Positions 1-64,000 of a DNA stretch of 64,000 nucleotides are shown here, in pieces. The notes beneath the pieces are model-generated. The model searched no databases and was not told the origin of the DNA. It was given only the letters and a program-made list of their open reading frames with translations. The translations under genes were made by a program, and so were the position numbers. Numbering within the stretch: position 1 is the first letter of the stretch; each line of letters starts with the position of its first letter. The stretch covers positions 32,001-96,000 of IMG/VR virus record IMGVR_UViG_3300017971_000207; one strand, given 5' to 3'. The DNA is from a virus.

Positions 1-1
1 C

Positions 2-940
2 TTTGACCACCGTGCCCGGCTCGCGCGTGCGTGAGGAGATGTTCCCACAGACGTAGCCCAAACCGTCGATCAAGTTCTTGAGGTCCCGCGCAAGGTCGTA
101 GTTGGCTATCTCAAAGAAGTGCCGAAGCTTCCGACGGGGTTGCTTGTTGACCCACCCATCCGCGTCCAAGAACCCTCGCAAAAACGCCTCTCGGTGGTCT
201 TCAGGCAGCGTGTAGACCCACGCGGGTACTCGCTTCTTATCAAACCCATCAATCCACCCTAAAGCCGGCAGCAGGCGCCAGAGCTGGACGGAGCACACAA
301 CGGTCTCCTCGCCCACCACCGCACCATCGGACCGAACCTGCTTTACCCTAGGGTCGAGCCCCAAAGCTGCTAGAAGATTGTCGTACAGCTCGTTCTGCTC
401 CGGGTATTCTCCACGAGCATAGGCCACTCGGCCCTCCGCCTCTGACTTCGACCGCCACCCATCTCCCAGCAGAAACCCTAGTAGACGGCAGAAGCCCGCT
501 GACGGCCTCTCAGGGAGCTGTAGCTGACGCGGGGTGCCCTGGTCCCCCCAAGGCACCTCAAACGGGCTCTCGGCCCACAGGGACGACCACTCAGGAATCT
601 CTCCCGCAGGCATCCGCGTACTCACAACAATCTTTGATGTCCGAGAGTAATCAATGTTCCGCTTCTTGCCGCGGTACCTAACAATCCGCAGGTCCTTCAC
701 CCGAACCCACTCCCGCGACCCGTCGAGCCTCTGGGCCAACACCGGGTGATCTTCCGTCAGAAAGACCTCGCGGTGTCTTGTGCGGACCTTGTAAACCTTC
801 TTGGTGCCGTTGACGTGAAGCTGTTTGACAGGCAGAAGAGCAGGCTTACCGTCGCTGCACCCCAGCACGGAGCCGCGCTCGAAGGCTTGAATCTCCGTCA
901 GACCACGGTCGGTCCAAACGCGTGAGCCGTGTGCGAGGCA
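2..940 (-). mobile_element. Intein with LAGLIDADG endonuclease in the portal (C-terminal end outside window)
   Basis: GRFGY|CLAHGSRVWTDRG (block A), LTEDHPV (block B), LLGFLLGDG and FLRGFLDADG motifs. Confidence 0.9.
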
Positions 941-1492
941 ATACCCAAAACGCCCTTTGAAGTCCTGGATGAACCCGTAAAGCTCCCCACGCGGCCCCTC
1001 AATACGCCGCACAGTCGGAGGAGGTAGGTAGTTAAAACCCACCACGCCGTCAGCCGTCACCAGCAGCTCCTCGAAGTCATTACCGTACTTGATCAGCGTC
1101 CGAGCTATCTCCCATATCTCCTCATCCAAGCGCAGTTGCTTGTTGAGCAGATCGTTGAGCATGTTGGCGATGTTCTGGTTTGACGACGTGACCCACACCG
1201 TACGATTCAGCTGCGTGTCGGGCTGCGTGCTATCATCCGCAAAGACGTCGATGGCCGCCGACAGCTCAGGATAATCATCCATCTCCTCATAGTCGGCATA
1301 GCGAGACAGCAGATCTTGCTCCAGGCGCAGGTAGTCCGCGAGGACCTCGTAGCCATACGCTTGCAGAATGTCATAGCCGCTGCCGGGGTAGCCCGCCGCC
1401 GTGGCACCTTTCGCGAGCTGGACCGCAACCTGCTCCTTGTCCTTGGTCCACGCCTGGCGAATGCGATTGGCTATGTTGCTAAAGAACCCCAC
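2..1492 (-). CDS. Portal protein, T4 gp20-like, intein-containing; runs off the left edge (absent from the ORF track)
   Basis: Manual translation from GTG 1492: MGFFSNIANRIRQAW...RYADYEEMDDYPELSAAIDVFADDST...IWEIARTLIKYGNDF, resembling the gp20-family N-terminus. No stop before the window edge. Lies just downstream of the terminase. Confidence 0.85.
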   Translation of the reverse strand, partial: MGFFSNIANRIRQAWTKDKEQVAVQLAKGATAAGYPGSGYDILQAYGYEVLADYLRLEQDLLSRYADYEEMDDYPELSAAIDVFADDSTQPDTQLNRTVWVTSSNQNIANMLNDLLNKQLRLDEEIWEIARTLIKYGNDFEELLVTADGVVGFNYLPPPTVRRIEGPRGELYGFIQDFKGRFGYCLAHGSRVWTDRGLTEIQAFERGSVLGCSDGKPALLPVKQLHVNGTKKVYKVRTRHREVFLTEDHPVLAQRLDGSREWVRVKDLRIVRYRGKKRNIDYSRTSKIVVSTRMPAGEIPEWSSLWAESPFEVPWGDQGTPRQLQLPERPSAGFCRLLGFLLGDGWRSKSEAEGRVAYARGEYPEQNELYDNLLAALGLDPRVKQVRSDGAVVGEETVVCSVQLWRLLPALGWIDGFDKKRVPAWVYTLPEDHREAFLRGFLDADGWVNKQPRRKLRHFFEIANYDLARDLKNLIDGLGYVCGNISSRTREPGTVVK

Positions 1493-1830
1493 GGGCTACA
1501 CCTACGCTTCTACCGTTCCGCCAAGCTTACCAAAACCAGAGGCTTCGTGTTGGCTTCCTACCCAAGCAGCAGTTTCACCTGGTCCGCACGGACCAAGCCA
1601 GCGCTTCCGCGGCGATAGGCTATCCCCCTCGAACTGAGGGTTCACTTTAACCTGATAGGTGAAAGACTTTGCCGACCTAGCTTGGTTCTCGCTACCAACG
1701 GTCAGACTACCTCTTCCCTCTCTAAAGGTTTTACTCCGCCCAAGATTCAGGGCAGAAACCGTGGAACCTTCACTTCTCAAAGAGTTGCCCACAGAAAACC
1801 ACACTCTCCTTAGATCGTCAAGCCTACCTT
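1493..1830 (-). ncRNA. Candidate structured RNA or long leader upstream of the portal
   Basis: Intergenic tract, less GC-rich than its flanks, with several adjacent or nested hairpins. An atypical 100-aa ORF (1502..1804) is the alternative reading. Confidence 0.3.
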
Positions 1831-1872
1831 CTACCCTACGGCAACACCGACCAGATTCCTAGCACGTAACAC

Positions 1873-2196
1873 CTACCCCACCCAGCCATCGCCTATCATC
1901 CGATCGACAACCGCCTGAGCCTTCGGCCCGATAGACAGCTTTAGCACCGCCTGGCGCGCGGCGCGCCAGTGCGCCGCAACGTGCTTGAGCAGCGTGTCAG
2001 GCTCCATAGGCACCGCACGGTGGAGCGTTAGCCGAAAGCCCTTGAAACGGCGGAGCTCGTCATTGGACAACCCCACTAGCTCGTCCGTCTCGTCCACGCC
2101 GTCAACCAACGTAATAAGGCTCTGAAGGTCCGCATGCTCGGGACCCGTCAGCGCCTCCCTCATCTCCGTAATAAGCCTCTGAAGCCTTGTAGACAC
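1873..2196 (-). CDS. Hypothetical protein (MSTRLQRLITE...)
   Basis: AGGAGG SD before GTG 2196; lies between terminase and portal. Confidence 0.7.
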   Translation of the reverse strand: MSTRLQRLITEMREALTGPEHADLQSLITLVDGVDETDELVGLSNDELRRFKGFRLTLHRAVPMEPDTLLKHVAAHWRAARQAVLKLSIGPKAQAVVDRMIGDGWVG

Positions 2197-2231
2197 CTTA
2201 ACCTCCTGAACGACCGCGTGGTCGCATCCTA

Positions 2232-5200
2232 TCAGAAAACGCCGTCTGAGCCCCAGCCTGAGCCACCACGGCCCCATCCAGGCGAGCCCATACCGCCACC
2301 CAAGATCGGTGGGAGCACGTTCGGCTGCTGCCCGACCGGAAGCTGGGCCGCCGGTGGATAAAAGCGACCACTGTCGACGTGCCGGCCCGATAGACGACGC
2401 GCCGCGGCTGCGTGCTGCTGCTCCTCCATCCAGACGTCGGCCGAGGCCATCGCGCCGCGGAGCACAGGGAGCGGCTGCGTGGCCTGATGCTGCGACAGAG
2501 TGTAGATACAGCCCGCCAGGGCATCGCTCGTATCCTTAGAGCCCTTCTTGGGATGATCGACGCGCTGGCGCTTTGCGTCCAGCTCCAGCTCCCGCAGCTC
2601 TTTGAACACCGTAGGGTAACGATAGATGTTAATCCGATCCTCATAAAAAGCCGTCTTGAGCGCCTCGTACGGGTCCATCTTCGTGTCGACCGAGAGATGC
2701 TCCGCCGCATACCCCTTCTGCTTCAGCTGCTGTAACGCGTCGATCGACTGCCATGTATCCTGAGTAACCAGGGTGATAATGAAACCGTGAGCACTAAGCT
2801 CATAGACGAGGCGCCGCAGGTCGCCGAGCACAATCTCGTCCCCCACTGGAGGGACGATGCGCAGAATAACATCGACAAAGTAGATCGGCTGCCGCTCCTG
2901 GAATACCTCCCCGTCCTCCGCACGGCGCAGTACGTCCTTCCAGCCGCTGATATGAGCCATACAGAAGCCCACCGAATCCTTACGATAGGCAGGGTCGATG
3001 TGGATGTGCCGCGCCGCCTTGGGGTTGACAATCGGCGTCAGGGACTCGTGAGTGTAGCCCGAGAAGTCCCGCATCTGCGTCTTACGTACGAGGTTTTCCC
3101 AGATGAACGTCCCCGGCTTGGAGGGGTCGTATACCTCCACGCTGAAGGGATGCTGCCGCGTGTCGTCAAAGACAAGCTTCTCGCGACGCTGAACAAAGGG
3201 GCTAACTGCAACGGTCGACACCCCCGCGATATCTCTTATGCTGCCTTCAAGGTCACGCTCGAAGTCCGACTTGAAGTCGACGGGGACCGCTACCAACGTG
3301 ACGCCGTCAGGCACCCCGTCCCGCTCCAACCTGCTCTCCTCCCCCTCGTCCAGGATACGCGAGGGTATCTGCTCATTACCGCACAGCACATAGAAGCGCT
3401 CGGGGCTAAAGTGGTCCGCGGGCTTTGAATCCCACAGCGCGTAATCTCGGACCATCACCCGCGGGTCCTCCTTAGCTTCCCGAATGCGCCGCGCCGTGAA
3501 GTCATCCGCGGTCTTCTTTGACGAAACGAGGAAGATCTTCCCGAGCACACGGCCGCCCCGGCCGAAGCGGGATTTCATGCGGCGCTTGAGACCGTTGTAG
3601 ATCATCTCCGCGTGGTCCACAGCCCCCATCCGTGGGTCTATCTTGCGCCCCTTGCTAAGGAAGTTGCTGTTGTGAACGAGCACCCCGTCCCCTATGAAGA
3701 CCTCACATCCTGGGACGCAAATGTCGTAGGTAGGGAGCATTCCCAGCCCTCTCTTGGACACGACGCGGGCCACAGTAAACGCTCGTCCCATACCTCGTAT
3801 ACCCACCCCTGACGAGCGCAATACGCCCGTACCGCTCCCATCTTCGCCTTCTCCTTGGGGTTGGATATGTAGCCTCTGGGCTTCACCTCGACGACCAGCG
3901 TGCGGCCGTCGCTCAGCTCGACCACGTAATCCGGCACAGTGTTGCGTCGCTTGTCCTCCCAAAGGTACGGCACCGACAGCTTCTCGTAACGGTAAGCGGC
4001 TACATCCGAACGCCCCTCCAATATCTCCACCGCTCGAAGCTCCCACAGCGAACGAAAGCCCAGCAAACCCGCCTTCGTCGTCTCGACACGGCCTAGATAC
4101 CTCCAATCTCCCTTCTTCAGGCGCCAGACGCTTGACGCCGATATCTTGGCCCGTGTCTCCTCCGAATGCGTGTAGTCCCGAGTGCGGTTGTATTCGATCA
4201 AACGCCGCTTGAACGCTTCCGTATGCATAGGTTTGCCCCGCCGCGCCTCTGACATTTTGCGTCGCGCCTCCGCCGAGGGGCGCCTCCCAGTCGCAGCCTC
4301 TCGCAACCGCTGCTTGTGCTCCTCTGACAGAGGCTTGCCGTAGTTGGGGTTGTCCTCCCCCACCATTGGCGGCGGTGGTCGCAAGTTGCTGTCTCCAGCG
4401 GCCCAACGCTCCTTCATCGCCCGCGACACTTTGGAACGCGCCTCGTCCGACATCACCTTCCCTCGGTTTCCCTCTCCTATCTTGCGCTTGGTCTCCTCCG
4501 TGTGCTTCCAACCAGTCCTCTTCCTCCGCGCCTCCGCCATCTTGCGCTTTGCTTCCGCCGTATGCTTGCGCCCATGAAACGGGTTCTTTGAGCCCGTCCG
4601 CTGCTTGGCTATCTCCGATAAGCGTCTCTTTTGATCCTCCGAAAGCTTCTGACCTTTCCTCGGCATATGTGACAACCTCCTCACCCGGAAGTATATCACG
4701 CATTAACTTGAAGCCTAGAACCCCGTCACGGCCTAGCACAGCCACCGGATGCCTCCACGACGCGCGCAGACGTTGCCCCCCGTCAAGCTCTACCTCAAAG
4801 CACTCCTGGACCGTCGAACGCTTGATATACGCATCAGCCTCCACTGGGCAGCCCCCCTCTACCGACAGCAACCTAAAGGGCAACCGCAGCGGCCCACAAG
4901 ACTCATAAAGAGCCTCCGCAGTGGCCACCCGACCCCCTGGAAGCGACACCAAGGTATCAGCGCACACGCACTCATCCACTAAGGCCCCGAGGGTGTTCAA
5001 ACCCAATGCGGAGGTGTCCGTGGTGGCCCGAGCTGCCAGCCACACGTTGTTGGGGAACCTGAACTCCTTCCGCGTAGCCTTGTACGGGAAGTGCTCCGCA
5101 AAGTAAGGGCTAGCTTTGAGCTTCGTCGCAATGTTCTCAAAGGCGACCTTCATCGCCAGGCCCTCATTGACGCTCAAGCACACGATCGAGATGTCGGTGT

Positions 5201-5642
5201 CCGGCGCCAGCCCAAGAGAGGCGTGAGGGTCGCGGAGGCAGGATAGCTCGTAGAGCATACGGCAGACTGCTACGGACGCTGAAAAGGTCTTTCCCCCTCC
5301 GATCGCCCCCGTAAAGATGACCTCTTCGTAGTCGCCCCCCTCAAAGAGCTCCTCCATGTCCGAGAGCCATCTGGGATACAGCACGCTGCAGGTGTTGCCG
5401 AGGTAGTAGTCATCCTTGACGAAGGTCGCGATATCCACGGGAGGATGCTTGAACTCGGCCTCGCTCACGATATCGATTAGGGGGCGGTCGCCCTCGCTAC
5501 GCTCCTCCTCGACCTCCGTCAACAGCACCATCAAGGCTGCGCGCTCATCCGGGCTTAGCGCTGCTAGCTCCTGCCGTAGGTCGGCCTCGTCCTCCTCAGC
5601 CGTACGCTTGCTGAAGATCCGACCACCGCGGTTTACGAGCAC
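2232..5642 (-). CDS. terL: Terminase large subunit with one intein (about 702 aa after splicing)
   Basis: Walker A GAIGGGKT, Walker B LVDE|S split by the intein, RNase H-like nuclease motifs HIHIDPA and VDHPKKGSKDTSDALAG. Confidence 0.93.
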   Translation of the reverse strand: MLVNRGGRIFSKRTAEEDEADLRQELAALSPDERAALMVLLTEVEEERSEGDRPLIDIVSEAEFKHPPVDIATFVKDDYYLGNTCSVLYPRWLSDMEELFEGGDYEEVIFTGAIGGGKTFSASVAVCRMLYELSCLRDPHASLGLAPDTDISIVCLSVNEGLAMKVAFENIATKLKASPYFAEHFPYKATRKEFRFPNNVWLAARATTDTSALGLNTLGALVDECVCADTLVSLPGGRVATAEALYESCGPLRLPFRLLSVEGGCPVEADAYIKRSTVQECFEVELDGGQRLRASWRHPVAVLGRDGVLGFKLMRDILPGEEVVTYAEERSEAFGGSKETLIGDSQAADGLKEPVSWAQAYGGSKAQDGGGAEEEDWLEAHGGDQAQDRRGKPREGDVGRGAFQSVAGDEGALGRWRQQLATTAANGGGGQPQLRQASVRGAQAAVARGCDWEAPLGGGATQNVRGAAGQTYAYGSVQAAFDRIQPHSGLHAFGGDTGQDIGVKRLAPEEGRLEVSRPCRDDEGGFAGLSFAVGASSGGDIGGAFGCSRLPLREAVGAVPLGGQATQHCAGLRGRAERRPHAGRRGEAQRLHIQPQGEGEDGSGTGVLRSSGVGIRGMGRAFTVARVVSKRGLGMLPTYDICVPGCEVFIGDGVLVHNSNFLSKGRKIDPRMGAVDHAEMIYNGLKRRMKSRFGRGGRVLGKIFLVSSKKTADDFTARRIREAKEDPRVMVRDYALWDSKPADHFSPERFYVLCGNEQIPSRILDEGEESRLERDGVPDGVTLVAVPVDFKSDFERDLEGSIRDIAGVSTVAVSPFVQRREKLVFDDTRQHPFSVEVYDPSKPGTFIWENLVRKTQMRDFSGYTHESLTPIVNPKAARHIHIDPAYRKDSVGFCMAHISGWKDVLRRAEDGEVFQERQPIYFVDVILRIVPPVGDEIVLGDLRRLVYELSAHGFIITLVTQDTWQSIDALQQLKQKGYAAEHLSVDTKMDPYEALKTAFYEDRINIYRYPTVFKELRELELDAKRQRVDHPKKGSKDTSDALAGCIYTLSQHQATQPLPVLRGAMASADVWMEEQQHAAAARRLSGRHVDSGRFYPPAAQLPVGQQPNVLPPILGGGMGSPGWGRGGSGWGSDGVF
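3669..4970 (-). mobile_element. TerL intein (434 aa), no in-frame endonuclease
   Basis: LVDE|CVCADTLV, ASWRHPV, TYDICVPG...VLVHN|S. The central ~300 aa are low-complexity G/A/R/Q sequence. Confidence 0.93.
3692..4666 (-). CDS. NUMOD3-repeat plus TnsA-like PD-(D/E)XK endonuclease nested in the +1 frame of the TerL intein
   Basis: GAGGAGG SD 9 nt before ATG 4666. Repeats such as KHTAEAKRKMAEA, KHTEETKRKIGE, HSEETRAKIS. Nuclease motifs FRSLWE, PDYVVE, VEVKP. Confidence 0.88.
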   Translation of the reverse strand: MPRKGQKLSEDQKRRLSEIAKQRTGSKNPFHGRKHTAEAKRKMAEARRKRTGWKHTEETKRKIGEGNRGKVMSDEARSKVSRAMKERWAAGDSNLRPPPPMVGEDNPNYGKPLSEEHKQRLREAATGRRPSAEARRKMSEARRGKPMHTEAFKRRLIEYNRTRDYTHSEETRAKISASSVWRLKKGDWRYLGRVETTKAGLLGFRSLWELRAVEILEGRSDVAAYRYEKLSVPYLWEDKRRNTVPDYVVELSDGRTLVVEVKPRGYISNPKEKAKMGAVRAYCARQGWVYEVWDERLLWPASCPREGWECSLPTTFASQDVRSS

Positions 5643-6346
5643 GACGCCTCCGAAGGCTCCGAGTCCACAACCTCGGCCTTGGCCTCAATAACCTCGGGCT
5701 CATCCGCTACACGGGCGAGCTTGCTCGCAAGCCCCAACAGCTTGCGGCGCTTCTCCGGGTTGGCGAGCACCTTAGCTACCTTGGGATCCCCTAGCCGGTC
5801 CTCCACGTGGGCAGTGATGTGGGCCTCGACATCAATCTTCCCCAGCTGCCGCTCATTGAGCCCCAGGTCCATCTTAAGCTGCGCGATGCTTGTCAGGATC
5901 TCGCGGGCCGCCCGTATCTCCTGCGTCATCGACGGGAATAGCTTGTTGATGGTCTTCTCGTTCTCGTACTCAATGCCTATCCGCTCCATCTGGACGGCAT
6001 AAAGCAACCAAAGCTCGTCGAGCTCATCTAGCCCCTCCGCGACACGCAGCGCTGCCTGCTCAAAGCAGAGCGGCATACGCCCCTTGATGAGCTGCGCAGA
6101 GGGAATCGTCGTCCGATAGCGACGCAGCATCGACACCAACCCCTCGCGGCTGGCGTCGGTGTATTCGTGGCGCTCCTCCTGAATGAACTCCGCTATCTTC
6201 CGGTCGCTCCACCCATCAAGGAACAGCTGATGCATCTCATCAAAGCACTTGAGCGCACGGAGCTTCGGGAAGTTGGTAGCGCGCCTGGTCGGCTTAATCT
6301 GAAAAGCCGCTGGCCGACGCTTGCGGCCGTTCTTCTTAGCAGTCAC
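5633..6346 (-). CDS. Putative terminase small subunit
   Basis: Overlaps the terL start; HTH-like GWSDRKIAEFI followed by helical region. Called mainly from position. Confidence 0.6.
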   Translation of the reverse strand: MTAKKNGRKRRPAAFQIKPTRRATNFPKLRALKCFDEMHQLFLDGWSDRKIAEFIQEERHEYTDASREGLVSMLRRYRTTIPSAQLIKGRMPLCFEQAALRVAEGLDELDELWLLYAVQMERIGIEYENEKTINKLFPSMTQEIRAAREILTSIAQLKMDLGLNERQLGKIDVEAHITAHVEDRLGDPKVAKVLANPEKRRKLLGLASKLARVADEPEVIEAKAEVVDSEPSEASCS

Positions 6347-6400
6347 GCCTCCAGCTTATCACGTTCAAACGCGATAGCCTAACCGCGCGAGATCGTTAGG

Positions 6401-6429
6401 TGCCTCGGGCGGGAGTCGAACCCACACCC
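6401..6429 (-). pseudogene. Orphan 3' half of a tRNA (T arm plus acceptor strand CCGAGGC-A)
   Basis: GTGGG TTCGACT CCCGC CCGAGGC A; acceptor strand is exactly complementary to GCCTCGG at 7026..7020. Confidence 0.8.
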
Positions 6430-6439
6430 GACCAATCAG

Positions 6440-6524
6440 TGCCCAAGCTGGGAATCGAACCCAGACGCCTCTACGAGACAACGGGTTTTAAACCCGTCCC
6501 GACTACCAATTACGGCACTTGGGC
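6440..6524 (-). tRNA. tRNA-Leu(TAA), long variable arm
   Basis: Acceptor GCCCAAG/CTTGGGC, anticodon arm ACGGG TTTAAAA CCCGT, T arm CTGGG TTCGATT CCCAG. Confidence 0.92.
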
Positions 6525-6953
6525 TAGAAACTGCGCGCGAGGACGAGCCCCGCAAGAATAAACCTGCCTTCTCCTACTCCACTTACCAGAGCAAGACTTG
6601 CTACAAAATGGCCCCGCCTTACCCTGCTTCCTATTCGAGCGGACCACACGTGCCGGTTTAGTTCCTTGTCCCCCACACTCAGGACAAGCAAAAACCACAA
6701 GCTCCTCGGACCTCGCATGCTCTCGCGCGTGGTCCCCACGAGAGATAACCTCCAGATTACCCAACGCATTGTTGGCTCTGTTTCCATCCCTGTGATGAAC
6801 ACACTCCCAACTCTCCAGCTTACGGCCCAGATGCGCCTCCATAACCTCCCGATGCTCTAGAACACTACGCTTAGTACCATCCGACAATCTCTCGACCCTC
6901 ATTCGGTACCCCTTCATGTTATACCAACCAGACCTCCACGCAACTTCAACCAT
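6510..6953 (-). CDS. Free-standing HNH endonuclease with C-terminal Cys (Zn-binding) region; start may be ATG 6917
   Basis: EHREVMEAHLGRKL...VHHRDGNRANNALGNL...H; CPEC and FCSKSC motifs. Confidence 0.9.
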   Translation of the reverse strand: MVEVAWRSGWYNMKGYRMRVERLSDGTKRSVLEHREVMEAHLGRKLESWECVHHRDGNRANNALGNLEVISRGDHAREHARSEELVVFACPECGGQGTKPARVVRSNRKQGKAGPFCSKSCSGKWSRRRQVYSCGARPRAQFLAQVP

Positions 6954-6991
6954 AACGATGGTTTAACACTGTCTCTACCCACAGACCACTA

Positions 6992-7026
6992 GAACCTGCC
7001 GCCTCTACCAGCTGGGCTACCGAGGC
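6992..7026 (-). pseudogene. Orphan 5' half of a tRNA (acceptor strand, D arm, 5' anticodon stem)
   Basis: GCCTCGG TA GCCCAGCTGGTAGAGGC G GCAGG TTC; same D-arm pattern as the neighbouring Leu tRNAs; no complementary CCTGC downstream. Confidence 0.8.
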
Positions 7027-7033
7027 TCACAGG

Positions 7034-7108
7034 TGCCCGAGAGAGGATTCGAACCTCCAACCTCGTCGTCCTAAGCGACGCGCCTCTACCTGGTTGGGCT
7101 ACTCGGGC
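7034..7108 (-). tRNA. tRNA-Leu(TAG), short variable loop
   Basis: Acceptor GCCCGAG/CTCGGGC, anticodon arm CGTCG CTTAGGA CGACG, GGTTCGAATCC T loop. Confidence 0.92.
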
Positions 7109-7111
7109 TAG

Positions 7112-7186
7112 TGGTCAGAGGGGGATTCGAACCCCCAACCTTCGGCCCCTCAAGCCGACGCCTCTGCCTAGTTGGGCTACCTGACC
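7112..7186 (-). tRNA. tRNA-Leu(GAG), short variable loop
   Basis: Acceptor GGTCAGG/TCTGACC, anticodon arm TCGGC TTGAGGG GCCGA, T arm GGGGG TTCGAAT CCCCC. Confidence 0.92.
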
Positions 7187-7300
7187 GATACACATGTCTG
7201 CGCCCGTCCACCACCTCCCGGCGGGACGGGCCGTCAAAGCAACAGGTGTAGTCGGCGAGACATCACCGCCTAGACTGCCACAGAAGCCCATCTATGACAA

Positions 7301-7540
7301 CTACTCAGGAACGACCACGTGGTCGCCGCCCCCAACCTCTGGGAAGTACGCTTCATAGCCAGTCGGAGTAGGTGCAGATCTAACCACGTAAGGCATCCCA
7401 CAGCCACCGCAATGAGACAGCTCGCGCGTCTGCCCACAGCCAGGCACCGCCACACGCCCTCGGCAATGAGGACAGTAGATGTCGATCTTAGCACAGCAGC
7501 CCATCCGCTCAACCGCCAGCACCTCGACAACCCGGCCCAT
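7301..7540 (-). CDS. Small Zn-ribbon protein
   Basis: CPHC...CGGC; abuts the upstream ORF. Confidence 0.65.
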   Translation of the reverse strand: MGRVVEVLAVERMGCCAKIDIYCPHCRGRVAVPGCGQTRELSHCGGCGMPYVVRSAPTPTGYEAYFPEVGGGDHVVVPE

Positions 7541-7747
7541 CTAACCGTCCTCCAGATCACGACGCCGCCCATCATCCAGCTTGCGGGCCTCCGCAAGGAG
7601 AAAGCGCTTGCGGTCCTCCTTGCTCATGCTCCGGGTCAGACCAAACAGGTCCGTCACCACCCCCAAGCACCACTGATAGCTCGGCTTGCCCGGCAGGTTG
7701 CGCTGCACATGCCTGGCGTACGCCTTCAAAGGATGACCCTTACTCAT
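7541..7747 (-). CDS. Hypothetical protein
   Basis: GGAGGT SD; tight gene packing. Confidence 0.65.
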   Translation of the reverse strand: MSKGHPLKAYARHVQRNLPGKPSYQWCLGVVTDLFGLTRSMSKEDRKRFLLAEARKLDDGRRRDLEDG

Positions 7748-7774
7748 CTCACCTCCCCAACAAAGCTCCAGCAG

Positions 7775-8005
7775 TCACCGTCTGCGCCCCTTACGGCGCA
7801 GCTCCTGGCTCCTCGGACTAGTAACCCTCCCCTCCCACTCGTGAGCACACCCCAAACACCGCAGGTTAGCCCTAGCGTTCATGTCGTAGGTGTCTGGGTT
7901 AAGCACCTCTATCACCTCCACACGCCAACTACCGCACTTCTCGCACACTGTCCTACGCTCTGCCATCTCACCACCCCAGCAACGTGCGCGCCGCAACCGC
8001 CTCAC
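7775..8005 (-). CDS. Small Zn-ribbon protein (true start probably the internal MAERR)
   Basis: CEKC...CLGC. Confidence 0.6.
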   Translation of the reverse strand: MRRLRRARCWGGEMAERRTVCEKCGSWRVEVIEVLNPDTYDMNARANLRCLGCAHEWEGRVTSPRSQELRRKGRRR

Positions 8006-8717
8006 CGATACGGCGATCCACCTCCCTCAGCGGCTCGTCCAGCTCCTCCCACGGGACCAACCAATGCGACTTGGGGGTGGGCTGCTCCTTGGCCCACGCA
8101 ACCCACGTCTCTCGGACCAACCGACCCAGCTCCTCGCGGTCGCCCAAGCCCGAGATGATGTTCCGGGTAAGCAGCCCTCTGGATAGCAGCCTGATATCCT
8201 TCTCCGGTGGCGCTGTGTGGTCCCCGTTATCCCAGAAGACGATGACGTCCCCAGATAGAAAATGCTTCGTCAGATTCTCCCCCACCATCAAGGCTACCCC
8301 CCGCCGCCCGTCATGCCCAACAACCACCGCCTGCGACAGCTCCCCCGAAAGAAGCTCCTCCAGCTGCGCCCCGTTGACGAGACGCCCGGACTCCGCCCGC
8401 GCCTCACCCTGCAAGCGCTCCCGCGTCCGCTGGACAAGCTCCATAGCCTCCTGCGGGGATAGGTCCCCAACGTCCACGTACTGCACACACGGAGCAGCCC
8501 GTAAAGGCGCGTCTTCGCCCGAGGACGGCTCCTCCGCCGCTTTCTCCAGCTCAAAGCGGTGCCAGTCCCTAAGCCGGCACAAGGCCGCCAGAGGCGAATC
8601 TGCGTCTGGACGCTCCGGCCTCAGCTCCCCCAGATACCCCACATCGCCGACCCGCTCCACCTCCTCCAGCAAATCCAACGCCGCTCTTATGAAACCTCGC
8701 ACAACCTTGCTAGCCAT
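7968..8717 (-). CDS. Hypothetical protein with C-terminal RyR-like motif
   Basis: WLVPWEELDEPLREVDR resembles the RyR domain consensus. Confidence 0.6.
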   Translation of the reverse strand: MASKVVRGFIRAALDLLEEVERVGDVGYLGELRPERPDADSPLAALCRLRDWHRFELEKAAEEPSSGEDAPLRAAPCVQYVDVGDLSPQEAMELVQRTRERLQGEARAESGRLVNGAQLEELLSGELSQAVVVGHDGRRGVALMVGENLTKHFLSGDVIVFWDNGDHTAPPEKDIRLLSRGLLTRNIISGLGDREELGRLVRETWVAWAKEQPTPKSHWLVPWEELDEPLREVDRRIGEAVAARTLLGW

Positions 8718-8723
8718 AACACG

Positions 8724-8752
8724 ACGGTACTATATAGCTGGAGGATTGTCAA
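8724..8752 (-). promoter_or_regulatory. Sigma70-type promoter, probably leaderless
   Basis: TTGACA-17 nt-TACCGT-6 nt-ATG(8717). Confidence 0.7.
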
Positions 8753-8939
8753 GAACCTGGGTCGGGGAGAGAGGCACCAAACGAACGACCGCACATACCC
8801 GCTCGGGGACGACGGACACTGTCACTGACCGCACCAGGTAGCTAGTGCCCTTGTGCTCCACCGCCGTCCCTGTATGGGGGGGCTCCCGCGTGAATATTCG
8901 AGCGAGCCGCTCGCTGCCCAGATAGTAGCAGGTCTCCAC
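8730..8939 (-). CDS. Hypothetical protein
   Basis: GGAGGT SD before GTG; operon packing. Confidence 0.55.
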   Translation of the reverse strand: METCYYLGSERLARIFTREPPHTGTAVEHKGTSYLVRSVTVSVVPERVCAVVRLVPLSPTQVLDNPPAI

Positions 8940-8942
8940 AGC

Positions 8943-9164
8943 CTAACCTCCCGACGCGGGCTCAAGAGTGCCGGTCCACCCGTTCTTGGCGGTCCAGCGG
9001 AAGCCCGACTCCTCCCCATCCACCAGCACGACGCGCGCGAAGCTCGCCACCCCGTCCTCGCCCTCACGGAGGCGCACCTCCGACAACGACAAGCGGTCTC
9101 GGTGTATGTCCGCGACCACTGCCAGCTCGTCCAACGCCTTCTCCGTCGTCAAGCTTTTAACCAT
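8943..9164 (-). CDS. Hypothetical protein (MVKSLTTE...)
   Basis: GGAGGTGGAG before ATG 9164. Confidence 0.55.
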   Translation of the reverse strand: MVKSLTTEKALDELAVVADIHRDRLSLSEVRLREGEDGVASFARVVLVDGEESGFRWTAKNGWTGTLEPASGG

Positions 9165-9354
9165 CTCCACCTCCGTCCTCAGATGCACACAAAGGGCACC
9201 CTGGTGAGCCGCAGCACTCTCGCACCGCAAGACTCTCGGGGTCCTCCTCGTACCAGCTGTCACCACAATCCAAGCAGCGCCACTCAAAGCGCAGCGGGGC
9301 AACGTACTGCACGCCGCCGGTCTTCTCTCGACGCTTGTGCTCACAACTCACCAC
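9157..9354 (-). CDS. Small Cys-rich protein
   Basis: CLDC, CC, CPLC; overlaps the stop of the upstream gene. Confidence 0.5.
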   Translation of the reverse strand: MVSCEHKRREKTGGVQYVAPLRFEWRCLDCGDSWYEEDPESLAVRECCGSPGCPLCASEDGGGDG

Positions 9355-10262
9355 ACCACTCCAGCAAGGTCCCGAAGGCTCCCCTCCAGGTCCCGCTCAA
9401 ACTCGCCCCTAAGCTCAGCAGGAACATCCACCCAACCAGCTCGAACGTCGTCCACCCTCAACGAGAGCACCTCGTCCTCCTTCACGATCTTAGGGGGCTC
9501 TTCCCCAGACCCCCGTCGCACAAAGAAGCGCGCTGAGCCAAAGCGCTCCAGCTGAGAATCCCACAAGGCATAGTCCCGGACAAGCACAGCAGGATCATCT
9601 ACAACCTCGCGCAGACGCTGAGTCAGAAAGGCGCCCCCATCCCGCTTTGACGAGGTAAGAAACACCTTCCCGCGACCGGCCGCTCCAAAGCGCGACCTAA
9701 CACGGCGGCGCAGACCCAAGTAGACCTTTCTAAGATCCTTGGCCGTAAACTTCGAGGTGACGGGAGCCTCCACTAGCACTCCCAACAAGTTGCGCCCTAG
9801 ACTAGTCCCCGAGGACAGCGCGCCGGCCGTTACACAGATGTCCGAGGGGAATCGCAGCTCGCCTGGTCGCTCCTCGTGAGGAAACGTCTCACAGAAGTAG
9901 GGGCTGCTCCGGAGCATGCGCGCAACACCCCCGAGGATGACATCAGACGCAAACGCCGGGCTAACGCTAAGACACCCCAGCGAAACGACTGACCCCGACC
10001 CAAGCCCGAGAGACGCCTGCGGGTCTCGGAGGCGCGACAGCTCGTAGAGCATACGGCAAAGAGCCGCCGACGCGGCAAACGTCTTCCCCGAGCCCAGTCC
10101 CCCCGTGAATATCACCTCGTCGAACGGCCCGCGGAAAACCTCCTGGAGGTCCGACAGCCACTGAGGATACAAACCCACACCGCCTAAGTAACGCTCGTCC
10201 CTAAAGAACGTTTCAACGTCCACCAGCTCCTGCTTGTAGGTACCTTCGCTGTCAGCCCTCAC
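9348..10262 (-). CDS. Truncated paralog of the terminase ATPase domain, no intein and no nuclease domain
   Basis: Colinear with the TerL N-terminal half (EVIFTGGLGSGKTF, CRMLYELS.LRDP.ASLGL, VRDYALWDS, FERDLEGS.RD.AGV). Walker B position reads LVEA. Confidence 0.85.
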   Translation of the reverse strand: MRADSEGTYKQELVDVETFFRDERYLGGVGLYPQWLSDLQEVFRGPFDEVIFTGGLGSGKTFAASAALCRMLYELSRLRDPQASLGLGSGSVVSLGCLSVSPAFASDVILGGVARMLRSSPYFCETFPHEERPGELRFPSDICVTAGALSSGTSLGRNLLGVLVEAPVTSKFTAKDLRKVYLGLRRRVRSRFGAAGRGKVFLTSSKRDGGAFLTQRLREVVDDPAVLVRDYALWDSQLERFGSARFFVRRGSGEEPPKIVKEDEVLSLRVDDVRAGWVDVPAELRGEFERDLEGSLRDLAGVVW

Positions 10263-10666
10263 TCGACCTCCTCCTGAACCCCCTTAGCAAAGTTGGCATC
10301 GTCCACCACACACCCCAGAGTCGGATGGCCCCGCAAAGGCGCCGCGGCGCCTCCATCCTGGCGAGCATACTCAACCCGGAAAGCGCGATCACGCGCAGCC
10401 AGATGCCCCGCAAAGCCCTCGTGAGTCCGAGAGCGCACAACGTCCGAGGGTATCTTGTAGGGCGACGGCGTGGCCGGGACAGTGATTGTCCAACCGTCGG
10501 GGTCCAGCCGAGCCTCTACCCACTGCGGGTCCTGATAACCGGGCGGTACCAACTGCCCGGTGTCCAGAACAGCCTCGTCCCCGTTCTCAAAGCGACACCT
10601 AAGCTTGTCCGCCTCCACCGCCACCGCAGTCATCGTTAAAAAGCTGCAATCAAAGTTGTGGTTCAT
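10259..10666 (-). CDS. Hypothetical protein, possibly DUF2442-like
   Basis: AVAVEADKLRCRFENGDEAVL pattern; start uncertain. Confidence 0.45.
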   Translation of the reverse strand: MNHNFDCSFLTMTAVAVEADKLRCRFENGDEAVLDTGQLVPPGYQDPQWVEARLDPDGWTITVPATPSPYKIPSDVVRSRTHEGFAGHLAARDRAFRVEYARQDGGAAAPLRGHPTLGCVVDDANFAKGVQEEVE

Positions 10667-10715
10667 CCCAGATATCCCGCGTACAGCTGCTCCCTGCTCA
10701 ATACACAGCCAAGGG

Positions 10716-11042
10716 CTACGAGCACCACCCCCCAAAGAACTCCCCATCCAGCGTCATCATGATGCCCGTCCCTTCCTCATCCCCGTCCTTTAGAAGGTCT
10801 CTCATAGCCAAGATGCTGCCATCCTCATACCGGTAAAGGCGAACCGCAGAAAGCGTGAGGCGATGACGCAGCTCCGCAGGGAGACCCCAATCATCCGAGT
10901 GGTGCAACGCCCACCAAACCATATCCGAAAGATCCAGATTAGCGCGGGCCTTGATGCCCACACGCTCCAGCGCGTCCAACAGCTCCTCGCGAATCGCCTC
11001 GTCCAACCTGGTGTTACCCTTACCATCGTCCGTATAAAACAC
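10716..11042 (-). CDS. Hypothetical protein
   Basis: AAGGAG SD before GTG. Confidence 0.6.
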   Translation of the reverse strand: MFYTDDGKGNTRLDEAIREELLDALERVGIKARANLDLSDMVWWALHHSDDWGLPAELRHRLTLSAVRLYRYEDGSILAMRDLLKDGDEEGTGIMMTLDGEFFGGWCS

Positions 11043-11076
11043 TGTCGTCTCCTTCTAGAAGCTTAGTGAGGCGCCC

Positions 11077-14000
11077 TCAATGAGCTGCCCATGACCTGCC
11101 AGTATCTCCCTCAGCGACGCACGGAACTGATCGCATCATCGGCTGAATGCCCTCAATCATCGCCTGCTCCACCTCCAGCTTCACCTGCGCCACGAGCTCC
11201 TCGTCATCGTCACACTCGACCACGATCTCGTCGTGCACCATGTGAACCATCTTGGCCCGAGAGCCGAAGCGCTTCAGGCGGAAGTACACGTTGCGTAGGG
11301 AGCGCTTGAGGCCGTCGGCCCCCGAGCCTTGGATCGGGGTGTTCCCTGTTATGAACACATGCCCACTACGCCGAGCCACGAAGAAGGTATTAGGAACAAT
11401 TGGGCACCATATCCCGAAAACACCCTTGAGCTGCCTCACATGCTTCTTAAGCACCTGCGCCTTGTCGCGGTTGAGCACAGTAACCTGCCAGTGCTCCGTC
11501 CCCTTGGGAACATTCTTAAGCTTGGGCGACCTCGGCCTGTACTTCCGCATATCGCGCTTCTTGATGGAGCCCACGTAACCGCAAAGCGTGCAGAGAATCT
11601 GGAAAACTTCTGCTCCCTCTCGGGAACGGCTGACAAAGGCCGTCTTATCGCTACGCCACCCATCCCCACCGATCATGGTTTGGAGCAGTAGACGACACTG
11701 CCGAGCCGTAAGCAGATTAAGAAGGTCCATGGTCAAAACACGGCCGGGGCAGAGCTGCACCAAAACCTCATTCAGAGGGTGCCGAAAGTACCACATACGC
11801 CCCCCCGCTTCCCCATTCTCGCTCTTCGAGTACCTCATCCCCAATCTACCCAGAAGCGCCTCAATACAAGCCACCTTATAAGGGTTAGCCCGCACACTCT
11901 GATAGAGCTTCAAGGACACCCCACTAGGCTTAGGACCACGCTTTCCGGGACGGTCGTAGACCCTACGGGTCTTCTGAATACCGCCGTCCGTCAACCACCA
12001 ACCAGCAAGCTCCACAAAGTCGTCCGACAGGAGGCTACTCTCGGGCCCTTCGTACCGACCGGTGCGATGGATGCGATCGTCACCATGACGCGAGAGTGTT
12101 GATGTCCGTCGCTCCATGTCCTTTCGGGCGCCCTTGTTGTAGACAAGCCAACGATGGTCCGCTGTGGACACCGCATGAAACGACTTTGACTTGAACTCCG
12201 TAAGCTCCCTCTCCACAGGCTCAAACACCCTTAAGTCCGTAGGAGCCTGCCACTCTAAGGCACCTGTTTTTGGGTTCTTGGTCAGAATCTCGTCGCCCAG
12301 AGCAAGATCCGGCCCTCTGACCCACCCCCGGCGTGTGAGCGCCTCCGTTTCAAAGTCTAGGCAGTTGAAGTACTCATTGCGCGCCGTCTCGGGGTCGAGG
12401 TAGCGCCGACGGCCCCACAGGGTGCGGGCATAGGGGACACGCTTCGCATCACGCAGAGAGCGCTCCTGCCACGCGCGCACGCGCGGGTAGCCGTCAAAGT
12501 AACGCTTGATGAACTTGTTGGCCTGCGCCTCTGTGATCGTCACCCCGTAGTTAGCCTGGGAGTACACGACCAGCTTCGCAGCTCCTAGCCCGTAGATGAG
12601 CCCGAAGTTGACCGGCTTCGCCGCCTGGCGCTGCGCCTTGGTCACCTCATCGTAGGGAACTCCCGCGACGATGCTAGCCGTCCGACGGTGCGCATCCTCC
12701 CCCCGAAGGTAGATACCAATAAGCACAGGGTCCTGCGTCACCTCCGCAGCAAGACGGAGCTCTATCTGTGAGTTATGACTAACAAAGCCGTCGCTGATAT
12801 AGGTCACGGGACCAGGGACCGACAGGTCATAGACATCCTCCTCACCATCAAGCTCTATCGAGTCCACCGCATCGAAGAACGTCCCGTCCTCCACCGTCCG
12901 GCTCAACCCCAGCTCCCGATAAACCTCCGGGTGCTCCTCGCGCAGCTTCACAGCCACCAGAAAGCTGACAGACCGCCCCAGAGACGCCGTGTTGTTGAGC
13001 AATCTCCGTACCTCCCCCTCCAGCCTCAGCTCCCTAACACGCTCCTGCATATTAGGCACAGAGCCCACCGTCGGAGATACGGGACCACGCCCTATCAAGC
13101 CCGACAGCTTCCCCTGCTTGCGCCACGAGAAGAACCCCACAGTCTCCACAAACCTAGAGAGGAACAACCGGGGGACACGCAGCGACCAGCCCACATAACG
13201 ACGCCCCTCCCCATGCCGCTCCTTGCGCCGAGTAGACAACACCCCCAGAGCCAGGAGCAGCTGTTGGACCTCAACAATAAGACGCCTGCGGGAGGAGACC
13301 AGCTTCACGTGGTCCCCCCCAGCACTACCGTCCGCCTCAAAGAGGCCCCGCAAAAAGGCGCCCACCACACGCGGCGGAGAGGACCAAAGAAACCCAGGCA
13401 CAGCCCCCTTTGAAACGCCTAAAGCTACAAACCAGTCGCGAAGCTGCTTGCGATTGACGTGCGTCTCAATGACGCCACGATACTCCTTGACATGTAGATC
13501 ACGAAGCCCGAACAGCTCCTCACACAGCCCCAGCAGACGCTCATGGACCGCCGGGTCCTTAGCGTTTACCACCCACCGAAGATAGTTGGACCCTAGATTC
13601 CCGTCCCCCACAAAGTAACCAACAAAGAAAGCCAAGTCCTCAGAGACCTCCCCAGGAACACGAACCTCCTTGCTGTTGACGCCACCAGAAGGCTTAGGCG
13701 GCAGCACAACCTTCGACGAAGCCTCCGACAAACCCCGGCCGGATTGCACAGCCACGTAGTCCGACGGCCCTATCTCATGTAGACGCTTCCAAACATAGGC
13801 TCCCTCACGGTCAAGGACTCTAATACGGTGAAGAGACGTAGCACGCAGCTCGTAGCCAAGCTTCGTCCGAATCCGATAGACAGACTGGACCCCTTTAGAG
13901 ATACGGTCGCTCACTCGATGCTTCGTCCCGTCCTCCACCAAGACCTCAGCACCTACGGCAACATTCTCCACCGGCACCAAACCCTCCGATGTCGCCACGC

Positions 14001-15951
14001 GCGTCCCCCCCACGACGCAATAGTCGGTAACGATTAGTATTCGGCCATCGCCCGGTCTGAAGCAATCACGGTACTCAAAAGCGCGAGGAATCTGCTGCAG
14101 GTTTGGCGATCGGCTATTATGAGAGAAGACCCCACAAGCCTCATAGCTCTCATCTACGGCGACGGTAATGTCATAGACCTCACGACTTCCGCAAGCGTAG
14201 ACTTCCTCAATTGTAACGTCTTGCTGTCCTTCAGCTGCCTGTAGTGAATAGCCTTGTGGCCTGAGTGAGTCACCAGCGCGAGGTTGTGCAGATCGTTGTT
14301 CTTCGGATCCCCGTCTATGTGATGGACCGTCAAGTGCTCGGGAATCTCCCCCAAGCCCAACGCTTCGGCCATCACCACGCGATGAACGAATCGCCTCTTG
14401 CCATTGTGCAGGCAAGTCAGATACCCATAGCCGTCGTCGCACAACCCCTTCCAGTTGTGGTGTTGCTCCCCCTTCTTGCCCCACATAGGATTCTGCTCCC
14501 CCGTCTTTGATGCCGAGTAACGCAGAGCTGCTAACGCCTTGCGCTCGGCCTCCGGCATACACGATCGTACCACATGCGACACGTTGTGAAACGTAGTCCC
14601 CAGCCTCTCGGCAACCTCTGTAAGCTTCAACATCTCCGGGCTCCGGTACAGTTCCAGAACATCCCGACGATTCTTCGCGTCCCCTGTCCAAGTCTTTGAT
14701 ACACTCATCTACCATACTCCGAACAGACTTCCACTCACCAGTAGAGAGTAGCAATCTGTGGGAGCCCGTGCACTTCAAAACCTCCCCGTTACTAAAACGT
14801 ACCGAATATATCCTCTCGGGTTTAAGCCTCCAATGGTTGATGACGGGCTGCCAACGCTCCTTGTGGGTCCATACCTGGTCACCGACAGAGACATCCTCCA
14901 TCCGCTTCATACCCTCAGTGGTCCGGATAAGTGTCTCCCCCACTACGCAGCTGTATCGGCCAGCTCCAGTTAGCGGCCAGAAGTCCGTATGGATACGACC
15001 CGTCTTCGGATTGATGTTCTCCAGGTAGTCAGGACCGAAGGAGTCGACACGCTTCGATATCTTGCGGTACTCGATGAAGAGCGGGAAGACCTTATGCTTT
15101 GTCGCGATCATCGCAATGAGGTCTGACGCCGTGCTCGTCAGACCAAGATTAAGCGGCTTACCGTTCGGCTTGGTCAGCGAGTTAAAGCTCGCGAGCACCT
15201 GCTGCGGCGAGCGGTAGTTGAAGCCCGAGGGAATGCCCGGCAGGCTCAGCAGCCCCTTCGGATGCGGCAGCATCACATCCAGCTTATTGCGCAGCTCCTC
15301 TAGCTTACGCTTGTTGGCCTCCGCTACCTTGAGCCACATCTCGCTATCCAACCGAAAGCCGTTCAGCTCTATCTCCGCCTCGGCGAGAGGGGCCCCGAAC
15401 TCGATCAAGGCTATACGGTTGAGCCCTGCCTTGGCCAGCTTCGGCTTGAGCGCGTCCCGCAGCTCTAGGAGGTACGTCACATCCTCCGCCGCATAGTCTA
15501 GCTGCTCTTCCCCAAGCTCGGCCGCCGACCAGTCCGACCCTCCCATGTCCCCTGTCCCTGGCTCTACCTTGAGCTCTCGGGCATACAGGTCATAAAGGTT
15601 GTTCCCCAAAAAGCGGCCATTGTGGATAATCGCAGAGGCCCGAAAGGTATCGAACACAGGCCACAATTCAATACCGTGGTGAAAGAGTAGCCACTTCTGC
15701 TCAAACTTCGCGTTCTGGATCACCTTAATGGCGGAGCCCTTCAGCGCCTCCACCAACGGCCCCATAGTGCACGTCTTGAACAGGTCAATGACGTAGATAC
15801 CCTGCCCTGTGTTGAGCTGCAGCAGCCGTATCTTCCCGTCGCGCGGGTCCAAGGAGGTGGTCTCAATGTCGAGACCCACCACCTTGGCGTTGTCGACCTC
15901 GTTGGCTATGGCCCCTAACCGCTCCGCAGAGGTGACGTATTCATAGCTCAT
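11077..15951 (-). CDS. polA: Family A DNA polymerase (3'-5' exonuclease plus polymerase) with three inteins (about 589 aa after splicing)
   Basis: LDIETT, QNAKFE, YAAED, GRYS|SRSPNLQQIP, DY|SQIELR, AKPVNFGLIYG, N|TPIQGSGADG, MVHDEIV. Confidence 0.96.
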   Translation of the reverse strand: MSYEYVTSAERLGAIANEVDNAKVVGLDIETTSLDPRDGKIRLLQLNTGQGIYVIDLFKTCTMGPLVEALKGSAIKVIQNAKFEQKWLLFHHGIELWPVFDTFRASAIIHNGRFLGNNLYDLYARELKVEPGTGDMGGSDWSAAELGEEQLDYAAEDVTYLLELRDALKPKLAKAGLNRIALIEFGAPLAEAEIELNGFRLDSEMWLKVAEANKRKLEELRNKLDVMLPHPKGLLSLPGIPSGFNYRSPQQVLASFNSLTKPNGKPLNLGLTSTASDLIAMIATKHKVFPLFIEYRKISKRVDSFGPDYLENINPKTGRIHTDFWPLTGAGRYSCVVGETLIRTTEGMKRMEDVSVGDQVWTHKERWQPVINHWRLKPERIYSVRFSNGEVLKCTGSHRLLLSTGEWKSVRSMVDECIKDLDRGREESSGCSGTVPEPGDVEAYRGCREAGDYVSQRVACGTIVYAGGRAQGVSSSALLGIKDGGAESYVGQEGGATPQLEGVVRRRLWVSDLPAQWQEAIRSSRGDGRSVGLGGDSRALDGPSHRRGSEEQRSAQPRAGDSLRPQGYSLQAAEGQQDVTIEEVYACGSREVYDITVAVDESYEACGVFSHNSRSPNLQQIPRAFEYRDCFRPGDGRILIVTDYCVVGGTRVATSEGLVPVENVAVGAEVLVEDGTKHRVSDRISKGVQSVYRIRTKLGYELRATSLHRIRVLDREGAYVWKRLHEIGPSDYVAVQSGRGLSEASSKVVLPPKPSGGVNSKEVRVPGEVSEDLAFFVGYFVGDGNLGSNYLRWVVNAKDPAVHERLLGLCEELFGLRDLHVKEYRGVIETHVNRKQLRDWFVALGVSKGAVPGFLWSSPPRVVGAFLRGLFEADGSAGGDHVKLVSSRRRLIVEVQQLLLALGVLSTRRKERHGEGRRYVGWSLRVPRLFLSRFVETVGFFSWRKQGKLSGLIGRGPVSPTVGSVPNMQERVRELRLEGEVRRLLNNTASLGRSVSFLVAVKLREEHPEVYRELGLSRTVEDGTFFDAVDSIELDGEEDVYDLSVPGPVTYISDGFVSHNSQIELRLAAEVTQDPVLIGIYLRGEDAHRRTASIVAGVPYDEVTKAQRQAAKPVNFGLIYGLGAAKLVVYSQANYGVTITEAQANKFIKRYFDGYPRVRAWQERSLRDAKRVPYARTLWGRRRYLDPETARNEYFNCLDFETEALTRRGWVRGPDLALGDEILTKNPKTGALEWQAPTDLRVFEPVERELTEFKSKSFHAVSTADHRWLVYNKGARKDMERRTSTLSRHGDDRIHRTGRYEGPESSLLSDDFVELAGWWLTDGGIQKTRRVYDRPGKRGPKPSGVSLKLYQSVRANPYKVACIEALLGRLGMRYSKSENGEAGGRMWYFRHPLNEVLVQLCPGRVLTMDLLNLLTARQCRLLLQTMIGGDGWRSDKTAFVSRSREGAEVFQILCTLCGYVGSIKKRDMRKYRPRSPKLKNVPKGTEHWQVTVLNRDKAQVLKKHVRQLKGVFGIWCPIVPNTFFVARRSGHVFITGNTPIQGSGADGLKRSLRNVYFRLKRFGSRAKMVHMVHDEIVVECDDDEELVAQVKLEVEQAMIEGIQPMMRSVPCVAEGDTGRSWAAH
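11341..12363 (-). mobile_element. PolA intein 3 (341 aa), LAGLIDADG-type, ends GN
   Basis: FN|CLDFETEALT...LAGWWLTDGG...MIGGDG...FITGN|T. Confidence 0.92.
12772..14019 (-). mobile_element. PolA intein 2 (416 aa), LAGLIDADG
   Basis: DY|CVVGGTRV...FVGYFVGDG...FLRGLFEADG...VSHN|S. Confidence 0.94.
14116..14949 (-). mobile_element. PolA intein 1 (278 aa), no in-frame endonuclease
   Basis: YS|CVVGETLI...CTGSHRL...VYDITV...FSHN|S; low-complexity centre. Confidence 0.93.
14154..14708 (-). CDS. HNH endonuclease (N-terminal HTH-like region) nested in the +1 frame of PolA intein 1
   Basis: GGAG 8 nt before ATG 14708; VHRVVMAEALG...VHHIDGDPKNNDLHNLAL...H...H. Confidence 0.9.
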   Translation of the reverse strand: MSVSKTWTGDAKNRRDVLELYRSPEMLKLTEVAERLGTTFHNVSHVVRSCMPEAERKALAALRYSASKTGEQNPMWGKKGEQHHNWKGLCDDGYGYLTCLHNGKRRFVHRVVMAEALGLGEIPEHLTVHHIDGDPKNNDLHNLALVTHSGHKAIHYRQLKDSKTLQLRKSTLAEVVRSMTLPSP

Positions 15952-16877
15952 CCTACCGGCTCACTGCTGACGGCTTCTTTGCCCCCGTCCGTCGCCCGAT
16001 AGGTCCCCTTCCCTACCTTCTCGACCAGCGAGCCTCGCACCAGACGCCGCAGAGCGTTTCGCACCCAGCTGTTCGCCTGCCGGCTCGGAACACCCTCAAA
16101 CACCTCCGCCATCGCCTTCAGAGTCCGCGGATCGCCCCCGGACAAGGTGCCCAGCACGATCACCTCCTTGGGGTTGAGGTCCGCCGCCTCCAGCTGAAGC
16201 GGCTTACCGCTCTGCCCCGAGGCCGCCTTCTTACCGTTACCCTTTCGAGATGTCTTCTTTGCCTTCGCCTTGGCAGCCTTCGCCTTAGCCGCCTTCGCCT
16301 TGGCCTTTGCACGCAGACGCCCTCTAGGGCGTGCCTTCCCATTCCCCTTGGCACGTCGGCGCGGCCTAGGCTGCGGGGGCCCCTCTACCTCCTCCACCAC
16401 AGGCTGTGCACCATCCGCAACAGTGGCCGCAGCGGGCCCTGGTGCGGCTGCTGGCGCGGCAGGCGGCTCGGGCTCGGGTGCGGCCACCTTCGGCGCGGCT
16501 GCTGGCGCGGCAGGCGGCTCGGGCTCGGGTGCGGCCACCTTCGGCGCGGCTGCTGGCGTGGCAGGCGGCTCGGGCTCGGGTGCGGACACCTTCGGCTCAG
16601 CCGTAGGCGTTGGGGGGGGCACCTCCTTCTCGGGGAGTGCCGTTGCAGCCTCAACAAGCATCACCACATCAAAGGTCTGCGCATCAACCAGCTGGATGGT
16701 GGCCTTCTCCCCCTCCTTGACCACTCGACAAAGACGCCCCTCCTCGCGCCCAACCTCCTTAGCCTTAACCAGCTTTCTCGTCGTGGGGTGGAACTCCTGC
16801 ACCATCTTCACAGTGACCTCGCGGTAGAGTCCCTCACCACACTGTACCGCTACGCGGCGCGTGGTCTCTCGTTCCAT
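15948..16877 (-). CDS. Pro/Ala-repeat and Lys/Ala-rich (histone H1-like) protein with C-terminal winged helix
   Basis: GGAGGA SD before ATG 16877; KAKAAKAKAAKAKAKK; WVRNALRRLVRGSLVEKVGKGTY. Confidence 0.7.
   Translation of the reverse strand: MERETTRRVAVQCGEGLYREVTVKMVQEFHPTTRKLVKAKEVGREEGRLCRVVKEGEKATIQLVDAQTFDVVMLVEAATALPEKEVPPPTPTAEPKVSAPEPEPPATPAAAPKVAAPEPEPPAAPAAAPKVAAPEPEPPAAPAAAPGPAAATVADGAQPVVEEVEGPPQPRPRRRAKGNGKARPRGRLRAKAKAKAAKAKAAKAKAKKTSRKGNGKKAASGQSGKPLQLEAADLNPKEVIVLGTLSGGDPRTLKAMAEVFEGVPSRQANSWVRNALRRLVRGSLVEKVGKGTYRATDGGKEAVSSEPVG
16444..16596. repeat. Three in-frame 51-bp tandem repeats (PKVAAPEPEPPAAPAAA)
   Basis: Units start at 16444, 16495 and 16546 and are nearly identical. 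Confidence 0.9.
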
Positions 16878-16934
16878 AGATCCTCCTGTCGACTCGCCGT
16901 GGTTGTGCGGCAAGTCTACCCATTAGCACAGGAG

Positions 16935-16963
16935 ATCGTAACAGGCCGAGAGCTTATTGTCAA
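16935..16963 (-). promoter_or_regulatory. Sigma70-type promoter
   Basis: TTGACA-17 nt-TACGAT. Confidence 0.75.
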
Positions 16964-16970
16964 GGGGCGA

Positions 16971-17411
16971 TCACCGGCTAGCAGCAGCAATTATCTCTGC
17001 AGCCTCCTCACGCCAGCTCTGAGTGACGATGTCCAGGTTCATCGCGGTCTGCAAGGTGCCCGTGTCCGAATACGCCTCGCCTTGCACCTTGCTTATCTCA
17101 CCAGCCGCCATCTTCTGGCGCCAGATATTGATGGTGAGTGGCGAGAAGGTGAAAAATATTGGTGGTGTGGTGTCAGTCGGCCTCTCAGCGGACTCCACCA
17201 CAATCGTACCGTCGGGGCGCTCCTCCACGATATCCCCTACCACCGAGGAACCTCCCATCCCCGCGCCCGACAGATTCAGATACCTGTACCGGGCCTGACG
17301 GCCTCCAGGGTAGACGTCGAAGCCCTCCACCACACCCGCGACGACCTCCCCTTCGTAGGGCTCGATGCCCGTGTAGGAGAGCACATAAACCTTCTCCAGA
17401 TCAAATCCCAT
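16971..17411 (-). CDS. Hypothetical protein directly downstream of the giant gene
   Basis: Starts 4 nt after the giant ORF stop. Confidence 0.7.
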   Translation of the reverse strand: MGFDLEKVYVLSYTGIEPYEGEVVAGVVEGFDVYPGGRQARYRYLNLSGAGMGGSSVVGDIVEERPDGTIVVESAERPTDTTPPIFFTFSPLTINIWRQKMAAGEISKVQGEAYSDTGTLQTAMNLDIVTQSWREEAAEIIAAASR

Positions 17412-17415
17412 CGTC

Positions 17416-20400
17416 CTACTCCATCAGAAGGGGCTCGACATACTTCCTGTACATCTCCCCAAGGTTGCGCTCCTCAACCACAAAGTCCTCAATCGGTACC
17501 CCGTTGCAAACATTGATGCCCGCTGCGCGGCACTTCTCAATAATGACCTGCCTGTACGTCTTCCCGTGGTAGGGGTCGGATATGTCAGTGACCGTACCAG
17601 AGCAGGTTATCCGGAGAATGCTCCGAACCGGGATACCGTAGCGGACCGCAGACTCCGTGGTCTTGTTCTGCGCCGACGTCTCAAGGTCGTTTATCGCGCC
17701 CTCGATGTTCAAACGCTCCCGCCAATACATACCATCCTTCGGACCCGACCGTTGCGGCGCCGTTATCCCAAAGTCGTCGCCGATCAGAAAGTAATAATCT
17801 AAGCGGCCGATCTCCCGCGGGTGGATGAGCGCCTGAGCACCTCCTCTCGATGCCCAAGGCATACCCGCGCCGGACCCCGCATTAGACGAAAGCTTCTTCT
17901 TCGTGACGATGTAGTTGAGCGCCTGGTCCGCTCCCCCCGTCTTCGTATCATCGTTCTCAGACGTCGCCCCAACGCGCCCAATACCCTGCGTAGCCCGCTG
18001 ATTCGCGCTGATAATCCCAGCAGTCAGAATCGAGTGCACAAACTCGTAGTTGATGCCCTGCACGGCAAAGCGATAGCCCTGCTCATATAGGCGCTTATAG
18101 CGTCCCTTGTCGACGAAGCAGGTGTAGCCGGGAAACACCTCCTCCTCGACAACCTCGTTCAAGTTAACATCCACGCCCGATGCCGCAATGAACTCCTTGA
18201 TCTTCGCAGGCGTCTTCAGCTCCTTCGGCATCGTCGCCCCGTAATAGCTGTCCGACAGCGCATCTGCCGTCTGAGGTGCGACAGACCAGAGCACCTGCAT
18301 CAGCTTGCGATACTCCTTCTCCTCTGGCGTAGCATTGCGCAGCAGCTCCCCAGACAGACCAGGCTTTACCGCCTCCAGAAGACGCTTCAGCGCCTCGTGA
18401 GGCGTCTCGCCCGCCTTCGGGCGCACGCGTGCCCACACACCACCCTGCCACGCATAGCAACCCTGCTTCATCCAGTAGCCTGGGACCTTAAGCTTGTCGC
18501 CGACCTCTAGGTCCCCTGTGGGCCTGTTGTTCCGTAGGCGTAGCGCCTGCTCCGTCGTGTTGTGCTGGCGCGCAACATACTGCCAAGCAGTAAGCGACAC
18601 CTTGGGGGCGCCCCAGACACCCGCGTTGATAATGTCGGTACCCTCCCGCCCAAAGTCCGACGCCTTAACCTTGTGGTTCTTCTCTTTGATCCGGTCTGCC
18701 TTCGCGATATGAAGCTCCGAGCCCTGGTCCGACCAGTACACAGTAGTGATTGGTTGGCTATGATGCTGTCCAGTCGCCACAAAGGCATCCAAGCTGTCGT
18801 CAAAGTTGTTCGGAGGCGTTGGGGCGGCTGACAGGCGGAAGCTGCCGTCCGTGCCGCCATGCCCCGTAAGCAGCTCTCCCCACACGTTAGGCCGCAGCTT
18901 GAGAGCAAACTCGTAGTAGAGCCCCTGAGTATCTTTCCACTTCCTAACGGTAAGATTGTTGCCCTCGACCGCTGCACCATCCGACTCGAAGCGCACACCA
19001 GAACGCCCGAGGTTCATCTTGTGCACCTCCGCGAGGTCTGCCGCGTTAGCCCTGGCGGGCGGATGGGCAATATCGTCCGGGAAGTACAAAGGTACCGGCG
19101 GGGTCGGACCTACCGGAGACGTCACATTGAACGGCTCGACCGGAACATCCATCTTCACGGAGGCTCCCTCAAAGGCCGCCTTGTCGATTAGAACGTGCGT
19201 GTAGTAGCTGCCCGTTACAAGGCCGTGCGCCGTATCGTACGAGATACCCAGCTCCGTACAGATATCCTTGAGCCGCTGCTTCGGGTCCGGCGCATCATTA
19301 GTGATGCACAGCAGCAGCTTCGACGGCTCGGTGTTGTGCTGCTTGGTCTTGACAGTAACGCCGAGATCACTCCCTTGCTTGGTCAGATACTCGGAGGATG
19401 AGAAGGTCTTCTCAATAACAGAGGGGCCCTCGACGGGCTCGTCAGGCACCTGCCAGCCGCCTGCAAAGGTGAATTGCCCTGTGTCCTTCTTCCCCGTCCG
19501 CTCGCGGTACATGAGCGTGATGAAGGTCTCAAAGTCCCTCCGCAGATCAAGCTTTCGGCGGCGCGCCCGCTGGAGGAACTTGCGCTGCTCCGCCGGCTTG
19601 CCGGGCCAATACGACTCCGCATAGGGGCGCAGCATCTTGATAAACTTCGCCGTGGGGATGGCCTGCAGCTTCATAACGGTTTTCTCGATCCTACTTAGAT
19701 CGAGATCGAAGTCATTATTCCGCCACCCTACCCACAGCTTGTTGTAGACACTCCCAACGTTGTTGGGGTCGTACTTCCCAGTTAGCTCATCCTTACCCAG
19801 GAACAGGTAGCATTGCTCCTTATCGACACCCTGCACCGTGCCGTCCGCCAGACGGATAAACTGCCCCCCATGATTGTCGTTCTGCGACATCAGCCAATCG
19901 ACCACCTGCTCCTGAACGAGGTAAGAGCGGTCTGCCGCCGATAGCTCCGTAGCCGGGTGCTTGTATTGCTGCTCCAAGGTGGGGTTGGTGCTGTCCAGCT
20001 CTACTAGCGGCTGCAGCGTGCCCACGTGGCCGCGAAGCTTGATCACCCCGACGGGGATAGCATCTGGGTTGACCGTCTTGGCCACCTCGTAGAATATCTG
20101 CTGAGCTGCTGCCGCGAAGGGTTTGATCTCCTTGTTCCAACCCTTTGTGATGGCCGGCTTGAACATCCACCGCTTACCGGTCTTCTTATCGGTGTAGATG
20201 TATTTCTCGCCCGCGCCGCCGAGGATGCTCTTGGCGCTCTTCCCCTCGTCTAGGTCCTTCTTCTTAGGCAGCTGCGGCAGCTTCGGCATCGCCAGGACGA
20301 CCTCCTCAGCTGACAGGGAGACCGGCGGCAATGCCGTGGAAGGCCCAGGCTCAGGGAGAACCTCGGGCAGCGGGTAGGTAGCTGTGGGTCCTGGAGGCGG

Positions 20401-23400
20401 CGCAGAGACTGGTACCTCTTCCCCGGCCTCATCCGTCACATCCTTGTAGTTGCCCGTGCTGACAATGTGCAGCTTAACCTTCGCCGGCTTGGTCGGGTCC
20501 GCCGTGTCGTAGATGGCCCCATCGTTGGAGTCGACATATTGCGTCGGCCCTAGACCGATAACCTGAAACACCTCGCTCGTGAGCGGGTGGACGAACTCGT
20601 TTACGGCTAGGCCCTGAGCAGCTTGGTCTGCCTCCGTGTTCGACTTGGAGGGGACCGGCTTGCTCTTCGGAGGCTTCGGAGTCCAAGGCATCACGAACAG
20701 CCCCTTTGCCTCCATCTCCTCCACGGTGGGCGTCGCCGGTGCCGGCGCGGGCTCGGGAGCCGCTGCCGGAGGCGACGGTGCTGGAGCCAGCGCCCCGGTC
20801 ACCTTGGCCTTCATGACCTCGTTGGCCTTCCCGGACCAGGCGTGCGCTAACGTCTTGTCCTCCTCAGCATGTATGGCATAAGCAGCATAAACTTGAGCAG
20901 CTACACTAGCCGGTCCCCACTTGGCTAGGCCCTTCAGCACATCATACGCCGCCTTGACCTTGTCGGCCTGGTCCGCTGTGAGCTTGGAGGCCCCAAGGAG
21001 CAGCCCAGCATAGCTCTCCGAGGCTATCGCCGCCTCAACGTCCTCGTCCGACACAGGCTCCCCAGAGGTACCCACTATCCCAAGTATCTCTGCCTGACGC
21101 ATGCACCAATCCGACGCCGTCTTATCCTCCCCATTCATCTCATAGGCGAAGTAGATCGCCCCAGCCGCTGCTAATGCATCCCCTATCTTGGTGTTCACCA
21201 TCGAGGTGTGAAAGTTCATCATCAGAGTGGCAAGCTCTGAGCCGTGAACAGCCGCTGGGTAGCAATTATAAGCCTCGTTGAGATACCACTGCACGTTGGT
21301 ATCCGCGCCCTTCTCCTTCGAGCCGCCGGGCTCCACCGCACGCCAGTGCAGATAGAGTAGGTAGCTAAGAAGCGCACGCTCGTTCATAGCCTCTGCGGAC
21401 GAAGCTAAGAGCGCCGCGTCTATCTGAGCTGCCTGGCCGCCCTCTAAGGATCCCGCCTTGCACTGCTCCGACACCTTGGTGTAAAGCGGCCCGAGATTGA
21501 TGTCCGCAAGAAGCTTGTCAATGTCGCTCTGTGGAGCTGGAGCGGGAGCGGGGGCCACAGGGTCGAGAGGCTCAGGCTCTGGCGGGTCCGTCAGCTCCGC
21601 ACCCGTGGTGAGCATACCTAGCTTGGTCTGAACGTCCGCGAGGTCGTCCTCATACATGGTCGTCGCCGCAGCATTCCCCTGAGCCTTATACGACGCGATG
21701 ATAACCTTCAGCAGGCCGGCATACTTGAGCCAGCTCTCCTCATCCTCCGCAACCACCAACGCATCCTTGATGTCCGCCCAGTTAGAGGCGCTGAGGTAAG
21801 GCGCGAGGGGAAGCAGGTCCTCGGGATTGGCCTCCGAGTACGTTAGCACCGTCTTGAGTGCTGCGTTTACCTCCTCCTGCTGCTGGCTCTTCCAGTCGGC
21901 CGCATCAGGCGAGCCAATCTGATCGTGATACTTAGCCACCACGGCCAAAGCCTGCGCTGCCTTGACGTGCTGCTTGTCCTTCTTTAGCTGCGTCAGCGCC
22001 GTGGTTAGACCGCCAAGCTCGAACGCATTAAGATTGCCCGCGCTGGCCTTAGCATATAGGCCCTCGGTATCTCCCTTCTGCGTAGCCTCCATGGCCACGT
22101 TGAAAAGATCCCCCGCCGCTAACGCCTGCTCCGCGTTGTTCTTTGCCTGCTGCCAATACTCCTCGTGAGCATCGTTGCCCTTGGCCTTGTGGTAAGCCTC
22201 CGCGACAGCTGCCAGCTTGACCATGTCCGCCCACCCTGTGGATGCCTTAGCCTCATAATACGCTTGTGTAACCGCAATACACGACTCGTCTAGAAGACCG
22301 CCGCTCGTAGCAGCCTCCTGCAACACATCGAGCTTACCGCCCGCCAGTGCTGCCGATGCCTCGTCCACACTAAGCACCTTGGGAGCGGGCATCGCCGCTA
22401 CAGCGGCCGCGTTGTTGGCATCAAACTGAAGCTTGTCCGACTCGGCCTGCCAAACCGCTGCCGTCGCCTTTGCACCCTGCGCCTCGCACGCGTCCGCAAT
22501 CGCCTGAGCCTTCTGGGCCGCTGCTGCCTTGTCGGCAGTCAGCTGCAGCTCATCAAACTCTGCAATAAGCCCAAGAACATCTGCGTCCGACGGCACAGCA
22601 GCCTTCGCAGCCTCCTCAGCCTTCTCCTGCTCCACGGCCGCCACAGCCTGCCAGTTCAGCGCTGAGAAAGACTGACCCTGCGACGCCCACCCCTTCGCTA
22701 TCTCGCTAGCGATCTCCGCCTTCTGCGCGGGCGTTAACGCCTCGGTGAAGTCCTGTACAAGGTCGTTGATCTCCTCCTTCGTATAGGCTTCCCCTCCAGG
22801 CTCCTCAAGCGCTGCCGCCTTCACCTGTGCCGTAGCCTTAATATCTTCGGCAACCTCCTTCCACATCCCACAAGCCTCGTCGCCGATAGCGCCGAAACCA
22901 TCTGAGATTTTCAGAGCCAGATCCAGAGCCTTTGCGAGATCACCTCCCTGGAGCGCCGCCGCAAACGCGCTCTGCTCAGCCTGCAGCTCCTGGAAAGCGG
23001 GGGCGGACATGTCCGCCTTAGCTGCATAGACGTCCGCCTCCTTAAACCAGGCCGCGGACTTCTTCCCATCATCGACCACCTGCGCGTAGTAACCAGCAAT
23101 GAGGTGCGCCAGCTTAGAGCACTGCTCCCACTCCCCCTTGCTATCCGAGGCAACCAGGAGGTCCATCAGCTTGTTGAACTGGTCCGAGGTTACCTTACCC
23201 GCATCGATGTCCTCGGGCTTGCCCGCGGCTAAAGCTCCCGTGAAAGCCGCCTCCTGCTGCTCAATCGCAGCTTTCTCCGCCGCCTTCTCGATGGCCTTCT
23301 TGTGCATCATGATCTTGAAGCCGAAGGCCCCCACCCACTGCTGACCAGGCTGCGTTGCGTAGTAGTCTTTCAGGAGCTGAAGAACCTGAATGGCTCCTTC

Positions 23401-24987
23401 ATAGTCCTCCTTCCCCGTCAGCTCGTTCTGGTCCTTGTGCAGCTGCGTCAGAAAGTCCTTACCCGCCTTCGACATATTGGCGGCGACCGTCGCAAAGTCC
23501 TTCGCCTCATACGCCGACTGAAGCTCCGCCTCGACCTTCCATGCCGTCGCCTGAGCCAAGCTGTCCGACCAGGCAGACTTGAACGGAGTCTCAATCCCAC
23601 TGAGGAGCGCCATCAGCTCGGAGCCCTGCTCCACCGCCTTAGCCCAATCCCCCGCACTCAGAGCGTTTCGGAACGCTAACGCCTTCTCCTGGACCTCCGC
23701 CGGGAGCTCGTCAAACGCTGCCTTCTTCTCCTTGACCAACGACAACCGCTGCTGCGCGGTTTCGATCTTCTCCGAGTCCCCCATCAGCACCCTATACTTG
23801 AGAAGAAGATCAAATAGCCGGACAGCCTTGTCGAAGTTCAAGGCTCGCTCCGCCCGCGCAGCCACCTTAAACACGTTCCCAGCCATGGCCCCCGTCCAGC
23901 CGACCAACGTATTGCTAAGAAGAGTATAGTCGTCGGAGCTGAGCGCCTTCTTAATCGCTTGTACTGATATGGGGACGTGACCAGCCGCAGAGGCCGCCTT
24001 AGCCTTCAGCCCCCACTCCTCACCCTTGTCGGGCTCCCCTCGGATGTTGTAGATGCCCTGGAGAATCGTGGCCAGGAACGCGGCCTTCCCCCACTGGTTG
24101 AGCCCGGTAAAAGTCTCGTAGTCGGCCTCTAGGGAGGCCAACATGGTAGCTGTGAGCGCTGCCGCCTGCGCCTTGATGGCCAGATAGTCCCCGGCGGCCT
24201 GAGCCGAGAAGAAGTCGTCCGGGTCCATCATAGGCGGCACATCAGACTCATCCACCACCTTCTGCCACTTAGCGGCTTGGTCCCCCTGACCGCGCGCATT
24301 GTAGATGTCCGCCAATATCGCAGCGATGTAAATGGCCTGCGGCATCTTGCTGGCCAGCAGCTTGTCGTTGTAGTCCGCCTCGATGCCTTGCAAGATCGCT
24401 GGGACCAGCTCCGAGGCCATTGCGACCAGCGCCTTGTAGTCCTTGTTGGCCAGGGCCTCGGCCTGCGCCTCGGGAGGCTCCGGCTCGGGGGGCTCCGGCT
24501 TCTTAGGAAGACCCACAATACCGACCGGCTCGGGGAAGGTGGTGGGCAACGGCTCGCCAGCGGCGAGCGCCTTGGAGAAAGTGTCCTGCGGTACGACCCC
24601 CGCAGCCTTAGCCTGCTTCACCTTCCAGGCCAGATAACCCTTTTTCATCCACTGGGTCATCTGAGGAACCTCCTCGGCTCCCTCCACAGGCTTGATGTCC
24701 GCCACGGCGCCCGAGAACGCCGCAGGGTCTCCGATATCGCCGACCGGTGGGAACTCCTCAGCTCCTGGTGGAGGATCAATGAGGTGTGGTGCGTGCTGCT
24801 TCTTGGATAGGTGCTGTGCCTTAATCGTGGCTACGAAGGGGTCCTTACCTGGCGGCTGCTTCCAGACGTAAACCTTTTCTCCCTTGACACCGATGACCTT
24901 CACCTCCTGCACAATGCTGGAGGTATCAAGCAACGCTCCCTGCTGCTCCCAAAGGGCAGCACCCGCTGGACGACCCTGACGAGACAT
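17416..24987 (-). CDS. 2523-aa multidomain protein: Ala-rich helical repeats, PI3/4-kinase/HipA-like domain, LysM, possible ART-like C-terminus
   Basis: GGAGEK...WMFKP...DWLMSQNDNHGGQF...GVDKEQ (about 20220-19810); WQYVARQHNTTEQALRLRN...LEVGDKLKVP (about 18590-18480). Confidence 0.7.
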   Translation of the reverse strand: MSRQGRPAGAALWEQQGALLDTSSIVQEVKVIGVKGEKVYVWKQPPGKDPFVATIKAQHLSKKQHAPHLIDPPPGAEEFPPVGDIGDPAAFSGAVADIKPVEGAEEVPQMTQWMKKGYLAWKVKQAKAAGVVPQDTFSKALAAGEPLPTTFPEPVGIVGLPKKPEPPEPEPPEAQAEALANKDYKALVAMASELVPAILQGIEADYNDKLLASKMPQAIYIAAILADIYNARGQGDQAAKWQKVVDESDVPPMMDPDDFFSAQAAGDYLAIKAQAAALTATMLASLEADYETFTGLNQWGKAAFLATILQGIYNIRGEPDKGEEWGLKAKAASAAGHVPISVQAIKKALSSDDYTLLSNTLVGWTGAMAGNVFKVAARAERALNFDKAVRLFDLLLKYRVLMGDSEKIETAQQRLSLVKEKKAAFDELPAEVQEKALAFRNALSAGDWAKAVEQGSELMALLSGIETPFKSAWSDSLAQATAWKVEAELQSAYEAKDFATVAANMSKAGKDFLTQLHKDQNELTGKEDYEGAIQVLQLLKDYYATQPGQQWVGAFGFKIMMHKKAIEKAAEKAAIEQQEAAFTGALAAGKPEDIDAGKVTSDQFNKLMDLLVASDSKGEWEQCSKLAHLIAGYYAQVVDDGKKSAAWFKEADVYAAKADMSAPAFQELQAEQSAFAAALQGGDLAKALDLALKISDGFGAIGDEACGMWKEVAEDIKATAQVKAAALEEPGGEAYTKEEINDLVQDFTEALTPAQKAEIASEIAKGWASQGQSFSALNWQAVAAVEQEKAEEAAKAAVPSDADVLGLIAEFDELQLTADKAAAAQKAQAIADACEAQGAKATAAVWQAESDKLQFDANNAAAVAAMPAPKVLSVDEASAALAGGKLDVLQEAATSGGLLDESCIAVTQAYYEAKASTGWADMVKLAAVAEAYHKAKGNDAHEEYWQQAKNNAEQALAAGDLFNVAMEATQKGDTEGLYAKASAGNLNAFELGGLTTALTQLKKDKQHVKAAQALAVVAKYHDQIGSPDAADWKSQQQEEVNAALKTVLTYSEANPEDLLPLAPYLSASNWADIKDALVVAEDEESWLKYAGLLKVIIASYKAQGNAAATTMYEDDLADVQTKLGMLTTGAELTDPPEPEPLDPVAPAPAPAPQSDIDKLLADINLGPLYTKVSEQCKAGSLEGGQAAQIDAALLASSAEAMNERALLSYLLYLHWRAVEPGGSKEKGADTNVQWYLNEAYNCYPAAVHGSELATLMMNFHTSMVNTKIGDALAAAGAIYFAYEMNGEDKTASDWCMRQAEILGIVGTSGEPVSDEDVEAAIASESYAGLLLGASKLTADQADKVKAAYDVLKGLAKWGPASVAAQVYAAYAIHAEEDKTLAHAWSGKANEVMKAKVTGALAPAPSPPAAAPEPAPAPATPTVEEMEAKGLFVMPWTPKPPKSKPVPSKSNTEADQAAQGLAVNEFVHPLTSEVFQVIGLGPTQYVDSNDGAIYDTADPTKPAKVKLHIVSTGNYKDVTDEAGEEVPVSAPPPGPTATYPLPEVLPEPGPSTALPPVSLSAEEVVLAMPKLPQLPKKKDLDEGKSAKSILGGAGEKYIYTDKKTGKRWMFKPAITKGWNKEIKPFAAAAQQIFYEVAKTVNPDAIPVGVIKLRGHVGTLQPLVELDSTNPTLEQQYKHPATELSAADRSYLVQEQVVDWLMSQNDNHGGQFIRLADGTVQGVDKEQCYLFLGKDELTGKYDPNNVGSVYNKLWVGWRNNDFDLDLSRIEKTVMKLQAIPTAKFIKMLRPYAESYWPGKPAEQRKFLQRARRRKLDLRRDFETFITLMYRERTGKKDTGQFTFAGGWQVPDEPVEGPSVIEKTFSSSEYLTKQGSDLGVTVKTKQHNTEPSKLLLCITNDAPDPKQRLKDICTELGISYDTAHGLVTGSYYTHVLIDKAAFEGASVKMDVPVEPFNVTSPVGPTPPVPLYFPDDIAHPPARANAADLAEVHKMNLGRSGVRFESDGAAVEGNNLTVRKWKDTQGLYYEFALKLRPNVWGELLTGHGGTDGSFRLSAAPTPPNNFDDSLDAFVATGQHHSQPITTVYWSDQGSELHIAKADRIKEKNHKVKASDFGREGTDIINAGVWGAPKVSLTAWQYVARQHNTTEQALRLRNNRPTGDLEVGDKLKVPGYWMKQGCYAWQGGVWARVRPKAGETPHEALKRLLEAVKPGLSGELLRNATPEEKEYRKLMQVLWSVAPQTADALSDSYYGATMPKELKTPAKIKEFIAASGVDVNLNEVVEEEVFPGYTCFVDKGRYKRLYEQGYRFAVQGINYEFVHSILTAGIISANQRATQGIGRVGATSENDDTKTGGADQALNYIVTKKKLSSNAGSGAGMPWASRGGAQALIHPREIGRLDYYFLIGDDFGITAPQRSGPKDGMYWRERLNIEGAINDLETSAQNKTTESAVRYGIPVRSILRITCSGTVTDISDPYHGKTYRQVIIEKCRAAGINVCNGVPIEDFVVEERNLGEMYRKYVEPLLME

Positions 24988-25071
24988 ATGCTGGCTCTTA
25001 TCCTTCTGGTGGCGTTAATCTGCGCTCCCCCTGGCGGCGGGGGTGCCCTCCTACTTCTACCATAGATCTAG

Positions 25072-25911
25072 CTAAAGCGCGTCCCTCTCCGCCTCTAGCT
25101 CCTCCTGATCAACACGCTCCGCAGCCTCCAGCCACTGCTCCGTCACCTCTGCAATGACCTCGTTGACGTCACGACCCCAGCTACGGCAAACCTCCAACAC
25201 ACGGTTAACCACCTTTTTGGTACGCTTGCTCATGGCTATATAGACGTGCTCCTTGCCGCCAAAATCGAAGACCATGAACGAGTATTCTAAGGTGTCGCCG
25301 TATTGATTGAACAGGTGGTTGAGCACGCGCCCAAGGTCACTAACCGACTTGGCCTCCTTGGTGGCATTCTGGAGCTTGTCCTGGGCCTCCTTGGGCATCC
25401 CTGCCGCCTTCATACCCTTCTGCACCTGCTTGATCATCTTCTGCCAGCCGGCCTTGTCCGCAAAGGCGAACATTCGCCGCATAGCTTTCTCCCCGTACTT
25501 TGCGGCCATCTCCCGGTGGAGCGCGACCATCTTCTCGGGATTAAGGCGACCGTGAAGCGCGTTCAGACGCACCGTCACGAACTTTTGAAGATCCGGCTCC
25601 TGCCACTTCTCGTCCGAGAGGACCACACACGGTACACGCTCCATCCCAAGCGTCTTAGCCGCCTGCCACCGATGGGCTCCACCGATGATACGATAGGACC
25701 CATCCACCAGCGGGACCACCTGCAAAGGAGCGATGAAGCCTACCTCCGTGATCTCGTTAAGGAGCATCTCGAACTCCTCAGAGTTCATCTCATTCGGGTT
25801 AAATGCCGTCGGCTCAATGTCATCGACCCGTATCTGCTTCACCTCCGGAACACTGACCCCACCTTCAATCATGACAGCCCCGAGGTTAAGGTCTCCGATA
25901 GCGTGTCGCAC
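25072..25911 (-). CDS. ParB-like N-terminal domain protein
   Basis: FNPNEM...GFIAPLQV...YRIIGGAHRWQAAKTLG. Confidence 0.88.
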   Translation of the reverse strand: MRHAIGDLNLGAVMIEGGVSVPEVKQIRVDDIEPTAFNPNEMNSEEFEMLLNEITEVGFIAPLQVVPLVDGSYRIIGGAHRWQAAKTLGMERVPCVVLSDEKWQEPDLQKFVTVRLNALHGRLNPEKMVALHREMAAKYGEKAMRRMFAFADKAGWQKMIKQVQKGMKAAGMPKEAQDKLQNATKEAKSVSDLGRVLNHLFNQYGDTLEYSFMVFDFGGKEHVYIAMSKRTKKVVNRVLEVCRSWGRDVNEVIAEVTEQWLEAAERVDQEELEAERDAL

Positions 25912-26090
25912 TTACCCGCGACCACCCGCAGCTCCCCAATCAGCTGCACCAAAAACAGGTTCAAAGCCTGCGGGTCTGTTGCCGGAATCGTTACCCCCGG
26001 CACCTCGTCCATCTTCTTCTGCCACTTCTGGAGCACCGCAACAGCGGTCTCCAGCTCGTTATGGATCACCTCTGGTGAGACTGGTAGCAT
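25869..26090 (-). CDS. Hypothetical protein
   Basis: TGATG coupling to the upstream gene. Confidence 0.55.
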   Translation of the reverse strand: MLPVSPEVIHNELETAVAVLQKWQKKMDEVPGVTIPATDPQALNLFLVQLIGELRVVAGKCDTLSETLTSGLS

Positions 26091-27016
26091 CAGCCCTTCT
26101 CCCCTTCTGATAGCAGCTTCAGAGCCCTAAAGCCGTACACGACCTTGTTCCTCTTCGGGTCGATTGCAACCAAACGCATGTTTAGCAACCTCTCCAGCTT
26201 GTTCAGGTAGGAGACCTTGGCTTTGGGGTCTCCCGCCTTCCCCCAATCGTTGCACGCTATGAAGTCCATGCAGATAAGCCCGAGCCGCGACGACTTACTG
26301 CGCTCCATCCCCCCGAGCTCTCCAGCCCGCTCCAAAGCCGCCAGCACGAGGTCGATGTTCTCGTCCATGCAGGTGAACGTGAACACCTTCGTACGCTCAG
26401 GCTTAGGTAGCGCGGCCGCTGCATCCGTCACCTTGATCGTACCACACCCTAGAAACTTCTCCCGCTCCGCCTCGTTGGCCTCGGCATCCTCGTCCTGCAC
26501 TACATCCTCCCCAACATCATCCACGACCTCGCCGTCTGCCTCACCCATGCGGTCAAGTGCCCGCCCGACAGCGCGCTCCACCAGCAGGTGGTTGTGGGTC
26601 TCCGAGTAATCGACCCACTCCTCTACGGTTCGACGATCATGCTTGTTAGCAAATATTCGGGCCAGCTCCCTGACCTTGGTCCAGCCGAGATTGATGAGGC
26701 GGTCCCGAAGGTCTACGTCCAGCCCGGCCAGCTCTACCTCTAGCATACGTCCGATAACGCGCAGACGCTGCGCTCGCCGGACATGCATCCCAAGGTCGAT
26801 GGTCACGAAGTCGTTGAAGCTGGTATAGCCCCAACGCGTGTACGTAGGGGCGCGCCGCGGGTCGTCGTTGACGGGTATCTGATCAAACCAATACAGCAGC
26901 CGCGCCATCTCCACGTAGCCAGTATCCAGCTGCCGCGCGAGATGCTTGGCCCGCTTCCGCTTACCTTCTGCCCAGTGTAACGACCCTACCGCAATGCTCT
27001 CTGCTGCCTCTGCCAT
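26090..27016 (-). CDS. Hypothetical protein (MAEAAES...)
   Basis: AAGGAG SD before ATG 27016. Confidence 0.7.
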   Translation of the reverse strand: MAEAAESIAVGSLHWAEGKRKRAKHLARQLDTGYVEMARLLYWFDQIPVNDDPRRAPTYTRWGYTSFNDFVTIDLGMHVRRAQRLRVIGRMLEVELAGLDVDLRDRLINLGWTKVRELARIFANKHDRRTVEEWVDYSETHNHLLVERAVGRALDRMGEADGEVVDDVGEDVVQDEDAEANEAEREKFLGCGTIKVTDAAAALPKPERTKVFTFTCMDENIDLVLAALERAGELGGMERSKSSRLGLICMDFIACNDWGKAGDPKAKVSYLNKLERLLNMRLVAIDPKRNKVVYGFRALKLLSEGEKG

Positions 27017-27027
27017 AGCTCGCTCCT

Positions 27028-27321
27028 TTACTTGGGAAAGTCCAGGCGTCTGGCCCGGACCTCCGTCAGCTCCCCCATCTGTCCGTCCCGATTCATAAGC
27101 TCCCCCTCCACCATCACCGTCACCCCGCGCCCGAGACGCTGACGACAAAGGTCGACCAGCCCCTGGCCATACGCGTTAACCTTCACCCAGACAGTGATGG
27201 TCCGATCGCGCGCGACGCGGTCCGCCGCCATCTGAAAGGTGCAGACCGGAGCCCCGTTCCCGGTCTGAGCGTACTCGATCTTTGAGCTTGCGTTGCCGCT
27301 GAGAAAAACGAAGTTAGCCAC
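27028..27321 (-). CDS. ssb: Single-stranded DNA-binding protein, OB fold only, no acidic tail
   Basis: NFVFLSGN...VCTFQMA...WVKVNAYG...GVTVMVEGEL. Confidence 0.85.
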   Translation of the reverse strand: MANFVFLSGNASSKIEYAQTGNGAPVCTFQMAADRVARDRTITVWVKVNAYGQGLVDLCRQRLGRGVTVMVEGELMNRDGQMGELTEVRARRLDFPK

Positions 27322-27867
27322 TTACATCCTCCGAGCCATGTGCAGCACCTCGCTACCGAGGCACGCGACCACGGCCCCCACCGCATCATAGGCATGCTCG
27401 TGGAAGGTACGTGGCACCCCTCGTTTTATCAGCTCCGCCGCAAAATCGCGACCAAAGCGCCGGTCCAGGGCCGCCGCTACATCCCCCTTACTGGCGCTAG
27501 AGCGCCCGCTAACGGCCTTTTTCAGCTCTTGGGGGGTCACCATAACCGTCGGGGTCCGGGCGGCCTCTACGATGCTCACCAAGGCTCCGTAGGCCAGCCC
27601 CATCTTGAAGGTGGTCGAGGCATTGCGCGGCAGGCTCGGAGCCTCAACACAGACAACCTGGACGCCGTCCACAAGCGGGAGCAGGGCGCCCGAAAGCTCT
27701 CGGGCGCGTCGCCAGCTGTCATCTGTCGCACGTACCCCCCGCTTGGCCGCAGATGCCTGCGTCCGAAGAACCCCGAGCGTGTGGACCGTCTCGCCGTCCA
27801 GAGCTATATCAACGACCGCATAGCCGAAGGACGCAAAGCCGGGGTCAAGCCCTAGAACCCGTGCCAT
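27322..27867 (-). CDS. ruvC: Holliday junction resolvase RuvC
   Basis: VLGLDPG...VCVE...PQELKKAVSG...K...HAYDAV. Confidence 0.9.
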   Translation of the reverse strand: MARVLGLDPGFASFGYAVVDIALDGETVHTLGVLRTQASAAKRGVRATDDSWRRARELSGALLPLVDGVQVVCVEAPSLPRNASTTFKMGLAYGALVSIVEAARTPTVMVTPQELKKAVSGRSSASKGDVAAALDRRFGRDFAAELIKRGVPRTFHEHAYDAVGAVVACLGSEVLHMARRM

Positions 27868-28378
27868 CGTCCGGGCCTTCGGTGTCTGGGCGAGCCGCCT
27901 GGCTTACCGCCTCGATCGTATCGTGGACCTGAAACATACGCGACGTTAGAGCTATCGCCCCCAAGATGTCGTTTGCATCCTTGCAAGATAATAGGCGATC
28001 GTCTGGCGTTCGAAGGAAGCGCTCGCCCTTCTCCGCCTCGATGTCGTGTATCAGGAAGGGGAGCTGGTCCCGACGCTTCTGCCCCCACTGCGACTCATAG
28101 AGAAAGCATAGGGAGCAGACGAAAACACACTCATCAGACCCTTGCGGGCCCATCTCCCAGCGCGACTGCATACGGTCACAGTTGACACACGAGGAGTCCC
28201 AGAGGGGCTCCGGCAACGGCCGAAGCATCCGCGTATCGAGCACCATTGGCGCAAGATGCTGCCGCTCATAGCCGGGCGGCGGCTCACTGTAAGGACCACC
28301 CTCCGCAGCATCCGGCGAATCCGCGGCGGAGACCCCAGGCAACGGCACTACATTCGATTCCTCTTTACCCTTACTCAC
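27845..28378 (-). CDS. Hypothetical Zn-binding protein
   Basis: CVNC...CSLC; GGAGGA SD. Confidence 0.65.
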   Translation of the reverse strand: MSKGKEESNVVPLPGVSAADSPDAAEGGPYSEPPPGYERQHLAPMVLDTRMLRPLPEPLWDSSCVNCDRMQSRWEMGPQGSDECVFVCSLCFLYESQWGQKRRDQLPFLIHDIEAEKGERFLRTPDDRLLSCKDANDILGAIALTSRMFQVHDTIEAVSQAARPDTEGPDDGTGSRA

Positions 28379-28387
28379 ATCGTCCTC

Positions 28388-28702
28388 CTACTCATCCAGC
28401 AGACGGTCGAGGAGGCGCCTAAGCCAGCCTCGCCTCTTACCCTGCTTTCTCCACACGTCCTCGCGAATCAAGCGAAGCCTCCGGATCGCCAAGTTTAGCA
28501 GACCTCGCGCCTCTGCGGTGGTCATCTCATACCCACACGAGTCACAGCGCCACCAGCTCTTGTCCTCCTGCCACAACAGCAGCTCCTCACAGGCATCACA
28601 CTCAAACAGCGGGACGCGGCTTTCACCCTCAAAAACAACCCGCACCTGCGCGTCGGCGCACAGGCGCAGCTGCGGCCGTATCTGCTCTAGCGCCGGTGTC
28701 AC
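28388..28702 (-). CDS. Zn-ribbon protein
   Basis: GTGA overlap with the pyrE stop; CDAC...CDSC. Confidence 0.65.
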   Translation of the reverse strand: MTPALEQIRPQLRLCADAQVRVVFEGESRVPLFECDACEELLLWQEDKSWWRCDSCGYEMTTAEARGLLNLAIRRLRLIREDVWRKQGKRRGWLRRLLDRLLDE

Positions 28703-29508
28703 CGCCGACTCGTCGTCGGGATGAAGTCCTCCCGCGTAAAGATGCTCCGCAGAGGTATGTCCAGCTCCGCCGTGATGCGCGCAAAGCCTCCCTCCTGCCG
28801 ATCTACCAGCACCACAACGCCAACCACCTCCAGCCCCACACCCTCCAAAGCTTTGACGGCCGCAATCGTGGTGGCCCCGGTGGTGACCACGTCCTCCAGC
28901 AGCACTACGGCCGCCGGCGGCCGTACGTCCCCCTCTACTAGCCTCTTCGTGCCATGATCTTTCGTCTGCCGCCGAACGTACAGGATATCGAGCCGTACGG
29001 GCTCCGCCACCAACGACACTGCCCCCGCCAAGGGACACCCACCCAAAGCCGCCCCCGCCACATAGGGAACCATCCCAAAGCTCCGTACCTCGGGCCACAG
29101 GACCCGGCCCGCAAGATAATGGCCGTCGCCCGAGAGCACCGTGCGCGTGCAGTCGATAAAGAAGTCACTCTTGCGCCCCGACGACAGCGTAAACTCCCCT
29201 TTCTTAAACGAGCGCTCACGGAGCAGGCGAAGCAACGCCTCGCGATCTTTCTCCAGGGAGCGCTCCTGGTCACTCACGCGCTGCAAAAGCGCCGCGTGGT
29301 CCACGATGAGCTGCTCAATCACAAATAGCCACTGCTTAGGCACAGTCACGGGGTTCAGCGTGCACCACTGCTGCACCCCCATCGCGTTGCGGCCGTCCTG
29401 CGCCTCCAGAACCAACCCCTCCTTACCCTTCTTACCCGGCACGCTAACCAAGCGTGCCGTGGGCGCCGCCTCCGGCCCTACCGTCCACACGATCTTCGGT
29501 TCGTCCAT
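28699..29508 (-). CDS. pyrE: Orotate phosphoribosyltransferase with about 85-aa N-terminal extension
   Basis: GEFTLSSGRKSDFFID, RRQTKDHGT, VVLLEDVVTTG, VLVDRQEG. Confidence 0.93.
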   Translation of the reverse strand: MDEPKIVWTVGPEAAPTARLVSVPGKKGKEGLVLEAQDGRNAMGVQQWCTLNPVTVPKQWLFVIEQLIVDHAALLQRVSDQERSLEKDREALLRLLRERSFKKGEFTLSSGRKSDFFIDCTRTVLSGDGHYLAGRVLWPEVRSFGMVPYVAGAALGGCPLAGAVSLVAEPVRLDILYVRRQTKDHGTKRLVEGDVRPPAAVVLLEDVVTTGATTIAAVKALEGVGLEVVGVVVLVDRQEGGFARITAELDIPLRSIFTREDFIPTTSRR

Positions 29509-29509
29509 T

Positions 29510-30220
29510 CTACTCGTCCTCCAGCCTACCGCTACCGCGCAGCAGCCTCACAAACACGTCCATCGGGAGCACCACCAGCTCCACATCGTCCTCCCCACCG
29601 GGGGTCCGAAAGGTGAGTGCCAACGCCGGGGCTACCCCAGCACTCCTCGCCACGACCTCCTCAGCCCACTCCCGCTTTAGCCCGCGAGACCGGTGCCTGG
29701 TCTCCTCGCGGATAGCTGCGGCGCAGTCGCCCAGGCACCCCCCCGCAGCCAGCAGTACGCGCTCATACACATCCTGCGGGAGCACCACCAGCTCCACATC
29801 CTGCTCCCCGACCTTGGCCAGGAAGCGAACCACTACGGCCGGCTGAACCCAACGCGCGCTAGCGCCCTCAACCACCTTCTCGACCCAGGCCCGCTTGAAC
29901 CTGATCGACTGCGCCTCTGTCTCCTTCAGCTCAACCAAAAAGCCTGGGATGCTCACATCTCCGCGAGCTGTTGGGCCCTCTCCCACCAAGCGACGCTGCC
30001 CCGGCGCGAGGCTCACCTGCCGAAGAGACCACGGGCGTCCCCCCGAGGCGGGAAGGCGCCGCCCCCCCAAACGCGCTCCGAGCTCGTGCTCATTCTTGCG
30101 CGAGCGTCGCGTGCGAGCTGCCCGATCACCCCCCGGCCGAACCCATGCAGGCTCAGGACGACAGGGGGCCTCGGCCTCGTCGTCCAACCAAGCTGGAGAA
30201 GGCTTGCGGTGAGAACTCAC
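29510..30220 (-). CDS. PD-(D/E)XK nuclease, Hjc-like resolvase, with duplicated C-terminal segment
   Basis: E...GGRRLPASG...GDV...LVELKET; DVELVVLP occurs twice. Confidence 0.65.
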   Translation of the reverse strand: MSSHRKPSPAWLDDEAEAPCRPEPAWVRPGGDRAARTRRSRKNEHELGARLGGRRLPASGGRPWSLRQVSLAPGQRRLVGEGPTARGDVSIPGFLVELKETEAQSIRFKRAWVEKVVEGASARWVQPAVVVRFLAKVGEQDVELVVLPQDVYERVLLAAGGCLGDCAAAIREETRHRSRGLKREWAEEVVARSAGVAPALALTFRTPGGEDDVELVVLPMDVFVRLLRGSGRLEDE

Positions 30221-32532
30221 AGCCCGTCGTCCTGTAGCAGTACATGCATGACAGCGTCGCGAACTCGCGCACCAAGCTCAACATCCGTCTCCAGCGCCGC
30301 CTGCAGTGCCTTCTTTGAGCCGAACTTCTGATCGAGCACCTGCCACGAGGAACCACGGCCCTTCACTAGACCCACCATCTCCCCCATGCTCACAATCTCG
30401 GGAACATCTATCGAGTCCCCCACCCGGTACCTCTCTGTATCCATCAACGCAAGCTGAAACTCGCCCTCAATGCGAGGGTAGAAGGATTTGTTTTTCTCCA
30501 CCCGGAAGGCAAACTTCCCCGCTAATGGGCGCCCGAGAACCTCGTCCATCTCGTAGCCCGCCGAGCGTAGCTTCGTCTCTGTAACCGCCGCAAAGCCTGG
30601 GGCTAGGCCCCCCGGCTGGATCTCCGGACTATTATGGACGACCACACCACGCCCGTCGCCGCCAACAAGGTAGAAGCAGTCCCCCTCTATCTGGAGGTCG
30701 TACTTGACGCGAGACCTGTGTTTCTTCTGAGACTTTCGAACGCTGTGAACCTCCACAGGTATCGGTCGGCGGCGCATCACCGACTCCGGCAGCTCTAGCT
30801 CACCCGTGGCCTGCTCCCGATGCTCCGGCAGAAGCTTGTAAGCCATATCCGGAGGGAGATAGCGAGCGACGGCCTCCGAGAACTGCGTGAATGTGCTAGC
30901 GGGAAACACTATCGCACGTTGAGTTTGACGATAGCGCGTGCCAGGGAAGCGCTCGGCGAGCACCGCGGCCACGCGCACGGCGTGATCGTCTCGAAGGCGT
31001 TTGACCGAGATAGACGCCGACCGATGCGATTCCCGATAGGTGCCGTCGTCCGCATACCAGACAGCAAGGGTTAGGGGGCCAGCTTCGCGCAGAACATCCA
31101 GAGGGATGGTCCGATAGTCCTTGCCCTCCAACGTGTCGCCTGTCCCATAGAATTGCGCCCGTAGCTGCCGAAGCTCAAAGCTGTTCTCTGTCTTCCACGT
31201 GTCGCGCCCGCACGCGCTCACGAGGCTGAAGCCATAAGATCGAATGAGACGCTTCTTCCAGCACAGGTAAGCCTTCTGCTCCCCATTTGTTAGGCAAAAA
31301 GACCCCCATCGCGTGATGTGACCGTCTCCCAATAGCGAGCCTAAGACAACCTCACGCTCCACACTCGTGAGGCGCTCCTCGTACCAAGACAAGAGCTTCA
31401 TGCCTGGGCGCACTCGCCCAGCACGAATCTCGTTGCCGTCCCCATCGACGAGCAAGTGGTTCGGGGTACAGGTGAAGCCCTGAGCACCGCGCCGGCCTCC
31501 GGCCCCTGCCACACGGAACGTCAGCCAACTCTCACCCGGCGCCAAGACGCCGTTCTGATACCAGTTGACGATCCTACGCGCGACAATACGCCCGCGGTCT
31601 TTATCCCAGGAGAGCACCGGACCCTCCATACGCTCCTTAACCACCCGGTGGATGGGCACCTGCGACCCGTCCGCGAACATCACAGGCGTCTTCGCGTGAA
31701 AGCACCCAAACATCACTCCCACCTGCATACGCACCTGGTTGGTGAACAGCAAGGTAGGGGCAACACCTCGGGCGTTCGCAACCGTATTTAAGGCCACGAT
31801 AAACTTCCGTATCCCCTTGCCCAGCTGCCTCGCCTGCACCGCAGGGTTGTCGTCCATCGTGGAGCCTACAATCTCCTTCGCCGGCGCAAGAAACGCAATA
31901 CTGTCAATAACCACAATATCGAAGCCCTTCCGCAATAGAGCCTCGGTCATATCCATCGACTGCTCCTGATACTCCGGCGCAGATACGAATAGGTTGTCCA
32001 GGTCCACCCCCAAACGCTGCGCCCACCGGCGGTCCAGAGTCCCCTCGACATCCATGAACAGGATCATAGGAGGCCGATAACCCTTGCACCTACAGGGTGA
32101 GAAGTTCCAACAGTTGGCGCACATCCTCTGAGCATTCGCAAGGGCCTTCAGATAGGTGGTTGTCTTCGAGCTGGACTTCTTCCCCCACACCACGCTCACC
32201 TTCCCCACCGGGAAGCCCCCACCTAGCGCGTAATCGAGCTTGAATATACCTGTCGGTATCCGCGGCACCTTGCCAGAGCCTAGGTCCGAGGCGCGCTGAA
32301 AGATCGCATCGCCGTGGACCTTCCGTATCTGCGCCACCGTGGCGCTTGCCAGCATGTGCTCGGGAGAGTCCGACAGCTCCACGACGGCGCAGGAGTCCTT
32401 GACCGTTTTGGACCCCTTCTTAGCCTTGGCCTTCGTCGGCTTGTCCTTCCTGTCCTTATCCTTCTTCGATGTCGTCTTCTTCGAGGCGCTCTTCGCCGCC
32501 TTGGGCTTCTCCGCCTGCTGTGCTGCCGCCAT
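30217..32532 (-). CDS. recA: RecA recombinase with intein (about 413 aa after splicing)
   Basis: IPTGIFKLDYALGGG, GKKSSSKTT, VVIDSIA, NQVRMQVGVMFG|SPE, VEKNK. Confidence 0.93.
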   Translation of the reverse strand: MAAAQQAEKPKAAKSASKKTTSKKDKDRKDKPTKAKAKKGSKTVKDSCAVVELSDSPEHMLASATVAQIRKVHGDAIFQRASDLGSGKVPRIPTGIFKLDYALGGGFPVGKVSVVWGKKSSSKTTTYLKALANAQRMCANCWNFSPCRCKGYRPPMILFMDVEGTLDRRWAQRLGVDLDNLFVSAPEYQEQSMDMTEALLRKGFDIVVIDSIAFLAPAKEIVGSTMDDNPAVQARQLGKGIRKFIVALNTVANARGVAPTLLFTNQVRMQVGVMFGCFHAKTPVMFADGSQVPIHRVVKERMEGPVLSWDKDRGRIVARRIVNWYQNGVLAPGESWLTFRVAGAGGRRGAQGFTCTPNHLLVDGDGNEIRAGRVRPGMKLLSWYEERLTSVEREVVLGSLLGDGHITRWGSFCLTNGEQKAYLCWKKRLIRSYGFSLVSACGRDTWKTENSFELRQLRAQFYGTGDTLEGKDYRTIPLDVLREAGPLTLAVWYADDGTYRESHRSASISVKRLRDDHAVRVAAVLAERFPGTRYRQTQRAIVFPASTFTQFSEAVARYLPPDMAYKLLPEHREQATGELELPESVMRRRPIPVEVHSVRKSQKKHRSRVKYDLQIEGDCFYLVGGDGRGVVVHNSPEIQPGGLAPGFAAVTETKLRSAGYEMDEVLGRPLAGKFAFRVEKNKSFYPRIEGEFQLALMDTERYRVGDSIDVPEIVSMGEMVGLVKGRGSSWQVLDQKFGSKKALQAALETDVELGARVRDAVMHVLLQDDGL
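30631..31704 (-). mobile_element. RecA intein (358 aa), LAGLIDADG
   Basis: MFG|CFHAKTPV...GSLLGDG...WYADDG...VVHN|S. Confidence 0.93.
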
Positions 32533-32643
32533 TGCTCACCGTCTCCTTAACACCGGGCCTCGGCCCGCTACCACCGTCCAATAGATACTTGCGACTATGC
32601 CGCACAAACGTCCATACCGTGGCCGCCGCCAGCCACACTTTTC

Positions 32644-33468
32644 CTACGGATCAACCAAAGAGGCGCCCAGAGTTCCCAGGGAGCGCCACCCCTCAGTAAC
32701 CTCCGCAGAGAACGCCGCCCACTGCTCCTTGCCCCGTATCGTGCCGTCGCGGTCGTTGTACGCCTGAGCCACCACAGCAACCATCTCCGCGGTGTACAGC
32801 CGGTAGCGTGTTCGGGAGGCTCGAAGCGGTGTCGACGGAAGCGCGCCCCGCTTCTCCATCTGCTCCACGGTCAGCACCGTTCTGTTGATCGCCTTAGCCA
32901 GCACCCCCACCCGGAAAAGCGCTACATCCTCCTCCGTCCCGTCCTCAAAACGAACCCGACGGACAAAGTGCTTAGGCTTCTCCATCTGATAGACACGCCC
33001 CGCCGCATCGAGCTGTAGAATACCGTTCTTGATCAAGCGCTCACGTATGACCTCCAGCTCGTGGTCGGTGTACAGCCGGTCGCCGCGGTCACTCCGCAGC
33101 TCCGCCGGATGAATCACGCCCCGCTTCTCCCACAAGCGCACAAGCTGCACAGAGCAGCCAAGCGCCGTAGCAAGCGCCCCAATCGTAAATAGCTTAACCG
33201 GGGGCTGACCCTCACCCATGGGAACGTCAACCGTCTTAAACGGAAGAGGCTTCGTCGGCGTGGCAACCGCCTCTCGCTCCCTCCGTCGAACCTCCGCACG
33301 CTTCTTGCGCGCACGCGCCCGCGAGTCCCGATTAAGCTTCAAAACCCGAGCCTTGTATGCTGGGTCCAGCTCGTACCGACGCCGGCGAGTCTCATTCAGC
33401 TCCTCTCCGTTCTCCGCGTACCAGCTCTTAAAGCTAAAACCTCCTTCACCTGTCATGATATTCAACAC
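32644..33468 (-). CDS. Protein with two MerR-like HTH domains
   Basis: FTIGALATALGCSVQLVRLWEKRG...RLYT and FRVGVLAKAINRTVLTVEQMEKRG...RLYT. Confidence 0.8.
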   Translation of the reverse strand: MLNIMTGEGGFSFKSWYAENGEELNETRRRRYELDPAYKARVLKLNRDSRARARKKRAEVRRREREAVATPTKPLPFKTVDVPMGEGQPPVKLFTIGALATALGCSVQLVRLWEKRGVIHPAELRSDRGDRLYTDHELEVIRERLIKNGILQLDAAGRVYQMEKPKHFVRRVRFEDGTEEDVALFRVGVLAKAINRTVLTVEQMEKRGALPSTPLRASRTRYRLYTAEMVAVVAQAYNDRDGTIRGKEQWAAFSAEVTEGWRSLGTLGASLVDP

Positions 33469-33490
33469 TTAACAAGTAATTAGGGCATTG

Positions 33491-36400
33491 TCAAGTAACC
33501 CGTAGATAGAAGCGGTCGCGCTGCGCCGCCGCCCGACGGAAGGTTGCCACCAGGTCATCGCGTATATCGACCACGATCGGGTCCTTCTTACCCGCACAGA
33601 TACGCTGAATGCGTCCAGTAGGCTGCTCTACATCCCACATAGGAGTAGCCAATACAAGCGTGTCGAGAGGCGGGATATCAAGGCCCTCTGCAGCCATCTG
33701 AACCGTAGCCAGAACCACCTGTGCCTGCGCAGCCTCCGCCCGCTCATCAGAGGTGCGACCCCCAACAAAATAGCCCACCGTCGGCGCCCGAGAGCCGTTG
33801 GAGCTCTTGGAGCAGGCGTTTAGCAACCCCCGATGAAGTAGCTCCAGGTGATTCAGACGTTCACTCAGCACCAACAGCTTACGCCCGGCAGCGGCCGCTG
33901 CCGCGATCTGTGCGACCACAATCCGATTGCGCGCGCGGTTGGTCGTGAGAAACTGAATAATGAGATGGCGCGGCGCCACACTCGGGTCAAAGCTCGGGGT
34001 AGAGAAGAGCTGGAAGTCTGTCCACACCCGCTTGACCTTCACCTTCAAGAGCTTCTCCTTTGAGGCGTAGAGCACCTTCCCTATGCTGTAACGAAAGACG
34101 TTGTCCGCCCCATCTTTCCGACGAGGTGTGGCTGAGTTGTGAACCAGCACACCATCAGCAACAAAGGACGGGTGACCGCCCATCTCCAGGTCATAGACAA
34201 AGTCCGGCGGCGCGCGATCGTAGTTAACTGACCTCACTACTCCTTCCAGATACGACAGCTCCCCCTCACAGAACCGACGTCTGTGGCCTCTATGTCCTGC
34301 ATCATCCGATAGCTCAGAGTGCCCCGACCAGTAAACCTGAAAGGACCTTCGTCTGCCCATAATCTGCCGACTATCGACAACACCGCCCAAGCTGGGCTCG
34401 TGACCACTTACTCCCCCGACCACTCCCAAAGACCTAAGCAAGCTAAGCAACGAACGAACCAAAGAAGGCGATGTGGTCCTGACGCGATGCCCTACCCTCC
34501 CGCTCTCGCGCTCTGAACGACAACCGTCAGAGTCCAACAGACCTTGTAACAGCTCCCTCCGATAGCACTCCTCCCAGCCCACTACCCAAGCAGCAGGGAT
34601 ACTCTTTTCCCCACAACCTACAGACCCAAAAACATCTCGAAAGATAGCAGCCACCACAGCACTGGAACACCGCACCTCTGCCGAAGCCCCAGGCGTCTCC
34701 CTCTGCCGGGGGTGCCACACCACCCCCGGCAGGCCACGCAGGCGCGTCAGGATCTCCGGCACTCGGCTTAGCTCTACCGCAAAGTTTACGCGGTTACCGC
34801 TCACCCACCCGTCGCCGAGCCAAAAGCCTAGTATGTAGGCCCAACAACGTAGGTCTATGTACGGGTCTGTAGAAACACCTCTCGCCCCTTCTGTGTACAC
34901 CGCCGAGGGCTCTGGCAACCCCTCCCTGCAAGCAAGGTACACCTCCGCCGGAAGATAATGACCACGGCTCCCTTGATTGCGGTAATTCCACCAAGACTTC
35001 GGAGACGCCCCGACATCCCTACGCGCAACACCATCTAAAGAGACAGCCACCTTCACAGATCGAAGACCGTAACGAACAGCCACAGCGGCTACGTCCACAC
35101 GCCCTTGCGAACATCTCGACCCCCAAGCCGCCCCATCATCCATGGGCAAGCGGTCCCCCCTCTCGACCTCCTTGGCTCTGCACACAGATAAAGAAGCCAA
35201 AGGCTTTCGATTCCGATTAACACGCACAAATCCGCCAGGCTCCAGACGAAACAAAGAGTGGTCGTCAGTAACCCGCAGATCGCGCCCAGAAACACGAAGA
35301 CACCTGAGAGGCGCAGAGACTGAATGGCGGATGAGGCTCTTTACAGGCTTCCAACAAAAACCGTACCCCTCCCAGCCTCGCGACTCTACACCATCAAAAC
35401 GGACAACGTCGTAAGTACCCTCTCTCCTCACTGGGAGATACTCAACAGCCTCATCAAACGCTGCCTCAATAGGGCCAACCCACCCCAAACCGAAGACCCC
35501 TCCACGAAGCTCAACAACGGACTGGGGTCCGACGGAGAGACCGATGCGCCACCGCGCGGGGAAGCACGCAGGAACAGGCGCCCAGGTCTCCGCGCCTATG
35601 CGGTGGCAGTTGTGTACCACCACCCCCTCAGCGACAAAGTTGTGCAGGTCCTCCACCGTGAGATCGTAAACAAGCTCAGGCGTCTCAACGTCGGCGGTCT
35701 CCAGCACCCGAGCCAGCGTCAAGCGGTTCTCCATAGGGGCAAGTGAGACAACATCGCAGTGAATCACATAATCGTTGCCAGGCTCCAGCTCCCCAGCGGT
35801 CCTGTCCCCACTTGGCGTAAACACCACGTGATTGGAGGTGCACACCAGCGTCCCGCACTCGTGCCTCACCCACATCATGGAGCTCCGGGGCTTGTGCACC
35901 CACTTTCGCGTCACCGGCTTAACTGCGAAGCGACCACCTACACGATCGTACGCCAGCACATAGACGGGGTCTGGGTCCGCCACCACCTCCTCGATAGGAC
36001 GATAACCACGCGAGGTCAGGATCCGCGCGTAACCTGGCAGCGACTCATCTACCATGAGTGCCCCCGGCCACTGATAGAGCGCTGGAGGATATTCCCGCTG
36101 CGCTAGGGAGTGCACCATCCCAACGGCCAGGTGCTTACCCTCAAAGTCGCACACATCCTGCTGCACACGCCCAACAGCCACCCCTGGGAGAAAGTACCGG
36201 ATGCGCTCCAGCCACTGCTCCACCAGAAACTCCTTGTGTACCACCACGAGGATGGGAACAGCCAGCTGCGAAGCAAGCGATAAGGCGGATACCGTCTTAC
36301 CAAAGCCCGGCGCCGCCCTCAATATACCGCCGGTACAGTAGGGGTCCGACAAAGCCTTAAGAAGTGCCCCTTGCGCCCTTCGCTGCTCTGGCCGCAGCTC

Positions 36401-36673
36401 CCCCTCAAAGCGGATAGGAGATGGTAAGGAGGCCCCCATCGTGTAGGCTAGCTCCACCTTGTGGTAGGGCTTAAGAAAGGAGAGGAAGTACTCACGAGGA
36501 ACACCAATGTGCGTCTTGGTCTCCTCCCACATGCGGATAGTTCCAGGCGCCTCCCCTGGGTGGTCTCCCACCTTCTGGGGCTGAATCGTCAGCTGACGAG
36601 AGATGACCTGCCGCTGTGTGGTGGTCATCCCCGCCAGCCGTATCCAAGCAAGCCTGTCTAGTCGAACATCCAC
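33491..36673 (-). CDS. Superfamily 2 helicase (XPB/UvsW-like) with two inteins (about 448 aa after splicing)
   Basis: APGFGKT, DE|CH, GL|SATP, EGLDIP, QPTGRIQR. Confidence 0.92.
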   Translation of the reverse strand: MDVRLDRLAWIRLAGMTTTQRQVISRQLTIQPQKVGDHPGEAPGTIRMWEETKTHIGVPREYFLSFLKPYHKVELAYTMGASLPSPIRFEGELRPEQRRAQGALLKALSDPYCTGGILRAAPGFGKTVSALSLASQLAVPILVVVHKEFLVEQWLERIRYFLPGVAVGRVQQDVCDFEGKHLAVGMVHSLAQREYPPALYQWPGALMVDESLPGYARILTSRGYRPIEEVVADPDPVYVLAYDRVGGRFAVKPVTRKWVHKPRSSMMWVRHECGTLVCTSNHVVFTPSGDRTAGELEPGNDYVIHCDVVSLAPMENRLTLARVLETADVETPELVYDLTVEDLHNFVAEGVVVHNCHRIGAETWAPVPACFPARWRIGLSVGPQSVVELRGGVFGLGWVGPIEAAFDEAVEYLPVRREGTYDVVRFDGVESRGWEGYGFCWKPVKSLIRHSVSAPLRCLRVSGRDLRVTDDHSLFRLEPGGFVRVNRNRKPLASLSVCRAKEVERGDRLPMDDGAAWGSRCSQGRVDVAAVAVRYGLRSVKVAVSLDGVARRDVGASPKSWWNYRNQGSRGHYLPAEVYLACREGLPEPSAVYTEGARGVSTDPYIDLRCWAYILGFWLGDGWVSGNRVNFAVELSRVPEILTRLRGLPGVVWHPRQRETPGASAEVRCSSAVVAAIFRDVFGSVGCGEKSIPAAWVVGWEECYRRELLQGLLDSDGCRSERESGRVGHRVRTTSPSLVRSLLSLLRSLGVVGGVSGHEPSLGGVVDSRQIMGRRRSFQVYWSGHSELSDDAGHRGHRRRFCEGELSYLEGVVRSVNYDRAPPDFVYDLEMGGHPSFVADGVLVHNSATPRRKDGADNVFRYSIGKVLYASKEKLLKVKVKRVWTDFQLFSTPSFDPSVAPRHLIIQFLTTNRARNRIVVAQIAAAAAAGRKLLVLSERLNHLELLHRGLLNACSKSSNGSRAPTVGYFVGGRTSDERAEAAQAQVVLATVQMAAEGLDIPPLDTLVLATPMWDVEQPTGRIQRICAGKKDPIVVDIRDDLVATFRRAAAQRDRFYLRVT
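34136..35536 (-). mobile_element. Helicase intein 2 (467 aa), Ser start, LAGLIDADG
   Basis: GL|SVGPQSVV...VTDDHSLF...LGFWLGDG...LQGLLDSDG...LVHN|S. Confidence 0.92.
35609..36043 (-). mobile_element. Helicase mini-intein (145 aa), Ser start
   Basis: DE|SLPGYARI...CTSNHVVF...VYDLTV...VVHN|C. Confidence 0.92.
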
Positions 36674-36712
36674 GGCTCTAGCTTAGCGCGGAGCCGTTAG
36701 GCAAGTAAGCGA

Positions 36713-36925
36713 TCACTTTAGACCCGCAGGCAGATGGGCCACGCTGTCTTGAAAGGCTAGCTCCTTAAACACCTGGTCTGCCCAATCGGCCGGCGGAAAG
36801 GCCATAGGGTCCTTAGACCACGCCCGTATCTCCACCCACCGCCGTTTACCACTTACCTCCGCAACAGCCTCTAGGCGTTGTTGGTCGACGTGGACGACGG
36901 CGAAGCAGAGACGCGGCTTGATCAT
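36713..36925 (-). CDS. Hypothetical protein
   Basis: Fills the gap between the SSB and helicase genes. Confidence 0.5.
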   Translation of the reverse strand: MIKPRLCFAVVHVDQQRLEAVAEVSGKRRWVEIRAWSKDPMAFPPADWADQVFKELAFQDSVAHLPAGLK

Positions 36926-36960
36926 GATAACCCTATCGCGACCGCGTGGTCGCAGTTAGA

Positions 36961-37761
36961 TCAAAAGGGGATGTCCTCCTCGTCCCCAGCTTTTCCTCGC
37001 GGACGGTCACTGTCTCCGCCGAAGCCTAGTGCTTCATCTCGGCTTACGCCGCGCAGCAGCTCCTTCGAGAAGGCATTCCCCCTGGGCTTGAGGACCTCCA
37101 TGTAGTTAAAAGGCACAACACGACGCACCAGACGCCCATCATCCTCGGGGTCAAACTGAAGCTGAAAGACCTGCTGCAGGTTTTTCATCTTAAGCTCATC
37201 CGCCTCTGCATCATCCCACCACTCTGAAAGCTTCTTGCCCCGGAAGTTGGCCAGCTCAAACATCCGAGCATGGTCAGTGACAAGGCCCTTGCACTCCCAC
37301 TCATCACCAGTTGAGGGGGACTTCTCTCCCTCCCTATGGACTCTCCACTTGGTCCAGCAGAGCGTTCCGCCCTCCGCCTCACTCTTCTTACGCCGCCACT
37401 TCTTGAGAAGGTTAAGCTTACCCCCGGCCAGCTTGACCTCATATTGATAGCGGTTGCCTCGGTCGTCCTCCCATAGACTGCAGTCGACCAAGGAGAGGTA
37501 GCCCGTGTAGGTGCGGCTCTTGTCGCCCAGCTCCTCACAGGAATTACAGGGGTCGTCAAAACCCCGGTTGCACGTGTGGTGGTTGCGCCAAGACTTGTTT
37601 ATCTTGGCGTTGTGCTCATATATGCATAGTGGATCATCGTCCACCAGAACCAGGTCCTTCCCCGTCCCTGGTTTGATCCACAGTCTGTTAGGGGTCTTGA
37701 GGGCGTCAAGACGCGCCTCCTCCTTTTGGATACCGTCGTATCCCTTGTTGAACCAGGACAT
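36961..37761 (-). CDS. Phage ssDNA-binding protein, gp32-like
   Basis: H/C Zn-type motif (HTC...CNSC), acidic DEEDIPF tail, AAGGAGG SD, next to primase. Confidence 0.7.
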   Translation of the reverse strand: MSWFNKGYDGIQKEEARLDALKTPNRLWIKPGTGKDLVLVDDDPLCIYEHNAKINKSWRNHHTCNRGFDDPCNSCEELGDKSRTYTGYLSLVDCSLWEDDRGNRYQYEVKLAGGKLNLLKKWRRKKSEAEGGTLCWTKWRVHREGEKSPSTGDEWECKGLVTDHARMFELANFRGKKLSEWWDDAEADELKMKNLQQVFQLQFDPEDDGRLVRRVVPFNYMEVLKPRGNAFSKELLRGVSRDEALGFGGDSDRPRGKAGDEEDIPF

Positions 37762-37836
37762 GAGATGTCCTCCTTGATTGTAATGAGGCCCTTACCGGCC
37801 GTGTACTGAACTAATGTCCCTTACGGTGACACTAAG

Positions 37837-37865
37837 AAGCTACAGCATACTCATCGGGTTGTCAA
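37837..37865 (-). promoter_or_regulatory. Sigma70-type promoter for the gp32-like gene
   Basis: TTGACA-17 nt-TAGCTT. Confidence 0.7.
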
Positions 37866-38913
37866 GGAACAGGTCGGCTAATTCGTCAGCATCGTGGTCG
37901 TCCGGGTCGTTGCCGTCCTCGGGGCTTAAAACACGCACCTTTTTGCGTCCCTTCAGGGCATGCTCCCAACGCGTAGCTGCTAGCCTACCAGGCTCGTCAC
38001 CGTCCGGAAAGATCGTGACCTCACTGAACATAGTTACAACCTTCTCGACCTGGACCTGGTTCAGGGCGGAGCCCATGACGGCTACGGCGTTTGGGTAGCC
38101 CATCTGCCGCAGGTACATGGCATCGAAGTGCCCTTCCAGCAGGATACCGGGGAGACCTCGCTCGACCAGGTGCTCCCCAAACAGGAAGTACGCCTTGTTA
38201 AACCCCTTAGAGTGGAGGAACTTAGGCTTCTGCTCCGGCTGCCAGCAACCGTCAACCTCGCGATCTAGACAGCGGCCAGTGATGCCCACCAGCTTGCCGT
38301 TCCAGTCCCGTATCGGCAGCGCTACGCGCTTTTGGTAGGAGAGCCACCCAACCCCCCACAAGGCCAACGTCGTGGCGTTAAGGTGCCTTCTCGGCCCCGT
38401 AAGATAGTCCCTAGCCCTATCCGGGAGCGGGTCTAGCTGCCGCGCGCGCTTCTCCGGCAAGATAGGATAGCTGAGACTATCTAGGCTAAGCGCAGCGCGA
38501 CCGCCCGAGACAGAGGCCGAGCCCCAGGTGGTCGTTGGGATCTTCTTGAGGCGCGCCGTCACCTTCGGCAGCTCTCGGCCCTCAATGAGCGCAATGCGCC
38601 GCTCTATCTCGTACAGCGAAGGGGACTCCTGCATAACCAGCTTGGCAGCTTGCTCATACCAGCGCCCGTAGCCACGCCGACGACCTAGACCCCACACAAG
38701 CGGTGCAAGGTCCCCGTTGATGCCGCAGCTAAAGCACTGAAAGTGAGAGACACTGTCCGGCGCTATCGAGATGCCGAAGCTGGGTGTGCGGTCCGACCCC
38801 TTGCGGTGACGCTGCGCCGCGAAGGGACAGGAGGCGTTGATCCAGGTCCCCCGCCGCTTGAGATTATAGCAGCCTATCAGCCCGAGAAGCCTCTCCACCT
38901 GGGCCTCGTCCAT
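37840..38913 (-). CDS. dnaG: DNA primase (CHC2 Zn finger plus TOPRIM)
   Basis: CPF...H...PSF...CFSCG; LLEGHFDAM; FPDGDEPG; DPDD. Confidence 0.9.
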   Translation of the reverse strand: MDEAQVERLLGLIGCYNLKRRGTWINASCPFAAQRHRKGSDRTPSFGISIAPDSVSHFQCFSCGINGDLAPLVWGLGRRRGYGRWYEQAAKLVMQESPSLYEIERRIALIEGRELPKVTARLKKIPTTTWGSASVSGGRAALSLDSLSYPILPEKRARQLDPLPDRARDYLTGPRRHLNATTLALWGVGWLSYQKRVALPIRDWNGKLVGITGRCLDREVDGCWQPEQKPKFLHSKGFNKAYFLFGEHLVERGLPGILLEGHFDAMYLRQMGYPNAVAVMGSALNQVQVEKVVTMFSEVTIFPDGDEPGRLAATRWEHALKGRKKVRVLSPEDGNDPDDHDADELADLFLDNPMSML

Positions 38914-38917
38914 ATCC

Positions 38918-39247
38918 CTACCCCTCCTTGGGCTCCCCACCCGCCCGGTCCTTTGACGTCTCGCGGTCAGCATCACCGGCAGGGAATGCTGCCACGTAGC
39001 GGCGATCAAAGTCGATGGACGCTCGAAGGGGGCGCCGTGCGTGGTCCCGCTCCCGCTTCCTACCCTTCTGCGTCAGCTTGATGTTGTCCGCCGGGCCCTC
39101 GTCCGAGCCGCGCGCCAGATAGCCGTACCGGGTTAGCTGCGCCCTGGCTATCTGGAAAGCATCCTTGAAGGATGTTGCCCCGCGCTCGCGCATTATCGCT
39201 AGGGTCATATGCTTTACCAGGCGCGGGATATCCGCAGGACCAGCCAT
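38918..39247 (-). CDS. Hypothetical basic protein
   Basis: TAATG coupling to dnaB. Confidence 0.65.
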   Translation of the reverse strand: MAGPADIPRLVKHMTLAIMRERGATSFKDAFQIARAQLTRYGYLARGSDEGPADNIKLTQKGRKRERDHARRPLRASIDFDRRYVAAFPAGDADRETSKDRAGGEPKEG

Positions 39248-41856
39248 TAGAACGGTACCCCCTCGTCAGGCGCGTCCCCTGAATCCCCACCGTGCGTCGC
39301 CGAGAAGGGGTCCTCGTCGTCATCCCCCCCACCAGGCTGCACCGGACCACCAACACGTGGGAGCTCAGAGAAGTTGCACCGGTCTATGTCCCAATTGACC
39401 TCAAACGCCTCGCCCTCCCCCTCACGCATCTTGAGGGCCTTCATCAGCATCCGGCGATCCTTCTTCATGTCGTCCGTCTGGATAAGGGCATAGGCTAGAT
39501 CAGCGTTCCACGATGACACGTCGGTCAGCGCTATGCGGTCCGCTCTAAAGGTGCTGGCCGTATTGCTTTTCACCTCGCGGTTGAACTGCATGGTTACCAG
39601 GTTCGGGACACTGGTCCGCTTGCAAATCCTCTTGAGCTCATCAAAAGCGTTGGCGGCTCGCTCCGTCCGGTTCTTGCCCTCCGTCTTTAGCAGGTAAGCC
39701 CCATCCATCACCGCCAGGTCAGGCTCATACTCACGGATGGCGTCCTCGTAGGTGTCGACACGGAAGTCAAAGTCACCCCCAATGACCTTCAAACGCTCCG
39801 AGCGCTCCACCTCCTGGACGTACGCAGCAATCCCCGCCCGAACGCGCTTCTCAGTGAAGGCATCCAGGCGCCCAAGACGCAGCTCCCGGTAGCTAACCTT
39901 GAAGTGAAGCGCAGCAAAGCGCATCGCTATCCGCAGCTTGGATATCTCCGTCGAGCCGAACAGCACCTTGTGCCCGTTCTCCCAAGCGTGGTGAGCTATC
40001 AGCGCTGTGCACCAGGTATTGTGCACGATCACGTCGTTGGCAACAAAGCAGCTCGTGGGCTCAACCGTGAAGTCGTATATCTTCTGCTCCCCAACGTCCT
40101 CAACGGCCTCCACCGTGTCCCAAAACACCTCGCTGTCCCAGAGCCAGCTGTACTCCTCGGTGCAGCCAAACTCGTCGCAGTAGACCCGCAAGGCATCGAG
40201 CGATACTGAGTAGAGGTCTCCATGCTTCTTGAACAGCTGCCGAGGCGAGAAAGTGCCTCGACCGAGCCGCTCGCAGATACGCTGCAGCTTGTCACCGTTA
40301 GGGTTGTGGTAGCCCCGCGCCCCAGCCTCACCCTTGATGCGCAACATCAGCTCCTCAGACACTCGGGGGAAGCCTACATTCGCGTTGCGGGGCCGCTTTA
40401 GAGACTCCTCCAGCCGCCTACCCTTCTCCCCCCACAGCTGGACATGCTTCGCGAAAGCTGGCAGGCACTGCGAGTAAACACGGAGCCGCCAGGCATCAAA
40501 CTTCTTGCCGTCGCAGGTAGCCTGCTTGTACCTAACGCTCGACTGCACACCAAAACGCAGCAACAGATGCTGAATCCCTCGGACGAGCTTCTCAGAGGCT
40601 AGGGTGATGCCTGGAGCCCCACTGTCCACGTACCCATCGCACATCCAGAAGACTGCGAGGAAGCGCGCCAACTGCTCCTGCGGGAGGCGGTAGACCTCCT
40701 CGGGAATAACCTTCTCTTTGCTCAACAAACCAGACACCCGAAGACGCCGCAACAATCTGTCCACCGGATTGCTCTGCGCCCCCGCGGCACGTGTAAAGCG
40801 CCAATCCCGCCCACGCGCGCTGGGCTCCAAAGTAATCCCGAAAGCCTCGGCAGCTGTCCGCCCCAACGCAACGATCGAGGGGTCATCCTTCGTAAAAGTC
40901 GGACTACCGTGAGCCGCTAAAGAACCATCAGCCAGCATAATCGCTAAGACGTCAACCTCATGCGTCTGCATACCGACAGGTTCCAAAGGCTCCGGTATCC
41001 AAGAGGGCAAACCTACTGTGCTCCCTGCTACCAATTCGTCCGCACGTTGCCACCCATCAGGCGTCAAAAAGGGGTGCTCGGGCGTGACTGTAATGCTGCG
41101 ACCTGTCCCCAGCTCAAAGCGCAAACACCGCTTGGTCCCTGTATCGTGCTTTGCCGTAATGCGCTGCACATGGACCCCGTCCTCCTTGCTCCAGCTTAGA
41201 ACGTTGACTAGATCCCCTCGCTTGTAAACGTCCTCAACGGTGTGGGGTGCACCAGTAGCCGGGTCGTGTGTAAGTGTTTGATAATACACGCATTTTCCTG
41301 TGCCGGTCTTCGCAGCAAAAAGGATAAGGTCCTCGGGCCAAAAACCGTAGGTCTCCTCATTGATCGTAGGCCAAGGCGTTAGGATGCCACGCTCCCCCGC
41401 TTTCATCCGATCGTAGTGCTCCATCACCTTCGGCCAAAGCTTGGGGATGCTCTCCGCCCGAGAGTGGGAAACCTGGTGCTCTCGGCGGATACCCCGCAGA
41501 AGGCTCTCCAGCGCGTCTAGAGCTTCGTAGGGCCGTGCGTCGTCAAGATGCTTTGCCGTCTCCAACAGGCTGTTGCGTAGGTCTATCTGCATCTTGCGCG
41601 CCCAGACCTCCTTAACGAAGAACTCCGCGGGCTCATCCACATCCGGCAGCGCTAAGCTCAGCTTAGCCTCTACCACCTGACGCGACGGCGGCGAACCATA
41701 GAGCTTCGCATGATCGTTGATAAGCTTGTAGGCCCCTGGGGCGTGCTCACCCATCAGCAGGTCAGGGCGCATAGCCGCCTCTCTAGCAACCTTGAGCCCC
41801 GCCCCGTCGCCCGCGAGAATCGCAGAGATAAGAGCTAAATCGAGATCGAGAGCCAC
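39247..41856 (-). CDS. dnaB: Replicative helicase DnaB with intein (about 444 aa after splicing)
   Basis: TPWPTINE, AKTGTGK|T, STE, MDGAYL, QFNR, ADL, KMREG. Confidence 0.92.
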   Translation of the reverse strand: MALDLDLALISAILAGDGAGLKVAREAAMRPDLLMGEHAPGAYKLINDHAKLYGSPPSRQVVEAKLSLALPDVDEPAEFFVKEVWARKMQIDLRNSLLETAKHLDDARPYEALDALESLLRGIRREHQVSHSRAESIPKLWPKVMEHYDRMKAGERGILTPWPTINEETYGFWPEDLILFAAKTGTGKCVYYQTLTHDPATGAPHTVEDVYKRGDLVNVLSWSKEDGVHVQRITAKHDTGTKRCLRFELGTGRSITVTPEHPFLTPDGWQRADELVAGSTVGLPSWIPEPLEPVGMQTHEVDVLAIMLADGSLAAHGSPTFTKDDPSIVALGRTAAEAFGITLEPSARGRDWRFTRAAGAQSNPVDRLLRRLRVSGLLSKEKVIPEEVYRLPQEQLARFLAVFWMCDGYVDSGAPGITLASEKLVRGIQHLLLRFGVQSSVRYKQATCDGKKFDAWRLRVYSQCLPAFAKHVQLWGEKGRRLEESLKRPRNANVGFPRVSEELMLRIKGEAGARGYHNPNGDKLQRICERLGRGTFSPRQLFKKHGDLYSVSLDALRVYCDEFGCTEEYSWLWDSEVFWDTVEAVEDVGEQKIYDFTVEPTSCFVANDVIVHNTWCTALIAHHAWENGHKVLFGSTEISKLRIAMRFAALHFKVSYRELRLGRLDAFTEKRVRAGIAAYVQEVERSERLKVIGGDFDFRVDTYEDAIREYEPDLAVMDGAYLLKTEGKNRTERAANAFDELKRICKRTSVPNLVTMQFNREVKSNTASTFRADRIALTDVSSWNADLAYALIQTDDMKKDRRMLMKALKMREGEGEAFEVNWDIDRCNFSELPRVGGPVQPGGGDDDEDPFSATHGGDSGDAPDEGVPF
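40018..41292 (-). mobile_element. DnaB P-loop intein (425 aa), LAGLIDADG
   Basis: GK|CVYYQT...TPEHPF...LAIMLADG...FWMCDG...IVHN|T. Confidence 0.93.
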
Positions 41857-41858
41857 AG

Positions 41859-42470
41859 CTACCTCCTCGCTCCCATGACCAGGTCCTTTAGCGCCCGGTC
41901 GCCGGTGTTACATTGGTTGGGCCCCTCCACAAGCAGCGGGACCATGCGGCCCTTGACAGCCTCCGCGAACGTCCCGAAGTCGGCGTCGATGTCCGCAAAG
42001 GGGATGCGCGTGGTAATGATGGTAGGACGCTTCCAGCCGCCCCGCTGCAACACTAAGCGCTCCAGGTCTCGGGCACCAAGCAAACGGTCCGAAGCGTCGG
42101 CGGGGTCAAGGTCGTCAAGCACCAGCAACGGGACCGCTCGCGCCCGGTCCATCATGGTCTGCTCCTCGTCGAACATCAGGCGCTTCCGAATGCTCTCGCG
42201 GAGGTCCGAGACGGATATCCAGAATACGGGCATCCGGTGGGCCCGCACCTCCTTGGCGATTAACGCGGCAATAGCACTCTTGCCCACCCCAGGAGGACCC
42301 ATTAGCAGCAGCCCCGCACAGGCCGATACCATCTGCGGAGCGCGGCTAAGGTAGCGGGCAACCACCTGCTGCACACTCTCGGGGACCTTTTCCAGCGTAA
42401 CCTCCCACAGCTCTGGTGGAAGCTGCATACGCTCCATGTCCTCGTGATCTATCTCTCGCTTGTCCATCAT
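41859..42470 (-). CDS. DnaC/IstB-like AAA+ helicase loader
   Basis: GLLLMGPPGVGKS, LLVLDDL, PTIITT; lies between the initiator and dnaB. Confidence 0.88.
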   Translation of the reverse strand: MMDKREIDHEDMERMQLPPELWEVTLEKVPESVQQVVARYLSRAPQMVSACAGLLLMGPPGVGKSAIAALIAKEVRAHRMPVFWISVSDLRESIRKRLMFDEEQTMMDRARAVPLLVLDDLDPADASDRLLGARDLERLVLQRGGWKRPTIITTRIPFADIDADFGTFAEAVKGRMVPLLVEGPNQCNTGDRALKDLVMGARR

Positions 42471-44014
42471 CTCTTCCCTGTTGCCTCCATGTACCGACGC
42501 TTCAGCTCGGGCGGCGCCGGTGTGGTGGGGTTATCCCTGAACCATTGCTCGTATTCCTCTCGAACCCCTGCTGTATCCTGGTGCTGCTGTGCCCGCGGAG
42601 CGAGCATGTCGATTAGCTTGACCACCAGCCGCAACGATGGCGTCTCCTTGGGGTCGAGCGCCTTACGCTTGAGCACCTCCCGCTGCACCTCCTCCCAGCT
42701 CTCCAACACGTAGCGGAACGTTTGCTCCACCACCGCCAGCGTGTGCCCCTCTAGCAGCTCCCGGCACTGCCCATTCTCCCGCTTACCCCACCGCTTGAAC
42801 TGGATCTTCGGCCACCGCTCCTGCAGCCCCTCAGTCCACACAGCCTTGAGGCGGTCTATCTGCTGACGCTCGCCCAGCGTAACCTTCTTGCCATTCAGGT
42901 TCGCCTGCTTCTGCTGTTTGGCCCGAGAACGCTCTATCTGTTGATCACGCCGCCGCTGAGCTTTCTCCTCCTCCTGCGCGACCGTTGCCCTCATACCGGC
43001 CAGGTCCGCGGACCGCAACGCAGTCCCAGGCGGAATATTCCGCCTACGCTCGGCAAGTGTGAGGTAGGTCGCGACGCTCTTAGGCGTGCGGCCGCGAGTG
43101 CCCGAGAGACCAGAAGGCTCCAGCGCGGTAGGTGCAGGTGTAAGGGGGCGCGCGGAAGTGGAAGGAGGGGGCTCCGAGGGGGAAGAGCGGTGAGGGGGGT
43201 TGGGGGGAGAAGAAGGGGCTAAGGCTTCTGACCTCTCGGACACCTGCTGGTCCCCCCCTTCCCCCTGGGGGGTTAGGGGGGATTTCTGAAATTCTATATC
43301 ATTCTCTACTTCTAACCCTTCTCTATTCACTTGTTCCCTTTTGGGAACACCCCCTGTTCCCTTTTGGGAACACCCCCTGTTCCCTTTTGGGAACACCTGA
43401 ACACTTGTCGAGGTGTCCCCTTTTGGTGACACCCCCCTTGCTTGGCGAGTGATGGCCTCGGACGGGACGAAGCGCCTGATAGCCGCTGCGCTCTCTGCCC
43501 CAGTAAGCCGCTGGAGTGACACCTTGATACGCTGCGCCTCGGACACTGCATCTCCTGCGGTCGTATCCTGCTCATCCCACGTGACCTCTCCATACAGGCG
43601 GCAAGCCTCCTCATCAAGCATGGCACAGACACGTTGAAGCCACGCGTCAGCAAAGAAGACCTCGTGCTCACACCCCTTGCTGTCTTGAACACGCTCGCCG
43701 AGCTGATAGACAGGAACCTGCCCCTCCTCCACCTCTATCAGGTTGATCCACCCCAGCGCCTTCATCCGCTGGATGTATCCGTTCAGCTTCGGACGTCCTA
43801 GCCCCAGCTTGTCTCCCAGCTTCGTTTGCGAGATGCGGGCTACCACCAGCCCTCCCCGGACCATGTCGCGCACTTCTCTATGGCCCGACTTGGTGCTGCG
43901 CCAGGTGAAGCGGCGCAGCATCTCGTAGGCAGTGAAGAGCATGGGGCCGAACACGGGGAGCACCCCCGAGTCGTAGAAGCTGAAGGGCTTCTTGATAAAC
44001 TGATCATCAACCAC
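42467..44014 (-). CDS. Replication initiator (lambda O-like layout)
   Basis: N-terminal wHTH (SQTKLGDKLGLGRPKLNGYIQRMKALGWI), central iteron tract, upstream of the loader and dnaB. Confidence 0.78.
   Translation of the reverse strand: MVDDQFIKKPFSFYDSGVLPVFGPMLFTAYEMLRRFTWRSTKSGHREVRDMVRGGLVVARISQTKLGDKLGLGRPKLNGYIQRMKALGWINLIEVEEGQVPVYQLGERVQDSKGCEHEVFFADAWLQRVCAMLDEEACRLYGEVTWDEQDTTAGDAVSEAQRIKVSLQRLTGAESAAAIRRFVPSEAITRQARGVSPKGDTSTSVQVFPKGNRGCSQKGTGGVPKREQVNREGLEVENDIEFQKSPLTPQGEGGDQQVSERSEALAPSSPPNPPHRSSPSEPPPSTSARPLTPAPTALEPSGLSGTRGRTPKSVATYLTLAERRRNIPPGTALRSADLAGMRATVAQEEEKAQRRRDQQIERSRAKQQKQANLNGKKVTLGERQQIDRLKAVWTEGLQERWPKIQFKRWGKRENGQCRELLEGHTLAVVEQTFRYVLESWEEVQREVLKRKALDPKETPSLRLVVKLIDMLAPRAQQHQDTAGVREEYEQWFRDNPTTPAPPELKRRYMEATGKR
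43282..43437. repeat. Candidate replication origin: palindromic 23-bp iterons plus AT-rich tract
   Basis: TGTTCCCTTTTGGGAACACC at 43332, 43355 and 43378, a degenerate copy at about 43414, and an AT/pyrimidine-rich stretch at 43282..43330. Confidence 0.8.
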
Positions 44015-44052
44015 GTCGTTTGTCCTTTAGTTGCAAACGCACCTATACCTTC

Positions 44053-44159
44053 GAGGTCGCCCCTAGGCCGAAGGAGGATTTGAGAGTCGATTCAGGCCGG
44101 CGGTATCGGGGGTAGACTCGCCTTGCCTCTCTCAAACCCTTCTTCGACCTAGGGACCTC
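44053..44159 (-). promoter_or_regulatory. Long inverted repeat in the initiator leader
   Basis: 26-nt arms (44061..44086 and 44129..44154) with 3 differences, extended by a GAGGT/ACCTC pair. Confidence 0.7.
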
Positions 44160-44223
44160 CTTGGTGGGGTACAGGGAATCGAAACCTGTAGGATCATCAA
44201 GATACCTCCATCCCCGTCGGCGG

Positions 44224-44670
44224 TCAAGAACAGGCCCGGCACCTCCTCCCTAGAGCAACCTTTACGGCGTCTAGCTCGCCCGCTAAGGCCCAGAGCTGCT
44301 CTCGGGCAGGGTCGGTAGCCTCCAGCTCCTGCGCGGCCCTGTAGACGTCATCTCGGGCGTCCGAGAGCAACGCGAAGAGCAGGTCTCGCTGGAAGGGGGT
44401 AATATCGGGCCCCTCCGGTGGAGGCTTTGGAGCGACGAGCTTGATGGTGTGGGCACCGTCAAAGAAGAGCTCGCTGGCGACCCGCAGGCAGCGCTCCAGC
44501 TCCTCGGGAGAAAGCTTCATAAAGCGTAGAGCTCGATCAGCCGCCTCTAGGCTGGACACCACCAGCTCGACACCCGGCACAGCTCCGTAAATCTCTAGCT
44601 CGTGCTCTCGCGGGAGCCCCACAGTGTTCGAGAACTGTTGGGCTGGTAGGTTATTGCCTGGGCTGCTCAT
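44224..44670 (-). CDS. Hypothetical protein
   Basis: ATGA overlap with the upstream gene. Confidence 0.65.
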   Translation of the reverse strand: MSSPGNNLPAQQFSNTVGLPREHELEIYGAVPGVELVVSSLEAADRALRFMKLSPEELERCLRVASELFFDGAHTIKLVAPKPPPEGPDITPFQRDLLFALLSDARDDVYRAAQELEATDPAREQLWALAGELDAVKVALGRRCRACS

Positions 44671-45338
44671 AGGTCCTCGAATGGTACGGAGGGGGTGGGA
44701 GGTGGAGCGGGCTTGGGGGCCGCCTTGAAGCAGCTAAGGTGGACGCCGTAGCATTCGACACCGGGGCGCAGCATGACCACCTCCTGCGGGAGGATGACAC
44801 CACGGCAGACAACACAGGCCCCTGTTTTCTTGGCGCGGCGACTTGCCCAATAGTGTCCATCGTAGTCCCCGCCTCTGGCGTGGTGCTGCCCCTCCACATA
44901 GCGACGGCGCTCGTTTAGGCAGCTTCGGTGGAGATAGATACTTTCAGTAGGAGAGGAGCAGACCGCTATCACCTCTCGGGCGTGATAAGGCTTCAGGCAG
45001 CTGTCACATGCACCACCGACCCCTCGGGCTTGAATGTGCCAGCTGGTTCCCCCAAACCCTAGAGTGACCGTCGGGGAGGTGCCAGGAGGGGGAGAGGCTC
45101 TTGGATGGTTAGGACGCACACGGGCCTCCCAGCCAGCCACGATGTCGTAGAGATCATCAATATCTTCCCCAAGCCCGGTAGGCGCCTGAGCGTTGGGCAG
45201 CCTGACGGTCATGCCGTGCTTGTCCATCAACTGCAGAGCGAGCACGGCGCAGGTCCGCGACTCCTCGGCGCTGTCGGTCACTAAGGAACGGTGAATAAGG
45301 TCATTCACCTTACCCAGGGCCTTCTGCTTATCGCTCAT
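44667..45338 (-). CDS. Hypothetical protein, DUF2786-like N-terminus and two Cys/His motifs
   Basis: KVNDL...AEE...ALQLMDKHG; CDSC...H..C and CVVC...H..C. Confidence 0.55.
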   Translation of the reverse strand: MSDKQKALGKVNDLIHRSLVTDSAEESRTCAVLALQLMDKHGMTVRLPNAQAPTGLGEDIDDLYDIVAGWEARVRPNHPRASPPPGTSPTVTLGFGGTSWHIQARGVGGACDSCLKPYHAREVIAVCSSPTESIYLHRSCLNERRRYVEGQHHARGGDYDGHYWASRRAKKTGACVVCRGVILPQEVVMLRPGVECYGVHLSCFKAAPKPAPPPTPSVPFEDL

Positions 45339-45344
45339 GGACTG

Positions 45345-45659
45345 CTAGTGAGAGTGGCTATGGATCCAGCCACGCCCCTCACATTCTGGGCACTGCTGAA
45401 CCGATGTTAAAGCCCACCGCCCGTCTAGAACCTGGAGAGCCCCCCGTCGACGCAGGCGCTGCAGCGTCCGCGACAGCTCGCGATTGTCCATCCCTAGCTC
45501 TTGGCGCAGCTCCTTACTCCCTTTGGGGCGCAGCCGTAGCGCCCCCTGAATGCTCTGCTCTACCCTCTCTGGGCTAACTACCGCGTGCTCTGTGCCTTGC
45601 TCCTCGCTCGTCTGCTTCTTGCTCATTGCTGCCTCCAATAGGCGACCATGTGGTCGCAC
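45345..45659 (-). CDS. Winged-helix plus Zn-ribbon protein (start probably MSKKQ)
   Basis: KELRQELGMDNRELSRTLQRLRRRG; CPECEGRG. Confidence 0.65.
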   Translation of the reverse strand: MRPHGRLLEAAMSKKQTSEEQGTEHAVVSPERVEQSIQGALRLRPKGSKELRQELGMDNRELSRTLQRLRRRGALQVLDGRWALTSVQQCPECEGRGWIHSHSH

Positions 45660-46136
45660 CTAGAAGAGACCGTCCACCTCATCCCCCACCGGGGTTTCTT
45701 CGGCCTCTGTGATCTTTGCAGGTGTACCCCTCACCCGCATCATAACGGCTGGGGATAGCTGAACGTAATAAACCGGGAGTTCTGCAGGAGCGCCCGTGTG
45801 AGATTCGAAGAGATGGCGGACTGCCCCTCTGAAGCAGCGGCCGCAGTAGGGACCACCGAGCCGTCCTTGGGGGTCGGCACCTACGCCACCGCTCAACCCT
45901 ACCCATAGTAAGCGCTTAGGGTCGAGGGTCCGGCAGGTCTTACAGCGGACGGAGACAACTGGGGCGTTCGTGCGCATAACGCCCCGCATGTCCTGGTAGA
46001 TCGCTGCCACCAGCTCAGGATGAGCCCGCCACTGCTTAAGGTTCACCTTCCCGACCAGCGACCCCAGCCGAACATCGAGCCTCTTCCCACAGTCGTCGCA
46101 TACCCCTTTCGGGCCTGTGTAAAGCGTCTGTGGCAT
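45660..46136 (-). CDS. Cys-rich hypothetical protein
   Basis: Three CxxC motifs; GGAGG SD. Confidence 0.6.
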   Translation of the reverse strand: MPQTLYTGPKGVCDDCGKRLDVRLGSLVGKVNLKQWRAHPELVAAIYQDMRGVMRTNAPVVSVRCKTCRTLDPKRLLWVGLSGGVGADPQGRLGGPYCGRCFRGAVRHLFESHTGAPAELPVYYVQLSPAVMMRVRGTPAKITEAEETPVGDEVDGLF

Positions 46137-46138
46137 TA

Positions 46139-48064
46139 CTACCTCCGGCGCAGGAACTGGATAAAGCTGGACGAGACCAGCTGGACGAGGTCGGAGCCTA
46201 TGCGCTCAGCTCGAACTCGCCGCCAAAAGCGCTGCGGCCCAAACATATAGGACAGCTGAGACGGCTCTAGGTCAAAGCGCGTAGGGAAACCGGGCCCCAT
46301 CCGAGACCCGAGGAGAATGCCAGTAACGCCGATCCCCTGAGCCCGTGCCTGCTGCACCTCTTTGCGAACAAAGCGCATTAGCTGAGGAGTGCCGAACGTC
46401 TTCCCGTCACGCCGTCGATGGGTAGGGAACCCATCAGTGACTATGAAGATATGCTTGACCTCGGTTCCACAGCGCAGCTCCTTAACGGCCAGCCGTATAG
46501 CAACGTGGAGCGGGGTACCACCCCCGGCCCCCTTGTCCCCCATCGAGAGCACAGCATCCTTGTGGGAATCATAGCGGGTGATGGTTATCTGGCCAGGCTC
46601 CTGAGAGGAGAAGCCCCAAACCAGACTCTCTACGAAGGGGAAGCGCAGCGCTCGGTTGAGGATGTTGTAGGCAGAGCGGCACTGAATCGTTTTGCTGTGA
46701 CCCATAGAGCTGGAGCGGTCTAGAAGAAGGATGGACCGAAAGCCTTGCCCCCTAGCCTCCGAGCGAAAGCAAGGGACCGGCACACCTGTTACGTGGCGCT
46801 CCAGATAGGCGCCAACGTCCACCCTCGTCCCGCTCTCCTCTAGCGCCGAGGCACGTCGCCCCAGCACGCGGTAAAACTGGGCCCGCAGGCGCCGAATGGT
46901 TCGGCGTTCGTCGGGGTACACGTTCACCGAACCTTCGCGATCGTGGTCAATGAAGGTGACCTTCGCCATGGCGTCCTTCTGTAGCCACGCATCGCGACGA
47001 ACAACCTGCTTCATCTCCTGCAGGACCTGTGCAATCAGGTCCTGCATGCGGTCCTCAGACCGCGCTAGCTCCGCGTCAAACACATCACCGTCACCAACCG
47101 GAGCACACAGAGCTTTAGAGGCCAGAGCCTGCGACCGCGGAGATGTCCGAGACCGGACATAGCTCGACTCGCGCATCAGGCCCTCCAGGGCCTCCGGAGC
47201 GTCGCCGCTGTCTGCTAGAACTCTTGATAGGGCCTGCGCCCTCTCACGGCCAGAGACGGCCTGCGGGGCCTCGGGGTGCCACGGCTGCTGCTCCCCACTT
47301 TCCGCGCTGGCGCTCTCGTCCTCCTTACCGTCTGATGATCCCTCCTCATTGTCCCCGTCTCCCCTCTGCGGACAGGAGGGAGGGGGCTCGCCGCGGGTCT
47401 CACGGATTATCTGATTCACCAGCTGCACGACCAGCCACTTGCTCACCATCAAGGTGGCAGTAAAGTCGCGACCACACACCTTTCGGAACGCCTCCAGTAT
47501 GTATGGCTCGAAGCAGTCTAGGTCCCCAGGCGCCACGCCCTCTGGGTCCCCGCTCAGGCAGGTTACGTAGGAGAGCAGGCCCTCATGGGCCTCGGGCAAT
47601 ATCTCCGCGACAGCCTCACGATCGAGGTCTCTGATGATATCTCTGCTCCCGGCGTATAGCAGTCCCCACAGGGAGAGCACCCGGCGTCGCTCCAGCTGCG
47701 CGATGATATGTCCTAGCAGCTGGCGAACATCCTCCAAGGCAATGGGGACTCCCAGCTTTTCTCCTACCTTCTGCACCTTCTCGGTGTAGGTCTCCACGAA
47801 GAGGCGGGCGGCTTGAGGGTCGCTCTTGAAAAGAATATGCGCTAACTGCAGCTCAACCAGCCGGTAAAAGCTGGAGTGGAAGAAGGGCGCTCTTATCTCG
47901 TGGCCGTCCGTCCCCGGCACGTCGGCGTGGCGCAGCCACAGCTTGCGTTTGGTAATACCCGCAAACATGTCCACGGTCTTGTAGGCCACTGAGCGGGTGG
48001 TCTCATATGCTCGGAGAGCCTCCCGACGCTCTGGAGATAATTCGGCGGCAGCGTCCGGGGTCAT
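46139..48064 (-). CDS. vWA-domain protein (CobT-like partner of MoxR)
   Basis: MIDAS motif LLLDRSSSMG...GGTP...IVTDG. Confidence 0.88.
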   Translation of the reverse strand: MTPDAAAELSPERREALRAYETTRSVAYKTVDMFAGITKRKLWLRHADVPGTDGHEIRAPFFHSSFYRLVELQLAHILFKSDPQAARLFVETYTEKVQKVGEKLGVPIALEDVRQLLGHIIAQLERRRVLSLWGLLYAGSRDIIRDLDREAVAEILPEAHEGLLSYVTCLSGDPEGVAPGDLDCFEPYILEAFRKVCGRDFTATLMVSKWLVVQLVNQIIRETRGEPPPSCPQRGDGDNEEGSSDGKEDESASAESGEQQPWHPEAPQAVSGRERAQALSRVLADSGDAPEALEGLMRESSYVRSRTSPRSQALASKALCAPVGDGDVFDAELARSEDRMQDLIAQVLQEMKQVVRRDAWLQKDAMAKVTFIDHDREGSVNVYPDERRTIRRLRAQFYRVLGRRASALEESGTRVDVGAYLERHVTGVPVPCFRSEARGQGFRSILLLDRSSSMGHSKTIQCRSAYNILNRALRFPFVESLVWGFSSQEPGQITITRYDSHKDAVLSMGDKGAGGGTPLHVAIRLAVKELRCGTEVKHIFIVTDGFPTHRRRDGKTFGTPQLMRFVRKEVQQARAQGIGVTGILLGSRMGPGFPTRFDLEPSQLSYMFGPQRFWRRVRAERIGSDLVQLVSSSFIQFLRRR

Positions 48065-50109
48065 CTCTTCTTCCCGTTGAGGTCTACCTTGAATATCGAG
48101 GTGATGCGCTCCCGGACCGTGGCTTTGTCTGTCCCCTCGAACTTACCGACGACGATGCGCAGCGCGCGGGTTAGGTCCAGAGCTGCAATATCCTCCAGAA
48201 GCTGCACGACATCACGAGGGCTGAGGGCATAGTCCAAGGAAGCCTGGCGAGTCTCGTGCGCGAGCGTCATAACCTGCTTGACCACCTCTTTTCGAACGCC
48301 CCCGTTGAGCACAGCATCCAAGATCTTCTTCTCGCTGGTGGGATTGGGGTAGTCGACCGAGATAACCCTAAAACGAGACTTCAGATCCTCATTGAGCGCG
48401 TACACGCCGCCGTATACCGCCGTGTTCATTGTCCCGGTAACCCACAGCTCCTTACCGGGCTGCAGCTTAAACACCTTCTGCGCCTCGGGCACCTCCACCC
48501 GGCAACGCCAATCTGCTACCGCGTTAAGGATCTTCTGGCTCTGGGGTGAAAGCGAGTTATGCGTACCAAGCCCGTTGGCAAAGTATGTATGAGTCCCCGT
48601 GAGACCTATCTCTCGTAAGGGTGTTGGGGTCCTGTTGACTACCACTCTTTGTACAGTTACCCATCGAGGAACGTCCTCACCGCCCGACGTATTAGGTCTG
48701 GGCTTTTCAGATCCTCTTCCGATAGTCTCAACACTGTATAGCCCATGCTGGTGTAGGCTGCCGTCTCTGCCTCGCGCTGCTCTTTCGGGTGCCAGTAAGC
48801 CCCATCTACCAGCAGTACCTTCTTTCCCCTGGCAATGAAGTCGGGATTGAGGTGCCTCCCATCGGGGGTCGTCAACCATCTGCTGCCGTCGCCGACATAG
48901 TGAACCGGAAGACCTTCTAGGATGCTCATAGCCTTCCGCTCCAGTGCTGTGGGAAGCTCCGCATTCCACCCCGCATGTACAAACTGTATCTTGGCCTCGG
49001 GGTGCGCCTTCAGGTACGCCTTCCGCTTCGCCGACATATTCTGCCTGTGTGCGGGGTCGGACCATATTCTCTGAGCGCGTTCCGAGGCCAAGGCGCGACC
49101 TTTGGGACTCCGCCAAAACGCTGCGGTGGCTTGGCCACCTCGTGCTGCAGCCTCGCGGAACTCGGGGGACCGACAAACTGCCAAACGTTTGGCCCGCCTC
49201 TCCTCGTCGGCCCACTCTTTCTTCATCTGTCGCCTTTTGGTAGCAGCCATCTTTGCCCGCGTGGTTGGGTCCTCGTGCGGGCGCAAATTTCTCAGGAAGG
49301 CTGACATGCCCTCGCGGTACTCTTTGTCCTTCCACCTTTCGCGCATAGCCCTGGAGCGTTTTGCGCGAGCCTCCGGCGTCCTCGCCTTTGCTTGGACGTC
49401 CGGGCGACGTCCCGGATTGTCTCCGTGCGCCATACGTTCGTGAGCTCTTAAGGCCCGCAGGTCCCTCTTCACGCAGCCGCAAGTTTTGCAGGTGTAAGAT
49501 TCGGTCGCCTTCGCGGATGTCTTCGGCATAGGACCAACCTCGTGCGGTCCAAAAAAGGTGGTTACCGCTAGCAGTTATCCTACGCTCACCACAATCTAGT
49601 GTAAAGGAGGTGTTAGCCCATTCATCTCGGACCTCTACCACCGTCTCGATGCCTTGTTGACCAGAGGGTCCGAAGCTCACCACAGCGTCTCCCACCTGGA
49701 CGCGTTCTATAGGCACTTGGAGACCCGAAGGCAGCATTACGTTGGAGGATGGGTGTATGCAATTGATCTCCTCTAGGCAGAGGATACAGCGGCCAACCTC
49801 ATTGGCCACCTCGAAGGCGTTGGTTATGGGCCCTAGAACAAAAGGGGTCGAGCCCCCTCGGATGATGTGCATCCCCAGCAGATGAGAGCGCCGCACATCC
49901 TCTGAGCAGTCAAAGGTGATGATCGGGCTCCGTACCTTGTTAGCGTAGTGCTGGATGGAGAGTGTTTTCCCTACCCCCTTCGGACCACACACAATTGCGG
50001 GTGCCCGAAAGGCTAGCCCATCATACAGAGGGAGCAGGTCCAGGGCGTCGATGTAGGTAACCTGCTTCGGAGCGAAGCTGTCTGCGGGCAAACTTAGAAT
50101 ATCGCTCAT
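48061..50109 (-). CDS. MoxR/CobS-family AAA+ ATPase with intein (about 280 aa after splicing)
   Basis: GPKGVGKT, LEEIN|S, TMN...YGG...LNEDLKSRF, SPR. Confidence 0.9.
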   Translation of the reverse strand: MSDILSLPADSFAPKQVTYIDALDLLPLYDGLAFRAPAIVCGPKGVGKTLSIQHYANKVRSPIITFDCSEDVRRSHLLGMHIIRGGSTPFVLGPITNAFEVANEVGRCILCLEEINCIHPSSNVMLPSGLQVPIERVQVGDAVVSFGPSGQQGIETVVEVRDEWANTSFTLDCGERRITASGNHLFWTARGWSYAEDIREGDRILHLQNLRLREEGPAGLKSSRTYGARRQSGTSPGRPSKGEDAGGSRKTLQGYARKVEGQRVPRGHVSLPEKFAPARGPNHAGKDGCYQKATDEERVGRRGEAGQTFGSLSVPRVPRGCSTRWPSHRSVLAESQRSRLGLGTRSENMVRPRTQAEYVGEAEGVPEGAPRGQDTVCTCGVECGASHSTGAEGYEHPRRSSGSLCRRRQQMVDDPRWEAPQSRLHCQGKEGTAGRWGLLAPERAARGRDGSLHQHGLYSVETIGRGSEKPRPNTSGGEDVPRWVTVQRVVVNRTPTPLREIGLTGTHTYFANGLGTHNSLSPQSQKILNAVADWRCRVEVPEAQKVFKLQPGKELWVTGTMNTAVYGGVYALNEDLKSRFRVISVDYPNPTSEKKILDAVLNGGVRKEVVKQVMTLAHETRQASLDYALSPRDVVQLLEDIAALDLTRALRIVVGKFEGTDKATVRERITSIFKVDLNGKKR
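48556..49761 (-). mobile_element. MoxR intein (402 aa), no in-frame endonuclease
   Basis: IN|CIHPSSNV...ASGNHLFWT...HTYFANGLGTHN|S; low-complexity centre. Confidence 0.92.
48657..49529 (-). CDS. Vsr/DUF559-like endonuclease with C2H2 finger and basic helical repeats, nested in the +1 frame of the MoxR intein
   Basis: GAGGT 7 nt before ATG 49529; CKTC...H....H; PTALE...NPDF...VDGAYWH...GYTVLRLSE. Confidence 0.88.
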   Translation of the reverse strand: MPKTSAKATESYTCKTCGCVKRDLRALRAHERMAHGDNPGRRPDVQAKARTPEARAKRSRAMRERWKDKEYREGMSAFLRNLRPHEDPTTRAKMAATKRRQMKKEWADEERRAKRLAVCRSPEFREAAARGGQATAAFWRSPKGRALASERAQRIWSDPAHRQNMSAKRKAYLKAHPEAKIQFVHAGWNAELPTALERKAMSILEGLPVHYVGDGSRWLTTPDGRHLNPDFIARGKKVLLVDGAYWHPKEQREAETAAYTSMGYTVLRLSEEDLKSPDLIRRAVRTFLDG

Positions 50110-50120
50110 CGCTCAGCTCC

Positions 50121-50678
50121 TCAGCAGTAGAAGGTCAAAAGACGCCCATAGGGTCCCTGAGCTGCCTCGTGCGCCGGAGACTCCTGGAACTCGCCAACAG
50201 TGCGGGCGCCCTCGACGGTTATGATGGGCGCGACCCACACCCGCGTCTGGGGCCGAAAGCCGAGATGCGTGAATACTGCTAGCAGCGCGGGCTGCGGAGC
50301 GACCGGCTGTGTGTCTGCCAGGGCTAAGCCCAGCAGGTCATCAATATCTTCCGAGACGCTTTCCCCGAGGGGAACCTCATCAACCGTCTCATAGATGGTC
50401 AGAACGCCCACCGCCTTGGTCACCTCCGCAAAGCGGCCAACCGCTGCTTGGTGATCCTCCAGAGATAGCTGCTTGCGCTCCACTGCCAGAACCTTAACCC
50501 CAATAGGCTCGCCGTCTGGGTCCGTGGTAGCCAACAGCCACGAGGCCACGGGCAACCTTCCCCGCTGCGTTAATCTTAGCTGCGCCTGTGCAAAGGCCAC
50601 CTCCGCAAAACGCTCCGCGCCTCTGAGCGTGTGCAGATCCTCCGGTAACCTTGGTCGTGTTGTCACTGCTAGTCCCAT
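50121..50678 (-). CDS. Hypothetical protein
   Basis: ORF directly after a consensus promoter. Confidence 0.65.
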   Translation of the reverse strand: MGLAVTTRPRLPEDLHTLRGAERFAEVAFAQAQLRLTQRGRLPVASWLLATTDPDGEPIGVKVLAVERKQLSLEDHQAAVGRFAEVTKAVGVLTIYETVDEVPLGESVSEDIDDLLGLALADTQPVAPQPALLAVFTHLGFRPQTRVWVAPIITVEGARTVGEFQESPAHEAAQGPYGRLLTFYC

Positions 50679-50684
50679 GCTGCG

Positions 50685-50719
50685 AAGATAATATGTAACC
50701 TCGCGATTGTCAAGCGAGG
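50685..50719 (-). promoter_or_regulatory. Sigma70-type leaderless promoter with an inverted repeat around the -35
   Basis: TTGACA-17 nt-TATCTT-6 nt-ATG; CCTCGC and GCGAGG flank the -35. Confidence 0.75.
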
Positions 50720-50720
50720 C

Positions 50721-51317
50721 TCAAGCGGTGGGCTTCAGCTTGACACGTGAGGGACGCACCTTGGGGGCGTAGCGGCGGCAGTTAGCAGCTGCGTTAGATG
50801 CCCAGTAGCAGGGGCGTCCGACGTCTCCAGGGGCGTGGCAAACTCCCTGACACTCGCCGGCTTTGAAGTGGGGCGGTATCTCGCCGGATAGGTGTGCACA
50901 CGGATGGGTGTTGACCACCACTTGCTTAATCATCTGAGGGCTCCTTTGCTCGTTGTTGGAGGGCTCCGGCGCAAAGCCGAAGATCATACCGTTTGGGGGA
51001 GATTGGTCCTCTAGCGCATCGAGCGTCTCAAAGGCGAGGTCAATCATGTGGGGGCTATCAGCCGTAACAGCTCGGCGCCTGGCGGTCTCAGGCACAGCAT
51101 CGATGATGGCCCTAGCGGCCCAAGCTTCTGGAGAGAGTCCTCGGGTGGCGGCCCAACTGCTCACAAGCTGGTGCTTACTGCCTAGGGAGATCACAAGCTC
51201 GGGAGGCCGAGGCCGGCGGCGCTGCAGTGCCTTTCGGAGCGCGCCGCCTGCTAAAGCGCCTCCGAGGAAGGTCGCCACCAGAGCGACGCTGTACAGAATG
51301 GCAGATATCATATCCAT
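50721..51317 (-). CDS. Membrane-anchored hypothetical protein with Cys-rich C-terminus
   Basis: N-terminal hydrophobic helix; five Cys near the end. Confidence 0.6.
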   Translation of the reverse strand: MDMISAILYSVALVATFLGGALAGGALRKALQRRRPRPPELVISLGSKHQLVSSWAATRGLSPEAWAARAIIDAVPETARRRAVTADSPHMIDLAFETLDALEDQSPPNGMIFGFAPEPSNNEQRSPQMIKQVVVNTHPCAHLSGEIPPHFKAGECQGVCHAPGDVGRPCYWASNAAANCRRYAPKVRPSRVKLKPTA

Positions 51318-51320
51318 AGC

Positions 51321-51542
51321 CTACTGGGGCAGAGGTACCCCGAAGTGCATATCGCGGAGGTGAGCGCGGAGCACCTCACAGTGCTCAAAAGCTGGGCACA
51401 GCTCACAGGAGGAGAGCCCTTTCATATCCTTGCATGCCTCCACCTTACGCTGGCGGAGGACCGTCTCAAACTGCGGGGTGCCTGGGGTGTATCCTTCCAG
51501 CTCTACGGCAAGGTGTAGCTGCTCTAACCGACCCAGCGTCAT
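51321..51542 (-). CDS. Small Cys-rich protein
   Basis: C...SCELCPAFEHC; ATGA overlap. Confidence 0.6.
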   Translation of the reverse strand: MTLGRLEQLHLAVELEGYTPGTPQFETVLRQRKVEACKDMKGLSSCELCPAFEHCEVLRAHLRDMHFGVPLPQ

Positions 51543-51775
51543 GATGGGGTTTTTGCCGCCCGAGCAATACTCCGAATCTCCTCCAGCACGGATTGCGGAG
51601 ACTCGATCGCTCGCCTAAAGCAGCCCTCGTGAAGATACCCAAACTCTCCCTGCTCCTCGTCCTCGTGAAAGCTGTTCTCGGACAACGTCCCGCGAAGTAT
51701 CAGGTACACGCGCGTCCCAGCGTCCAACACCTTCCCACAACCACGACACCTATCAGTCGTTGCTTCGTCGCTCAT
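51539..51775 (-). CDS. Small Zn-finger protein
   Basis: CRGC...HEGC; ATGA overlap. Confidence 0.6.
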   Translation of the reverse strand: MSDEATTDRCRGCGKVLDAGTRVYLILRGTLSENSFHEDEEQGEFGYLHEGCFRRAIESPQSVLEEIRSIARAAKTPS

Positions 51776-52437
51776 CTCTTAGTCCTTTTCAAGCCCAGTC
51801 GGATCATAACCGCCTGAAGATCCTCCCACACCTGCGGCTTCCACTGCACGTTACGCAGTAGAGCAGCAGGATGGTAGGTAGCGCGGACCGGGACACCCTC
51901 CCAGCTGTGCCACTGTCCCCGCAGAGCCGTAACCTTCTTACCAGACCCTAGCAACGTCTGCGCCGCTGTTCCTCCCATTGCAACGATGCACTGCGGATTG
52001 ACGGCCCGCAGCTGCCCGCAGAGCAACGGGCGGCAGGCGTCTTTCTCTGCGGGCGAGGGCTTACGGTTCTGGGGCTCTGTTCGTCCCCTCGCAATATCCT
52101 CGTCCGAAGGAGGCGCCGTCGGACGGCACAATACCGCGTTGGTGATGAACACCTGGGAGCGCTCCAAGGTCATGGCCTTAATCATGCGGTTTAGAAGCTT
52201 GCCCGAGGAGCCCACAAACGGGACCCCTTCCGCATCCTCCTCAGCCCCCGGCCCCTCCCCCACAAAGGCCAGCAAAGGGCGATCAATGTTCCCCGCACCA
52301 AAAACAACATTACGCCGCTCTCGCGACAGAGCACACGCCTGGCAGCCCTGCGCGCGCTCACGCAAGCGCGCCACCTCGTCCGCCCCCCGCTGACCCGCTA
52401 GGGCCTCTGTCGATAGTAGCGAAAGCTGTGCGCTCAT
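51772..52437 (-). CDS. udg: Uracil-DNA glycosylase, family 4 (4Fe-4S)
   Basis: CQACAL, GEGPGAEED..G.PFVG, NAVLCRP, TYHPAALLR. Confidence 0.93.
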   Translation of the reverse strand: MSAQLSLLSTEALAGQRGADEVARLRERAQGCQACALSRERRNVVFGAGNIDRPLLAFVGEGPGAEEDAEGVPFVGSSGKLLNRMIKAMTLERSQVFITNAVLCRPTAPPSDEDIARGRTEPQNRKPSPAEKDACRPLLCGQLRAVNPQCIVAMGGTAAQTLLGSGKKVTALRGQWHSWEGVPVRATYHPAALLRNVQWKPQVWEDLQAVMIRLGLKRTKR

Positions 52438-52443
52438 GTGAGC

Positions 52444-52476
52444 ATCTTACCCTATGGAGAGGGGATTGTCTATCCC
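52444..52476 (-). promoter_or_regulatory. Sigma70-type leaderless promoter with an inverted repeat around the -35
   Basis: TAGACA-17 nt-TAAGAT-6 nt-ATG; GGGAT and ATCCC arms. Confidence 0.7.
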
Positions 52477-52529
52477 ACCTCGCCTGGAGCCAGTAACTAG
52501 AGTATGCTCAGAAGGCTGGAGGTCACACT

Positions 52530-52910
52530 ATGGATACTCTTGTCGAACTCTGGGAAAAGCACAGCTTCTGGTTGATCCCTGTAGGCTGGGCGCTTCTCTC
52601 GGGCGCGCTCAACCTCGCGTTGCGCAAGCGCACAGCGGAGGAGTGGGTCGAATATGCAGAGCAGCACCCGCGCCGGGCAGCTATCATCCGACTCATTCGC
52701 GCTCTGGGGTTTGATCCCGCTAAAGCTATCAACGCTGTTCAGCACCTGGTAAATGGGAAAGCTGTAGCGACCCGACGAATGCTGCCGGAGCCTGCTGCTA
52801 AAGCTCTAGAGGCGGCAGAGATCCTAGCGACCGCTAAGGACGAGGACAAGGCCAACGAGGCCAAGAAGGACGAGAAGGAGAAGCCATGCGAAAAGCCGCA
52901 ACCACCCTAA
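52530..52910 (+). CDS. Small membrane protein, possibly holin-like
   Basis: GGAGG SD; one hydrophobic helix; highly charged C-terminus. Confidence 0.55.
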   Translation: MDTLVELWEKHSFWLIPVGWALLSGALNLALRKRTAEEWVEYAEQHPRRAAIIRLIRALGFDPAKAINAVQHLVNGKAVATRRMLPEPAAKALEAAEILATAKDEDKANEAKKDEKEKPCEKPQPP

Positions 52911-53257
52911 TCCTAGCCCTGGCAGCCCTGGTGCTAACCGGCTGTCCCCAGTTTAAGCCGTGGGCCCGAACAGCCCTCGAAGCAGCCCGACACGCCTGCG
53001 CTGCCTACGCGGAGCAAACGGGCCTGTCCTTCAAGGACGTGTGCGACACCGAGGAGAAGCTACGTCCGTTTATCGATTCGATCCTAGCAGCTCAAGCAGC
53101 AGCCGCGGCAAAGGGGGCGGCCGGAGCCTGCAAGTGCCCAAAGTGTGAGGAGGCCCCCAAGCCCGCTGCCCCCGCACCGAAGCCGCCTCCCCCCACGCCC
53201 TCCGCAAAGCCGGAGGCCAAACCCATCCCCAAGCCTGAGCCAGCACCAGGAGGCTGA
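52886..53257 (+). CDS. Lipoprotein with Pro/Lys-rich tail
   Basis: MRK, hydrophobic stretch, LTGC lipobox. Confidence 0.75.
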   Translation: MRKAATTLILALAALVLTGCPQFKPWARTALEAARHACAAYAEQTGLSFKDVCDTEEKLRPFIDSILAAQAAAAAKGAAGACKCPKCEEAPKPAAPAPKPPPPTPSAKPEAKPIPKPEPAPGG

Positions 53258-53258
53258 G

Positions 53259-56200
53259 ATGACGGAGAAAGGCACAGGCTACATCCCATCGCCAGAGGAC
53301 GAGCGGGACTACCCGCTGATAGGCCCAGGCGAGAACGCCCTCTTCGGGGCGCTGAACACAACGGTCCCCACCGAGCATCTAGCAATGCTACCGTTGATCG
53401 ACTTCATCCGTGATCAAGGCGGCACCAACTCGTGCTTTCCTGCGGGCACTCGCGTGCTCCTGGAAGGCTTTACAGAGCGACCTATCGAACAGATTGCTCC
53501 AGGAAACCGTGTGCGGACGCACACAGGCCGAAGCGGTGCCGTCACAAAGGTGTCTGAGAGACCCTACGAGGGGCTGCTGTATTCGATCAAAGTAGGAGGC
53601 TGGATATACCCCCTAGAGGCTACTCCCGAGCACCCCGTAGCCGTCATCGCCAACGTGTCCGCCAGAGCAAAGCACGGAGACTTCGAGCCTGGTGAGCTAA
53701 CGTGGCGCCGGTTTGACGCGATACGTCCAGGAGATCGTGTAGTCATGCCTGCAGACACCCGAGAGTTCCCCGAGGACTATCGGTCTGCGTGGCACGTGCT
53801 GCGCGTAGCGGACTATCTGGAAGGGGAGTACTGGGAGGAAGATGGCGCTGTTCGAGCGGCCATGGGAAGACGGGGGAGTGAGATACCTGCGGAGCTGGGG
53901 CTCACCCCCGATATCGGCAGGCTTCTCGGGCTGTTCCTAGCAGAGGGCAGCTTTCTCAAACCCAGCGGCACTAAACAGGGTGTGGCGTTCACCTTTGCGC
54001 GGCACGAAGCGCTCCTCCACACCTTCGTCTTGGAGGCCATGAGGACACACTTCGACCTGGAGGGCCAGAAGGAGGAGACGGAGCAGAAGCCCAACGTCAC
54101 AACGTTGCTATTCTACAGCTCAACTGTAGCGCAGCTGTTCTACGCTCTGTGCGGAGAAGGGGCGCTACAGAAGCGCGTGCCCGACGTGTTTTTTGAGACA
54201 GGGCGCGACGTGAAGCTCGCACTCATCCGAGGGTGGTTTCAAGGAGATGGGTCTCAAGACCCCGTTCGTCTCCGCAGAAAGAAGGACGGCACTGTGCGCA
54301 AAGCTGCGGCCGTTCAAGGAGTCACAAGCTCTGAGGAGCTCCACCGTGGGCTATACCGCTTAGCCTCTCTCTGTAACATCAAGCTCAGTACGCAGCAGAG
54401 AAAGGTAGCGGAGCATCAAAACGCTGCCGGCCGCGAGCTGAACCTTTACGGGGACAACATCCTAAAGGTGTTCCCCGATGCAGCACCGCGCCTGGAAGCC
54501 GCTGGGATAAAGCTATCGGGACGGACCCGCTACCGAAAGCACGCCTTGGGATATCTGTGCCGCGTAGAGGAGGTTTCTATGCGTGAGGCCCCCGCAGACA
54601 CTAAGGTCTACAACTTGGAAGTCGAGGGGGATCACTCGTACGTTGCCGAGGGCATCGCCGTCCACAACTGCGTCTGGCAATCCATCCAGCAGCAGCACTA
54701 CATCGCACAGGGGGTACACGGGGTGCAGCAACGTCTACCCCTGAGCGTGATGTTCGGCTACTACCACACGCGCCTTCGCGGGGGCACGCAGAGGTTTGAC
54801 AATGGCTGCTTCCCCAGGCTGGCCTGGCAGGTGGCGGAGAAGATCGGATTCTGTATCGAGGACCTGTGGCCCTTCAAGGAGCCCGAGATAAACCGACCGC
54901 CGAGTCTAGATGCCACCTCCGGGGCCATAGACCAGCGGTGGGTGCACGGCTACTACCACATCCTCGGACGCCCACGAGAGGAGGAGGTCCGACAGGCCCT
55001 CTCAAACAACCACCCTGTGGTATTCGGGACCGTCGTCGACAACGATTTCAAGCGGTACAAGGGCTCTAACCTTAGCACCGAGCCTATGAAGCCTCCGACG
55101 GGCCACTCCGGACGCCATATGATGTGCGCAGTTGCGTACGATCAAGACGGTCTGTGGGTGATCAACTCGTGGGGCTGTTACGACGATAAGACGGAGATTC
55201 TAACCGCCGCTGGGTGGAAGTCTTTTGCTGATGTCGTGGTGGGTGAGCCCGTCGCAACGCTTAATAGCCACGGGGAGCTGGAGTACCAGAATACGACTGA
55301 CGTTCAACGCTACATCTACGACGGAGAGTTGTGGTCTTACCAGTCCCAAGGCGTAGACCTTGTTGTGACGCCAAACCACAACATGCTCATAGGACGCCGT
55401 TGTCGCGAAGGCGGTAAGCGCGTCCCCAAGTGGGAGCGCGTTCCGGCTGATCGCATCAACACCAAACACTTCTTGATGAAGAAAACGGCTGCCTGGTCAG
55501 GCGAAGAGCCTCCTTACATTGAGGTCGGTCCCCACAGGATACCAACGGAGCTTTGGGTCGAGTTCCTCGGCTACTTCTTGTCCGAAGGTCATGCCCGAGA
55601 GAACGTGGTCCAACGGCCGGAGCGTGTGGCGCTTAACGGTACGACAGGTCGCGAGAAGCGGTACAGCGCGTGCAGCGAAACTCAGTACCTGGTGGGTATC
55701 CATCAAACCAAGTCTGAAGGTGTCTTCAAGATGGGCGCCTGTCTACGTCGCATGCCTGCCGCCTTCACCCGCATAACAGGGGGTTGGCAGGCAACATCTA
55801 GCCCACTGTGCGAGCATCTTCTCCCGCTCGGAAAAGCGCATCAGAAGTACATTCCTCCCTACGTCAAAAGGCTCTCTCCTCGGCTTCTACGAGTGTTCCT
55901 GAAGGCCGCTTGTCTCGGCGACGGCTCCCCTGTAGGCCGCAACGGCAGCGTCTACTACACCTCGTCCAAGCGGCTTGCTGACGATATACAGGAGGTTGCA
56001 CTAAAGGCCGGGATGTGTGCAGATATACGCGAGGATGATCGCCGCGGTCGTACTAATGCGCGGGGGACCACTCGCTATGTGAACTACCAGGTGGCAATCA
56101 AACCCGTGAGGGGAGAAACCAAACCCAAAGGAGGCTTCACGCCAACAAAGATCCCCTACAAAGGTTTCGTGCGCTGCGTCACAGTACCGAACGGTCTGGT

Positions 56201-56369
56201 CTATGTTCGACGCAATGGTAAGGCGGTCTGGTCGGGCAACTCCGACTGGGGCTGCCCGGACCCATCAGGGTTCTATCGATCGGGGTTCTTTCATATGTCC
56301 TGGGAATGGGTAAACTGGTCAAGTGCCACTGATTGGTGGGCCGTCCAATACCCAAAGATGTTCGTTTAG
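53259..56369 (+). CDS. Papain-family (C1) cysteine peptidase with two inteins (about 269 aa after splicing)
   Basis: AGGAGG SD before ATG 53259; DERDY; RDQGGTNS|CV; GRHMMCAVAYD; INSWG|SDWG...GFFHM. Confidence 0.88.
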   Translation: MTEKGTGYIPSPEDERDYPLIGPGENALFGALNTTVPTEHLAMLPLIDFIRDQGGTNSCFPAGTRVLLEGFTERPIEQIAPGNRVRTHTGRSGAVTKVSERPYEGLLYSIKVGGWIYPLEATPEHPVAVIANVSARAKHGDFEPGELTWRRFDAIRPGDRVVMPADTREFPEDYRSAWHVLRVADYLEGEYWEEDGAVRAAMGRRGSEIPAELGLTPDIGRLLGLFLAEGSFLKPSGTKQGVAFTFARHEALLHTFVLEAMRTHFDLEGQKEETEQKPNVTTLLFYSSTVAQLFYALCGEGALQKRVPDVFFETGRDVKLALIRGWFQGDGSQDPVRLRRKKDGTVRKAAAVQGVTSSEELHRGLYRLASLCNIKLSTQQRKVAEHQNAAGRELNLYGDNILKVFPDAAPRLEAAGIKLSGRTRYRKHALGYLCRVEEVSMREAPADTKVYNLEVEGDHSYVAEGIAVHNCVWQSIQQQHYIAQGVHGVQQRLPLSVMFGYYHTRLRGGTQRFDNGCFPRLAWQVAEKIGFCIEDLWPFKEPEINRPPSLDATSGAIDQRWVHGYYHILGRPREEEVRQALSNNHPVVFGTVVDNDFKRYKGSNLSTEPMKPPTGHSGRHMMCAVAYDQDGLWVINSWGCYDDKTEILTAAGWKSFADVVVGEPVATLNSHGELEYQNTTDVQRYIYDGELWSYQSQGVDLVVTPNHNMLIGRRCREGGKRVPKWERVPADRINTKHFLMKKTAAWSGEEPPYIEVGPHRIPTELWVEFLGYFLSEGHARENVVQRPERVALNGTTGREKRYSACSETQYLVGIHQTKSEGVFKMGACLRRMPAAFTRITGGWQATSSPLCEHLLPLGKAHQKYIPPYVKRLSPRLLRVFLKAACLGDGSPVGRNGSVYYTSSKRLADDIQEVALKAGMCADIREDDRRGRTNARGTTRYVNYQVAIKPVRGETKPKGGFTPTKIPYKGFVRCVTVPNGLVYVRRNGKAVWSGNSDWGCPDPSGFYRSGFFHMSWEWVNWSSATDWWAVQYPKMFV
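53433..54668 (+). mobile_element. Peptidase intein 1 (412 aa), LAGLIDADG, directly before the catalytic Cys
   Basis: NS|CFPAGTRV...TPEHPV...LGLFLAEG...WFQGDG...AVHN|C. Confidence 0.93.
55176..56240 (+). mobile_element. Peptidase intein 2 (355 aa), LAGLIDADG, ends GN
   Basis: SWG|CYDDKTEILT...TPNHNM...LGYFLSEG...LGDG...WSGN|S. Confidence 0.92.
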
Positions 56370-56381
56370 GAGACCAACACA

Positions 56382-56738
56382 ATGAATCGTGAGCTAAACC
56401 GCTTGTTAGAGAGCGTACGTGCAGAGCTGGCAGAGGGCCTCCCCAAAGGGAAGTACCTGGGCCTACGAGACGCAAAAAGCATCGACATGAACCGTGTCCG
56501 GGTTGATCTAGAGACCACCTCTGGGGACAATCTAGGGGGCAACATCGAAACCCTCTTGAGAGGTGAGGACGATGTAAGGTGGCTTACGAGGCCGCCGCGA
56601 CGAGGGGAGGGCACCGCGAGCTTCACCATCTTCGTCCGGGACCCGGACGAGTTCAAGTACCTGTGGAACACGTTGGAGCGTGCAGAGATCTACGACGACA
56701 CTATCCTAAACTTCTACGTCAGCGTCACGGACATCTAG
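56382..56738 (+). CDS. Hypothetical protein
   Basis: AGGAG SD. Confidence 0.7.
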   Translation: MNRELNRLLESVRAELAEGLPKGKYLGLRDAKSIDMNRVRVDLETTSGDNLGGNIETLLRGEDDVRWLTRPPRRGEGTASFTIFVRDPDEFKYLWNTLERAEIYDDTILNFYVSVTDI

Positions 56739-56747
56739 GATATCGAC

Positions 56748-57089
56748 ATGCACCACCTTCCCTTCTTACTCATGCTGGCCCTCATGGTCTGCATGCTCCC
56801 CGCCTGCCCGGACCCTGTCATCCCTGGCCCTCAATGGGACGGGGGGTCTGTTGAGCCCGACCCCGTTCTACCCCCTGGTGTTGATGCCAACGAGGCTGCC
56901 TGCAAGCGCCTAGAGGAGCTGCAGTGCAAGTCAAAGGATGGGCGCAACCTCTGGGAGCCCACACCCGGCGGCGTCTCCTGCGTCGACGTGTTCCGCAACG
57001 CAGAGAAGAATGGGGTCAACCTACACCCTGCGTGTTTGGCTAAAATAGAACGCTGTGAGGATAGGCATCGGTGTACCGACAAGGGCTAG
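56748..57089 (+). CDS. Cys-rich putative lipoprotein
   Basis: Hydrophobic signal with LPAC lipobox; six further Cys. Confidence 0.7.
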   Translation: MHHLPFLLMLALMVCMLPACPDPVIPGPQWDGGSVEPDPVLPPGVDANEAACKRLEELQCKSKDGRNLWEPTPGGVSCVDVFRNAEKNGVNLHPACLAKIERCEDRHRCTDKG

Positions 57090-57592
57090 TCCAGATGCGC
57101 CCATAAACGGCGTGTGACAAGTGCATGCACCAGGCTCTCACTGACATGGTACTTCTCCGCCAAGCTTCTCAGGGACACCTTTCGAGGGACGTATCTCCGC
57201 CTGATGTCTCGCACCTGTTCAGGAGTAAGCTTGGCGGACCCGTTGGCTTCGCCTGGGTGTGCAACGTGTCGTCCTTTGGACATCATGTCTCTCATGTTAT
57301 CCGTGTGGGTCCCAACCCACAGGTGCTCTGGGTTGACGCAGGGTGGGTTGTCACACTTGTGCAGAACACAGAGCCCCTCGGGTATAGGGCCGCGGGTAAG
57401 CTCCCAAGATACTCGGTGGGCATAGGTAGATATGCTGCTGAGTTCCTGTCGGCTCCCCTGCCTGAAGAACCCATACTGGGTACGGGAGTGTCGAGGACCC
57501 GTCCAAAGCCAACAATCTCCACTACAGTCCACATGTTTCCAGAATCGCTCGGTCTCGACCAGGCCGAAGGTAGTCTGCTGTCTTGCTGTCAT
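57086..57592 (-). CDS. HNH endonuclease with C-terminal HTH
   Basis: RFWKHV...CWLWTG...AHRVSW...VLHKCDNPPCVNPEHL...N. Confidence 0.93.
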   Translation of the reverse strand: MTARQQTTFGLVETERFWKHVDCSGDCWLWTGPRHSRTQYGFFRQGSRQELSSISTYAHRVSWELTRGPIPEGLCVLHKCDNPPCVNPEHLWVGTHTDNMRDMMSKGRHVAHPGEANGSAKLTPEQVRDIRRRYVPRKVSLRSLAEKYHVSESLVHALVTRRLWAHLD

Positions 57593-57819
57593 GATGCAGG
57601 AGGCTCCGCAGGCGTACGAAGACCTCGGACCGCGACTAGCTGGGCTTCCAGAGATTGCTCTGCCTTCGGCAGCTCCTTGGCCAAGAACTCCCCCAACGCT
57701 TCCTTGATCAGCTTGTTTAGCGTAGTCTCTCTGTAGTCGGCTAGGAACTTGAGACGCTTGTGGGTAAAAGGATACAACCTAACAGTGATTTTGACAGGAT
57801 CTTCGTCTTTTGACTCCAT
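57589..57819 (-). CDS. Ribbon-helix-helix (CopG/Arc-like) protein coupled to the HNH gene
   Basis: VKITVRL...HKRLKFLA...TLNKLIKEAL; ATGA overlap. Confidence 0.75.
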   Translation of the reverse strand: MESKDEDPVKITVRLYPFTHKRLKFLADYRETTLNKLIKEALGEFLAKELPKAEQSLEAQLVAVRGLRTPAEPPAS

Positions 57820-57916
57820 AATAGGAGTATGGCGGCATACTCAAGAGTTGCCGTCAAACCAACCGAAGATCGAAAAGTGTGAGGACCGTCACAGCTGCAC
57901 CGACAAAGGATAGCCC

Positions 57917-59434
57917 ATGACCAGCAAGGCACAATTGACCGAGGAGATGCGGCGCCTGATGGGTGTTGCGCCACGACCGCTGGGGCCTTGGTCAGATAGA
58001 CCAGAGGAGACCTGGAAAGAGCCGATCACCACAAAGCTCGATGAGGCCAAGCTCAAGGTAGACTGGGACGAGGGGATAAAGATAGTCGACCAGGCTCTGA
58101 ACAAGCTTCGGACGACCGGCCCCAAGTGGCTGAAGGGCCTTGTAGGGGACGACTGGAAGGCAGGGAAGGTCCAGAAGACCAAAGGCAAAGGAGCCCAGAA
58201 GAAGTACACCGGGCGCCTTCGGCTCTTTGTGGGCCCCTCTGTCAGCAACGCCAGCAAGACCGTTGTGGTGACCCTGACGCAGACAGAGGCGCCGGGAGAG
58301 CACGACTACTACACCGGCGTATACACCACAGGGCTAATCGAGATCGACGCCTCCTGTAAGCTACTGTTGGGCAAAAAGGGTGTAGGCGGCGCCAAGGTGG
58401 GCCTACCCGACCTAAGCGCCATTCAGGACCTTACTGCCAGCGTGCTTACCACCTTTAAGCCTTACCTTGAAAAGCACTTTGGTAGCCCGAGTGGAGAGGA
58501 TGCGAAGGACCTCGCTAAGGATACCCTAAACGACGCGGCACAAGAGCTACTACCGTGGCTCAAGGGCCTTACAGGCGACAAGTGGTATGCTTCCTCAGTG
58601 GGCCCAGAGACGCTGCGACTCCACGTCGGTCTAAGCTACGCCGACGCGCCGATCTCGATGACCATAATCCTGAAGTACGACCCCATCAAGGGGACCTTCA
58701 CCGCAACAGCTCGCGCCTTCTCCGGGGAGGGGCTGATGGATAAGGTCACCAAGGACAATCTCAAGTCGGATGGTCTGCAGGGGGTTGTCGCCATCGCGAA
58801 AAGCTTACAGCCGGTGATAAAGCTGGCGTCCGAGGCTGCTCAAGAGGTCGCGGCGACGAACACCGAGGAGATCATCTTGGACGCTGTCGCGAACTTGGTA
58901 GCCGATGGTCTGGTGTGGCTAAAGGATGTAACCGGCGAACCGGACGGCTGGAAGATCACAAAACCTACGGAGCACGACCCCTGGATGTACTTCAACCTGA
59001 ACCCGCCGGGGAAGAGCTTCACCTTGACGGTCGGAGTGGTGGTTGACCCGTTGGACGAGGGCGAGGGCTTCCAGGTCATCACGGACGTTCTAGGCAAACA
59101 GGGACAGCCCTTTGCCCACCACGGTCCTGTGATCGCTAGTGAGGACGACCTAAAGGACCTAGTCAAGGTGGCTTTGAAGCCTGTTGAGAAGAACATCAAG
59201 GAGGTCATCAAAGCGGAGGGGGCCAAGGTCCTTACCTTGATCAAAGATATTCGCACAGACTACAAGAAGATGCGCAAGGGCCTTGTCATGGCACGTGCCG
59301 CCTTGGAGTTCGTCAGCGAGAAGCTAGAGGTGGAGGATTTCACGGGGGTCGAGGCAAAATGCCTGGAGTTCGAGGAGAAGCTCGGCGCGGCACTCGACAG
59401 CTCGAAGCAGCTTCGCTCAAAGCTCCCTTACTAA
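57917..59434 (+). CDS. Hypothetical protein with three copies of a repeated domain and C-terminal coiled coil; possible internal head protein
   Basis: GPKWLKGLVGDDWK, LPWLKGLTGDKWY, LVWLKDVTGEPDGWK. Confidence 0.7.
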   Translation: MTSKAQLTEEMRRLMGVAPRPLGPWSDRPEETWKEPITTKLDEAKLKVDWDEGIKIVDQALNKLRTTGPKWLKGLVGDDWKAGKVQKTKGKGAQKKYTGRLRLFVGPSVSNASKTVVVTLTQTEAPGEHDYYTGVYTTGLIEIDASCKLLLGKKGVGGAKVGLPDLSAIQDLTASVLTTFKPYLEKHFGSPSGEDAKDLAKDTLNDAAQELLPWLKGLTGDKWYASSVGPETLRLHVGLSYADAPISMTIILKYDPIKGTFTATARAFSGEGLMDKVTKDNLKSDGLQGVVAIAKSLQPVIKLASEAAQEVAATNTEEIILDAVANLVADGLVWLKDVTGEPDGWKITKPTEHDPWMYFNLNPPGKSFTLTVGVVVDPLDEGEGFQVITDVLGKQGQPFAHHGPVIASEDDLKDLVKVALKPVEKNIKEVIKAEGAKVLTLIKDIRTDYKKMRKGLVMARAALEFVSEKLEVEDFTGVEAKCLEFEEKLGAALDSSKQLRSKLPY

Positions 59435-59477
59435 GATGAACGCCATGAGATGACGAACAGGGAATGAGGAGAACAAG

Positions 59478-60215
59478 GTGAGCAAACTGCAAGAGCAGCG
59501 GCGATTGATGGGGCTAGAGCCTCGACCTATGGGGCCATGGGCTCAGGACGCAGAGGGCGCGGGTCCTCCTGATGAGGAGATAGTAGAGGCGACCCAAGGA
59601 CCCTGGGTAAAGATGAACCGCGCCCTCAAGAAGGCAGAAAAAGACGGGGTCTCCTGGATCAAAACGAACGTAGCCGACCGAGACTGGAAGACCTCCCTAA
59701 CCACGGCCGACAAGAATTACCCCTACGGGCGGCTGGAGATCTACCTTCTTAGCCCCGAGGGAGTTTTCGAGAAGAACCTCTGGGACCTGACCATCTACCT
59801 AACGTGGACCGCATCCTTAAGCTCAGACACAGACCCCAAGTTCAAAGCGCGCATCCGTTTGGAGGACAAGCAAGGCCAGGTTCACGTGGAGGAGACCAAG
59901 GAAGAGGTCAGCGCTGCGGACATCAAGGACCTCAAGAACCTGCTACTGCTGCCCAACAAGAAAGCTTTGGCCGATGCTTTTGCCCCCGGAGCCCAACAGA
60001 AGAAGTCGTTGAAGGACCTCCGGCGAGCATACAAGGATGCTCGCCAGAACCTCGTCTCTATGAGGGACAAGATCGAGGTTCTCAGCCAGCACCTAGAGAA
60101 AAGCGCGCTCGCGGATGTAAAGGATTCGGCTCAAGAGCTGTACAGCATGGAACTCAAGCTATCCTCAGCAATAAAGAAGCTGCGGAACTCTGCGGCCACC
60201 GCCGCAGAGTTCTAA
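59478..60215 (+). CDS. Single-domain paralog of the preceding gene
   Basis: Shared RRLMG..PRP.GPW leader, GVSWIKTNVADRDWK, similar coiled coil. Confidence 0.7.
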   Translation: MSKLQEQRRLMGLEPRPMGPWAQDAEGAGPPDEEIVEATQGPWVKMNRALKKAEKDGVSWIKTNVADRDWKTSLTTADKNYPYGRLEIYLLSPEGVFEKNLWDLTIYLTWTASLSSDTDPKFKARIRLEDKQGQVHVEETKEEVSAADIKDLKNLLLLPNKKALADAFAPGAQQKKSLKDLRRAYKDARQNLVSMRDKIEVLSQHLEKSALADVKDSAQELYSMELKLSSAIKKLRNSAATAAEF

Positions 60216-60217
60216 CC

Positions 60218-63200
60218 CTATCTTATCGGACAGCTTCCGCTAGCGCACGCCTCCTCAATCTCCATCTCACCGCCGTTGACCAGCGGGTGGTCGTGGTCGA
60301 TGTTGGAGGCTAGACGCTCAAAGGTCTCGCGGTCTATCGCCTCGTAGGGAGGCTGGGCGTAGCCATGAGCCTTGGGCAAGCAGGTGGTGCTCTTAAGCCG
60401 CGGCACAAACTCCCCGAGAAGAGCGGCAAGCTCCTCCTGCTCCGTATCGGCGTCAAAGGTGATAGTGGCACTGACGGCATTATCTGCCCAGTGCTCCTGT
60501 ACGGCCGCCTGCCGTTCAAACTGCTGGCGCAGCGTCTGCGTCTGCGCAGTCACGCGCCCCGCGGGCGTCGACTCTGCGAAGCTGAACACGATCGTGTTCC
60601 CTGTCTGGTCGTACACATCAAGCTCGTGCGGAACGCCAGCCTCCATAAGGGCGCCGGCTAGGTTGTCCGCAATGTCCAAGCGAACACGGCGGATGTAGTG
60701 GCGCGCGAAGGGGGCGTGGATGCCTGGCGAGCTGCGGCTTAGCAACGATATGGTGCCGCTAGGCTTAACGGTGGTAACGGTCTTGGGGATAGCTGTGCCT
60801 AGCTCAATGGCGTAGCGCGTAGCCTCCCTGCGACATGCTCCGTACCACGCATCGAGCTGTGCTGGCGTCCAGTCGAAGTCGCAGATACCCCCCAGCCCTA
60901 CTCCTAGCCTCATGTTCTGCTGCTGCACCGCGTTCGAGATGGGGTCCGTCAGCTTAGACAGTCGATTGCGAAAGCAGTAGCGCGTGACAAGGCGAAACAC
61001 CTCGTCAGCGTCAGTCGTATCGTGGAACCGTGAGGGGAACACCTCGGACAGGTTGCACGCCTCACGGTTGTACAGCGGCAGCTCGCCACAGTTGCCCGTC
61101 GCTACGCCGTCTGCAATGAAGGTCTCGTGCGTCGGCTGCTTGAGGCAGAACACCGGCTCGTGTCCGATAGGCTCGATGCTCACGATCTCCGTGGTGAACC
61201 GCTCCGCATAGGGTCCCCTCTTCCACGAGCTGCGCCAGCTTAGATAGCGATCCTCCATATCCTCTCGGAGGAATCCGAGCTGCTCATAGAAACGGACCGC
61301 GTTGGCCTTTGAGACAACAAGGTCGTACTGCGTCTTGCACCAGTAGTCAGCAAGGTCCCCCTTACCATCAGGCAGACGGCGATAGCCTGCGTCTCGCCGC
61401 TTGTAGACGGACGACACGATGCCGAAGTTTAGGAGCAGCGTTTGAACATCACGGAGAAGAGCTGGGTTGCTCTGCGACAGACGGACGGAGAAGGTCTGCT
61501 TTTCGGCTGTCCAGTTTATCTGACCGTCTGTTGCGAAGAGGCCGCGGAGGTAGCCGCGGACGCACTTTTTGGTCCCGCGCCACACCACCTCTGGCACAGA
61601 GCCCTTCTCACGATAGCCTACCTCAGCCAGGGCACGGCTTAGCAGCGAGCTGCAGATGTCCTCGTAGCGATCATACACTTGACAACCGAAGCGCTTCAGG
61701 TGCCCGTTACGCGGCGCTACGGAGGCCGCTACCTCGTGGCACCACGCTAGATATTGCCCGGACATCTTGCGCTTGGCGTCCCAGAAGAATAGATGAGCGC
61801 GCTTGCCGTCCTCGCTCCAACAGCCGTCACCTTCGAGCCACCCAATAACATGCCCGAGAGCCTCGCTGCCGTCCGCCCCCCACAAACCCTCGCCGGATTG
61901 AAGTAGCAAGGTATCTCCAGGAGACAGGTCCTTAAGCTCCACAAAACCGTCGGGGGTCGGGAAGCGGTGATACGCCGTAGCCTTGATCTCGTTACCGTGC
62001 CGGGTCCGCATCCGGTAGACCTTCTCGGAGGCGCTTGTCTGGAAAGCCGCCTCCGCCTCGCGATGCACCGCTCCAGGCGAGACGTTCGTACGGTCCGTGC
62101 CGACACGAGCGTCGGTGGTGACCTGGAAAGCTTTGGCGTCCTTGAGATCTCGGATGGGTATTAAGCCCCATTGCGTGACGACACGGGTGTCGCCGGTGAG
62201 GCAGGGGTTGATCCCAACGATACCGGGGTCCGTCTCACGACATAGAGGGAGGTTGAACACACCAGGCTCGCCACCAGGCTCCGCAACGATGTCCGAAACG
62301 AGCTGGCGCCAGTCAAACCCCTCCAGCTCCTCCCTGCTTTGGAAGGCCAACGAGTTGTTGCTGGTGTGCCGATGCAAGGTTACCAGGCTCAGGTCCTTCT
62401 TCGCATTCCGGAAGGCTTGGTCGGTCGGGCTCCCCAAGGTCATCAAGGCGGAGTTGTGGACGAGCAAGCCGTTGCAGACAAACTCCTCAGCACCAGCTAC
62501 CTCGATATCGTAGGTGTCCGCGGTCTCGTCCGTCTCGGTCACGTCCTGCACACAGATGGGCACGAGACCCTGAGCTTCTCCGCCCAGCTCTTCGTAAAGC
62601 GGGAAGACCATCTGTTTGCTGGTTGAATCCCACCGACCTTTCCAGAAGGTGGTGCTGTGTTCTGCGCGCACCATCTCGGAGGGGTAGCCGTAGTCACACT
62701 GAGACACCGCGCTTACACGGACGCGCTTGGTCGCGTGGGGCTGCACTAGCTCCAGAAAGCGGGCCGTCGCGGTCCGTCCCACCAGATTGAGGTGGTACAT
62801 AGGCTGCCAAGACCCTCTAGCAGAGCGATTAAGCTTCAACCTCGTCGGTATTCCCAGGCTCGCGTAGACCGCCTGCACCTGCTCCAGGAAGGAGGGGTAC
62901 ACCGAGGCGCAGAGAACCACGGGGCGATTGCGTGCTGCACCGTCCGCATCTAGGAGGCCCGCCAGGTAGGAGGCTCGAACATGGGGGAGCCCCTCCAAGA
63001 TGAACGACGGCACGTTAAGAGGCTGACGGGGTTTCTTCAGATTATCGTCCAGGTACCAGGCTAGCTGCTTGGACTGTGCTCGTATCCTTAGACAGTCGTC
63101 GAGGGCTCGTGGGGGGCGCTCGTTGAGCCGGACCCCGTAGCGCGTCAATTGCTCACGGCATCTGTTTGCTATTGCGTTGTGATAGCCGTCGTTAGCAACT

Positions 63201-64000
63201 ACCACAGAAACATAGGCGTTGAACCCGTCGTCGCGTCGGTTGGCCCTGGTGTAGCCGTCTCCCTGAAAGTAGCCAAGAAACCAAGCGCTCTGCTCATCTA
63301 ACCGCGGAACGGTTATATCGACGCACGTCGTAGAGTGTTTCGGCTTGTCGTAGGACCACGAGGGCAGCTCAGTAGGACGCCCTGGTAGAATGGCGTCGAC
63401 AAACACCATACGGTCCCCTGGCTCCAGCTCTTTAGCCTCTTTGAACTCGTAGCGGCCGGGGGCTGTGAGGACGGCCACTCGATGGTTTCCGGTACAACGA
63501 AAGACGCCCATTTGCGTGGTCAGCTCGTAAAGAGCCTGAACGCCCTGGTGTACGTGCTCCGAGACCTTAGCAAACTTCGAGCCCCCTGTGAGAACCTCAT
63601 CGCCTACCGCAACGGCCTCGATAGGCTTCAGCCCGTTCTTGGTGTGAACCAAGGAGCCTTCGGGGAGACAGCGACGCACGTTGCCTGCCTTCACGCATAG
63701 CCCGATGTAGTTGGTGACATCCAGGCAGTCGATCGAACTAAGCCTCCGACCCCGAGCTCGACGGACAACCTCCCAGCAGGACCTCAGCATATGAGTTAGC
63801 GGGCCAGGGCCGCCGGCCACTCCGCCAAAGGTCCGGATGGGTGTACCTCGCGGGCGCACGCGGGACACGTCAATGACCACATCAACCCCCTGGAAGGCTG
63901 AGAGCAGCACCTCACCTAACGCCTTCATCCAGCCCTCACGTGAGTCCTCTACATCGTAACGGTGTGTGCTCCCGTTGAGCATCTCTCCGCTGTACTTCGA
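60218..64000 (-). CDS. nrdJ: Class II (B12-dependent) ribonucleotide reductase with two inteins; 5' end outside window
   Basis: GNVRR|SA, GEPG, INP|CGE, CNLSE, TTVKPSGTISLL, C-terminal CASGSCPIR; frame open to 64000. Confidence 0.93.
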   Translation of the reverse strand, partial: SKYSGEMLNGSTHRYDVEDSREGWMKALGEVLLSAFQGVDVVIDVSRVRPRGTPIRTFGGVAGGPGPLTHMLRSCWEVVRRARGRRLSSIDCLDVTNYIGLCVKAGNVRRCLPEGSLVHTKNGLKPIEAVAVGDEVLTGGSKFAKVSEHVHQGVQALYELTTQMGVFRCTGNHRVAVLTAPGRYEFKEAKELEPGDRMVFVDAILPGRPTELPSWSYDKPKHSTTCVDITVPRLDEQSAWFLGYFQGDGYTRANRRDDGFNAYVSVVVANDGYHNAIANRCREQLTRYGVRLNERPPRALDDCLRIRAQSKQLAWYLDDNLKKPRQPLNVPSFILEGLPHVRASYLAGLLDADGAARNRPVVLCASVYPSFLEQVQAVYASLGIPTRLKLNRSARGSWQPMYHLNLVGRTATARFLELVQPHATKRVRVSAVSQCDYGYPSEMVRAEHSTTFWKGRWDSTSKQMVFPLYEELGGEAQGLVPICVQDVTETDETADTYDIEVAGAEEFVCNGLLVHNSALMTLGSPTDQAFRNAKKDLSLVTLHRHTSNNSLAFQSREELEGFDWRQLVSDIVAEPGGEPGVFNLPLCRETDPGIVGINPCLTGDTRVVTQWGLIPIRDLKDAKAFQVTTDARVGTDRTNVSPGAVHREAEAAFQTSASEKVYRMRTRHGNEIKATAYHRFPTPDGFVELKDLSPGDTLLLQSGEGLWGADGSEALGHVIGWLEGDGCWSEDGKRAHLFFWDAKRKMSGQYLAWCHEVAASVAPRNGHLKRFGCQVYDRYEDICSSLLSRALAEVGYREKGSVPEVVWRGTKKCVRGYLRGLFATDGQINWTAEKQTFSVRLSQSNPALLRDVQTLLLNFGIVSSVYKRRDAGYRRLPDGKGDLADYWCKTQYDLVVSKANAVRFYEQLGFLREDMEDRYLSWRSSWKRGPYAERFTTEIVSIEPIGHEPVFCLKQPTHETFIADGVATGNCGELPLYNREACNLSEVFPSRFHDTTDADEVFRLVTRYCFRNRLSKLTDPISNAVQQQNMRLGVGLGGICDFDWTPAQLDAWYGACRREATRYAIELGTAIPKTVTTVKPSGTISLLSRSSPGIHAPFARHYIRRVRLDIADNLAGALMEAGVPHELDVYDQTGNTIVFSFAESTPAGRVTAQTQTLRQQFERQAAVQEHWADNAVSATITFDADTEQEELAALLGEFVPRLKSTTCLPKAHGYAQPPYEAIDRETFERLASNIDHDHPLVNGGEMEIEEACASGSCPIR
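61091..62203 (-). mobile_element. RNR intein (371 aa) before the thiyl-radical Cys, LAGLIDADG
   Basis: NP|CLTGDTRV...IGWLEGDG...LRGLFATDG...ATGN|C. Confidence 0.93.
62453..63670 (-). mobile_element. RNR intein (406 aa), LAGLIDADG
   Basis: RR|CLPEGSLV...LGYFQGDG...LAGLLDADG...LVHN|S. Confidence 0.94.

Follow-up and report, generated by a model that had tools for sequence, protein, structure and literature searches.

Three inteins with a nuclease gene in a second reading frame

The window, a stretch of 64,000 nucleotides (positions 32,001 to 96,000) of the IMG/VR record IMGVR_UViG_3300017971_000207 from one uncultivated phage, contains three intein genes on the minus strand, each carrying a nuclease gene out of frame. 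The hosts encode the terminase large subunit (TerL), a family A DNA polymerase (PolA), and a MoxR-like ATPase. The three inteins are in frame with their hosts, begin with cysteine, and end with His-Asn followed by serine; their block B sequences are SWRH, TGSH, and SGNH, respectively. The host frame is free of stop codons across each intein and featureless in the middle part, where a complete nuclease ORF is found in the +1 frame of the same strand. The remaining third frame contains 20–21 stops per intein. An earlier note on this DNA had described these inteins as having intact splicing ends, a host-frame centre devoid of a nuclease, and a full nuclease gene in the +1 frame; all of this was borne out, including the coordinates of the inteins and nested ORFs. 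The intact motifs and the essential nature of the hosts (the TerL Walker B site and the PolA motif) suggest that the three inteins undergo protein splicing. The same phage possesses in-frame LAGLIDADG inteins in PolA, RNR, helicase, RecA, DnaB, and one more ORF.

The terminase gene (2232..5642, minus strand), assigned from its ORF and translation, encodes a precursor of 1136 residues with the first of the three inteins, and its C-extein shares 37% identity with phage proteins annotated as terminase large subunits. A DNA search with the TerL gene found no match among 50,697 phage records, in which the best TerL protein matches were 37% identical. The intein (3669..4970, minus strand; 434 residues in the host frame) follows the Walker B sequence LVDE and displays an N-terminal cysteine, SWRH, and the junction VHN/S. 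The nested +1 gene (3692..4666, minus strand; 324 residues) encodes NUMOD3 repeats and a TnsA-like PD-(D/E)XK nuclease, as shown by Pfam matches to NUMOD3 (PF07460; 1.3e-21, 76.6 bits against a cut-off of 20.4) and Tn7_TnsA-like_N (PF08722; 6.4e-9, 36.7 bits against a cut-off of 26.5). Both domains are again present in the homologs P0157–P0171. The final ~30 codons of the nested ORF overlap intein blocks F/G.

The polymerase gene (11077..15951, minus strand) encodes a precursor of 1624 residues with several inteins, and its ORF matches DNA_pol_A (1.8e-62), DNA_pol_A_exo1, Intein_splicing, and LAGLIDADG_3 in Pfam, together with Hint_2 at residues 335–372. PolA intein 1 (14116..14949, minus strand; 278 residues) is inserted at GRYS/SRSPNLQQIP. 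The HINT fold was checked by structure modelling for this intein. In the AF2 model, residues 1–90 and 244–278 are confident, and residues 93–243 have pLDDT values near 20–27; a Foldseek search with the model gave HINT-fold matches to the gp41-1, MchDnaB-1, and NpuDnaE inteins (target TM 0.74–0.76). The nested +1 gene (14154..14708, minus strand; 184 residues) encodes an HTH and HNH endonuclease of the I-PfoP3I/phiL7 P45 type, as indicated by Pfam (HNH_3, 2.2e-12, 46.9 bits against a cut-off of 24.8), PHROGs (phrog_7545, 3.8e-21), and tblastn. The PHROGs search of the nested ORFs agrees with the Pfam results.

The MoxR-like AAA+ ATPase gene (48061..50109, minus strand; Pfam AAA_5, 2.3e-10) encodes a precursor of 682 residues. 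Its intein (48556..49761, minus strand; 402 residues) follows the Walker B sequence LEEIN and contains Cys1, SGNH, and THN/S. The nested +1 gene (48657..49529, minus strand; 290 residues) encodes an N-terminal C2H2-type zinc finger, helical repeats, and a C-terminal Vsr/EDxHD-like nuclease domain. In the profile search that the earlier note had called for, the nested TerL and PolA ORFs scored above the Pfam cut-offs, and the only match of the nested MoxR ORF was DUF559 below the cut-off (0.0036, 17.6 bits against 20.6). For this ORF, 955 relatives were found, and tblastn against the 50,697 phage records gave no match. Its AF2 model (pLDDT 82.8) is most similar in the PDB to the catalytic domain of I-Bth0305I (3r3p; target TM 0.68, borderline E-value of 1.3e-3), followed by Vsr (1cw0 and 1vsr); a phmmer comparison with 3r3p gave an E-value of 0.27. 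The model suggests, at a borderline level, that the protein may work like the Vsr/DUF559/EDxHD endonucleases exemplified by I-Bth0305I, and we do not call it a member of that group.

No Pfam match was obtained for nine further nested or antisense ORFs of the window, and no additional hidden nucleases were found among them. They include 18507–18998, which is in the +1 frame of a 2523-residue ORF, 43327–43692, and 61747–62106.

Frame-specific constraint and the open host frame

Thirteen diverged contigs from other samples (L004, L018–L021, L026, L029–L031, and L033–L036; sources JGI, ENA, and Logan) have identical insertion sites and identical +1 nesting. The TerL site is occupied in L004 and L033–L036, and the MoxR site in L026 and L029–L031. 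Cys1, block B, and the HN/S ends are also kept in these 13 relatives. In the 16 sequences, comprising the three window elements and the 13 relatives, all 16 nested ORFs are intact at pairwise identities of 27–62%, and the core residues of the PD-(D/E)XK, HNH, and Vsr-like domains are conserved in the alignments.

The earlier note had proposed comparing selection in both frames, and the comparison placed the constraint in the middle part on the nested frame. The amino-acid identity there is 0.39–0.50 in the nested frame versus 0.21–0.28 in the host frame, and substitutions reach their maximum at the third position of the nested codons. The pN/pS ratio is 0.48–0.61 in the nested frame versus 1.08–1.40 in the host frame; these values are uncorrected and their contrast is compressed, with synonymous sites near saturation, and standard dN/dS is biased in overlapping genes. 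At the splicing ends the pattern is reversed, the host frame being the constrained one. These results confirm that the +1 nested layout is real and kept by selection.

Synonymous codon permutation of the three nested ORFs gave an expectation of 8.0–11.7 host-frame stops, with a probability of an open frame of at most 5e-5. T-ending codons before AA/AG/GA codons were used in 0 of 94, 0 of 50, and 0 of 84 cases in the three nested ORFs, versus 18–24% elsewhere. The host frame is likewise open in all 16 sequences against an expectation of 7–12 stops, and third-position T is used 0 times in every stop-creating context. The open host frame over the nested ORFs, also claimed by the earlier note, is therefore not due to chance. 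The earlier note had attributed the shared +1 offset to G/C-ending codons that leave this frame nearly free of stops. This is only partly right and does not hold as worded: the frame is not nearly stop-free, as ~4 stops per 100 codons are found genome-wide in both alternative frames. With 7–12 stops expected across each nested ORF, active avoidance of third-position T is needed.

A fourth long dual-open stretch, located in a phosphatidylserine decarboxylase gene outside the window, was rejected as a further case: the stretch is no intein, and no family matches its +1 ORF. With ~4 stops expected from permutation (P ~0.0008), its openness is compatible with chance over ~180 frame tests.

Start signals, proposed mechanism, and alternatives

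The claim that each nested gene has its own Shine-Dalgarno (SD) site agrees with the presence of SD-like sites 9–15 nt upstream of each of the three nested ATGs: AGGAGG in TerL (4676..4681, minus strand), which arises from the intein codons for G-E-E-V, GGAG in PolA (14717..14720, minus strand), and GAGG in MoxR (49538..49541, minus strand). In the TerL group, GAGG is found at a comparable distance from the start in six of six members, and L029 in the MoxR group has the same GAGG at –12. The ATG of the nested HNH gene is kept at the homologous position in five of five PolA members, and in the window a TAG stop lies immediately 5' of it. In most members, the start codon is accompanied by an SD-like site and preceded by an in-frame stop at a distance of 0–15 codons. 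SD-like sites are present in 11 of the 16 sequences, no obvious SD was found in L019, L021, L026, and L031, and in L030 the nested frame is open far 5' of the chosen start (103 codons).

The core reading of the earlier note, namely that separate nuclease genes are overprinted on the loops of mini-type inteins whose host frame is only kept free of stops, is supported. We consider it very probable that these are working mini-type inteins whose loop is occupied by a complete +1 homing-endonuclease gene and that the nuclease is made by internal initiation. The nuclease gene would lie between the two splicing regions, N- and C-terminal, in the loop that usually holds an in-frame endonuclease domain. 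Ribosomes translating the host gene would read the loop as a long unstructured linker, which would later be removed by protein splicing and which selection would keep free of stop codons. Other ribosomes would start at the internal SD and ATG just past the N-terminal splicing region and produce a free nuclease. Such a nuclease, presumably translated independently and specific for the empty site, would cut intein-less alleles of the same gene in co-infection, and repair would copy the intein and the nuclease gene together.

One alternative is that the nested ORFs are decaying relics that are no longer expressed or useful, so that the element is a mini-intein with a long junk linker. In TerL and MoxR, the divergence of the inteins is about that of the exteins, which vertical descent would produce, and P0004 has only sub-threshold Pfam scores. 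A relic would nevertheless be hard to reconcile with 16 intact nested ORFs at the divergence given above, a substitution peak at the nested third position, a pN/pS ratio about half of that of the host frame, and conserved catalytic cores in all three nuclease types; we regard it as improbable. Slightly less probable still is that programmed +1 ribosomal frameshifting, instead of internal initiation, yields a fusion of the N-extein, the N-terminal part of the intein, and the nuclease. All 16 sequences share the +1 offset, and in L026, L030, and L031 either no clear SD is present or the nested frame is already open well 5' of the first plausible start, as frameshifting would allow. Against this stand the TAG directly before the ATG in the PolA intein of the window, the nearby upstream stops in most members, the conserved ATG position in the PolA group, and the SD-like sites in the majority of the sequences.

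The two remaining alternatives have almost no probability. The record is an uncultivated IMG/VR contig, in which paired compensating indels in the metagenome assembly could have displaced a normal in-frame endonuclease domain. The same nesting in 13 contigs from different samples and assemblers, however, rules out assembly frameshifts; moreover, the nested frames are bounded by stops just upstream of the starts and before the C-terminal splicing block, and keeping the host frame clear of stops would serve no purpose if it were unread. The artefact reading is thus effectively refuted. The nuclease stretch could also be imagined as a group I intron within the intein coding sequence that is removed as RNA, since the closest characterised HNH relatives (I-PfoP3I and phiL7 P45) are intron-encoded. 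An Rfam search of the whole window at the gathering threshold, however, found three tRNAs and no group I intron, and if the RNA were spliced out, there would be no explanation for the selection against host-frame stops over the entire ORF.

Origin, mobility, and relation to known elements

The earlier note had inferred three separate invasions, which fits the three different catalytic domains without cross-similarity beyond NUMOD3-like repeats. We asked whether a single extein-switching lineage gave rise to the elements in TerL and MoxR, which share the Walker B position; BLAST detected only generic HINT similarity and the shared NUMOD3-like repeats, which does not support this. In the PolA group, the exteins are 19–31% identical, the inteins 45–55%, and the nested HNH proteins 40–53%. 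The inteins and HNH proteins are more alike than the exteins, which indicates that the unit moved between distant polymerases. Except for the L035/L036 pair, the inteins of the TerL and MoxR groups are about as identical to one another as their exteins, which gives no sign of recent mobility. Judged from these identities, horizontal movement as one unit appears clear for the PolA element and for the TerL pair L035/L036.

The nested PolA HNH had tblastn matches in Pf-WMP3, phiL7, PhAPEC7, and BF25/12, including Pf-WMP3 ORF13 (34% identity, E 2e-12) and phiL7 P45 (36% identity, E 1e-18). These non-intein relatives, too, break up polymerase genes of phages at the RLSSxxPNLQNIP motif. The HNH gene of Pf-WMP3 is intron-borne (PMC3428280), and the intron is located 4 codons downstream of the PolA intein site; the vehicle in PhAPEC7 (intron or split gene) is taken from the depositors' annotation. 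Rfam found no group I intron in five phage loci with related HNH genes. In the phylogenetic tree, the intein-borne HNHs form their own clade (support 100/99). We tentatively propose, at somewhat less than even probability, that one I-PfoP3I-like HNH lineage specialised on the RLSSxxPNLQNIP DNA and used three vehicles there (group I intron, gene split, and overprinted intein), and that the intein and HNH then spread as a unit among polymerases ~20–30% identical. If this is true, the target preference of the nuclease, not the splicing element, decides where such elements live, and the PolA element is a concrete example of the assembly of a mobile intein by "splicing element first, nuclease later".

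The suspicion of the earlier note that alternate-frame intein nucleases had been reported before proved correct (Gosselin et al. 2025; Phillips et al. 2026). As a general layout, the arrangement is known from the literature; what is new here are the nuclease families, the MoxR-like ATPase as a host, and three cases in one genome. Non-canonical inteins of actinobacteriophages have the endonuclease outside the intein frame, and an origin by invasion of a free-standing endonuclease gene was proposed for them (Gosselin, Arsenault & Gogarten, bioRxiv 10.1101/2025.01.02.630785). As in our elements, the splicing ends are intact, the endonuclease ORF lies between the blocks in another frame, the host frame is uninterrupted, and the hosts include TerL and DNA polymerase. 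Their same-strand case is an endonuclease VII-like gene in frame 3, and their Vsr-like and LAGLIDADG cases are antisense, whereas all three of ours are same-strand +1 and encode HNH, NUMOD3 plus TnsA-like, and zinc finger plus Vsr/EDxHD-like proteins, one of them in a MoxR-like host. In addition, the 50,697 phage records contain no close relative of the phage studied here.

The cyanobacterial dnaX intein carries an out-of-frame LAGLIDADG endonuclease (Phillips, DeSimone & Gogarten, bioRxiv 10.64898/2026.09.14.751524), whose first proposal is credited there to Gorbalenya 1998. It resembles our elements in its same-strand overlapping endonuclease ORF, in the proposed secondary invasion of a mini-intein, and in frame-dependent selection, with a low omega in the endonuclease frame and a raised one in the overlapped part of the host frame. 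It differs in being cellular and not from a phage, in its +2 ORF, and in its LAGLIDADG nuclease. Its authors found no source of the endonuclease, whereas for our HNH there are clear relatives outside inteins that sit at the same target motif. The I-PfoP3I group (PMC3428280) shares with the nested PolA ORF an HTH followed by a C-terminal HNH, 34–40% identity, and the polymerase motif. The genes of that group reside in a self-splicing group I intron or between split polymerase halves with no coding overlap, whereas ours is overprinted on an intein loop. The ShiLan insertion of a phage DNA methylase carries a hidden HNH gene out of frame (Arsenault et al., PMC11855218), likewise inside a host ORF that remains stop-free. 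It has no detectable splicing domain, whereas our elements have full intein ends and the extra peptide is therefore removable.

In public metagenome gene calls, the nested ORF is called and TerL or MoxR is cut into fragments. This leads to systematic mis-annotation of these inteins and of the proteins that carry them, and surveys for in-frame endonuclease domains only will count these elements as mini-inteins. Through its connection to the intron-borne I-PfoP3I group, the nested HNH presents a testable case in which a single nuclease lineage may serve splicing elements that act on RNA and on protein, all at one target. The overlaps show that an intein can become mobile by taking in an entire free-standing nuclease gene with no fusion, at the sole cost of keeping one frame free of stops, and they support the idea that a mobile intein arises from a splicing domain to which a nuclease is added later.

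Nuclease genes in the +1 frame of three inteins

The earlier note placed three inteins exactly, as judged from motifs, coordinates and a frame test; all are on the minus strand. The TerL intein (3669-4970) follows the Walker B sequence LVDE and has SWRH as block B, the PolA intein (14116-14949) splits the polymerase between GRYS and SRSPNLQQIP and has TGSH, and the intein of the MoxR-like ATPase (48556-49761) follows LEEIN and has SGNH. Each consists of a whole number of codons, starts with Cys, possesses block B, and ends in His-Asn before Ser. In the host frame (the intein/extein reading frame), their middles are rich in G, R, S, E, and A and gave no family match in Pfam.

The +1 ORFs claimed as nuclease genes are present, and they were compared with Pfam and PHROGs. 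On the minus strand, the nested ORF of the TerL intein (3692-4666) matched NUMOD3 (1e-21) and a TnsA-like N-terminal nuclease domain (6e-9), and that of the PolA intein (14154-14708) matched HNH_3 (2e-12) and phrog_7545, annotated as HNH endonuclease (4e-21). The nested ORF of the MoxR-like intein (48657-49529) matched phrog_22215, and DUF559 at a sub-threshold level. Coordinate arithmetic and the frame test showed that all three are +1 on the same strand; the third frame contains 20-21 stops in each intein. An SD-like site lies 9-15 nt upstream of every nested ATG, and the ATG in the PolA intein comes directly after an in-frame TAG. In the TerL group, all six members carry an SD-like GAGG formed by the intein codons of a conserved G-[D/E]-E-V.

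The source record is linear (145 kb, completeness estimate 64%), and the window (its bases 32001-96000) has a GC content of ~60% and nearly all of its long genes on the minus strand. A DNA search against 50,697 phage records gave no match, and the TerL C-extein reached no more than 37% identity with annotated terminases, indicating no close relative among those records. Inteins are abundant in the genome: matches to Pfam Intein_splicing, Hint, and LAGLIDADG occur in polymerase, ribonucleotide reductase, helicase, RecA, DnaB, and one further ORF. Between the terminase region and the polymerase region, the stretch 6440-7186 contains three tRNA genes (6440-6524, 7034-7108, and 7112-7186, minus strand).

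Stop avoidance and selection in the two frames

A stop in the host frame requires a nested codon ending in T followed by a codon starting with AA, AG, or GA. T-ending codons were absent from such contexts (0/94, 0/50, and 0/84), whereas they account for 18-24% of the nested codons elsewhere. When synonymous codons were shuffled inside each nested ORF, 8.0-11.7 stops were expected and an open frame arose at most once in 20,000 shuffles; the open host frame thus exceeds chance. The earlier note had suggested that the shared +1 offset may arise because G/C-ending codons leave that frame nearly stop-free, but long ORFs genome-wide carry ~4 stops per 100 codons in both alternative frames, so that high GC3 alone is insufficient. 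It follows from the genetic code that any stop of the host frame could be removed by replacing a third-position T of the nuclease gene with C, which leaves the nuclease protein unchanged.

As a control, a phosphatidylserine decarboxylase gene outside the window (G000:C1:139278-140567 in whole-record coordinates, plus strand; 1279-2568 of locus L040) has a +1 frame open for 278 codons, with ~4 stops expected (P ~0.0008, synonymous permutation). Its +1 ORF (L040:1550-2371; 273 aa, rich in R, S, T, and P) gave no Pfam family match; the gene is not an intein, and this open frame probably arose by chance at the genome scale. A 163-aa +1 ORF (18507-18998, minus strand) was also seen within a 2523-aa ORF (17416-24987); neither had a Pfam match, and there was no sign of an intein there.

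Relatives were collected by IMG/VR scans with the three nested proteins, which found contigs encoding proteins 51-58% identical to them, and by protein searches that added called proteins of other metagenomes; the contigs were then fetched. In all 13 contigs (TerL, L004 and L033-L036; PolA, L018-L021; MoxR-like, L026 and L029-L031), the nuclease ORF is +1 within a much longer ORF, namely the homologous TerL, PolA, or MoxR-like gene, and the intein occupies the identical extein position, with a Cys start and an HN end before S, T, or C. Stop-creating T-ending codons were fully avoided in all 13, against 7-12 stops expected, and one of the contigs has a GC content of 46%. The related TerL precursor at L004:756-6137 (plus strand) appears to contain two inteins in addition to the dual-coding Walker B intein, three in total: a LAGLIDADG-like intein close to the P-loop and another, farther downstream, that carries NUMOD-like repeats and an in-frame HNH-like motif. 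Public gene calls on L029-L031 and L033-L036 retain the nested ORF and leave the N-terminal half of the host TerL or MoxR gene uncalled, or the host gene in pieces, indicating that these dual-coding inteins are systematically mis-annotated.

Each group was aligned in three segments: the N-terminal splicing region, the middle, and the last 36 codons. Differences were highest at host codon position 3 in the two outer segments; the pattern was reversed in the middle, where they were highest at nested position 3 and identity was 0.39-0.50 in the nested frame versus 0.21-0.28 in the host frame. The pN/pS values, which are uncorrected proportions from rather saturated sequences (gene overlap also biases standard dN/dS), were 0.43-0.62 in the host frame versus 0.90-1.23 in the other frame for the outer segments, and 0.48-0.61 in the nested frame versus 1.08-1.40 in the host frame for the middle. 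The direction was identical in all three groups. The nested constraint sought in the earlier note is therefore present in the middle, in agreement with the frame-dependent selection reported for a dnaX intein (10.64898/2026.09.14.751524).

The mechanism proposed in the earlier note is the best supported: the ribosome translating the host gene would read the nuclease gene as linker sequence, splicing would discard the linker, a second initiation would yield the free nuclease, and this nuclease would drive homing of the entire intein and nuclease unit. The rival explanations are weak. That the nested ORFs are decaying relics is unlikely, set beside their constraint in the middle segment, and production of the nuclease via programmed frameshifting, set beside the SD-like sites, is slightly less likely still. 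Paired compensating indel errors, raised in the earlier note, are disposed of because the 13 contigs with this nesting derive from different samples and assemblers; an assembly artefact is thus highly improbable, as is an intron within the intein.

Predicted structures and relatives of the nucleases

The host-frame PolA intein, folded along with its four relatives, has a confidently predicted beta-rich domain (residues 1-90 and 244-278) that matches the solved mini-inteins gp41-1, MchDnaB-1, and NpuDnaE, and a stretch (residues 93-243) with a pLDDT of ~20-27. The host frame is thus predicted to encode a HINT domain with a linker of ~150 residues, without predicted structure, at the usual place of the endonuclease domain. 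The model of the MoxR-intein nuclease (mean pLDDT 82.8) begins with a zinc-finger-like part, continues as a long array of helices, and ends in an alpha/beta domain, whose best PDB matches are the I-Bth0305I catalytic domain and then Vsr. As these scores are borderline, we propose that it may work like a Vsr/EDxHD nuclease, rather than assigning it as a member. P0022, a QueC/amidotransferase protein (896 aa) from the representative library, has an intein with an in-frame homolog of this nuclease (residues 578-731); the family therefore exists in two forms, encoded by a separate overlapping gene or fused in frame.

Some isolated phages have a family A polymerase gene interrupted by an HNH gene, and the nested HNH shares 34-40% identity with such HNH genes over most of its length. 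They include P45 (phiL7) and I-PfoP3I (Pf-WMP3), a biochemically characterized nicking enzyme whose gene lies within a self-splicing group I intron (PMC3428280). The flanks of six such loci were read, and each showed a break inside or directly after one common motif. The upstream parts end in RLSSSKP, RLSGSRP, RLSSSNPNL (twice), RLSASEP, or RLSSSSPNLQNISN, and the downstream part restarts at the (N)xQxxP half in five loci; in Vibrio phage MJW the break follows the entire motif. The PolA intein lies 2-7 codons upstream of these sites, after GRxS.

In the tree, all five HNHs carried by inteins fall into a single clade, separate from the remaining HNHs (support 100/99), consistent with one capture and subsequent spread. 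Spread among polymerases is visible in the identities, which are 45-55% for inteins and 40-53% for HNHs compared with 19-31% for exteins. By eye, the N-terminal parts of the L019 and L020 polymerase precursors resemble a domain of the uracil-DNA-glycosylase type joined to the polymerase; this putative fusion illustrates how unlike the host polymerases of one intein and HNH unit are. A free-standing 147-aa ORF (6510-6953, minus strand) has an HNH core weakly similar to the nested HNH (40% over 58 aa, E 2.4e-4) and is too distant to be its donor.

Relation to published dual-coding inteins

The general layout, an out-of-frame endonuclease gene in an intein, is already published, as the earlier note had suggested. 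In actinophage inteins, Gosselin, Arsenault and Gogarten (2025 preprint, 10.1101/2025.01.02.630785) described LAGLIDADG and Vsr-like genes on the antisense strand and endonuclease VII-like genes in frame 3 of the same strand; they proposed that free-standing endonuclease genes invade inteins. Phillips et al. (2026 preprint, 10.64898/2026.09.14.751524) analysed a +2 LAGLIDADG ORF in a cyanobacterial dnaX intein and credit the first proposal to Gorbalenya (1998). An out-of-frame HNH inside a methylase without an intein is also known (Arsenault et al. 2025, PMC11855218). New here are the nuclease families in this layout (I-PfoP3I-like HNH, NUMOD3 with a TnsA-like domain, and a same-strand Vsr/EDxHD-like gene), the MoxR-like ATPase as a host, three independent cases within one genome, the quantitative signature of stop avoidance, and the connection, at a common target motif, of a nuclease carried by an intein with a lineage carried by introns.

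Follow-up and report, generated by a model that had tools for sequence, protein, structure and literature searches.

Translational unmasking of a buried internal start by ribosomes moving along an upstream or overlapping frame is known from phage MS2, in the coat/replicase and coat/lysis pairs. The homing endonuclease genes I-TevI, I-TevII, I-TevIII and segB of the T-even phages, together with mobE of Aeh1, carry hairpins that sequester the RBS, and a promoter lying within the hairpin is a documented layout for these same genes (PMC2988022). The preliminary description of the DNA analysed here had taken as its premise that the T4 intron endonucleases are held down by such stems, and the premise is confirmed by that paper.

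Endonucleases encoded out of frame within inteins were described in 2025-2026, as rare (bioRxiv 10.1101/2025.01.02.630785; 10.64898/2026.09.14.751524; PMC11855218). SD motifs were noted upstream of such ORFs in dnaX, and the question of how these endonucleases are translated, and how the host protein is spared meanwhile, is explicitly left open there (PMC11855218, section 4.3). The DNA analysed here supplies three genes of this kind with canonical SD and ATG signals, and candidate RNA structures over two of the starts.

Nuclease genes nested in three inteins

The window, as the whole stretch of DNA is called here, is a 64-kb segment drawn from a 145-kb single-contig virus record with a GC content of ~0.60, and its minus strand carries genes from position 1 to ~53,000. 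Three long host ORFs were identified in the window, each with an intein that bears a nuclease ORF in the +1 frame. The features are as follows.

2232..5642, minus strand: host ORF, putative terminase large subunit (TerL), proposed because of a Walker A motif and of a resemblance to terminase clusters in a language-model comparison
3669..4970, minus strand: TerL intein, with a weak Intein_splicing match (E 0.0022)
3692..4666, minus strand: TerL-nested +1-frame nuclease ORF, with NUMOD3 repeats and a TnsA-like PD-(D/E)xK domain
4676..4680, minus strand: SD (GGAGG) of the TerL nest, 9 nt before the ATG and within Gly-Glu-Glu-Val codons of the host frame
4664..4666, minus strand: ATG of the TerL nest, overprinting the host codons Tyr-Ala
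11077..15951, minus strand: host ORF, family A DNA polymerase (PolA), with three inteins
14116..14949, minus strand: PolA intein 1 (Hint/Intein_splicing matches for PolA)
14154..14708, minus strand: PolA-nested +1-frame nuclease ORF (HNH_3)
14720..14717 and 14708..14706, minus strand: SD (GGAG) and ATG of the PolA nest, spacer 8 nt
48061..50109, minus strand: host ORF, AAA_5/MoxR-like
48556..49761, minus strand: MoxR intein
48657..49529, minus strand: MoxR-nested +1-frame nuclease ORF, with a C2H2-like zinc finger and a weak DUF559/Vsr-like match
49541..49538 and 49529..49527, minus strand: SD (GAGG) and ATG of the MoxR nest, spacer 8 nt

The nuclease domains were assigned by Pfam, and the intein boundaries (Cys ... 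His-Asn/Ser) by direct reading of the sequence. Searches of Pfam, PHROGs and PDB sequences gave no support for the TerL identity of ORF 2232..5642. In all three inteins the host frame is open throughout and holds the splicing blocks, the middle of the intein reads as low-complexity Gly/Ala/Arg sequence in the host frame, and the nuclease domain is found in the +1 frame. A canonical SD precedes the ATG by 8-9 nt in each of the three nested ORFs.

The relatives used for comparison were the lineages L001, L025, L027 and L029 for the TerL nest, L016-L019 for the PolA nest and L015 for the MoxR nest. Relatives with 51-58% protein identity keep a nested ORF within a long host ORF, and this architecture is retained in all eight relative lineages examined (four TerL, three PolA and one MoxR), the nesting in the PolA relatives being judged from ORF lists (L016, L018) or from the length of the host ORF (L019), and the +1 frame offset being computed for the TerL relatives only. 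Homologues of the TerL-nest nuclease begin with MP(R/A)KG at the aligned position, and the SD occupies the same position in L001, L025 and L029. As this nesting persists in the relatives, the three ORFs are regarded, on comparative sequence grounds, as real nuclease genes.

Accessibility of the nested starts

Two readings of the RNA structure around these starts have to be weighed throughout. The first, to which a probability of about 0.5 is assigned, holds that occlusion of the start sites has a functional role. The second and main rival, which is somewhat doubtful though a serious contender, holds that occlusion is a by-product with no regulatory role. According to it, the stems would arise from GC-rich, dual-constrained coding sequence in which a purine-rich SD and Lys/Arg codons adjoin the Leu-Pro codons of a conserved Hint-domain motif, while few lineages and metrics chosen post hoc would account for the seeming enrichment.

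Dinucleotide shuffles served as folding controls, and the genome background consisted of 130 called gene starts and sampled internal sites across the whole genome. As the sequence upstream of each nested ATG codes in the host frame only, a recoding null was used, in which synonymous host codons upstream of -15 were resampled with the rest fixed and the accessibility was recomputed. This test is calibrated: applied to 66 out-of-frame decoy SD+ATG sites, it returns p-values that are close to uniform. The z-scores of the gene starts have a mean of -0.19 (sd 1.09), with 1.5% reaching -2.6, and an AUG accessibility of 0.02 or lower occurs at 3-4% in the genome background. The total folding energy of the region -60..+40 lies near the genome median at all three nested starts.

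A hairpin covering the translation start of each of the three nested nucleases had been proposed in the preliminary description, and on re-reading the sequence all three stems are found where and as they had been drawn. The structures considered are listed below, together with one that had not been described before.

4669..4699, minus strand: TerL-nest hairpin, 12 bp with one bulge and a 6-nt loop, with the SD in the 3' arm
14702..14750, minus strand: PolA-nest stem as first drawn, 14750..14739 with 14714..14702
49531..49550, minus strand: MoxR-nest 5-bp hairpin GGACC/GGTCC, at background
49526..49585, minus strand: larger MoxR-nest structure, with an outer stem of 49585..49573 with 49539..49526 and an inner hairpin at 49568..49544

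The TerL hairpin (GTGATA-T-ACTTCC / GGGTGA / GGAGGT-TGTCAC) pairs the SD GGAGG, as had been claimed for it, and is both the MFE and the centroid structure in 61-, 100- and 200-nt contexts. Its energy is -18 kcal/mol with z-scores of -2.64 to -2.71, and equally stable folds were obtained from 2/200 or 0.7% of shuffles. The unpaired probability of the SD is 0.12, a level reached by 1.5% of the 130 gene starts, and values of 0.12 or lower are found at 1.9% of 105 internal decoy SD+ATG sites. Among the three hairpins originally drawn, it is the sole one above background by both the shuffles and the genome comparison. With the amino acids of the intein held fixed, the excess shrinks (recoding p 0.10 for the SD and 0.16 for min(SD, AUG)) because Leu-Pro(-Gly) codons are natural partners of GGAGG. 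The mean SD accessibility under the recoding null is already low, at 0.29, and the TerL stem is thus largely predisposed by the Leu-Pro-Gly codons of the intein; these recoding values favour the by-product reading.

The PolA stem, which had been proposed to pair the ATG, is at background, with a z-score of -0.33 and 69/200 shuffles folding equally well. It is not the MFE in a 100-nt fold, where other pairings form instead and the AUG is 87% unpaired. The recoding p for min(SD, AUG) is 0.072 in the window and 0.19-0.69 in the four relatives, which have no structure in common and lend the stem no support. Start-site occlusion beyond background is absent from the PolA nest.

At the MoxR nest, the 5-bp hairpin originally drawn does not stand out either (z +0.13, 109/200 shuffles as stable), and that two of the three stems as first drawn are at background agrees with an origin as by-product. 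The signal at this start comes instead from the larger structure, which has an energy of -26.4 kcal/mol and z-scores of -2.28 in 75 nt and -1.64 in 111 nt. Its outer stem spans the last two bases of the SD, the spacer and the AUG, and the unpaired probability of the AUG is 0.00. The stem pairs CGT-AGG-ATA-ACT with TCC-TAT-GC, the rarer codons AGG and ATA being placed in the 5' arm, and it hinges on codon choice. The calibrated recoding test gives p 0.005 for min(SD, AUG), a result which argues against a mere by-product. The one MoxR-nest relative compared, L015, has neither an ATG at the aligned place nor the stem.

The lineages related to the TerL nest differ in how the start is occluded. In L001 the start is a weak TTG at the position aligned with the ATG of the window, and the same upstream CUUCC element pairs the start codon and not the SD, in a hairpin of -26.1 kcal/mol (z -4.7, 0/300 shuffles as stable, recoding p 0.013). 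The AUG is buried in L027 (recoding p 0.027), a weak trend is seen in L029 (z -1.4 to -1.7, recoding p 0.29) and no occlusion in L025 (recoding p 0.86). Occlusion in the TerL-nest relatives is thus confined to L001 and L027 and achieved in non-homologous ways. The values of L001 and L027 speak against a by-product, whereas L025, L029 and the PolA relatives, with no significant signal, are in line with it. So is the covariation analysis, which gave no signal for the TerL hairpin across four collinear lineages, in a test without power; the base pairs of the window hairpin are not conserved in the relatives. Since the part of the start that is buried, and what it pairs with, vary among the relatives, selection appears to act on low accessibility and not on one particular helix. 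The search for further lineages yielded 0 and then 5 loci in metagenome scans, mostly duplicates, nothing useful in genome scans, and no DNA match in a phage collection.

Among the gene starts of the genome, min(SD, AUG) over -60..+40 places the TerL nest at a percentile of 0.108, the PolA nest at 0.215 and the MoxR nest at 0.023. Among ordinary gene starts, about 10% reach a min(SD, AUG) of 0.12 or below, which again is what a by-product would lead one to expect. Fisher combination of the three window p-values (0.16, 0.072 and 0.005) gives about 0.003, and the five lineages of the TerL-nest family combine to about 0.014-0.017. As a group, start-site occlusion is modestly enriched, with a Fisher p of about 0.003-0.02 for an accessibility metric picked after the data had been looked at and for few independent lineages, and this combined value counts against the by-product reading. 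The stems are present and exceed, in statistical terms, what is given by shuffling, by the genome background and by synonymous recoding. In the TerL-nest clade and at the MoxR nest of the window, occlusion is probably genuine; it is not universal, and its individual base pairs are not conserved.

Four free-standing HNH genes are present in the same genome, the start calls being uncertain for two of them. At the gene 57086..57592 an 11-bp stem takes up the SD (unpaired probability 0.04-0.06), and the starts of the other three are open or intermediate, an observation that fits a by-product. The idea that occlusion applies to every homing nuclease gene of this phage was considered and rejected, with occlusion at one of these four genes. 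The earlier proposal of convergent repression is thus supported in part; 'all three' and 'convergent' were overstated in view of the PolA nest, the MoxR signal coming from a structure not drawn before and lacking in L015, the predisposition of the TerL stem by intein codons, and the HNH genes.

Promoter and frameshift alternatives

A further candidate signal lies within the TerL hairpin, in its 5' arm.

4690..4698, minus strand: TGATATACT, extended -10-like element inside the TerL 5' arm, ending 24 nt before the ATG

In an explanation that we consider unlikely, TGATATACT would be a promoter and the TerL nest would hold a promoter-in-hairpin switch in the style of T4 I-TevI, rebuilt inside a coding intein. 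The -10 would overprint the Asp-Ile-Leu codons of the 5' arm, short transcripts starting from about 4683 and devoid of that arm would be translatable, and the read-through TerL mRNA would be blocked. Such a layout has its documented precedent in the phage genes mentioned at the outset. The element is one of 8 TGnTATAAT sites (<=1 mismatch) in 290 kb, both strands counted, and lies just ahead of a nested ATG, but most of the remaining 7 do not precede a gene. A 15-nt block with TGATATACT is identical in L001 despite flanks of about 60% identity, TATAAT occurs at the same codon position in L029 and L027 has TGGTAGTAT; the motif is missing from L025. Given the amino acids and codon usage, its presence is unsurprising in L027 (p 0.38) and L029 (p 0.48) and moderately surprising in the window (p 0.064) and L001 (p 0.012), which share ancestry.

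Promoters of the sigma-70 type (TTGACA-N17-TATnnT) are carried by the phage, and a modelled transcript from ~4683-4684, ~7 nt past the -10, has no 5' arm and leaves the SD in a loop. Against this, a sigma-70 scan of the TerL nest found no -35, no full promoter and no terminator nearby. The PolA and MoxR nests have no promoter candidate of this kind, and TATAAATA, the T4 late promoter, does not occur in the genome. If true, the switch would give out-of-frame intein homing endonucleases their first described regulatory mechanism, with one 30-nt stretch used in three ways, as intein codons, promoter and RNA stem.

Production of the nucleases by a +1 shift of ribosomes from the host frame, with the stems as frameshift stimulators, is very improbable: a T6 run (49564..49559) in intein block B does lie 30 nt upstream of the MoxR-nest ATG and is followed by the inner hairpin, and L015 keeps a T4 run without the aligned ATG, but in the window a TAA interrupts the +1 frame five codons ahead of the T-run region and a canonical SD and ATG come after it, the protein homologue P0117 begins with MPKTSEK at the aligned ATG as the MoxR nest of the window does, the His-Leu-Phe-Trp codons of block B account for the T-run, the TerL and PolA nests have no slippery site, and the SD stands at 8-9 nt in all three nests.

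Comparison with described systems

Under the preferred reading of functional occlusion, each nested nuclease gene would start independently on its own SD and ATG, signals overprinted on codons of the N-terminal splicing domain of the intein. On the long mRNA of the host gene, local structure would hide a part of the ribosome landing site at two of the three starts, namely the SD at the TerL nest and the AUG at the MoxR nest. Internal out-of-frame initiation would then stay low, the nuclease would be produced sparingly, and 30S binding would not disturb the translation of an essential host protein, a rationale shared with the stems that cover the RBS of T4 I-TevI, segB and Aeh1 mobE. Repression by the stems, and the manner in which they would be opened, are inferred. 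Two ways of opening are conceivable: ribosomes in the host frame might cover the 5' arm, or, at the TerL nest, short transcripts might arise from the -10-like element within that arm. The nuclease ORF lies within a translated intein region, and host ribosomes would therefore pass through the stem; opening by them is possible, the geometry being compatible with it.

As in MS2, structure hides an internal start, which would become exposed only once ribosomes on the upstream or overlapping frame had melted it; activation of the nested starts by translation of the host frame is, unlike in MS2, a matter of compatible geometry here. The out-of-frame intein endonucleases described so far likewise have the nuclease in another frame of the intein middle with the host frame open. 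They differ in that the three papers report no RNA structure or start regulation, the one hairpin mentioned, in PMC11855218, being a protein hairpin, and in their nuclease families, those found here being NUMOD3 with TnsA-like, HNH_3, and zinc finger with Vsr/DUF559-like; moreover, three such inteins occur here in one phage.

The resemblance to the T4-type hairpins is that of a selfish nuclease gene lying within the transcript of an essential host gene, with a consensus SD some 8 nt upstream of the AUG and a predicted stem involving the SD; at the TerL nest alone, a candidate promoter-like element in the 5' arm could give unblocked transcripts. The nuclease ORF is here inside a translated intein in the +1 frame, whereas in T4 it lies in an intron loop or between genes. 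Here the occlusion is limited to one or two of the three nested genes, and the candidate promoter is sigma-70-like and not a T4 late promoter. The class of mechanism is already known from the T-even phages, and the present case is a modest extension of T4 control. What would be new, on statistical evidence of modest strength, is that intein-nested nuclease genes in another frame are subject to it, and if true, the T4 rule of translationally quiet selfish nucleases would extend to a new genetic architecture.

Ribosome-binding motifs of HNH-type genes

At the free-standing HNH endonuclease gene (HNH_3, 57086..57592), the ribosome-binding motif (SD) GGAG (57607..57604) pairs with CUUC upstream, inside an 11-bp stem, and its unpaired probability in the predicted fold is 0.04-0.06, with higher values at all three nuclease genes nested in the +1 frame within the inteins of TerL, PolA and the MoxR-like gene.

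Window 57600..57626, minus strand: 11-bp SD stem upstream of the HNH_3 gene 57086..57592

Three further HNH-type ORFs carry an HNH_3 or weak HNH match; the start calls are uncertain for two of them because an SD is lacking.

Window 6510..6953, minus strand: HNH-type ORF
Genome 4971..5784, plus strand: HNH-type ORF
Genome 6867..7490, minus strand: HNH-type ORF

Coding context of the nested nucleases

The family A DNA polymerase gene (PolA, window 11077..15951) contains three inteins.

Intein 1: +1-frame HNH
Intein 2: in-frame LAGLIDADG_3 domain
Intein 3: putative, recognised from the translation only

The best-conserved part of the TerL-nested nuclease family is the final ~25 residues (consensus LWPASCPRExWxCSLPTT), which overlap the C-terminal splicing blocks of the intein in the host frame, and the conservation is therefore probably that of dual coding and not of a nuclease motif.

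Window 3692..3760, minus strand: conserved C-terminal stretch of the TerL-nested nuclease (alignment A5 columns 296-325)

A run of six T residues (window 49559..49564, minus strand) lies 30 nt upstream of the MoxR-nested ATG, within block B of the MoxR intein, where it falls in His-Leu-Phe-Trp codons. L015 (region 2923-3030), the only relative of the MoxR nest with DNA examined, retains a run of four T residues, shortly followed on the 3' side by a strong AAGGAGG; the position aligned with the nested ATG carries no ATG, and the nuclease frame is open solely from the GTG at 2923.

Promoter elements

TTGACA is the top enriched hexamer upstream of genes (4.8-fold, genome-wide), and across the genome many minus-strand genes have, 45-115 nt upstream, a clear promoter of the sigma-70 type in which some 17 nt separate TTGACA from TATnnT; a dense cluster of these lies at genome 98-126 kb.

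Window 50713, 37865, 33494, 16963 and 8752, minus strand: sigma-70-type promoters
Window 50150 (41 nt upstream of the MoxR-like gene start) and 1116, minus strand: TATGGG(G) examples

The T4 late motif TATAAATA was not found anywhere in the genome. In the structural region, TATGGG(G) shows a roughly 4-fold enrichment in the 100 nt preceding minus-strand genes, and it may be a promoter element specific to the phage, of the middle or late class.

Follow-up and report, generated by a model that had tools for sequence, protein, structure and literature searches.

A probable disruptive homing cassette, an HNH gene with its own tRNA-Leu(UAA), inside a broken short-arm tRNA-Leu gene of a phage

Homing endonucleases normally spare their host, being encoded within self-splicing introns or inteins, or between genes. 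A group I intron in the anticodon loop of tRNA-Leu(UAA), between U34 and A35, is classically found in cyanobacteria and plastids. Synthetic cleave-and-rescue drives combine a nuclease that destroys a useful gene with a version of that gene, carried on the element, that resists cleavage and rescues the function. Phage T4 has a free-standing GIY-YIG homing endonuclease, SegB, whose gene lies within the phage's cluster of tRNA genes. The enzyme recognises the T-arm motif in the DNA of tRNA genes and drives the preferential inheritance of itself and the neighbouring tRNA genes, eliminating the tRNA markers of a rival phage; a statistical association with tRNAs is reported for its homologs (PMC2330249; PMC13096335). 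For the tRNA arrays of mycobacteriophages and Mycobacterium, a passage of PMC5966550 that cites Pope et al. 2014 names HNH genes as the most widespread coding sequences inside the arrays and implicates them in the diversity of the tRNA repertoire. The T-even phages offer a comparison of free-standing with intron-encoded homing endonucleases, for example mobE and I-TevIII (PMC2790892).

The locus described here lies in a window of 64,000 nt (positions 32,001 to 96,000 of the IMG/VR virus record IMGVR_UViG_3300017971_000207), and every one of its features is on the minus strand. We consider it probable that the window contains a disruptive homing cassette, consisting of a free-standing HNH gene with its own long-arm tRNA-Leu(UAA) directly behind it, seated in the anticodon loop of a resident type I tRNA-Leu gene after nucleotide 34. 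It appears to be a destructive insertion into a tRNA gene, the damage being offset by a distinct leucine tRNA.

The 5' piece of the broken type I tRNA-Leu (6992..7026) was recognised from its sequence, by a tRNA-Leu 5'-half HMM and by model R1, a covariance model built from seven sister short-arm tRNAs. Its 35 nt, read 7026..6992 as GCCTCGG-TA-GCC-CAGCTGGTAGA-GGC-G-GCAGG-TT-C, comprise the acceptor 5' strand, a D-arm bearing the family motif GTAGCCCAGCTGGTAGAGGC, the anticodon-stem 5' strand GCAGG, the loop nucleotides UU and C34, the sole anticodon nucleotide left. The 3' piece (6401..6429, 29 nt), recognised from its sequence and by model R1, contains the T-stem strand GTGGG (6425..6421), the T-loop TTCGACT, the strand CCCGC, the acceptor strand CCGAGGC (6408..6402) and the discriminator A73 (6401). 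Model R1 matches the 5' piece at 7026..6969 with 16.2 bits (E 5e-4) and the 3' piece at 6429..6409 with 15.0 bits (E 1e-3), and no comparable match occurs nearby besides these two. The first-pass annotation, made from the sequence alone, had described two tRNA halves with perfectly matching 7-bp acceptor strands; both halves are recovered by the model, and their acceptor strands are indeed complementary at 7/7 positions, for which the chance is about 6e-5 for a given pair. Its further claim of a tRNA split at the anticodon stands only in part: the 5' piece does end at C34, but the anticodon-stem 3' strand (about positions 35-44, ~10 nt) is absent, and the anticodon was therefore not cut through cleanly. 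Three simple joins of the two pieces, one of them with slightly off coordinates, were folded and gave no cloverleaf anticodon arm; since no simple join restores the anticodon stem, our reading includes a deletion or rearrangement in the break event.

Two intact short-arm (type I) tRNAs stand beside the broken gene, as had first been read: tRNA-Leu(UAG) at 7108..7032 (ARAGORN; Rfam 59.5 bits; model R1 90.4 bits) and tRNA-Leu(GAG), a sister of the broken gene, at 7186..7111 (ARAGORN; Rfam 55.8 bits; model R1 93 bits). The amino acid identity of the target was approached through its D-arm. The motif GTAGCCCARYYRGGYAGAGGC of this Leu-type D-arm, an arm with a 3-bp stem, was scanned across 185,579 genomes and found at 53 loci, 43 of which have a called tRNA; all 43 of these tRNAs are 75-79 nt long and carry Leu anticodons (taa 15, cag 12, tag 10, gag 4 and caa 2). 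The assignment of the broken gene as a short-arm tRNA of probable Leu type is thus supported. In Streptomyces coelicolor, the LeuRS charges a type I tRNA-Leu(CAA) with leucine (PMC6614811).

The gap between the two pieces measures 562 nt and is occupied by an intact HNH_3 homing-endonuclease gene and an intact long-arm tRNA-Leu(UAA). The HNH ORF (6510..6953) matches Pfam PF13392 over residues 34-77 with 35.5 bits (cutoff 24.8), and its start is likely at 6917 (MKGY...) or 6902. It keeps 11/11 invariant columns of an 18-sequence alignment (A2), including H42, N54, C78, C81, C105 and C109, and its C-terminus features the zinc motif CxxC...QGKAGPFC..C; a search of solved structures with the protein returned zinc-finger noise only, and the homologs of the protein include 28 metagenomic ones. 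The long-arm (type II) tRNA-Leu(UAA) (6439..6524, 86 nt; ARAGORN; Rfam 57 bits) has a full cloverleaf, a long variable arm, a UAA anticodon and A73. Its first 15 nt overlap the end of the HNH ORF, so that the HNH stop codon sits inside the tRNA; the first-pass description of a gap of about 560 nt, with a Leu(TAA) gene overlapping the HNH stop, is accurate.

Could the interrupted tRNA still be functional, the 562-nt insert being spliced as an intron, or the halves being joined in trans in the style of archaeal split tRNAs, with tRNA-Leu(UAA) as a by-product? Its acceptor strands are perfectly complementary, its D-arm and T-arm are intact, and a relative of the HNH is encoded within a genuine group I intron at this very site. 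We nevertheless regard this as highly improbable. No group I core (RF00028) came up in 6000..7600 at E up to 10, and there is no room for one, and the same search approach was positive for the cores in two viral contigs discussed below, L026 and L037. ARAGORN, a check put forward in the first-pass annotation, called the intact Leu(UAA) and both neighbours and no intron-containing tRNA; with introns of up to 3000 nt allowed, it gave only spurious low-threshold calls. The flanks pair at -20.7 kcal/mol against a shuffle mean of -23.2, 75% of the shuffles being as good or better, and the orthologous 3' remnant has decayed in the relatives L022 and L020. Taken together, the lack of a group I core, the missing anticodon-stem strand and the unpaired flanks indicate that the insert is not an intron and that the pieces do not form a functional split tRNA. 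As the window has no ribozyme, the host tRNA could not be restored by splicing, unlike a tRNA that carries a group I intron.

Several short repeats accompany the insert. A repeat search (family D5) identified the 11-nt direct repeat GCAG(G/T)TTCTAG, whose left copy GCAGGTTCTAG lies at the end of the 5' piece (6999..6989) and whose right copy GCAGTTTCTAG (6534..6524) is the leader of tRNA-Leu(UAA), its last G being tRNA position 1; the copies agree at 10/11 positions. Because comparable 10-11-nt repeats arise by chance in other loci, only the position of this repeat is suggestive, and a target-site duplication is unsupported as a general feature of the HNH cassettes. A variable-loop/T-stem-like segment was found by direct reading; its left copy TGGTCTGTGGGT (6988..6977), which resembles AGGTT-GCGGG-T of the ortholog in the relative L013, recurs with a 3-nt indel as TGGTCGGGTGTGGGT (6434..6420). 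Together with the spacer TGATTGGTC (6438..6430), this right copy makes up the segment 6420..6438, recognised from its sequence and from relatives, and the spacer through GGGTG is identical in L022 and L020. Short direct repeats over the variable loop and T-stem that flank an insert are what would be seen if the tRNA-like duplicated ends were attachment-site scars of an integrase element, and tRNA genes are frequent targets of integrative elements, at the anticodon or T-loop (PMC3706429). We reject this reading, to which we give practically no credence, because the insert encodes no integrase, only the HNH gene and the tRNA; moreover, such integrations normally regenerate an intact tRNA, whereas the target here is destroyed.

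Orthologous loci were located with a conserved 237-aa gene (5633..6346; ORF with homologs), which lies upstream of the large terminase gene, as the anchor. Comparison with an uninterrupted locus, which the first-pass annotation had suggested, was possible in the closest relative, L013 (adjacent gene 78% identical at the amino acid level): a contiguous 74-76-nt short-arm tRNA(CAA) occupies the same spot, and neither the HNH nor Leu(UAA) is present in that locus. The window matches L013 in the 3' end of the tRNA and in the spacer motif GCGGTTAGGCYATCGCG downstream of it, the 3' piece of the window being identical to the 3' end of the L013 tRNA at about 22/25 positions, counted by eye. The lost gene had been proposed to be Leu(CAA) or Leu(CAG), which agrees with the exclusive occurrence of the D-arm motif in short-arm tRNAs with Leu anticodons and with the CAA anticodon of this positional ortholog, a tRNA that has three mismatched acceptor pairs and may itself be defective or mis-assembled. 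More distant relatives (L001-L003, L014-L019 and L021) have no tRNA at the corresponding position and are therefore uninformative. Exact-match scans of viral contigs for the 5' piece and for the 3' end of Leu(UAA) gave no match, and a cultured-phage DNA search with the whole locus returned an unrelated tRNA match only.

In L022, Leu(UAA) is followed by a decayed 3' remnant, and the HNH is absent. The remnant of L022 and L020 has T54C and a broken C50:A64 pair (9.4 bits in L022 vs 15.0 in the window), and the putative 5' remnant of L022 is marginal, with a shuffle p of ~0.045 and a nearly equal alignment to other tRNA 5' halves. The leader AGTTTCYAG before tRNA-Leu(UAA) is kept in L022, and the tRNA itself is identical to that of the window at 85/86 positions (98.8%), compared with 69.5% for the GAG tRNA, 78.2% for the TAG tRNA, 74.4% for the adjacent gene and 70-78% for the flanks. 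We count this likeness, far above that of the flanks, as support for a presumably mobile tRNA-Leu(UAA). The first-pass annotation had held that a relative with the halves still apart but lacking the HNH would speak against its reading, and L022, with Leu(UAA) between the remnants, is literally such a relative. The pieces can thus stay apart when the HNH is missing, and, given L022, the HNH may have arrived separately from tRNA-Leu(UAA).

A history in two steps would take this further: Leu(UAA) alone would have entered the resident tRNA by illegitimate recombination in the tRNA array, and the HNH would have been inserted later, directly upstream of this Leu(UAA) and duplicating 11 nt, which means that the HNH did not split the tRNA. 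Such a course would account for L022, with its Leu(UAA) and 3' remnant and no HNH, for the GCAG(G/T)TTCTAG repeats that bound the HNH segment, and for the high identity between the window and L022, which starts only 9 nt upstream of the tRNA. We judge it unlikely. Repeats of 11 nt with one mismatch occur at a similar rate by chance in other loci, and the break lies at the same 34|35 position as that of the intron-borne HNH relative. In two further respects described below, the HNH and the tRNA enter as a single block in phage PVP-SE1 compared with SPLA5a, and an HNH gene is linked to a tRNA-Leu in 12/13 adjacent cases. Homing genes are expected to lose the nuclease once they have invaded, and we read the L022 state as later HNH loss in one sister lineage.

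The arrangement that we favour for the window, a disruptive cassette of HNH gene and tRNA-Leu, is not confined to it; unrelated phages show the same "break one, bring a spare" pattern, cultured Salmonella phages among them. Among 13 distinct loci in which a tRNA starts -50 to +12 nt from the HNH stop, that tRNA is a tRNA-Leu in 12 (8 taa, 3 caa and 1 gag) and a tRNA-Ala in one, against a background Leu share of 24% for tRNAs in HNH loci. A search of ~60 kb for orphan same-strand tRNA-Leu 5' fragments (E < 0.2) gave five, in L037, PVP-SE1, L029, L043 and the window, all of them directly at the HNH N-terminus; elsewhere than in the window the break falls at varying points between about positions 25 and 34, with no single fixed site. 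In Salmonella phage PVP-SE1, 549 nt with an HNH gene and a type II tRNA-Leu(UAA) stand in place of 54 nt of SPLA5a, namely the 3' two-thirds of a type I tRNA-Leu(UAA) and the following spacer, between flanks of 99-100% identity. Of the type I tRNA, PVP-SE1 retains the initial 29 nt just before the HNH ATG, whereas the type I tRNA-Leu of SPLA5a is intact. The HNH is present in PVP-SE1 and SSE121 and absent from SPLA5a, the EspYZU phages, GAP31 and 4MG, with flanks 86-100% identical; likewise it is present in the window and absent from L013 and L022. The linkage, the PVP-SE1 block and the broken 5' fragments all favour the first-pass claim that the HNH arrives with a replacement tRNA-Leu. In L037, a type I tRNA-Leu(UAA) contains a group I intron (RF00028, E 7.5e-8) between U34 and A35, the position of the window break, and the HNH inside that intron is 40% identical to the window HNH; L026 has two intron-containing tRNA(UAA) genes beside a free-standing HNH.

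It is proposed that the HNH would recognise the D-arm and anticodon-loop region in the DNA of tRNA-Leu genes and cut alleles lacking the cassette. Repair of the break from a cassette-bearing genome would then copy in the HNH together with the linked tRNA-Leu, a step suggested by the cultured allele pair, and the linked tRNA, which is of a different sequence and structural class, is presumably not cut. What the locus itself displays is the outcome for the target, which is left as a dead 5' piece and, in the window, a dead 3' piece. Compensation is plausible: the incoming tRNA-Leu(UAA) would read UUA and, by wobble, UUG (12.7% of Leu codons), so that loss of tRNA-Leu(CAA) would be cheap, and this low cost would allow a gene-destroying element to persist. 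L022 keeps separate intact CAA and CAG tRNAs, and strict compensation is therefore not required there; the scheme would end, in that lineage, with loss of the HNH gene. Relatives of the HNH would meet the same problem with a self-splicing group I intron at 34|35 of tRNA-Leu(UAA).

We put forward, tentatively and with rather less assurance than the reading of the window itself, that this whole HNH lineage may be specialised on tRNA-Leu genes and spread as a natural form of cleave-and-rescue, destroying the resident tRNA-Leu gene close to its anticodon and bringing a cleavage-immune tRNA-Leu often of the other class (type I or type II); sister elements would use an intron at the same nucleotide. 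If so, the nuclease would drive tRNA-Leu turnover and help the unusual short-arm tRNA-Leu to spread through phages and bacteria. Confirmation of the destructive insertion would add a third route to harmlessness for homing endonucleases and a natural counterpart of the engineered cleave-and-rescue drives, and would provide a concrete mechanism for the turnover of phage tRNA repertoires, including the mutual replacement of type I and type II leucine tRNAs.

Of the known systems, T4 SegB is similar in that it is a free-standing nuclease gene among phage tRNA genes. However, SegB is a GIY-YIG enzyme, whereas the window nuclease is an HNH_3 protein with a zinc motif; SegB does not favour any tRNA isotype (PMC13096335), whereas in the HNH lineage of the window the nuclease gene almost always has a tRNA-Leu behind it; and descriptions of SegB include no broken target tRNA left next to a replacement isoacceptor. 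For the mycobacterial arrays, the cited passage of PMC5966550 gives a general association, in which a target isotype, the footprint of a broken target and a linked replacement tRNA are not described. The likeness to the T-even mobE and I-TevIII is that one nuclease lineage occurs both in introns and free-standing beside its target and that the nuclease gene moves with flanking DNA by break repair; the T-even targets are protein-coding genes that stay intact, whereas the window target would have been destroyed and functionally substituted. With the group I intron of tRNA-Leu(UAA) the window shares the insertion position 34|35, and in viral contigs HNH relatives are encoded in such an intron (L037) or beside such introns (L026); where L037 has its ribozyme core, the window has a second complete tRNA-Leu. 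Finally, the cleave-and-rescue drives are engineered, Cas9-based and built in animals, whereas the window would present a natural, phage-borne analogue, with putative rescue and putative resistance of the carried tRNA.

The locus, on a single contig of 145 kb treated as a virus, is followed directly downstream by a conserved 237-aa gene and an apparently intein-bearing large terminase gene, all on the minus strand. Two short-arm tRNAs with anticodons GAG (7186..7111) and UAG (7108..7032) are followed by a 35-nt tRNA 5' piece (7026..6992), an HNH ORF (6953..6510), an intact 86-nt long-arm tRNA-Leu(UAA) (6524..6439), a 9-nt spacer and a 29-nt tRNA 3' piece (6429..6401). From its acceptor strand the 5' piece runs through a full D-arm and the 5' side of the anticodon stem into the loop, as far as C34; the 3' piece runs from a full T-arm through the 3' strand of the acceptor to A73. 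That the HNH gene and the tRNA-Leu(UAA) sit within one split tRNA, as the first-pass annotation had it, is confirmed by the acceptor strands, which pair at 7 of 7 positions, and by R1, a covariance model derived from an alignment (A1) of seven sister tRNAs with short arms, which matches both pieces (E 5e-4 and 1e-3) and nothing else comparable in the 4 kb scanned. ARAGORN finds three intact tRNAs in the entire genome (GAG, UAG and UAA) and no others; the phage carries leucine tRNAs only. The large terminase ORF (window 2232-5642, minus strand, 1136 aa) contains a long insert of intein-like appearance.

The interrupted tRNA gene is dead. No group I intron was matched by Rfam between 6000 and 7600, even at E 10, and ARAGORN reported no interrupted tRNA with introns allowed up to 3 kb. 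The anticodon stem lacks its 3' strand, the break-point flanks pair no more strongly than shuffled controls, and folding candidate joins of the two pieces gave no cloverleaf; these results together rule out a spliced or split-and-joined tRNA.

The identity of the lost gene was narrowed from two sides. Its D-arm fits the motif GTAGCCCARYYRGGYAGAGGC, which was scanned over 185,579 prokaryote genomes and returned 53 loci (L048-L100), 43 of them with an ARAGORN tRNA call. All 43 called tRNAs are 75-79 nt long and have a leucine anticodon (taa 15, cag 12, tag 10, gag 4 and caa 2); many lie within tRNA arrays and many come from Actinomycetota. Kutzneria, Streptomyces and Saccharothrix carry them as single genes; in Chloroflexota, Acidobacteriota and others they lie within large tRNA arrays. 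The motif defines what appears to be a widespread type I tRNA-Leu family, and the type I tRNA-Leu(CAA) of Streptomyces coelicolor is leucylated by its own LeuRS (PMC6614811). Orthologous loci were located with the adjacent 237-aa protein as anchor. In the closest relative, L013 (78% identity in that protein), a single contiguous short-arm tRNA(CAA) stands immediately upstream of the orthologous gene, with neither HNH nor tRNA-Leu(UAA), and the 3' piece and spacer of the window match the 3' end of this tRNA and its downstream spacer. L013 thus supplies the uninterrupted locus, and since C34 is kept and the ortholog reads CAA, tRNA-Leu(CAA) is the most probable identity of the lost gene and the first of the two candidates (CAA or CAG) named in the first-pass annotation. 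The acceptor stem of the L013 tRNA (L013:125-200) has three mismatches (5' GCTCGCG versus 3' CCGAGGT); the gene may be decaying or defective, or the short, possibly low-coverage contig may contain errors or be mis-assembled.

The window protein is an HNH_3 enzyme with a C-terminal CxxC...QGKAGPFC..C motif that retains all invariant residues of its family. Its homologs in viral contigs (32-50% identity) adjoin tRNAs. When adjacency is taken as a tRNA start -50 to +12 nt from the HNH stop, it is found in 13 distinct loci, including the window and PVP-SE1, and the partner is tRNA-Leu in 12 (8 taa, 3 caa, 1 gag) and tRNA-Ala in one; leucine accounts for 24% of all tRNAs in the HNH loci. Some pairs are isolated outside any tRNA array. 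The cases lack phylogenetic independence, yet they show the HNH gene and its tRNA to be inherited as a unit. An HMM from 104 tRNA-Leu 5' halves, run on 20 HNH loci, detected five orphan same-strand 5' fragments (E < 0.2; L037, PVP-SE1, L029, L043 and the window), every one abutting the HNH N-terminus; the same arrangement was judged by eye in L035 and L045. The fragment left at the HNH N-terminus and the complete tRNA downstream come from different genes, which often differ in structural class too, in either direction. In 9 of the 13 loci (the window, 6510-6524; PVP-SE1, L046:1583-1620; L035, L036, L042, L043, L045, L029 and L030) the HNH stop lies inside the adjoining tRNA gene, the two overlapping by 10-50 nt. 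RNase P cleavage at the tRNA 5' end would leave the HNH message without its stop codon, and the overlap could restrict production of the nuclease to transcripts that have not been processed.

Intron-borne kin occupy the same tRNA site. In the viral locus L037 (= L008; IMGVR_UViG_3300040801_003999), a short-arm type I tRNA-Leu(UAA) at 1377-2140 is interrupted by a group I intron: the 5' exon (1377-1411) is followed by an HNH ORF 40% identical to that of the window, a group I core (RF00028, 42 bits, E 7.5e-8, slightly below the gathering score) and a 3' exon beginning at 2099. The joined exons give the canonical loop CUUAAAA, placing the intron between U34 and A35; the window 5' piece also ends at nucleotide 34. 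This ORF has no ATG, GTG or TTG start ahead of the conserved GPY motif. Another locus, L026 (IMGVR_UViG_3300008267_000013), contains two consecutive tRNA(UAA) genes at 780-1410, each with a group I intron at the U34/A35 site (matches at 814-1023 and 1140-1341), followed by a free-standing HNH of the window's lineage. The second is a long-arm tRNA-Leu(UAA), ARAGORN calls neither gene, and an odd tRNA-Arg(UCU)-like gene also lies 3' of them. These positions link the HNH lineage to one site in tRNA-Leu genes, the anticodon loop, and the window is its intron-less, destructive form.

The window architecture is also present in a tractable system. In Salmonella phages PVP-SE1 and SSE121 an HNH homolog overlaps a long-arm tRNA-Leu(UAA) by 38 nt. 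The related phage SPLA5a has no HNH and an intact short-arm tRNA-Leu(UAA) at the corresponding place. Across flanks that are 99-100% identical by BLAST, a 549-nt PVP-SE1 segment (HNH plus type II tRNA) stands in place of 54 nt of SPLA5a, made up of the type I tRNA's 3' two-thirds and the spacer; the first 29 nt of that tRNA remain in PVP-SE1, directly 5' of the HNH ATG. Query coverage is likewise about halved in the Cronobacter/Escherichia relatives (EspYZU phages, GAP31 and 4MG), consistent with the HNH-less form that was checked directly in SPLA5a only. The 164-aa HNH ORF of PVP-SE1 (GU070616; L046:1126-1620), within a tRNA cluster, is unannotated there and annotated in SSE121 and other relatives. 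The SPLA5a tRNA at L101:394-469 is called by ARAGORN with the four-base anticodon agat, giving this cultured phage a variant with an 8-nt anticodon loop; the PVP-SE1 counterpart is a normal tRNA-Ile(gat).

A dead target, linkage of HNH and tRNA, and allele polymorphism are thus observed, and we favor, as the probable course, four steps of cutting, cassette copy-in, target death and tRNA substitution. The nuclease would cut tRNA-Leu genes lacking the cassette, repair would copy in the nuclease gene with its linked tRNA-Leu, the target gene would die, and the carried tRNA would substitute for the lost one. Leucine codons in the whole genome are CTG 32%, CTC 23%, CTT 16%, TTG 12.7%, CTA 12% and TTA 4%; with its UAA anticodon, the carried tRNA could plausibly stand in for the lost CAA tRNA. 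Stop codons of 121 long ORFs are TAG (57), TGA (48) and TAA (16).

The main weakness of the four-step course comes from the next relative, at 73% identity (L020, and in fuller form L022, retrieved by an exact 32-mer from the Leu(UAA) gene). L022 has short-arm tRNAs GAG, CAA, CAG and UAG, then a 22-nt spacer, a long-arm tRNA-Leu(UAA), the window's spacer and a decayed 3' piece (T54C, a broken 50:64 pair and an altered acceptor), and it has no HNH. Taken literally, this is the arrangement that the first-pass annotation had named as refuting its claim, halves standing apart in an HNH-less relative; the tRNA-Leu(UAA) and 3' remnant are there, and the 5' remnant is marginal. The tRNA-Leu(UAA) beside a 3' remnant without HNH favors a two-step history, which we regard as unlikely; we explain L022 by presuming that the nuclease gene was lost afterwards. 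The 11-nt repeat GCAG(G/T)TTCTAG lies on both sides of the HNH segment and could have mediated its deletion, although by itself it is not statistically compelling. A second repeat spans the variable loop and T-stem, and about 10 nt of the tRNA are missing; together these show that the initial event cannot have been a clean insertion. The Leu(UAA) genes of the window and L022 are identical at 85 of 86 positions, compared with 69.5% and 78.2% for neighboring orthologous tRNAs and 74.4% for the adjacent gene, which suggests that the tRNA segment was recently exchanged laterally. L022 also has, between its GAG and CAA tRNAs, a Tyr-like, long-arm tRNA-like sequence (L022:2310-2396, minus strand; loop ..CU-GUA-AA..) that scores only 6.5 bits with R1 and has no ARAGORN call. 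More distant relatives have no tRNA at the orthologous position.

A limited literature search found no HNH-tRNA pair described as isotype-specific and leaving a broken isoacceptor behind, and no account of kinship between such an HNH and intron-borne enzymes at the same tRNA position. HNH genes are common in tRNA arrays (PMC5966550). The nearest precedent is T4 SegB, a free-standing tRNA-cluster nuclease that recognizes a motif in tRNA genes and carries such genes along with it (PMC2330249); SegB homologs are tRNA-associated without isotype preference (PMC13096335).

Follow-up and report, generated by a model that had tools for sequence, protein, structure and literature searches.

How does a viral gene come to have two ends, and which of them is its own? 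At the locus described here, the last 15 codons of a gene for a Cys-rich lipoprotein, together with the stop codon, occur again 824 nt further on, where they lie orphaned in front of the next gene. Two genes occupy the space between the copies on the opposite strand, one for an HNH endonuclease and one for a small ribbon-helix-helix (RHH)-like protein. The locus belongs to an IMG/VR virus record of 145 kb (IMGVR_UViG_3300017971_000207), which is about 64% complete and has a G+C content of about 60%. The window analyzed is a stretch of 64,000 nt corresponding to bases 32001-96000 of this record, and coordinates are those of the window.

The locus is part of a block of plus-strand genes that runs from a peptidase gene through a 118-aa gene, the lipoprotein gene and the cassette to a 505-aa gene. 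The peptidase gene (53145-56369, plus strand, from the list of open reading frames) encodes a papain-like enzyme with two inteins. It has about 1074 codons including the two intein-like inserts, and its counterparts without inserts in four relatives (L003, L004, L006, and L008) measure 269-276 aa. The 118-aa gene (56382-56738, plus strand), which separates the peptidase and lipoprotein genes, was placed in no family by a family search, and a structural-neighbor search returned no convincing neighbor. It is missing from all relatives examined (L003, L004, L006, L008, L010, and L017), in which the peptidase gene adjoins or overlaps the lipoprotein gene; this gene is a second lineage-specific insertion, at which no flanking repeat was seen. 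The lipoprotein gene itself (56748..57089, plus strand) encodes 113 aa; its body is like that of a resident gene and its last 15 codons form copy 1 of the repeat. The 505-aa gene (57917..59434, plus strand) follows the cassette, and its start is the one that abuts the lipoprotein stop codon in cassette-free relatives.

The Two Ends of the Lipoprotein Gene

The copies are the top direct repeat found by a repeat search, which extended them to 52 nt at 71% identity (57042-57093 and 57866-57917). Copy 1 (57042..57089, plus strand) is the in-frame gene end now in use and was probably imported with the cassette. Copy 2 (57866..57913, plus strand) is the orphaned gene end, which now serves as the 5′ leader of the next gene. 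The original prediction had pointed to this repeat as a gene end recurring 824 nt downstream with 13 of 15 residues unchanged and mostly synonymous differences, and had placed the end of the orphan 3 nt before the ATG at 57917, with a likely Shine-Dalgarno sequence inside it. All of its coordinates and letters were correct on checking. At 34 of 48 bases and 13 of 15 residues the copies are identical; both end in TAG, and the 14 differences fall at third, first, and second codon positions in the ratio 10/3/1. When 14 random substitutions were simulated, none of 200,000 trials kept 13 of the 15 residues and the stop codon. As random substitution never reproduces the pattern, each end must have diverged in its own lineage while it served a working gene, before the two were brought together; at the level of codons, the comparison shows divergence under purifying selection. 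No further match to the tail peptide at 8 or more of its 15 residues was found in the six frames of the 145-kb record.

The translation of copy 2 agrees with the family consensus at 14 of 15 residues. Copy 2 ends at 57913, leaving a gap of 3 nt before the next ATG, and contains AAAGGA (57905-57910) at Shine-Dalgarno distance from that start codon. This motif is a plausible Shine-Dalgarno sequence for the 505-aa gene. The stop codon of copy 1 is followed on the plus strand by TCCAGATG (57090-57103) and then by a mini-ORF of three codons, while copy 2 is followed by CCCATG. These bases offer a very faint hint that the repeat may extend slightly past the stop codon and include a relic of the start of the donor's next gene.

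The Antisense HNH-RHH Operon

The original prediction placed an antisense HNH gene and an RHH gene between the copies, and both were found there on the minus strand. The nuclease gene (57086..57592, minus strand) encodes a free-standing HNH_3 endonuclease of 168 aa that matches Pfam PF13392 with an E-value of 1.2e-14, above the cut-off. Further matches are to PHROG endonuclease families and to the PADLOC model "homing endonuclease" (E 9e-7), the only PADLOC match obtained. An alignment of 20 sequences shows that the conserved residues H59, R60, H78, D81, N82, C85, H90, N99, and D102 are all kept. The C-terminus ends at the natural length for the family and its region is helix-turn-helix-like. 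With every invariant family residue in place, the alignment shows the gene to be intact. Its stop codon and that of the lipoprotein gene overlap in the palindrome CTAG.

The nuclease is encoded by its own antisense ORF, outside any intron or intein. Within the cassette region, no Rfam match was obtained on either strand at E-values up to 1 and no tRNA was found. An intron, by which the lipoprotein body would be spliced to copy 2, was considered and is ruled out by the lack of an Rfam match or a tRNA and by the antisense orientation of the nuclease gene. A search with the nuclease against PDB sequences gave no match, its closest relatives are about 50% identical, and the INPHARED phage collection yielded distant HNH matches only. 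Three homologs elsewhere lie between genes in the same orientation as their neighbors; they lack an RHH partner, and no duplication was noted there. The window contains further HNH_3 genes at 6510-6953 and 14154-14708, both on the minus strand; the latter sits in another frame inside a 1624-aa ORF (11077-15951). No protein-level duplicates were found flanking the other three HNH_3 genes of the record, so the layout is not a general property of the family.

Upstream of the nuclease gene, and overlapping it by the four nucleotides ATGA, is the RHH-like gene (57589..57819, minus strand; 76 aa), and the pair forms an antisense two-gene operon. Sequence matches of the RHH-like protein to known families stay below threshold (HicB, 20.2 bits against a cut-off of 21; Antitox_RHH, 18.3 against 27.2), and a match to a PHROG Arc-like repressor is weak (E 1.2e-4). 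It has no match by sequence in the PDB and none in PADLOC. A tblastn search against phages found no relatives, and an exhaustive HMMER search returned three weak matches among 1.8 billion representatives. Since the protein is nearly without sequence relatives, its pairing with the nuclease cannot be traced elsewhere. An AF2 model of the single chain is one long helix (pLDDT 77) and is uninformative. A homodimer model clears its controls, with a score of 0.53 against 0.00 for the best control, agreement between runs in at least 91% of contacts and pLDDT of at least 81; in the calibration of this score, the mark was reached by 21 of 30 solved homodimers and by 0 of 23 single chains. Contacts in the predicted dimer include 12:12, 13:13, and 14:10. 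The symmetric 12:12 and 13:13 contacts fit the antiparallel ribbon of an RHH dimer; as a model, this may reflect resemblance to solved RHH dimers.

What might such a dimer bind? Repeat, fold, and dyad scans identify overlapping dyad symmetries around the start of the RHH gene (57790..57871), where the original prediction had noted overlapping hairpins. Nested inverted repeats are indeed present, with arms at 57798-57805/57864-57871, 57809-57814/57853-57858, and 57825-57831/57836-57842. A second dyad centered at 57824 ranks in the top 0.016% of centers in the window, and TTTGAC/GTCAAA occurs three times within 57790..57871. On the minus strand, the RNA around the start folds with a z-score of -2.9. 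The dyads are candidate operators or, alternatively, a candidate translational hairpin. A consensus scan of 56300-58300 found no sigma-70-like promoter for the operon.

Cassette-Free Relatives and the Ancestral Arrangement

The lipoprotein family has 17 members in a large protein collection, and its invariant residues C103, R106, and C109 lie within the last 15 residues. The tail is therefore indispensable, and any element that displaces it must replace it if a working protein is to be made. The nearest lineage is represented by three relatives (L010, L017, and L023) with 78% amino acid identity, in which the lipoprotein gene comes after the peptidase gene and no cassette is present. In all three, the lipoprotein stop codon lies 2 nt before the ATG of a gene that begins MGYLSEEQRRLMGIAPRPLGAW. 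This gene is a homolog of the 505-aa gene of the window, as judged from the 364-aa protein of L023 (E 6e-52). The original prediction had proposed a search for phages without the cassette, in which the second copy should be joined to the lipoprotein gene, and in these genomes the lipoprotein end does abut the next ATG, at the place where copy 2 lies.

A four-way DNA alignment shows the relatives to be colinear with the window as far as copy 1 and then, beyond the cassette, once more beginning with copy 2, and the sole overlap shared by both stretches is the 48-nt tail. On this alignment, the ancestral state is a single tail abutting the next gene, at the position of copy 2, and the comparison shows a presence/absence polymorphism of the cassette at one site among related genomes. 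Across the locus, the window phage and L017 are 71-78% identical at the nucleotide level, and the two copies are 71% identical to each other. In scans of IMG/VR and JGI metagenomes, neither the protein nor the family alignment retrieved a relative closer than 78% amino acid identity. Neither tail occurs as an exact match in IMG/VR, and no donor was found in the collections searched.

Almost every lineage has a different gene just after the lipoprotein gene (L004, 3325-3489; L008, 5339-5659; L006, 2960-4243; L003, 4315-4584). Judged by gene order, the downstream junction of the lipoprotein gene is a recurrent mosaic boundary.

The 505-aa protein has features of its own. No other relative of similar length was found in a word-indexed protein database. 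The protein aligns twice to its 364-aa homolog in L023, through residues 7-320 and 198-504, both onto about 4-364; its N-terminal module thus seems to be tandemly duplicated internally. An N-terminal motif, (E)EQRRLMG-x2-PRP-x-G-x-W, opens consecutive genes, namely the 505-aa gene and a 245-aa gene in the window (57917-57990 and 59478-59560) and three genes in L023 (168-240, 1273-1340, and 1560-1630). It may be a shared N-terminal targeting or processing signal.

Which End Was Probably Imported

If one end was brought in, which one? Of the 14 sites that distinguish the copies, ten relatives agree with copy 2 at 4-9 and with copy 1 at 1-5, and each of them is nearer to copy 2; a tail like copy 1 occurs in none of the ten. 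Copy 1 has a CAI of 0.56 and a GC3 of 0.53, which puts it at the 5th percentile of the 15-codon windows of the genome for codon typicality. The cassette genes have CAI values of 0.61-0.65, and the body of the lipoprotein gene is typical at 0.76. The tract of atypical codons starts near 57021, which suggests that a short stretch upstream of the repeat was co-converted from about this point. These codon-usage and outgroup arguments draw on 15 codons and on ten relatives that are not independent of one another, the best insert-free relatives being 71-78% identical at the nucleotide level. The position of the nuclease gene bears on the same question. The complete HNH ORF, including its stop codon, lies within the insert only if the insert is 57042-57865, so copy 1 would belong to the insert.

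Codon usage, the tails of the relatives, the position of the HNH stop codon, and the match of copy 2 to the family consensus together make it probable, with good odds, that copy 1 is imported and copy 2 is resident. This agrees with the original prediction in so far as it held that the original tail stays downstream; the relatives favor copy 2 throughout, and the codons of copy 1 are atypical in the way of the cassette. The same prediction had called the new tail "recoded" and "cleavage-resistant," and this wording is not supported as it stands: it implies design or selection, whereas the synonymous pattern is that of two orthologous ends diverged in separate lineages. An imported foreign end explains the pattern, and no recoding is needed.

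A Proposed Route of Insertion and Its Alternatives

The reading that we prefer, with a probability of roughly 0.6, is that an insert of 824 nt (57042-57865), made up of a foreign lipoprotein gene end and the antisense RHH-HNH operon, was donated by a diverged related phage through homing and one-sided repair. The HNH protein would act as a free-standing homing endonuclease that breaks the cassette-free allele near the junction of body and tail. Repair of the break from a cassette-bearing donor would then copy the donor's gene end together with the cassette. On the left side, repair would have relied on homology within the lipoprotein gene, perhaps starting at about 57021. On the right side, it would have ended in a one-sided non-homologous join at 57865|57866 that left the resident end in place. 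As a result, the lipoprotein gene would now read through the imported copy 1, with the resident copy 2 stranded downstream.

Such an event would have consequences for both the element and its host. The insert now divides the presumed cut site, and the left half is different at 14 of 48 bases; a genome carrying the cassette should therefore be spared further cutting. By binding the palindromes that span the start of its own gene, the RHH dimer probably represses the operon. What keeps copy 2 in place is probably the ribosome-binding site of the following gene, which it contains and which in relatives overlaps the lipoprotein end. Given this overlap, duplication would be the sole way in which an insert at this site leaves both genes working. 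We infer the direction of transfer, the repair route, cleavage, immunity, and regulation alike from the arrangement of the locus. A bolder version of this scheme, which we offer only tentatively, would make the cassette a self-contained "cut and rescue" unit that moves in one piece between diverged phages: a nuclease, an RHH protein that represses the operon and also restrains the nuclease, and a spare gene end that renders the insertion harmless and splits the target.

Could the transfer have run the other way? Copy 1 might be the resident end, with the cassette and copy 2 arriving together, possibly as part of a whole right-hand module that includes the 505-aa gene, in which case copy 2 would have restored the downstream ribosome-binding site. 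With direct repeats on both sides, the limits of an insert are inherently ambiguous, the variable genes after the lipoprotein gene mark a mosaic boundary, and two derived bases in copy 2 (sites 42 and 45) create AAAGGA, all of which would suit this mirror image. However, the stop codon of the HNH gene would then fall outside the insert, in host sequence, yet the protein has the natural length of its family. The atypical codon usage of the cassette is common to copy 1 but not to copy 2, the gene body is typical, and ten of ten relatives lie nearer to copy 2; we consider the mirror image unlikely. A true recoding would start from a duplication made in place at insertion, after which the copies diverged and selection favored synonymous changes in the working copy that prevent renewed cutting or loss through the repeats. 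Most of the differences are indeed synonymous, and reduced homology between its flanking repeats would benefit a selfish element. Nevertheless, ten synonymous changes in 15 codons amount to genus-level divergence. In that time the HNH gene has still remained intact, and an orphan that codes for nothing would be expected to lose its frame, residues or stop codon, not to retain 14 of 15 consensus residues. Together with the failure of random change to keep the pattern and the shift of copy 1 toward rarer codons, this makes duplication in place very unlikely.

It could also be asked whether the operon is a homing element at all. The RHH-HNH pair might be mainly a toxin-antitoxin-like or inter-phage exclusion module that does not home, with the duplication left behind by non-homologous recombination. 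The gene order, a small RHH gene ahead of the nuclease gene with a 4-nt overlap, is that of type II toxin-antitoxin operons; the operon runs antisense to its neighbors, and the RHH protein has its weak matches to the HicB and Antitox_RHH antitoxin families. Those matches are below curated cut-offs, however, and the nuclease belongs to no known toxin family as would be expected of a type II system. It is a member of the HNH_3 homing family with a C-terminal DNA-binding region and matches homing-endonuclease families only, in PADLOC as elsewhere. In addition, the insert sits exactly in a conserved coding target with both flanking genes kept working, and a role of this kind is quite improbable. 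Lastly, two strains could have been merged into one contig during assembly; the source is a metagenome, and related phages do occur in a single sequencing run (L005 and L009, both from SRR6963591). Against this, an independent Logan assembly contig (L009) is 100% identical to the locus over 8342 nt, which makes an artefact an unlikely source of the layout. The reading frames are also all intact and tightly joined, through the CTAG and ATGA overlaps, and the cassette has no counterpart in co-occurring relatives, so that we give the merging of strains almost no credence.

Relation to Known Systems

The closest parallel is found in fungal mitochondria, where mORF "gene hybrids" arise when a foreign C-terminal coding end is inserted together with an endonuclease ORF and the native C-terminal end is displaced (PMC3630166). 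In the Glomus atp6, atp9, cox2, and nad3 hybrids, the copies are 64-81% identical in nucleotides and at least 91% identical in amino acids (Beaudet et al., 2013; PMC3630166). A precedent in Allomyces macrogynus atp6 was explained by horizontal transfer (Paquin et al., 1994, cited in PMC3630166). The locus described here shares with these hybrids an endonuclease ORF between two copies of the C-terminal coding end of the host gene, an upstream copy that completes the ORF, and low nucleotide but high residue identity between copies (here 71 and 87%). The foreign origin of the upstream copy and the native origin of the downstream one would likewise correspond. Differences are also apparent. The host is a phage and not an organelle, the nuclease is of the HNH rather than the LAGLIDADG or GIY-YIG type, and its gene is antisense and unfused to the host ORF. 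A second gene, for the RHH protein, rides along, and the orphan also provides the ribosome-binding site for the gene behind it. That copy 2 is native is judged here from relatives that are 71-78% identical, none of them near-identical.

Among phages, the free-standing endonucleases SegF, SegG, and MobE of T4-like phages take part in intronless homing (reviewed in PMC2988022). As in those systems, a free-standing gene, HNH or GIY-YIG, is located between or next to conserved genes and occurs in some relatives but not in others. T4-like homing is accompanied by co-conversion of flanking markers, and differences in target sequence protect the carrier; the tract from about 57021 and the altered left half of the cut site may be the counterparts of these features. 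The T4 elements lie between genes or split them, as in Aeh1 nrdA, whereas here a gene end is duplicated and both neighbors are intact (PMC2988022). The word "duplication" is absent from that review. In T4 intron homing, one-sided illegitimate repair has been observed experimentally (summarized in PMC2988022). Homology on one side and an ectopic junction on the other are features of both cases; the T4 observation was made with a laboratory construct containing an intron, whereas the route proposed here is read back from a natural product. Nuclease genes have also been described at the borders of segments exchanged between phages (PMC10448857).

Taken purely as a layout, the insert supplies a new end to the interrupted gene, and the old end survives beside it as a flanking repeat. 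The same is true of integrating elements that bring their own 3′ end for the target gene, for example phages and islands with an attP within tRNA genes. Those elements use site-specific integrases and have near-identical att repeats, whereas the present insert has no integrase and its repeats are 29% diverged. No published phage example of a carried gene end was found in the literature searched.

Significance

The layout is, by comparison, one already established in fungal mitochondria and not a new principle. It indicates that a homing endonuclease can settle inside a conserved phage coding sequence without an intron or intein by bringing a substitute gene end. In the duplicated segment the end of one gene overlaps the ribosome-binding site of the next, and this double duty would explain why the orphan copy has been kept. 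The layout resembles engineered cut-and-rescue gene drives. For genome annotation, such orphan ends are easily overlooked or mistaken for repeats, and they also mark boundaries of exchange between phages.
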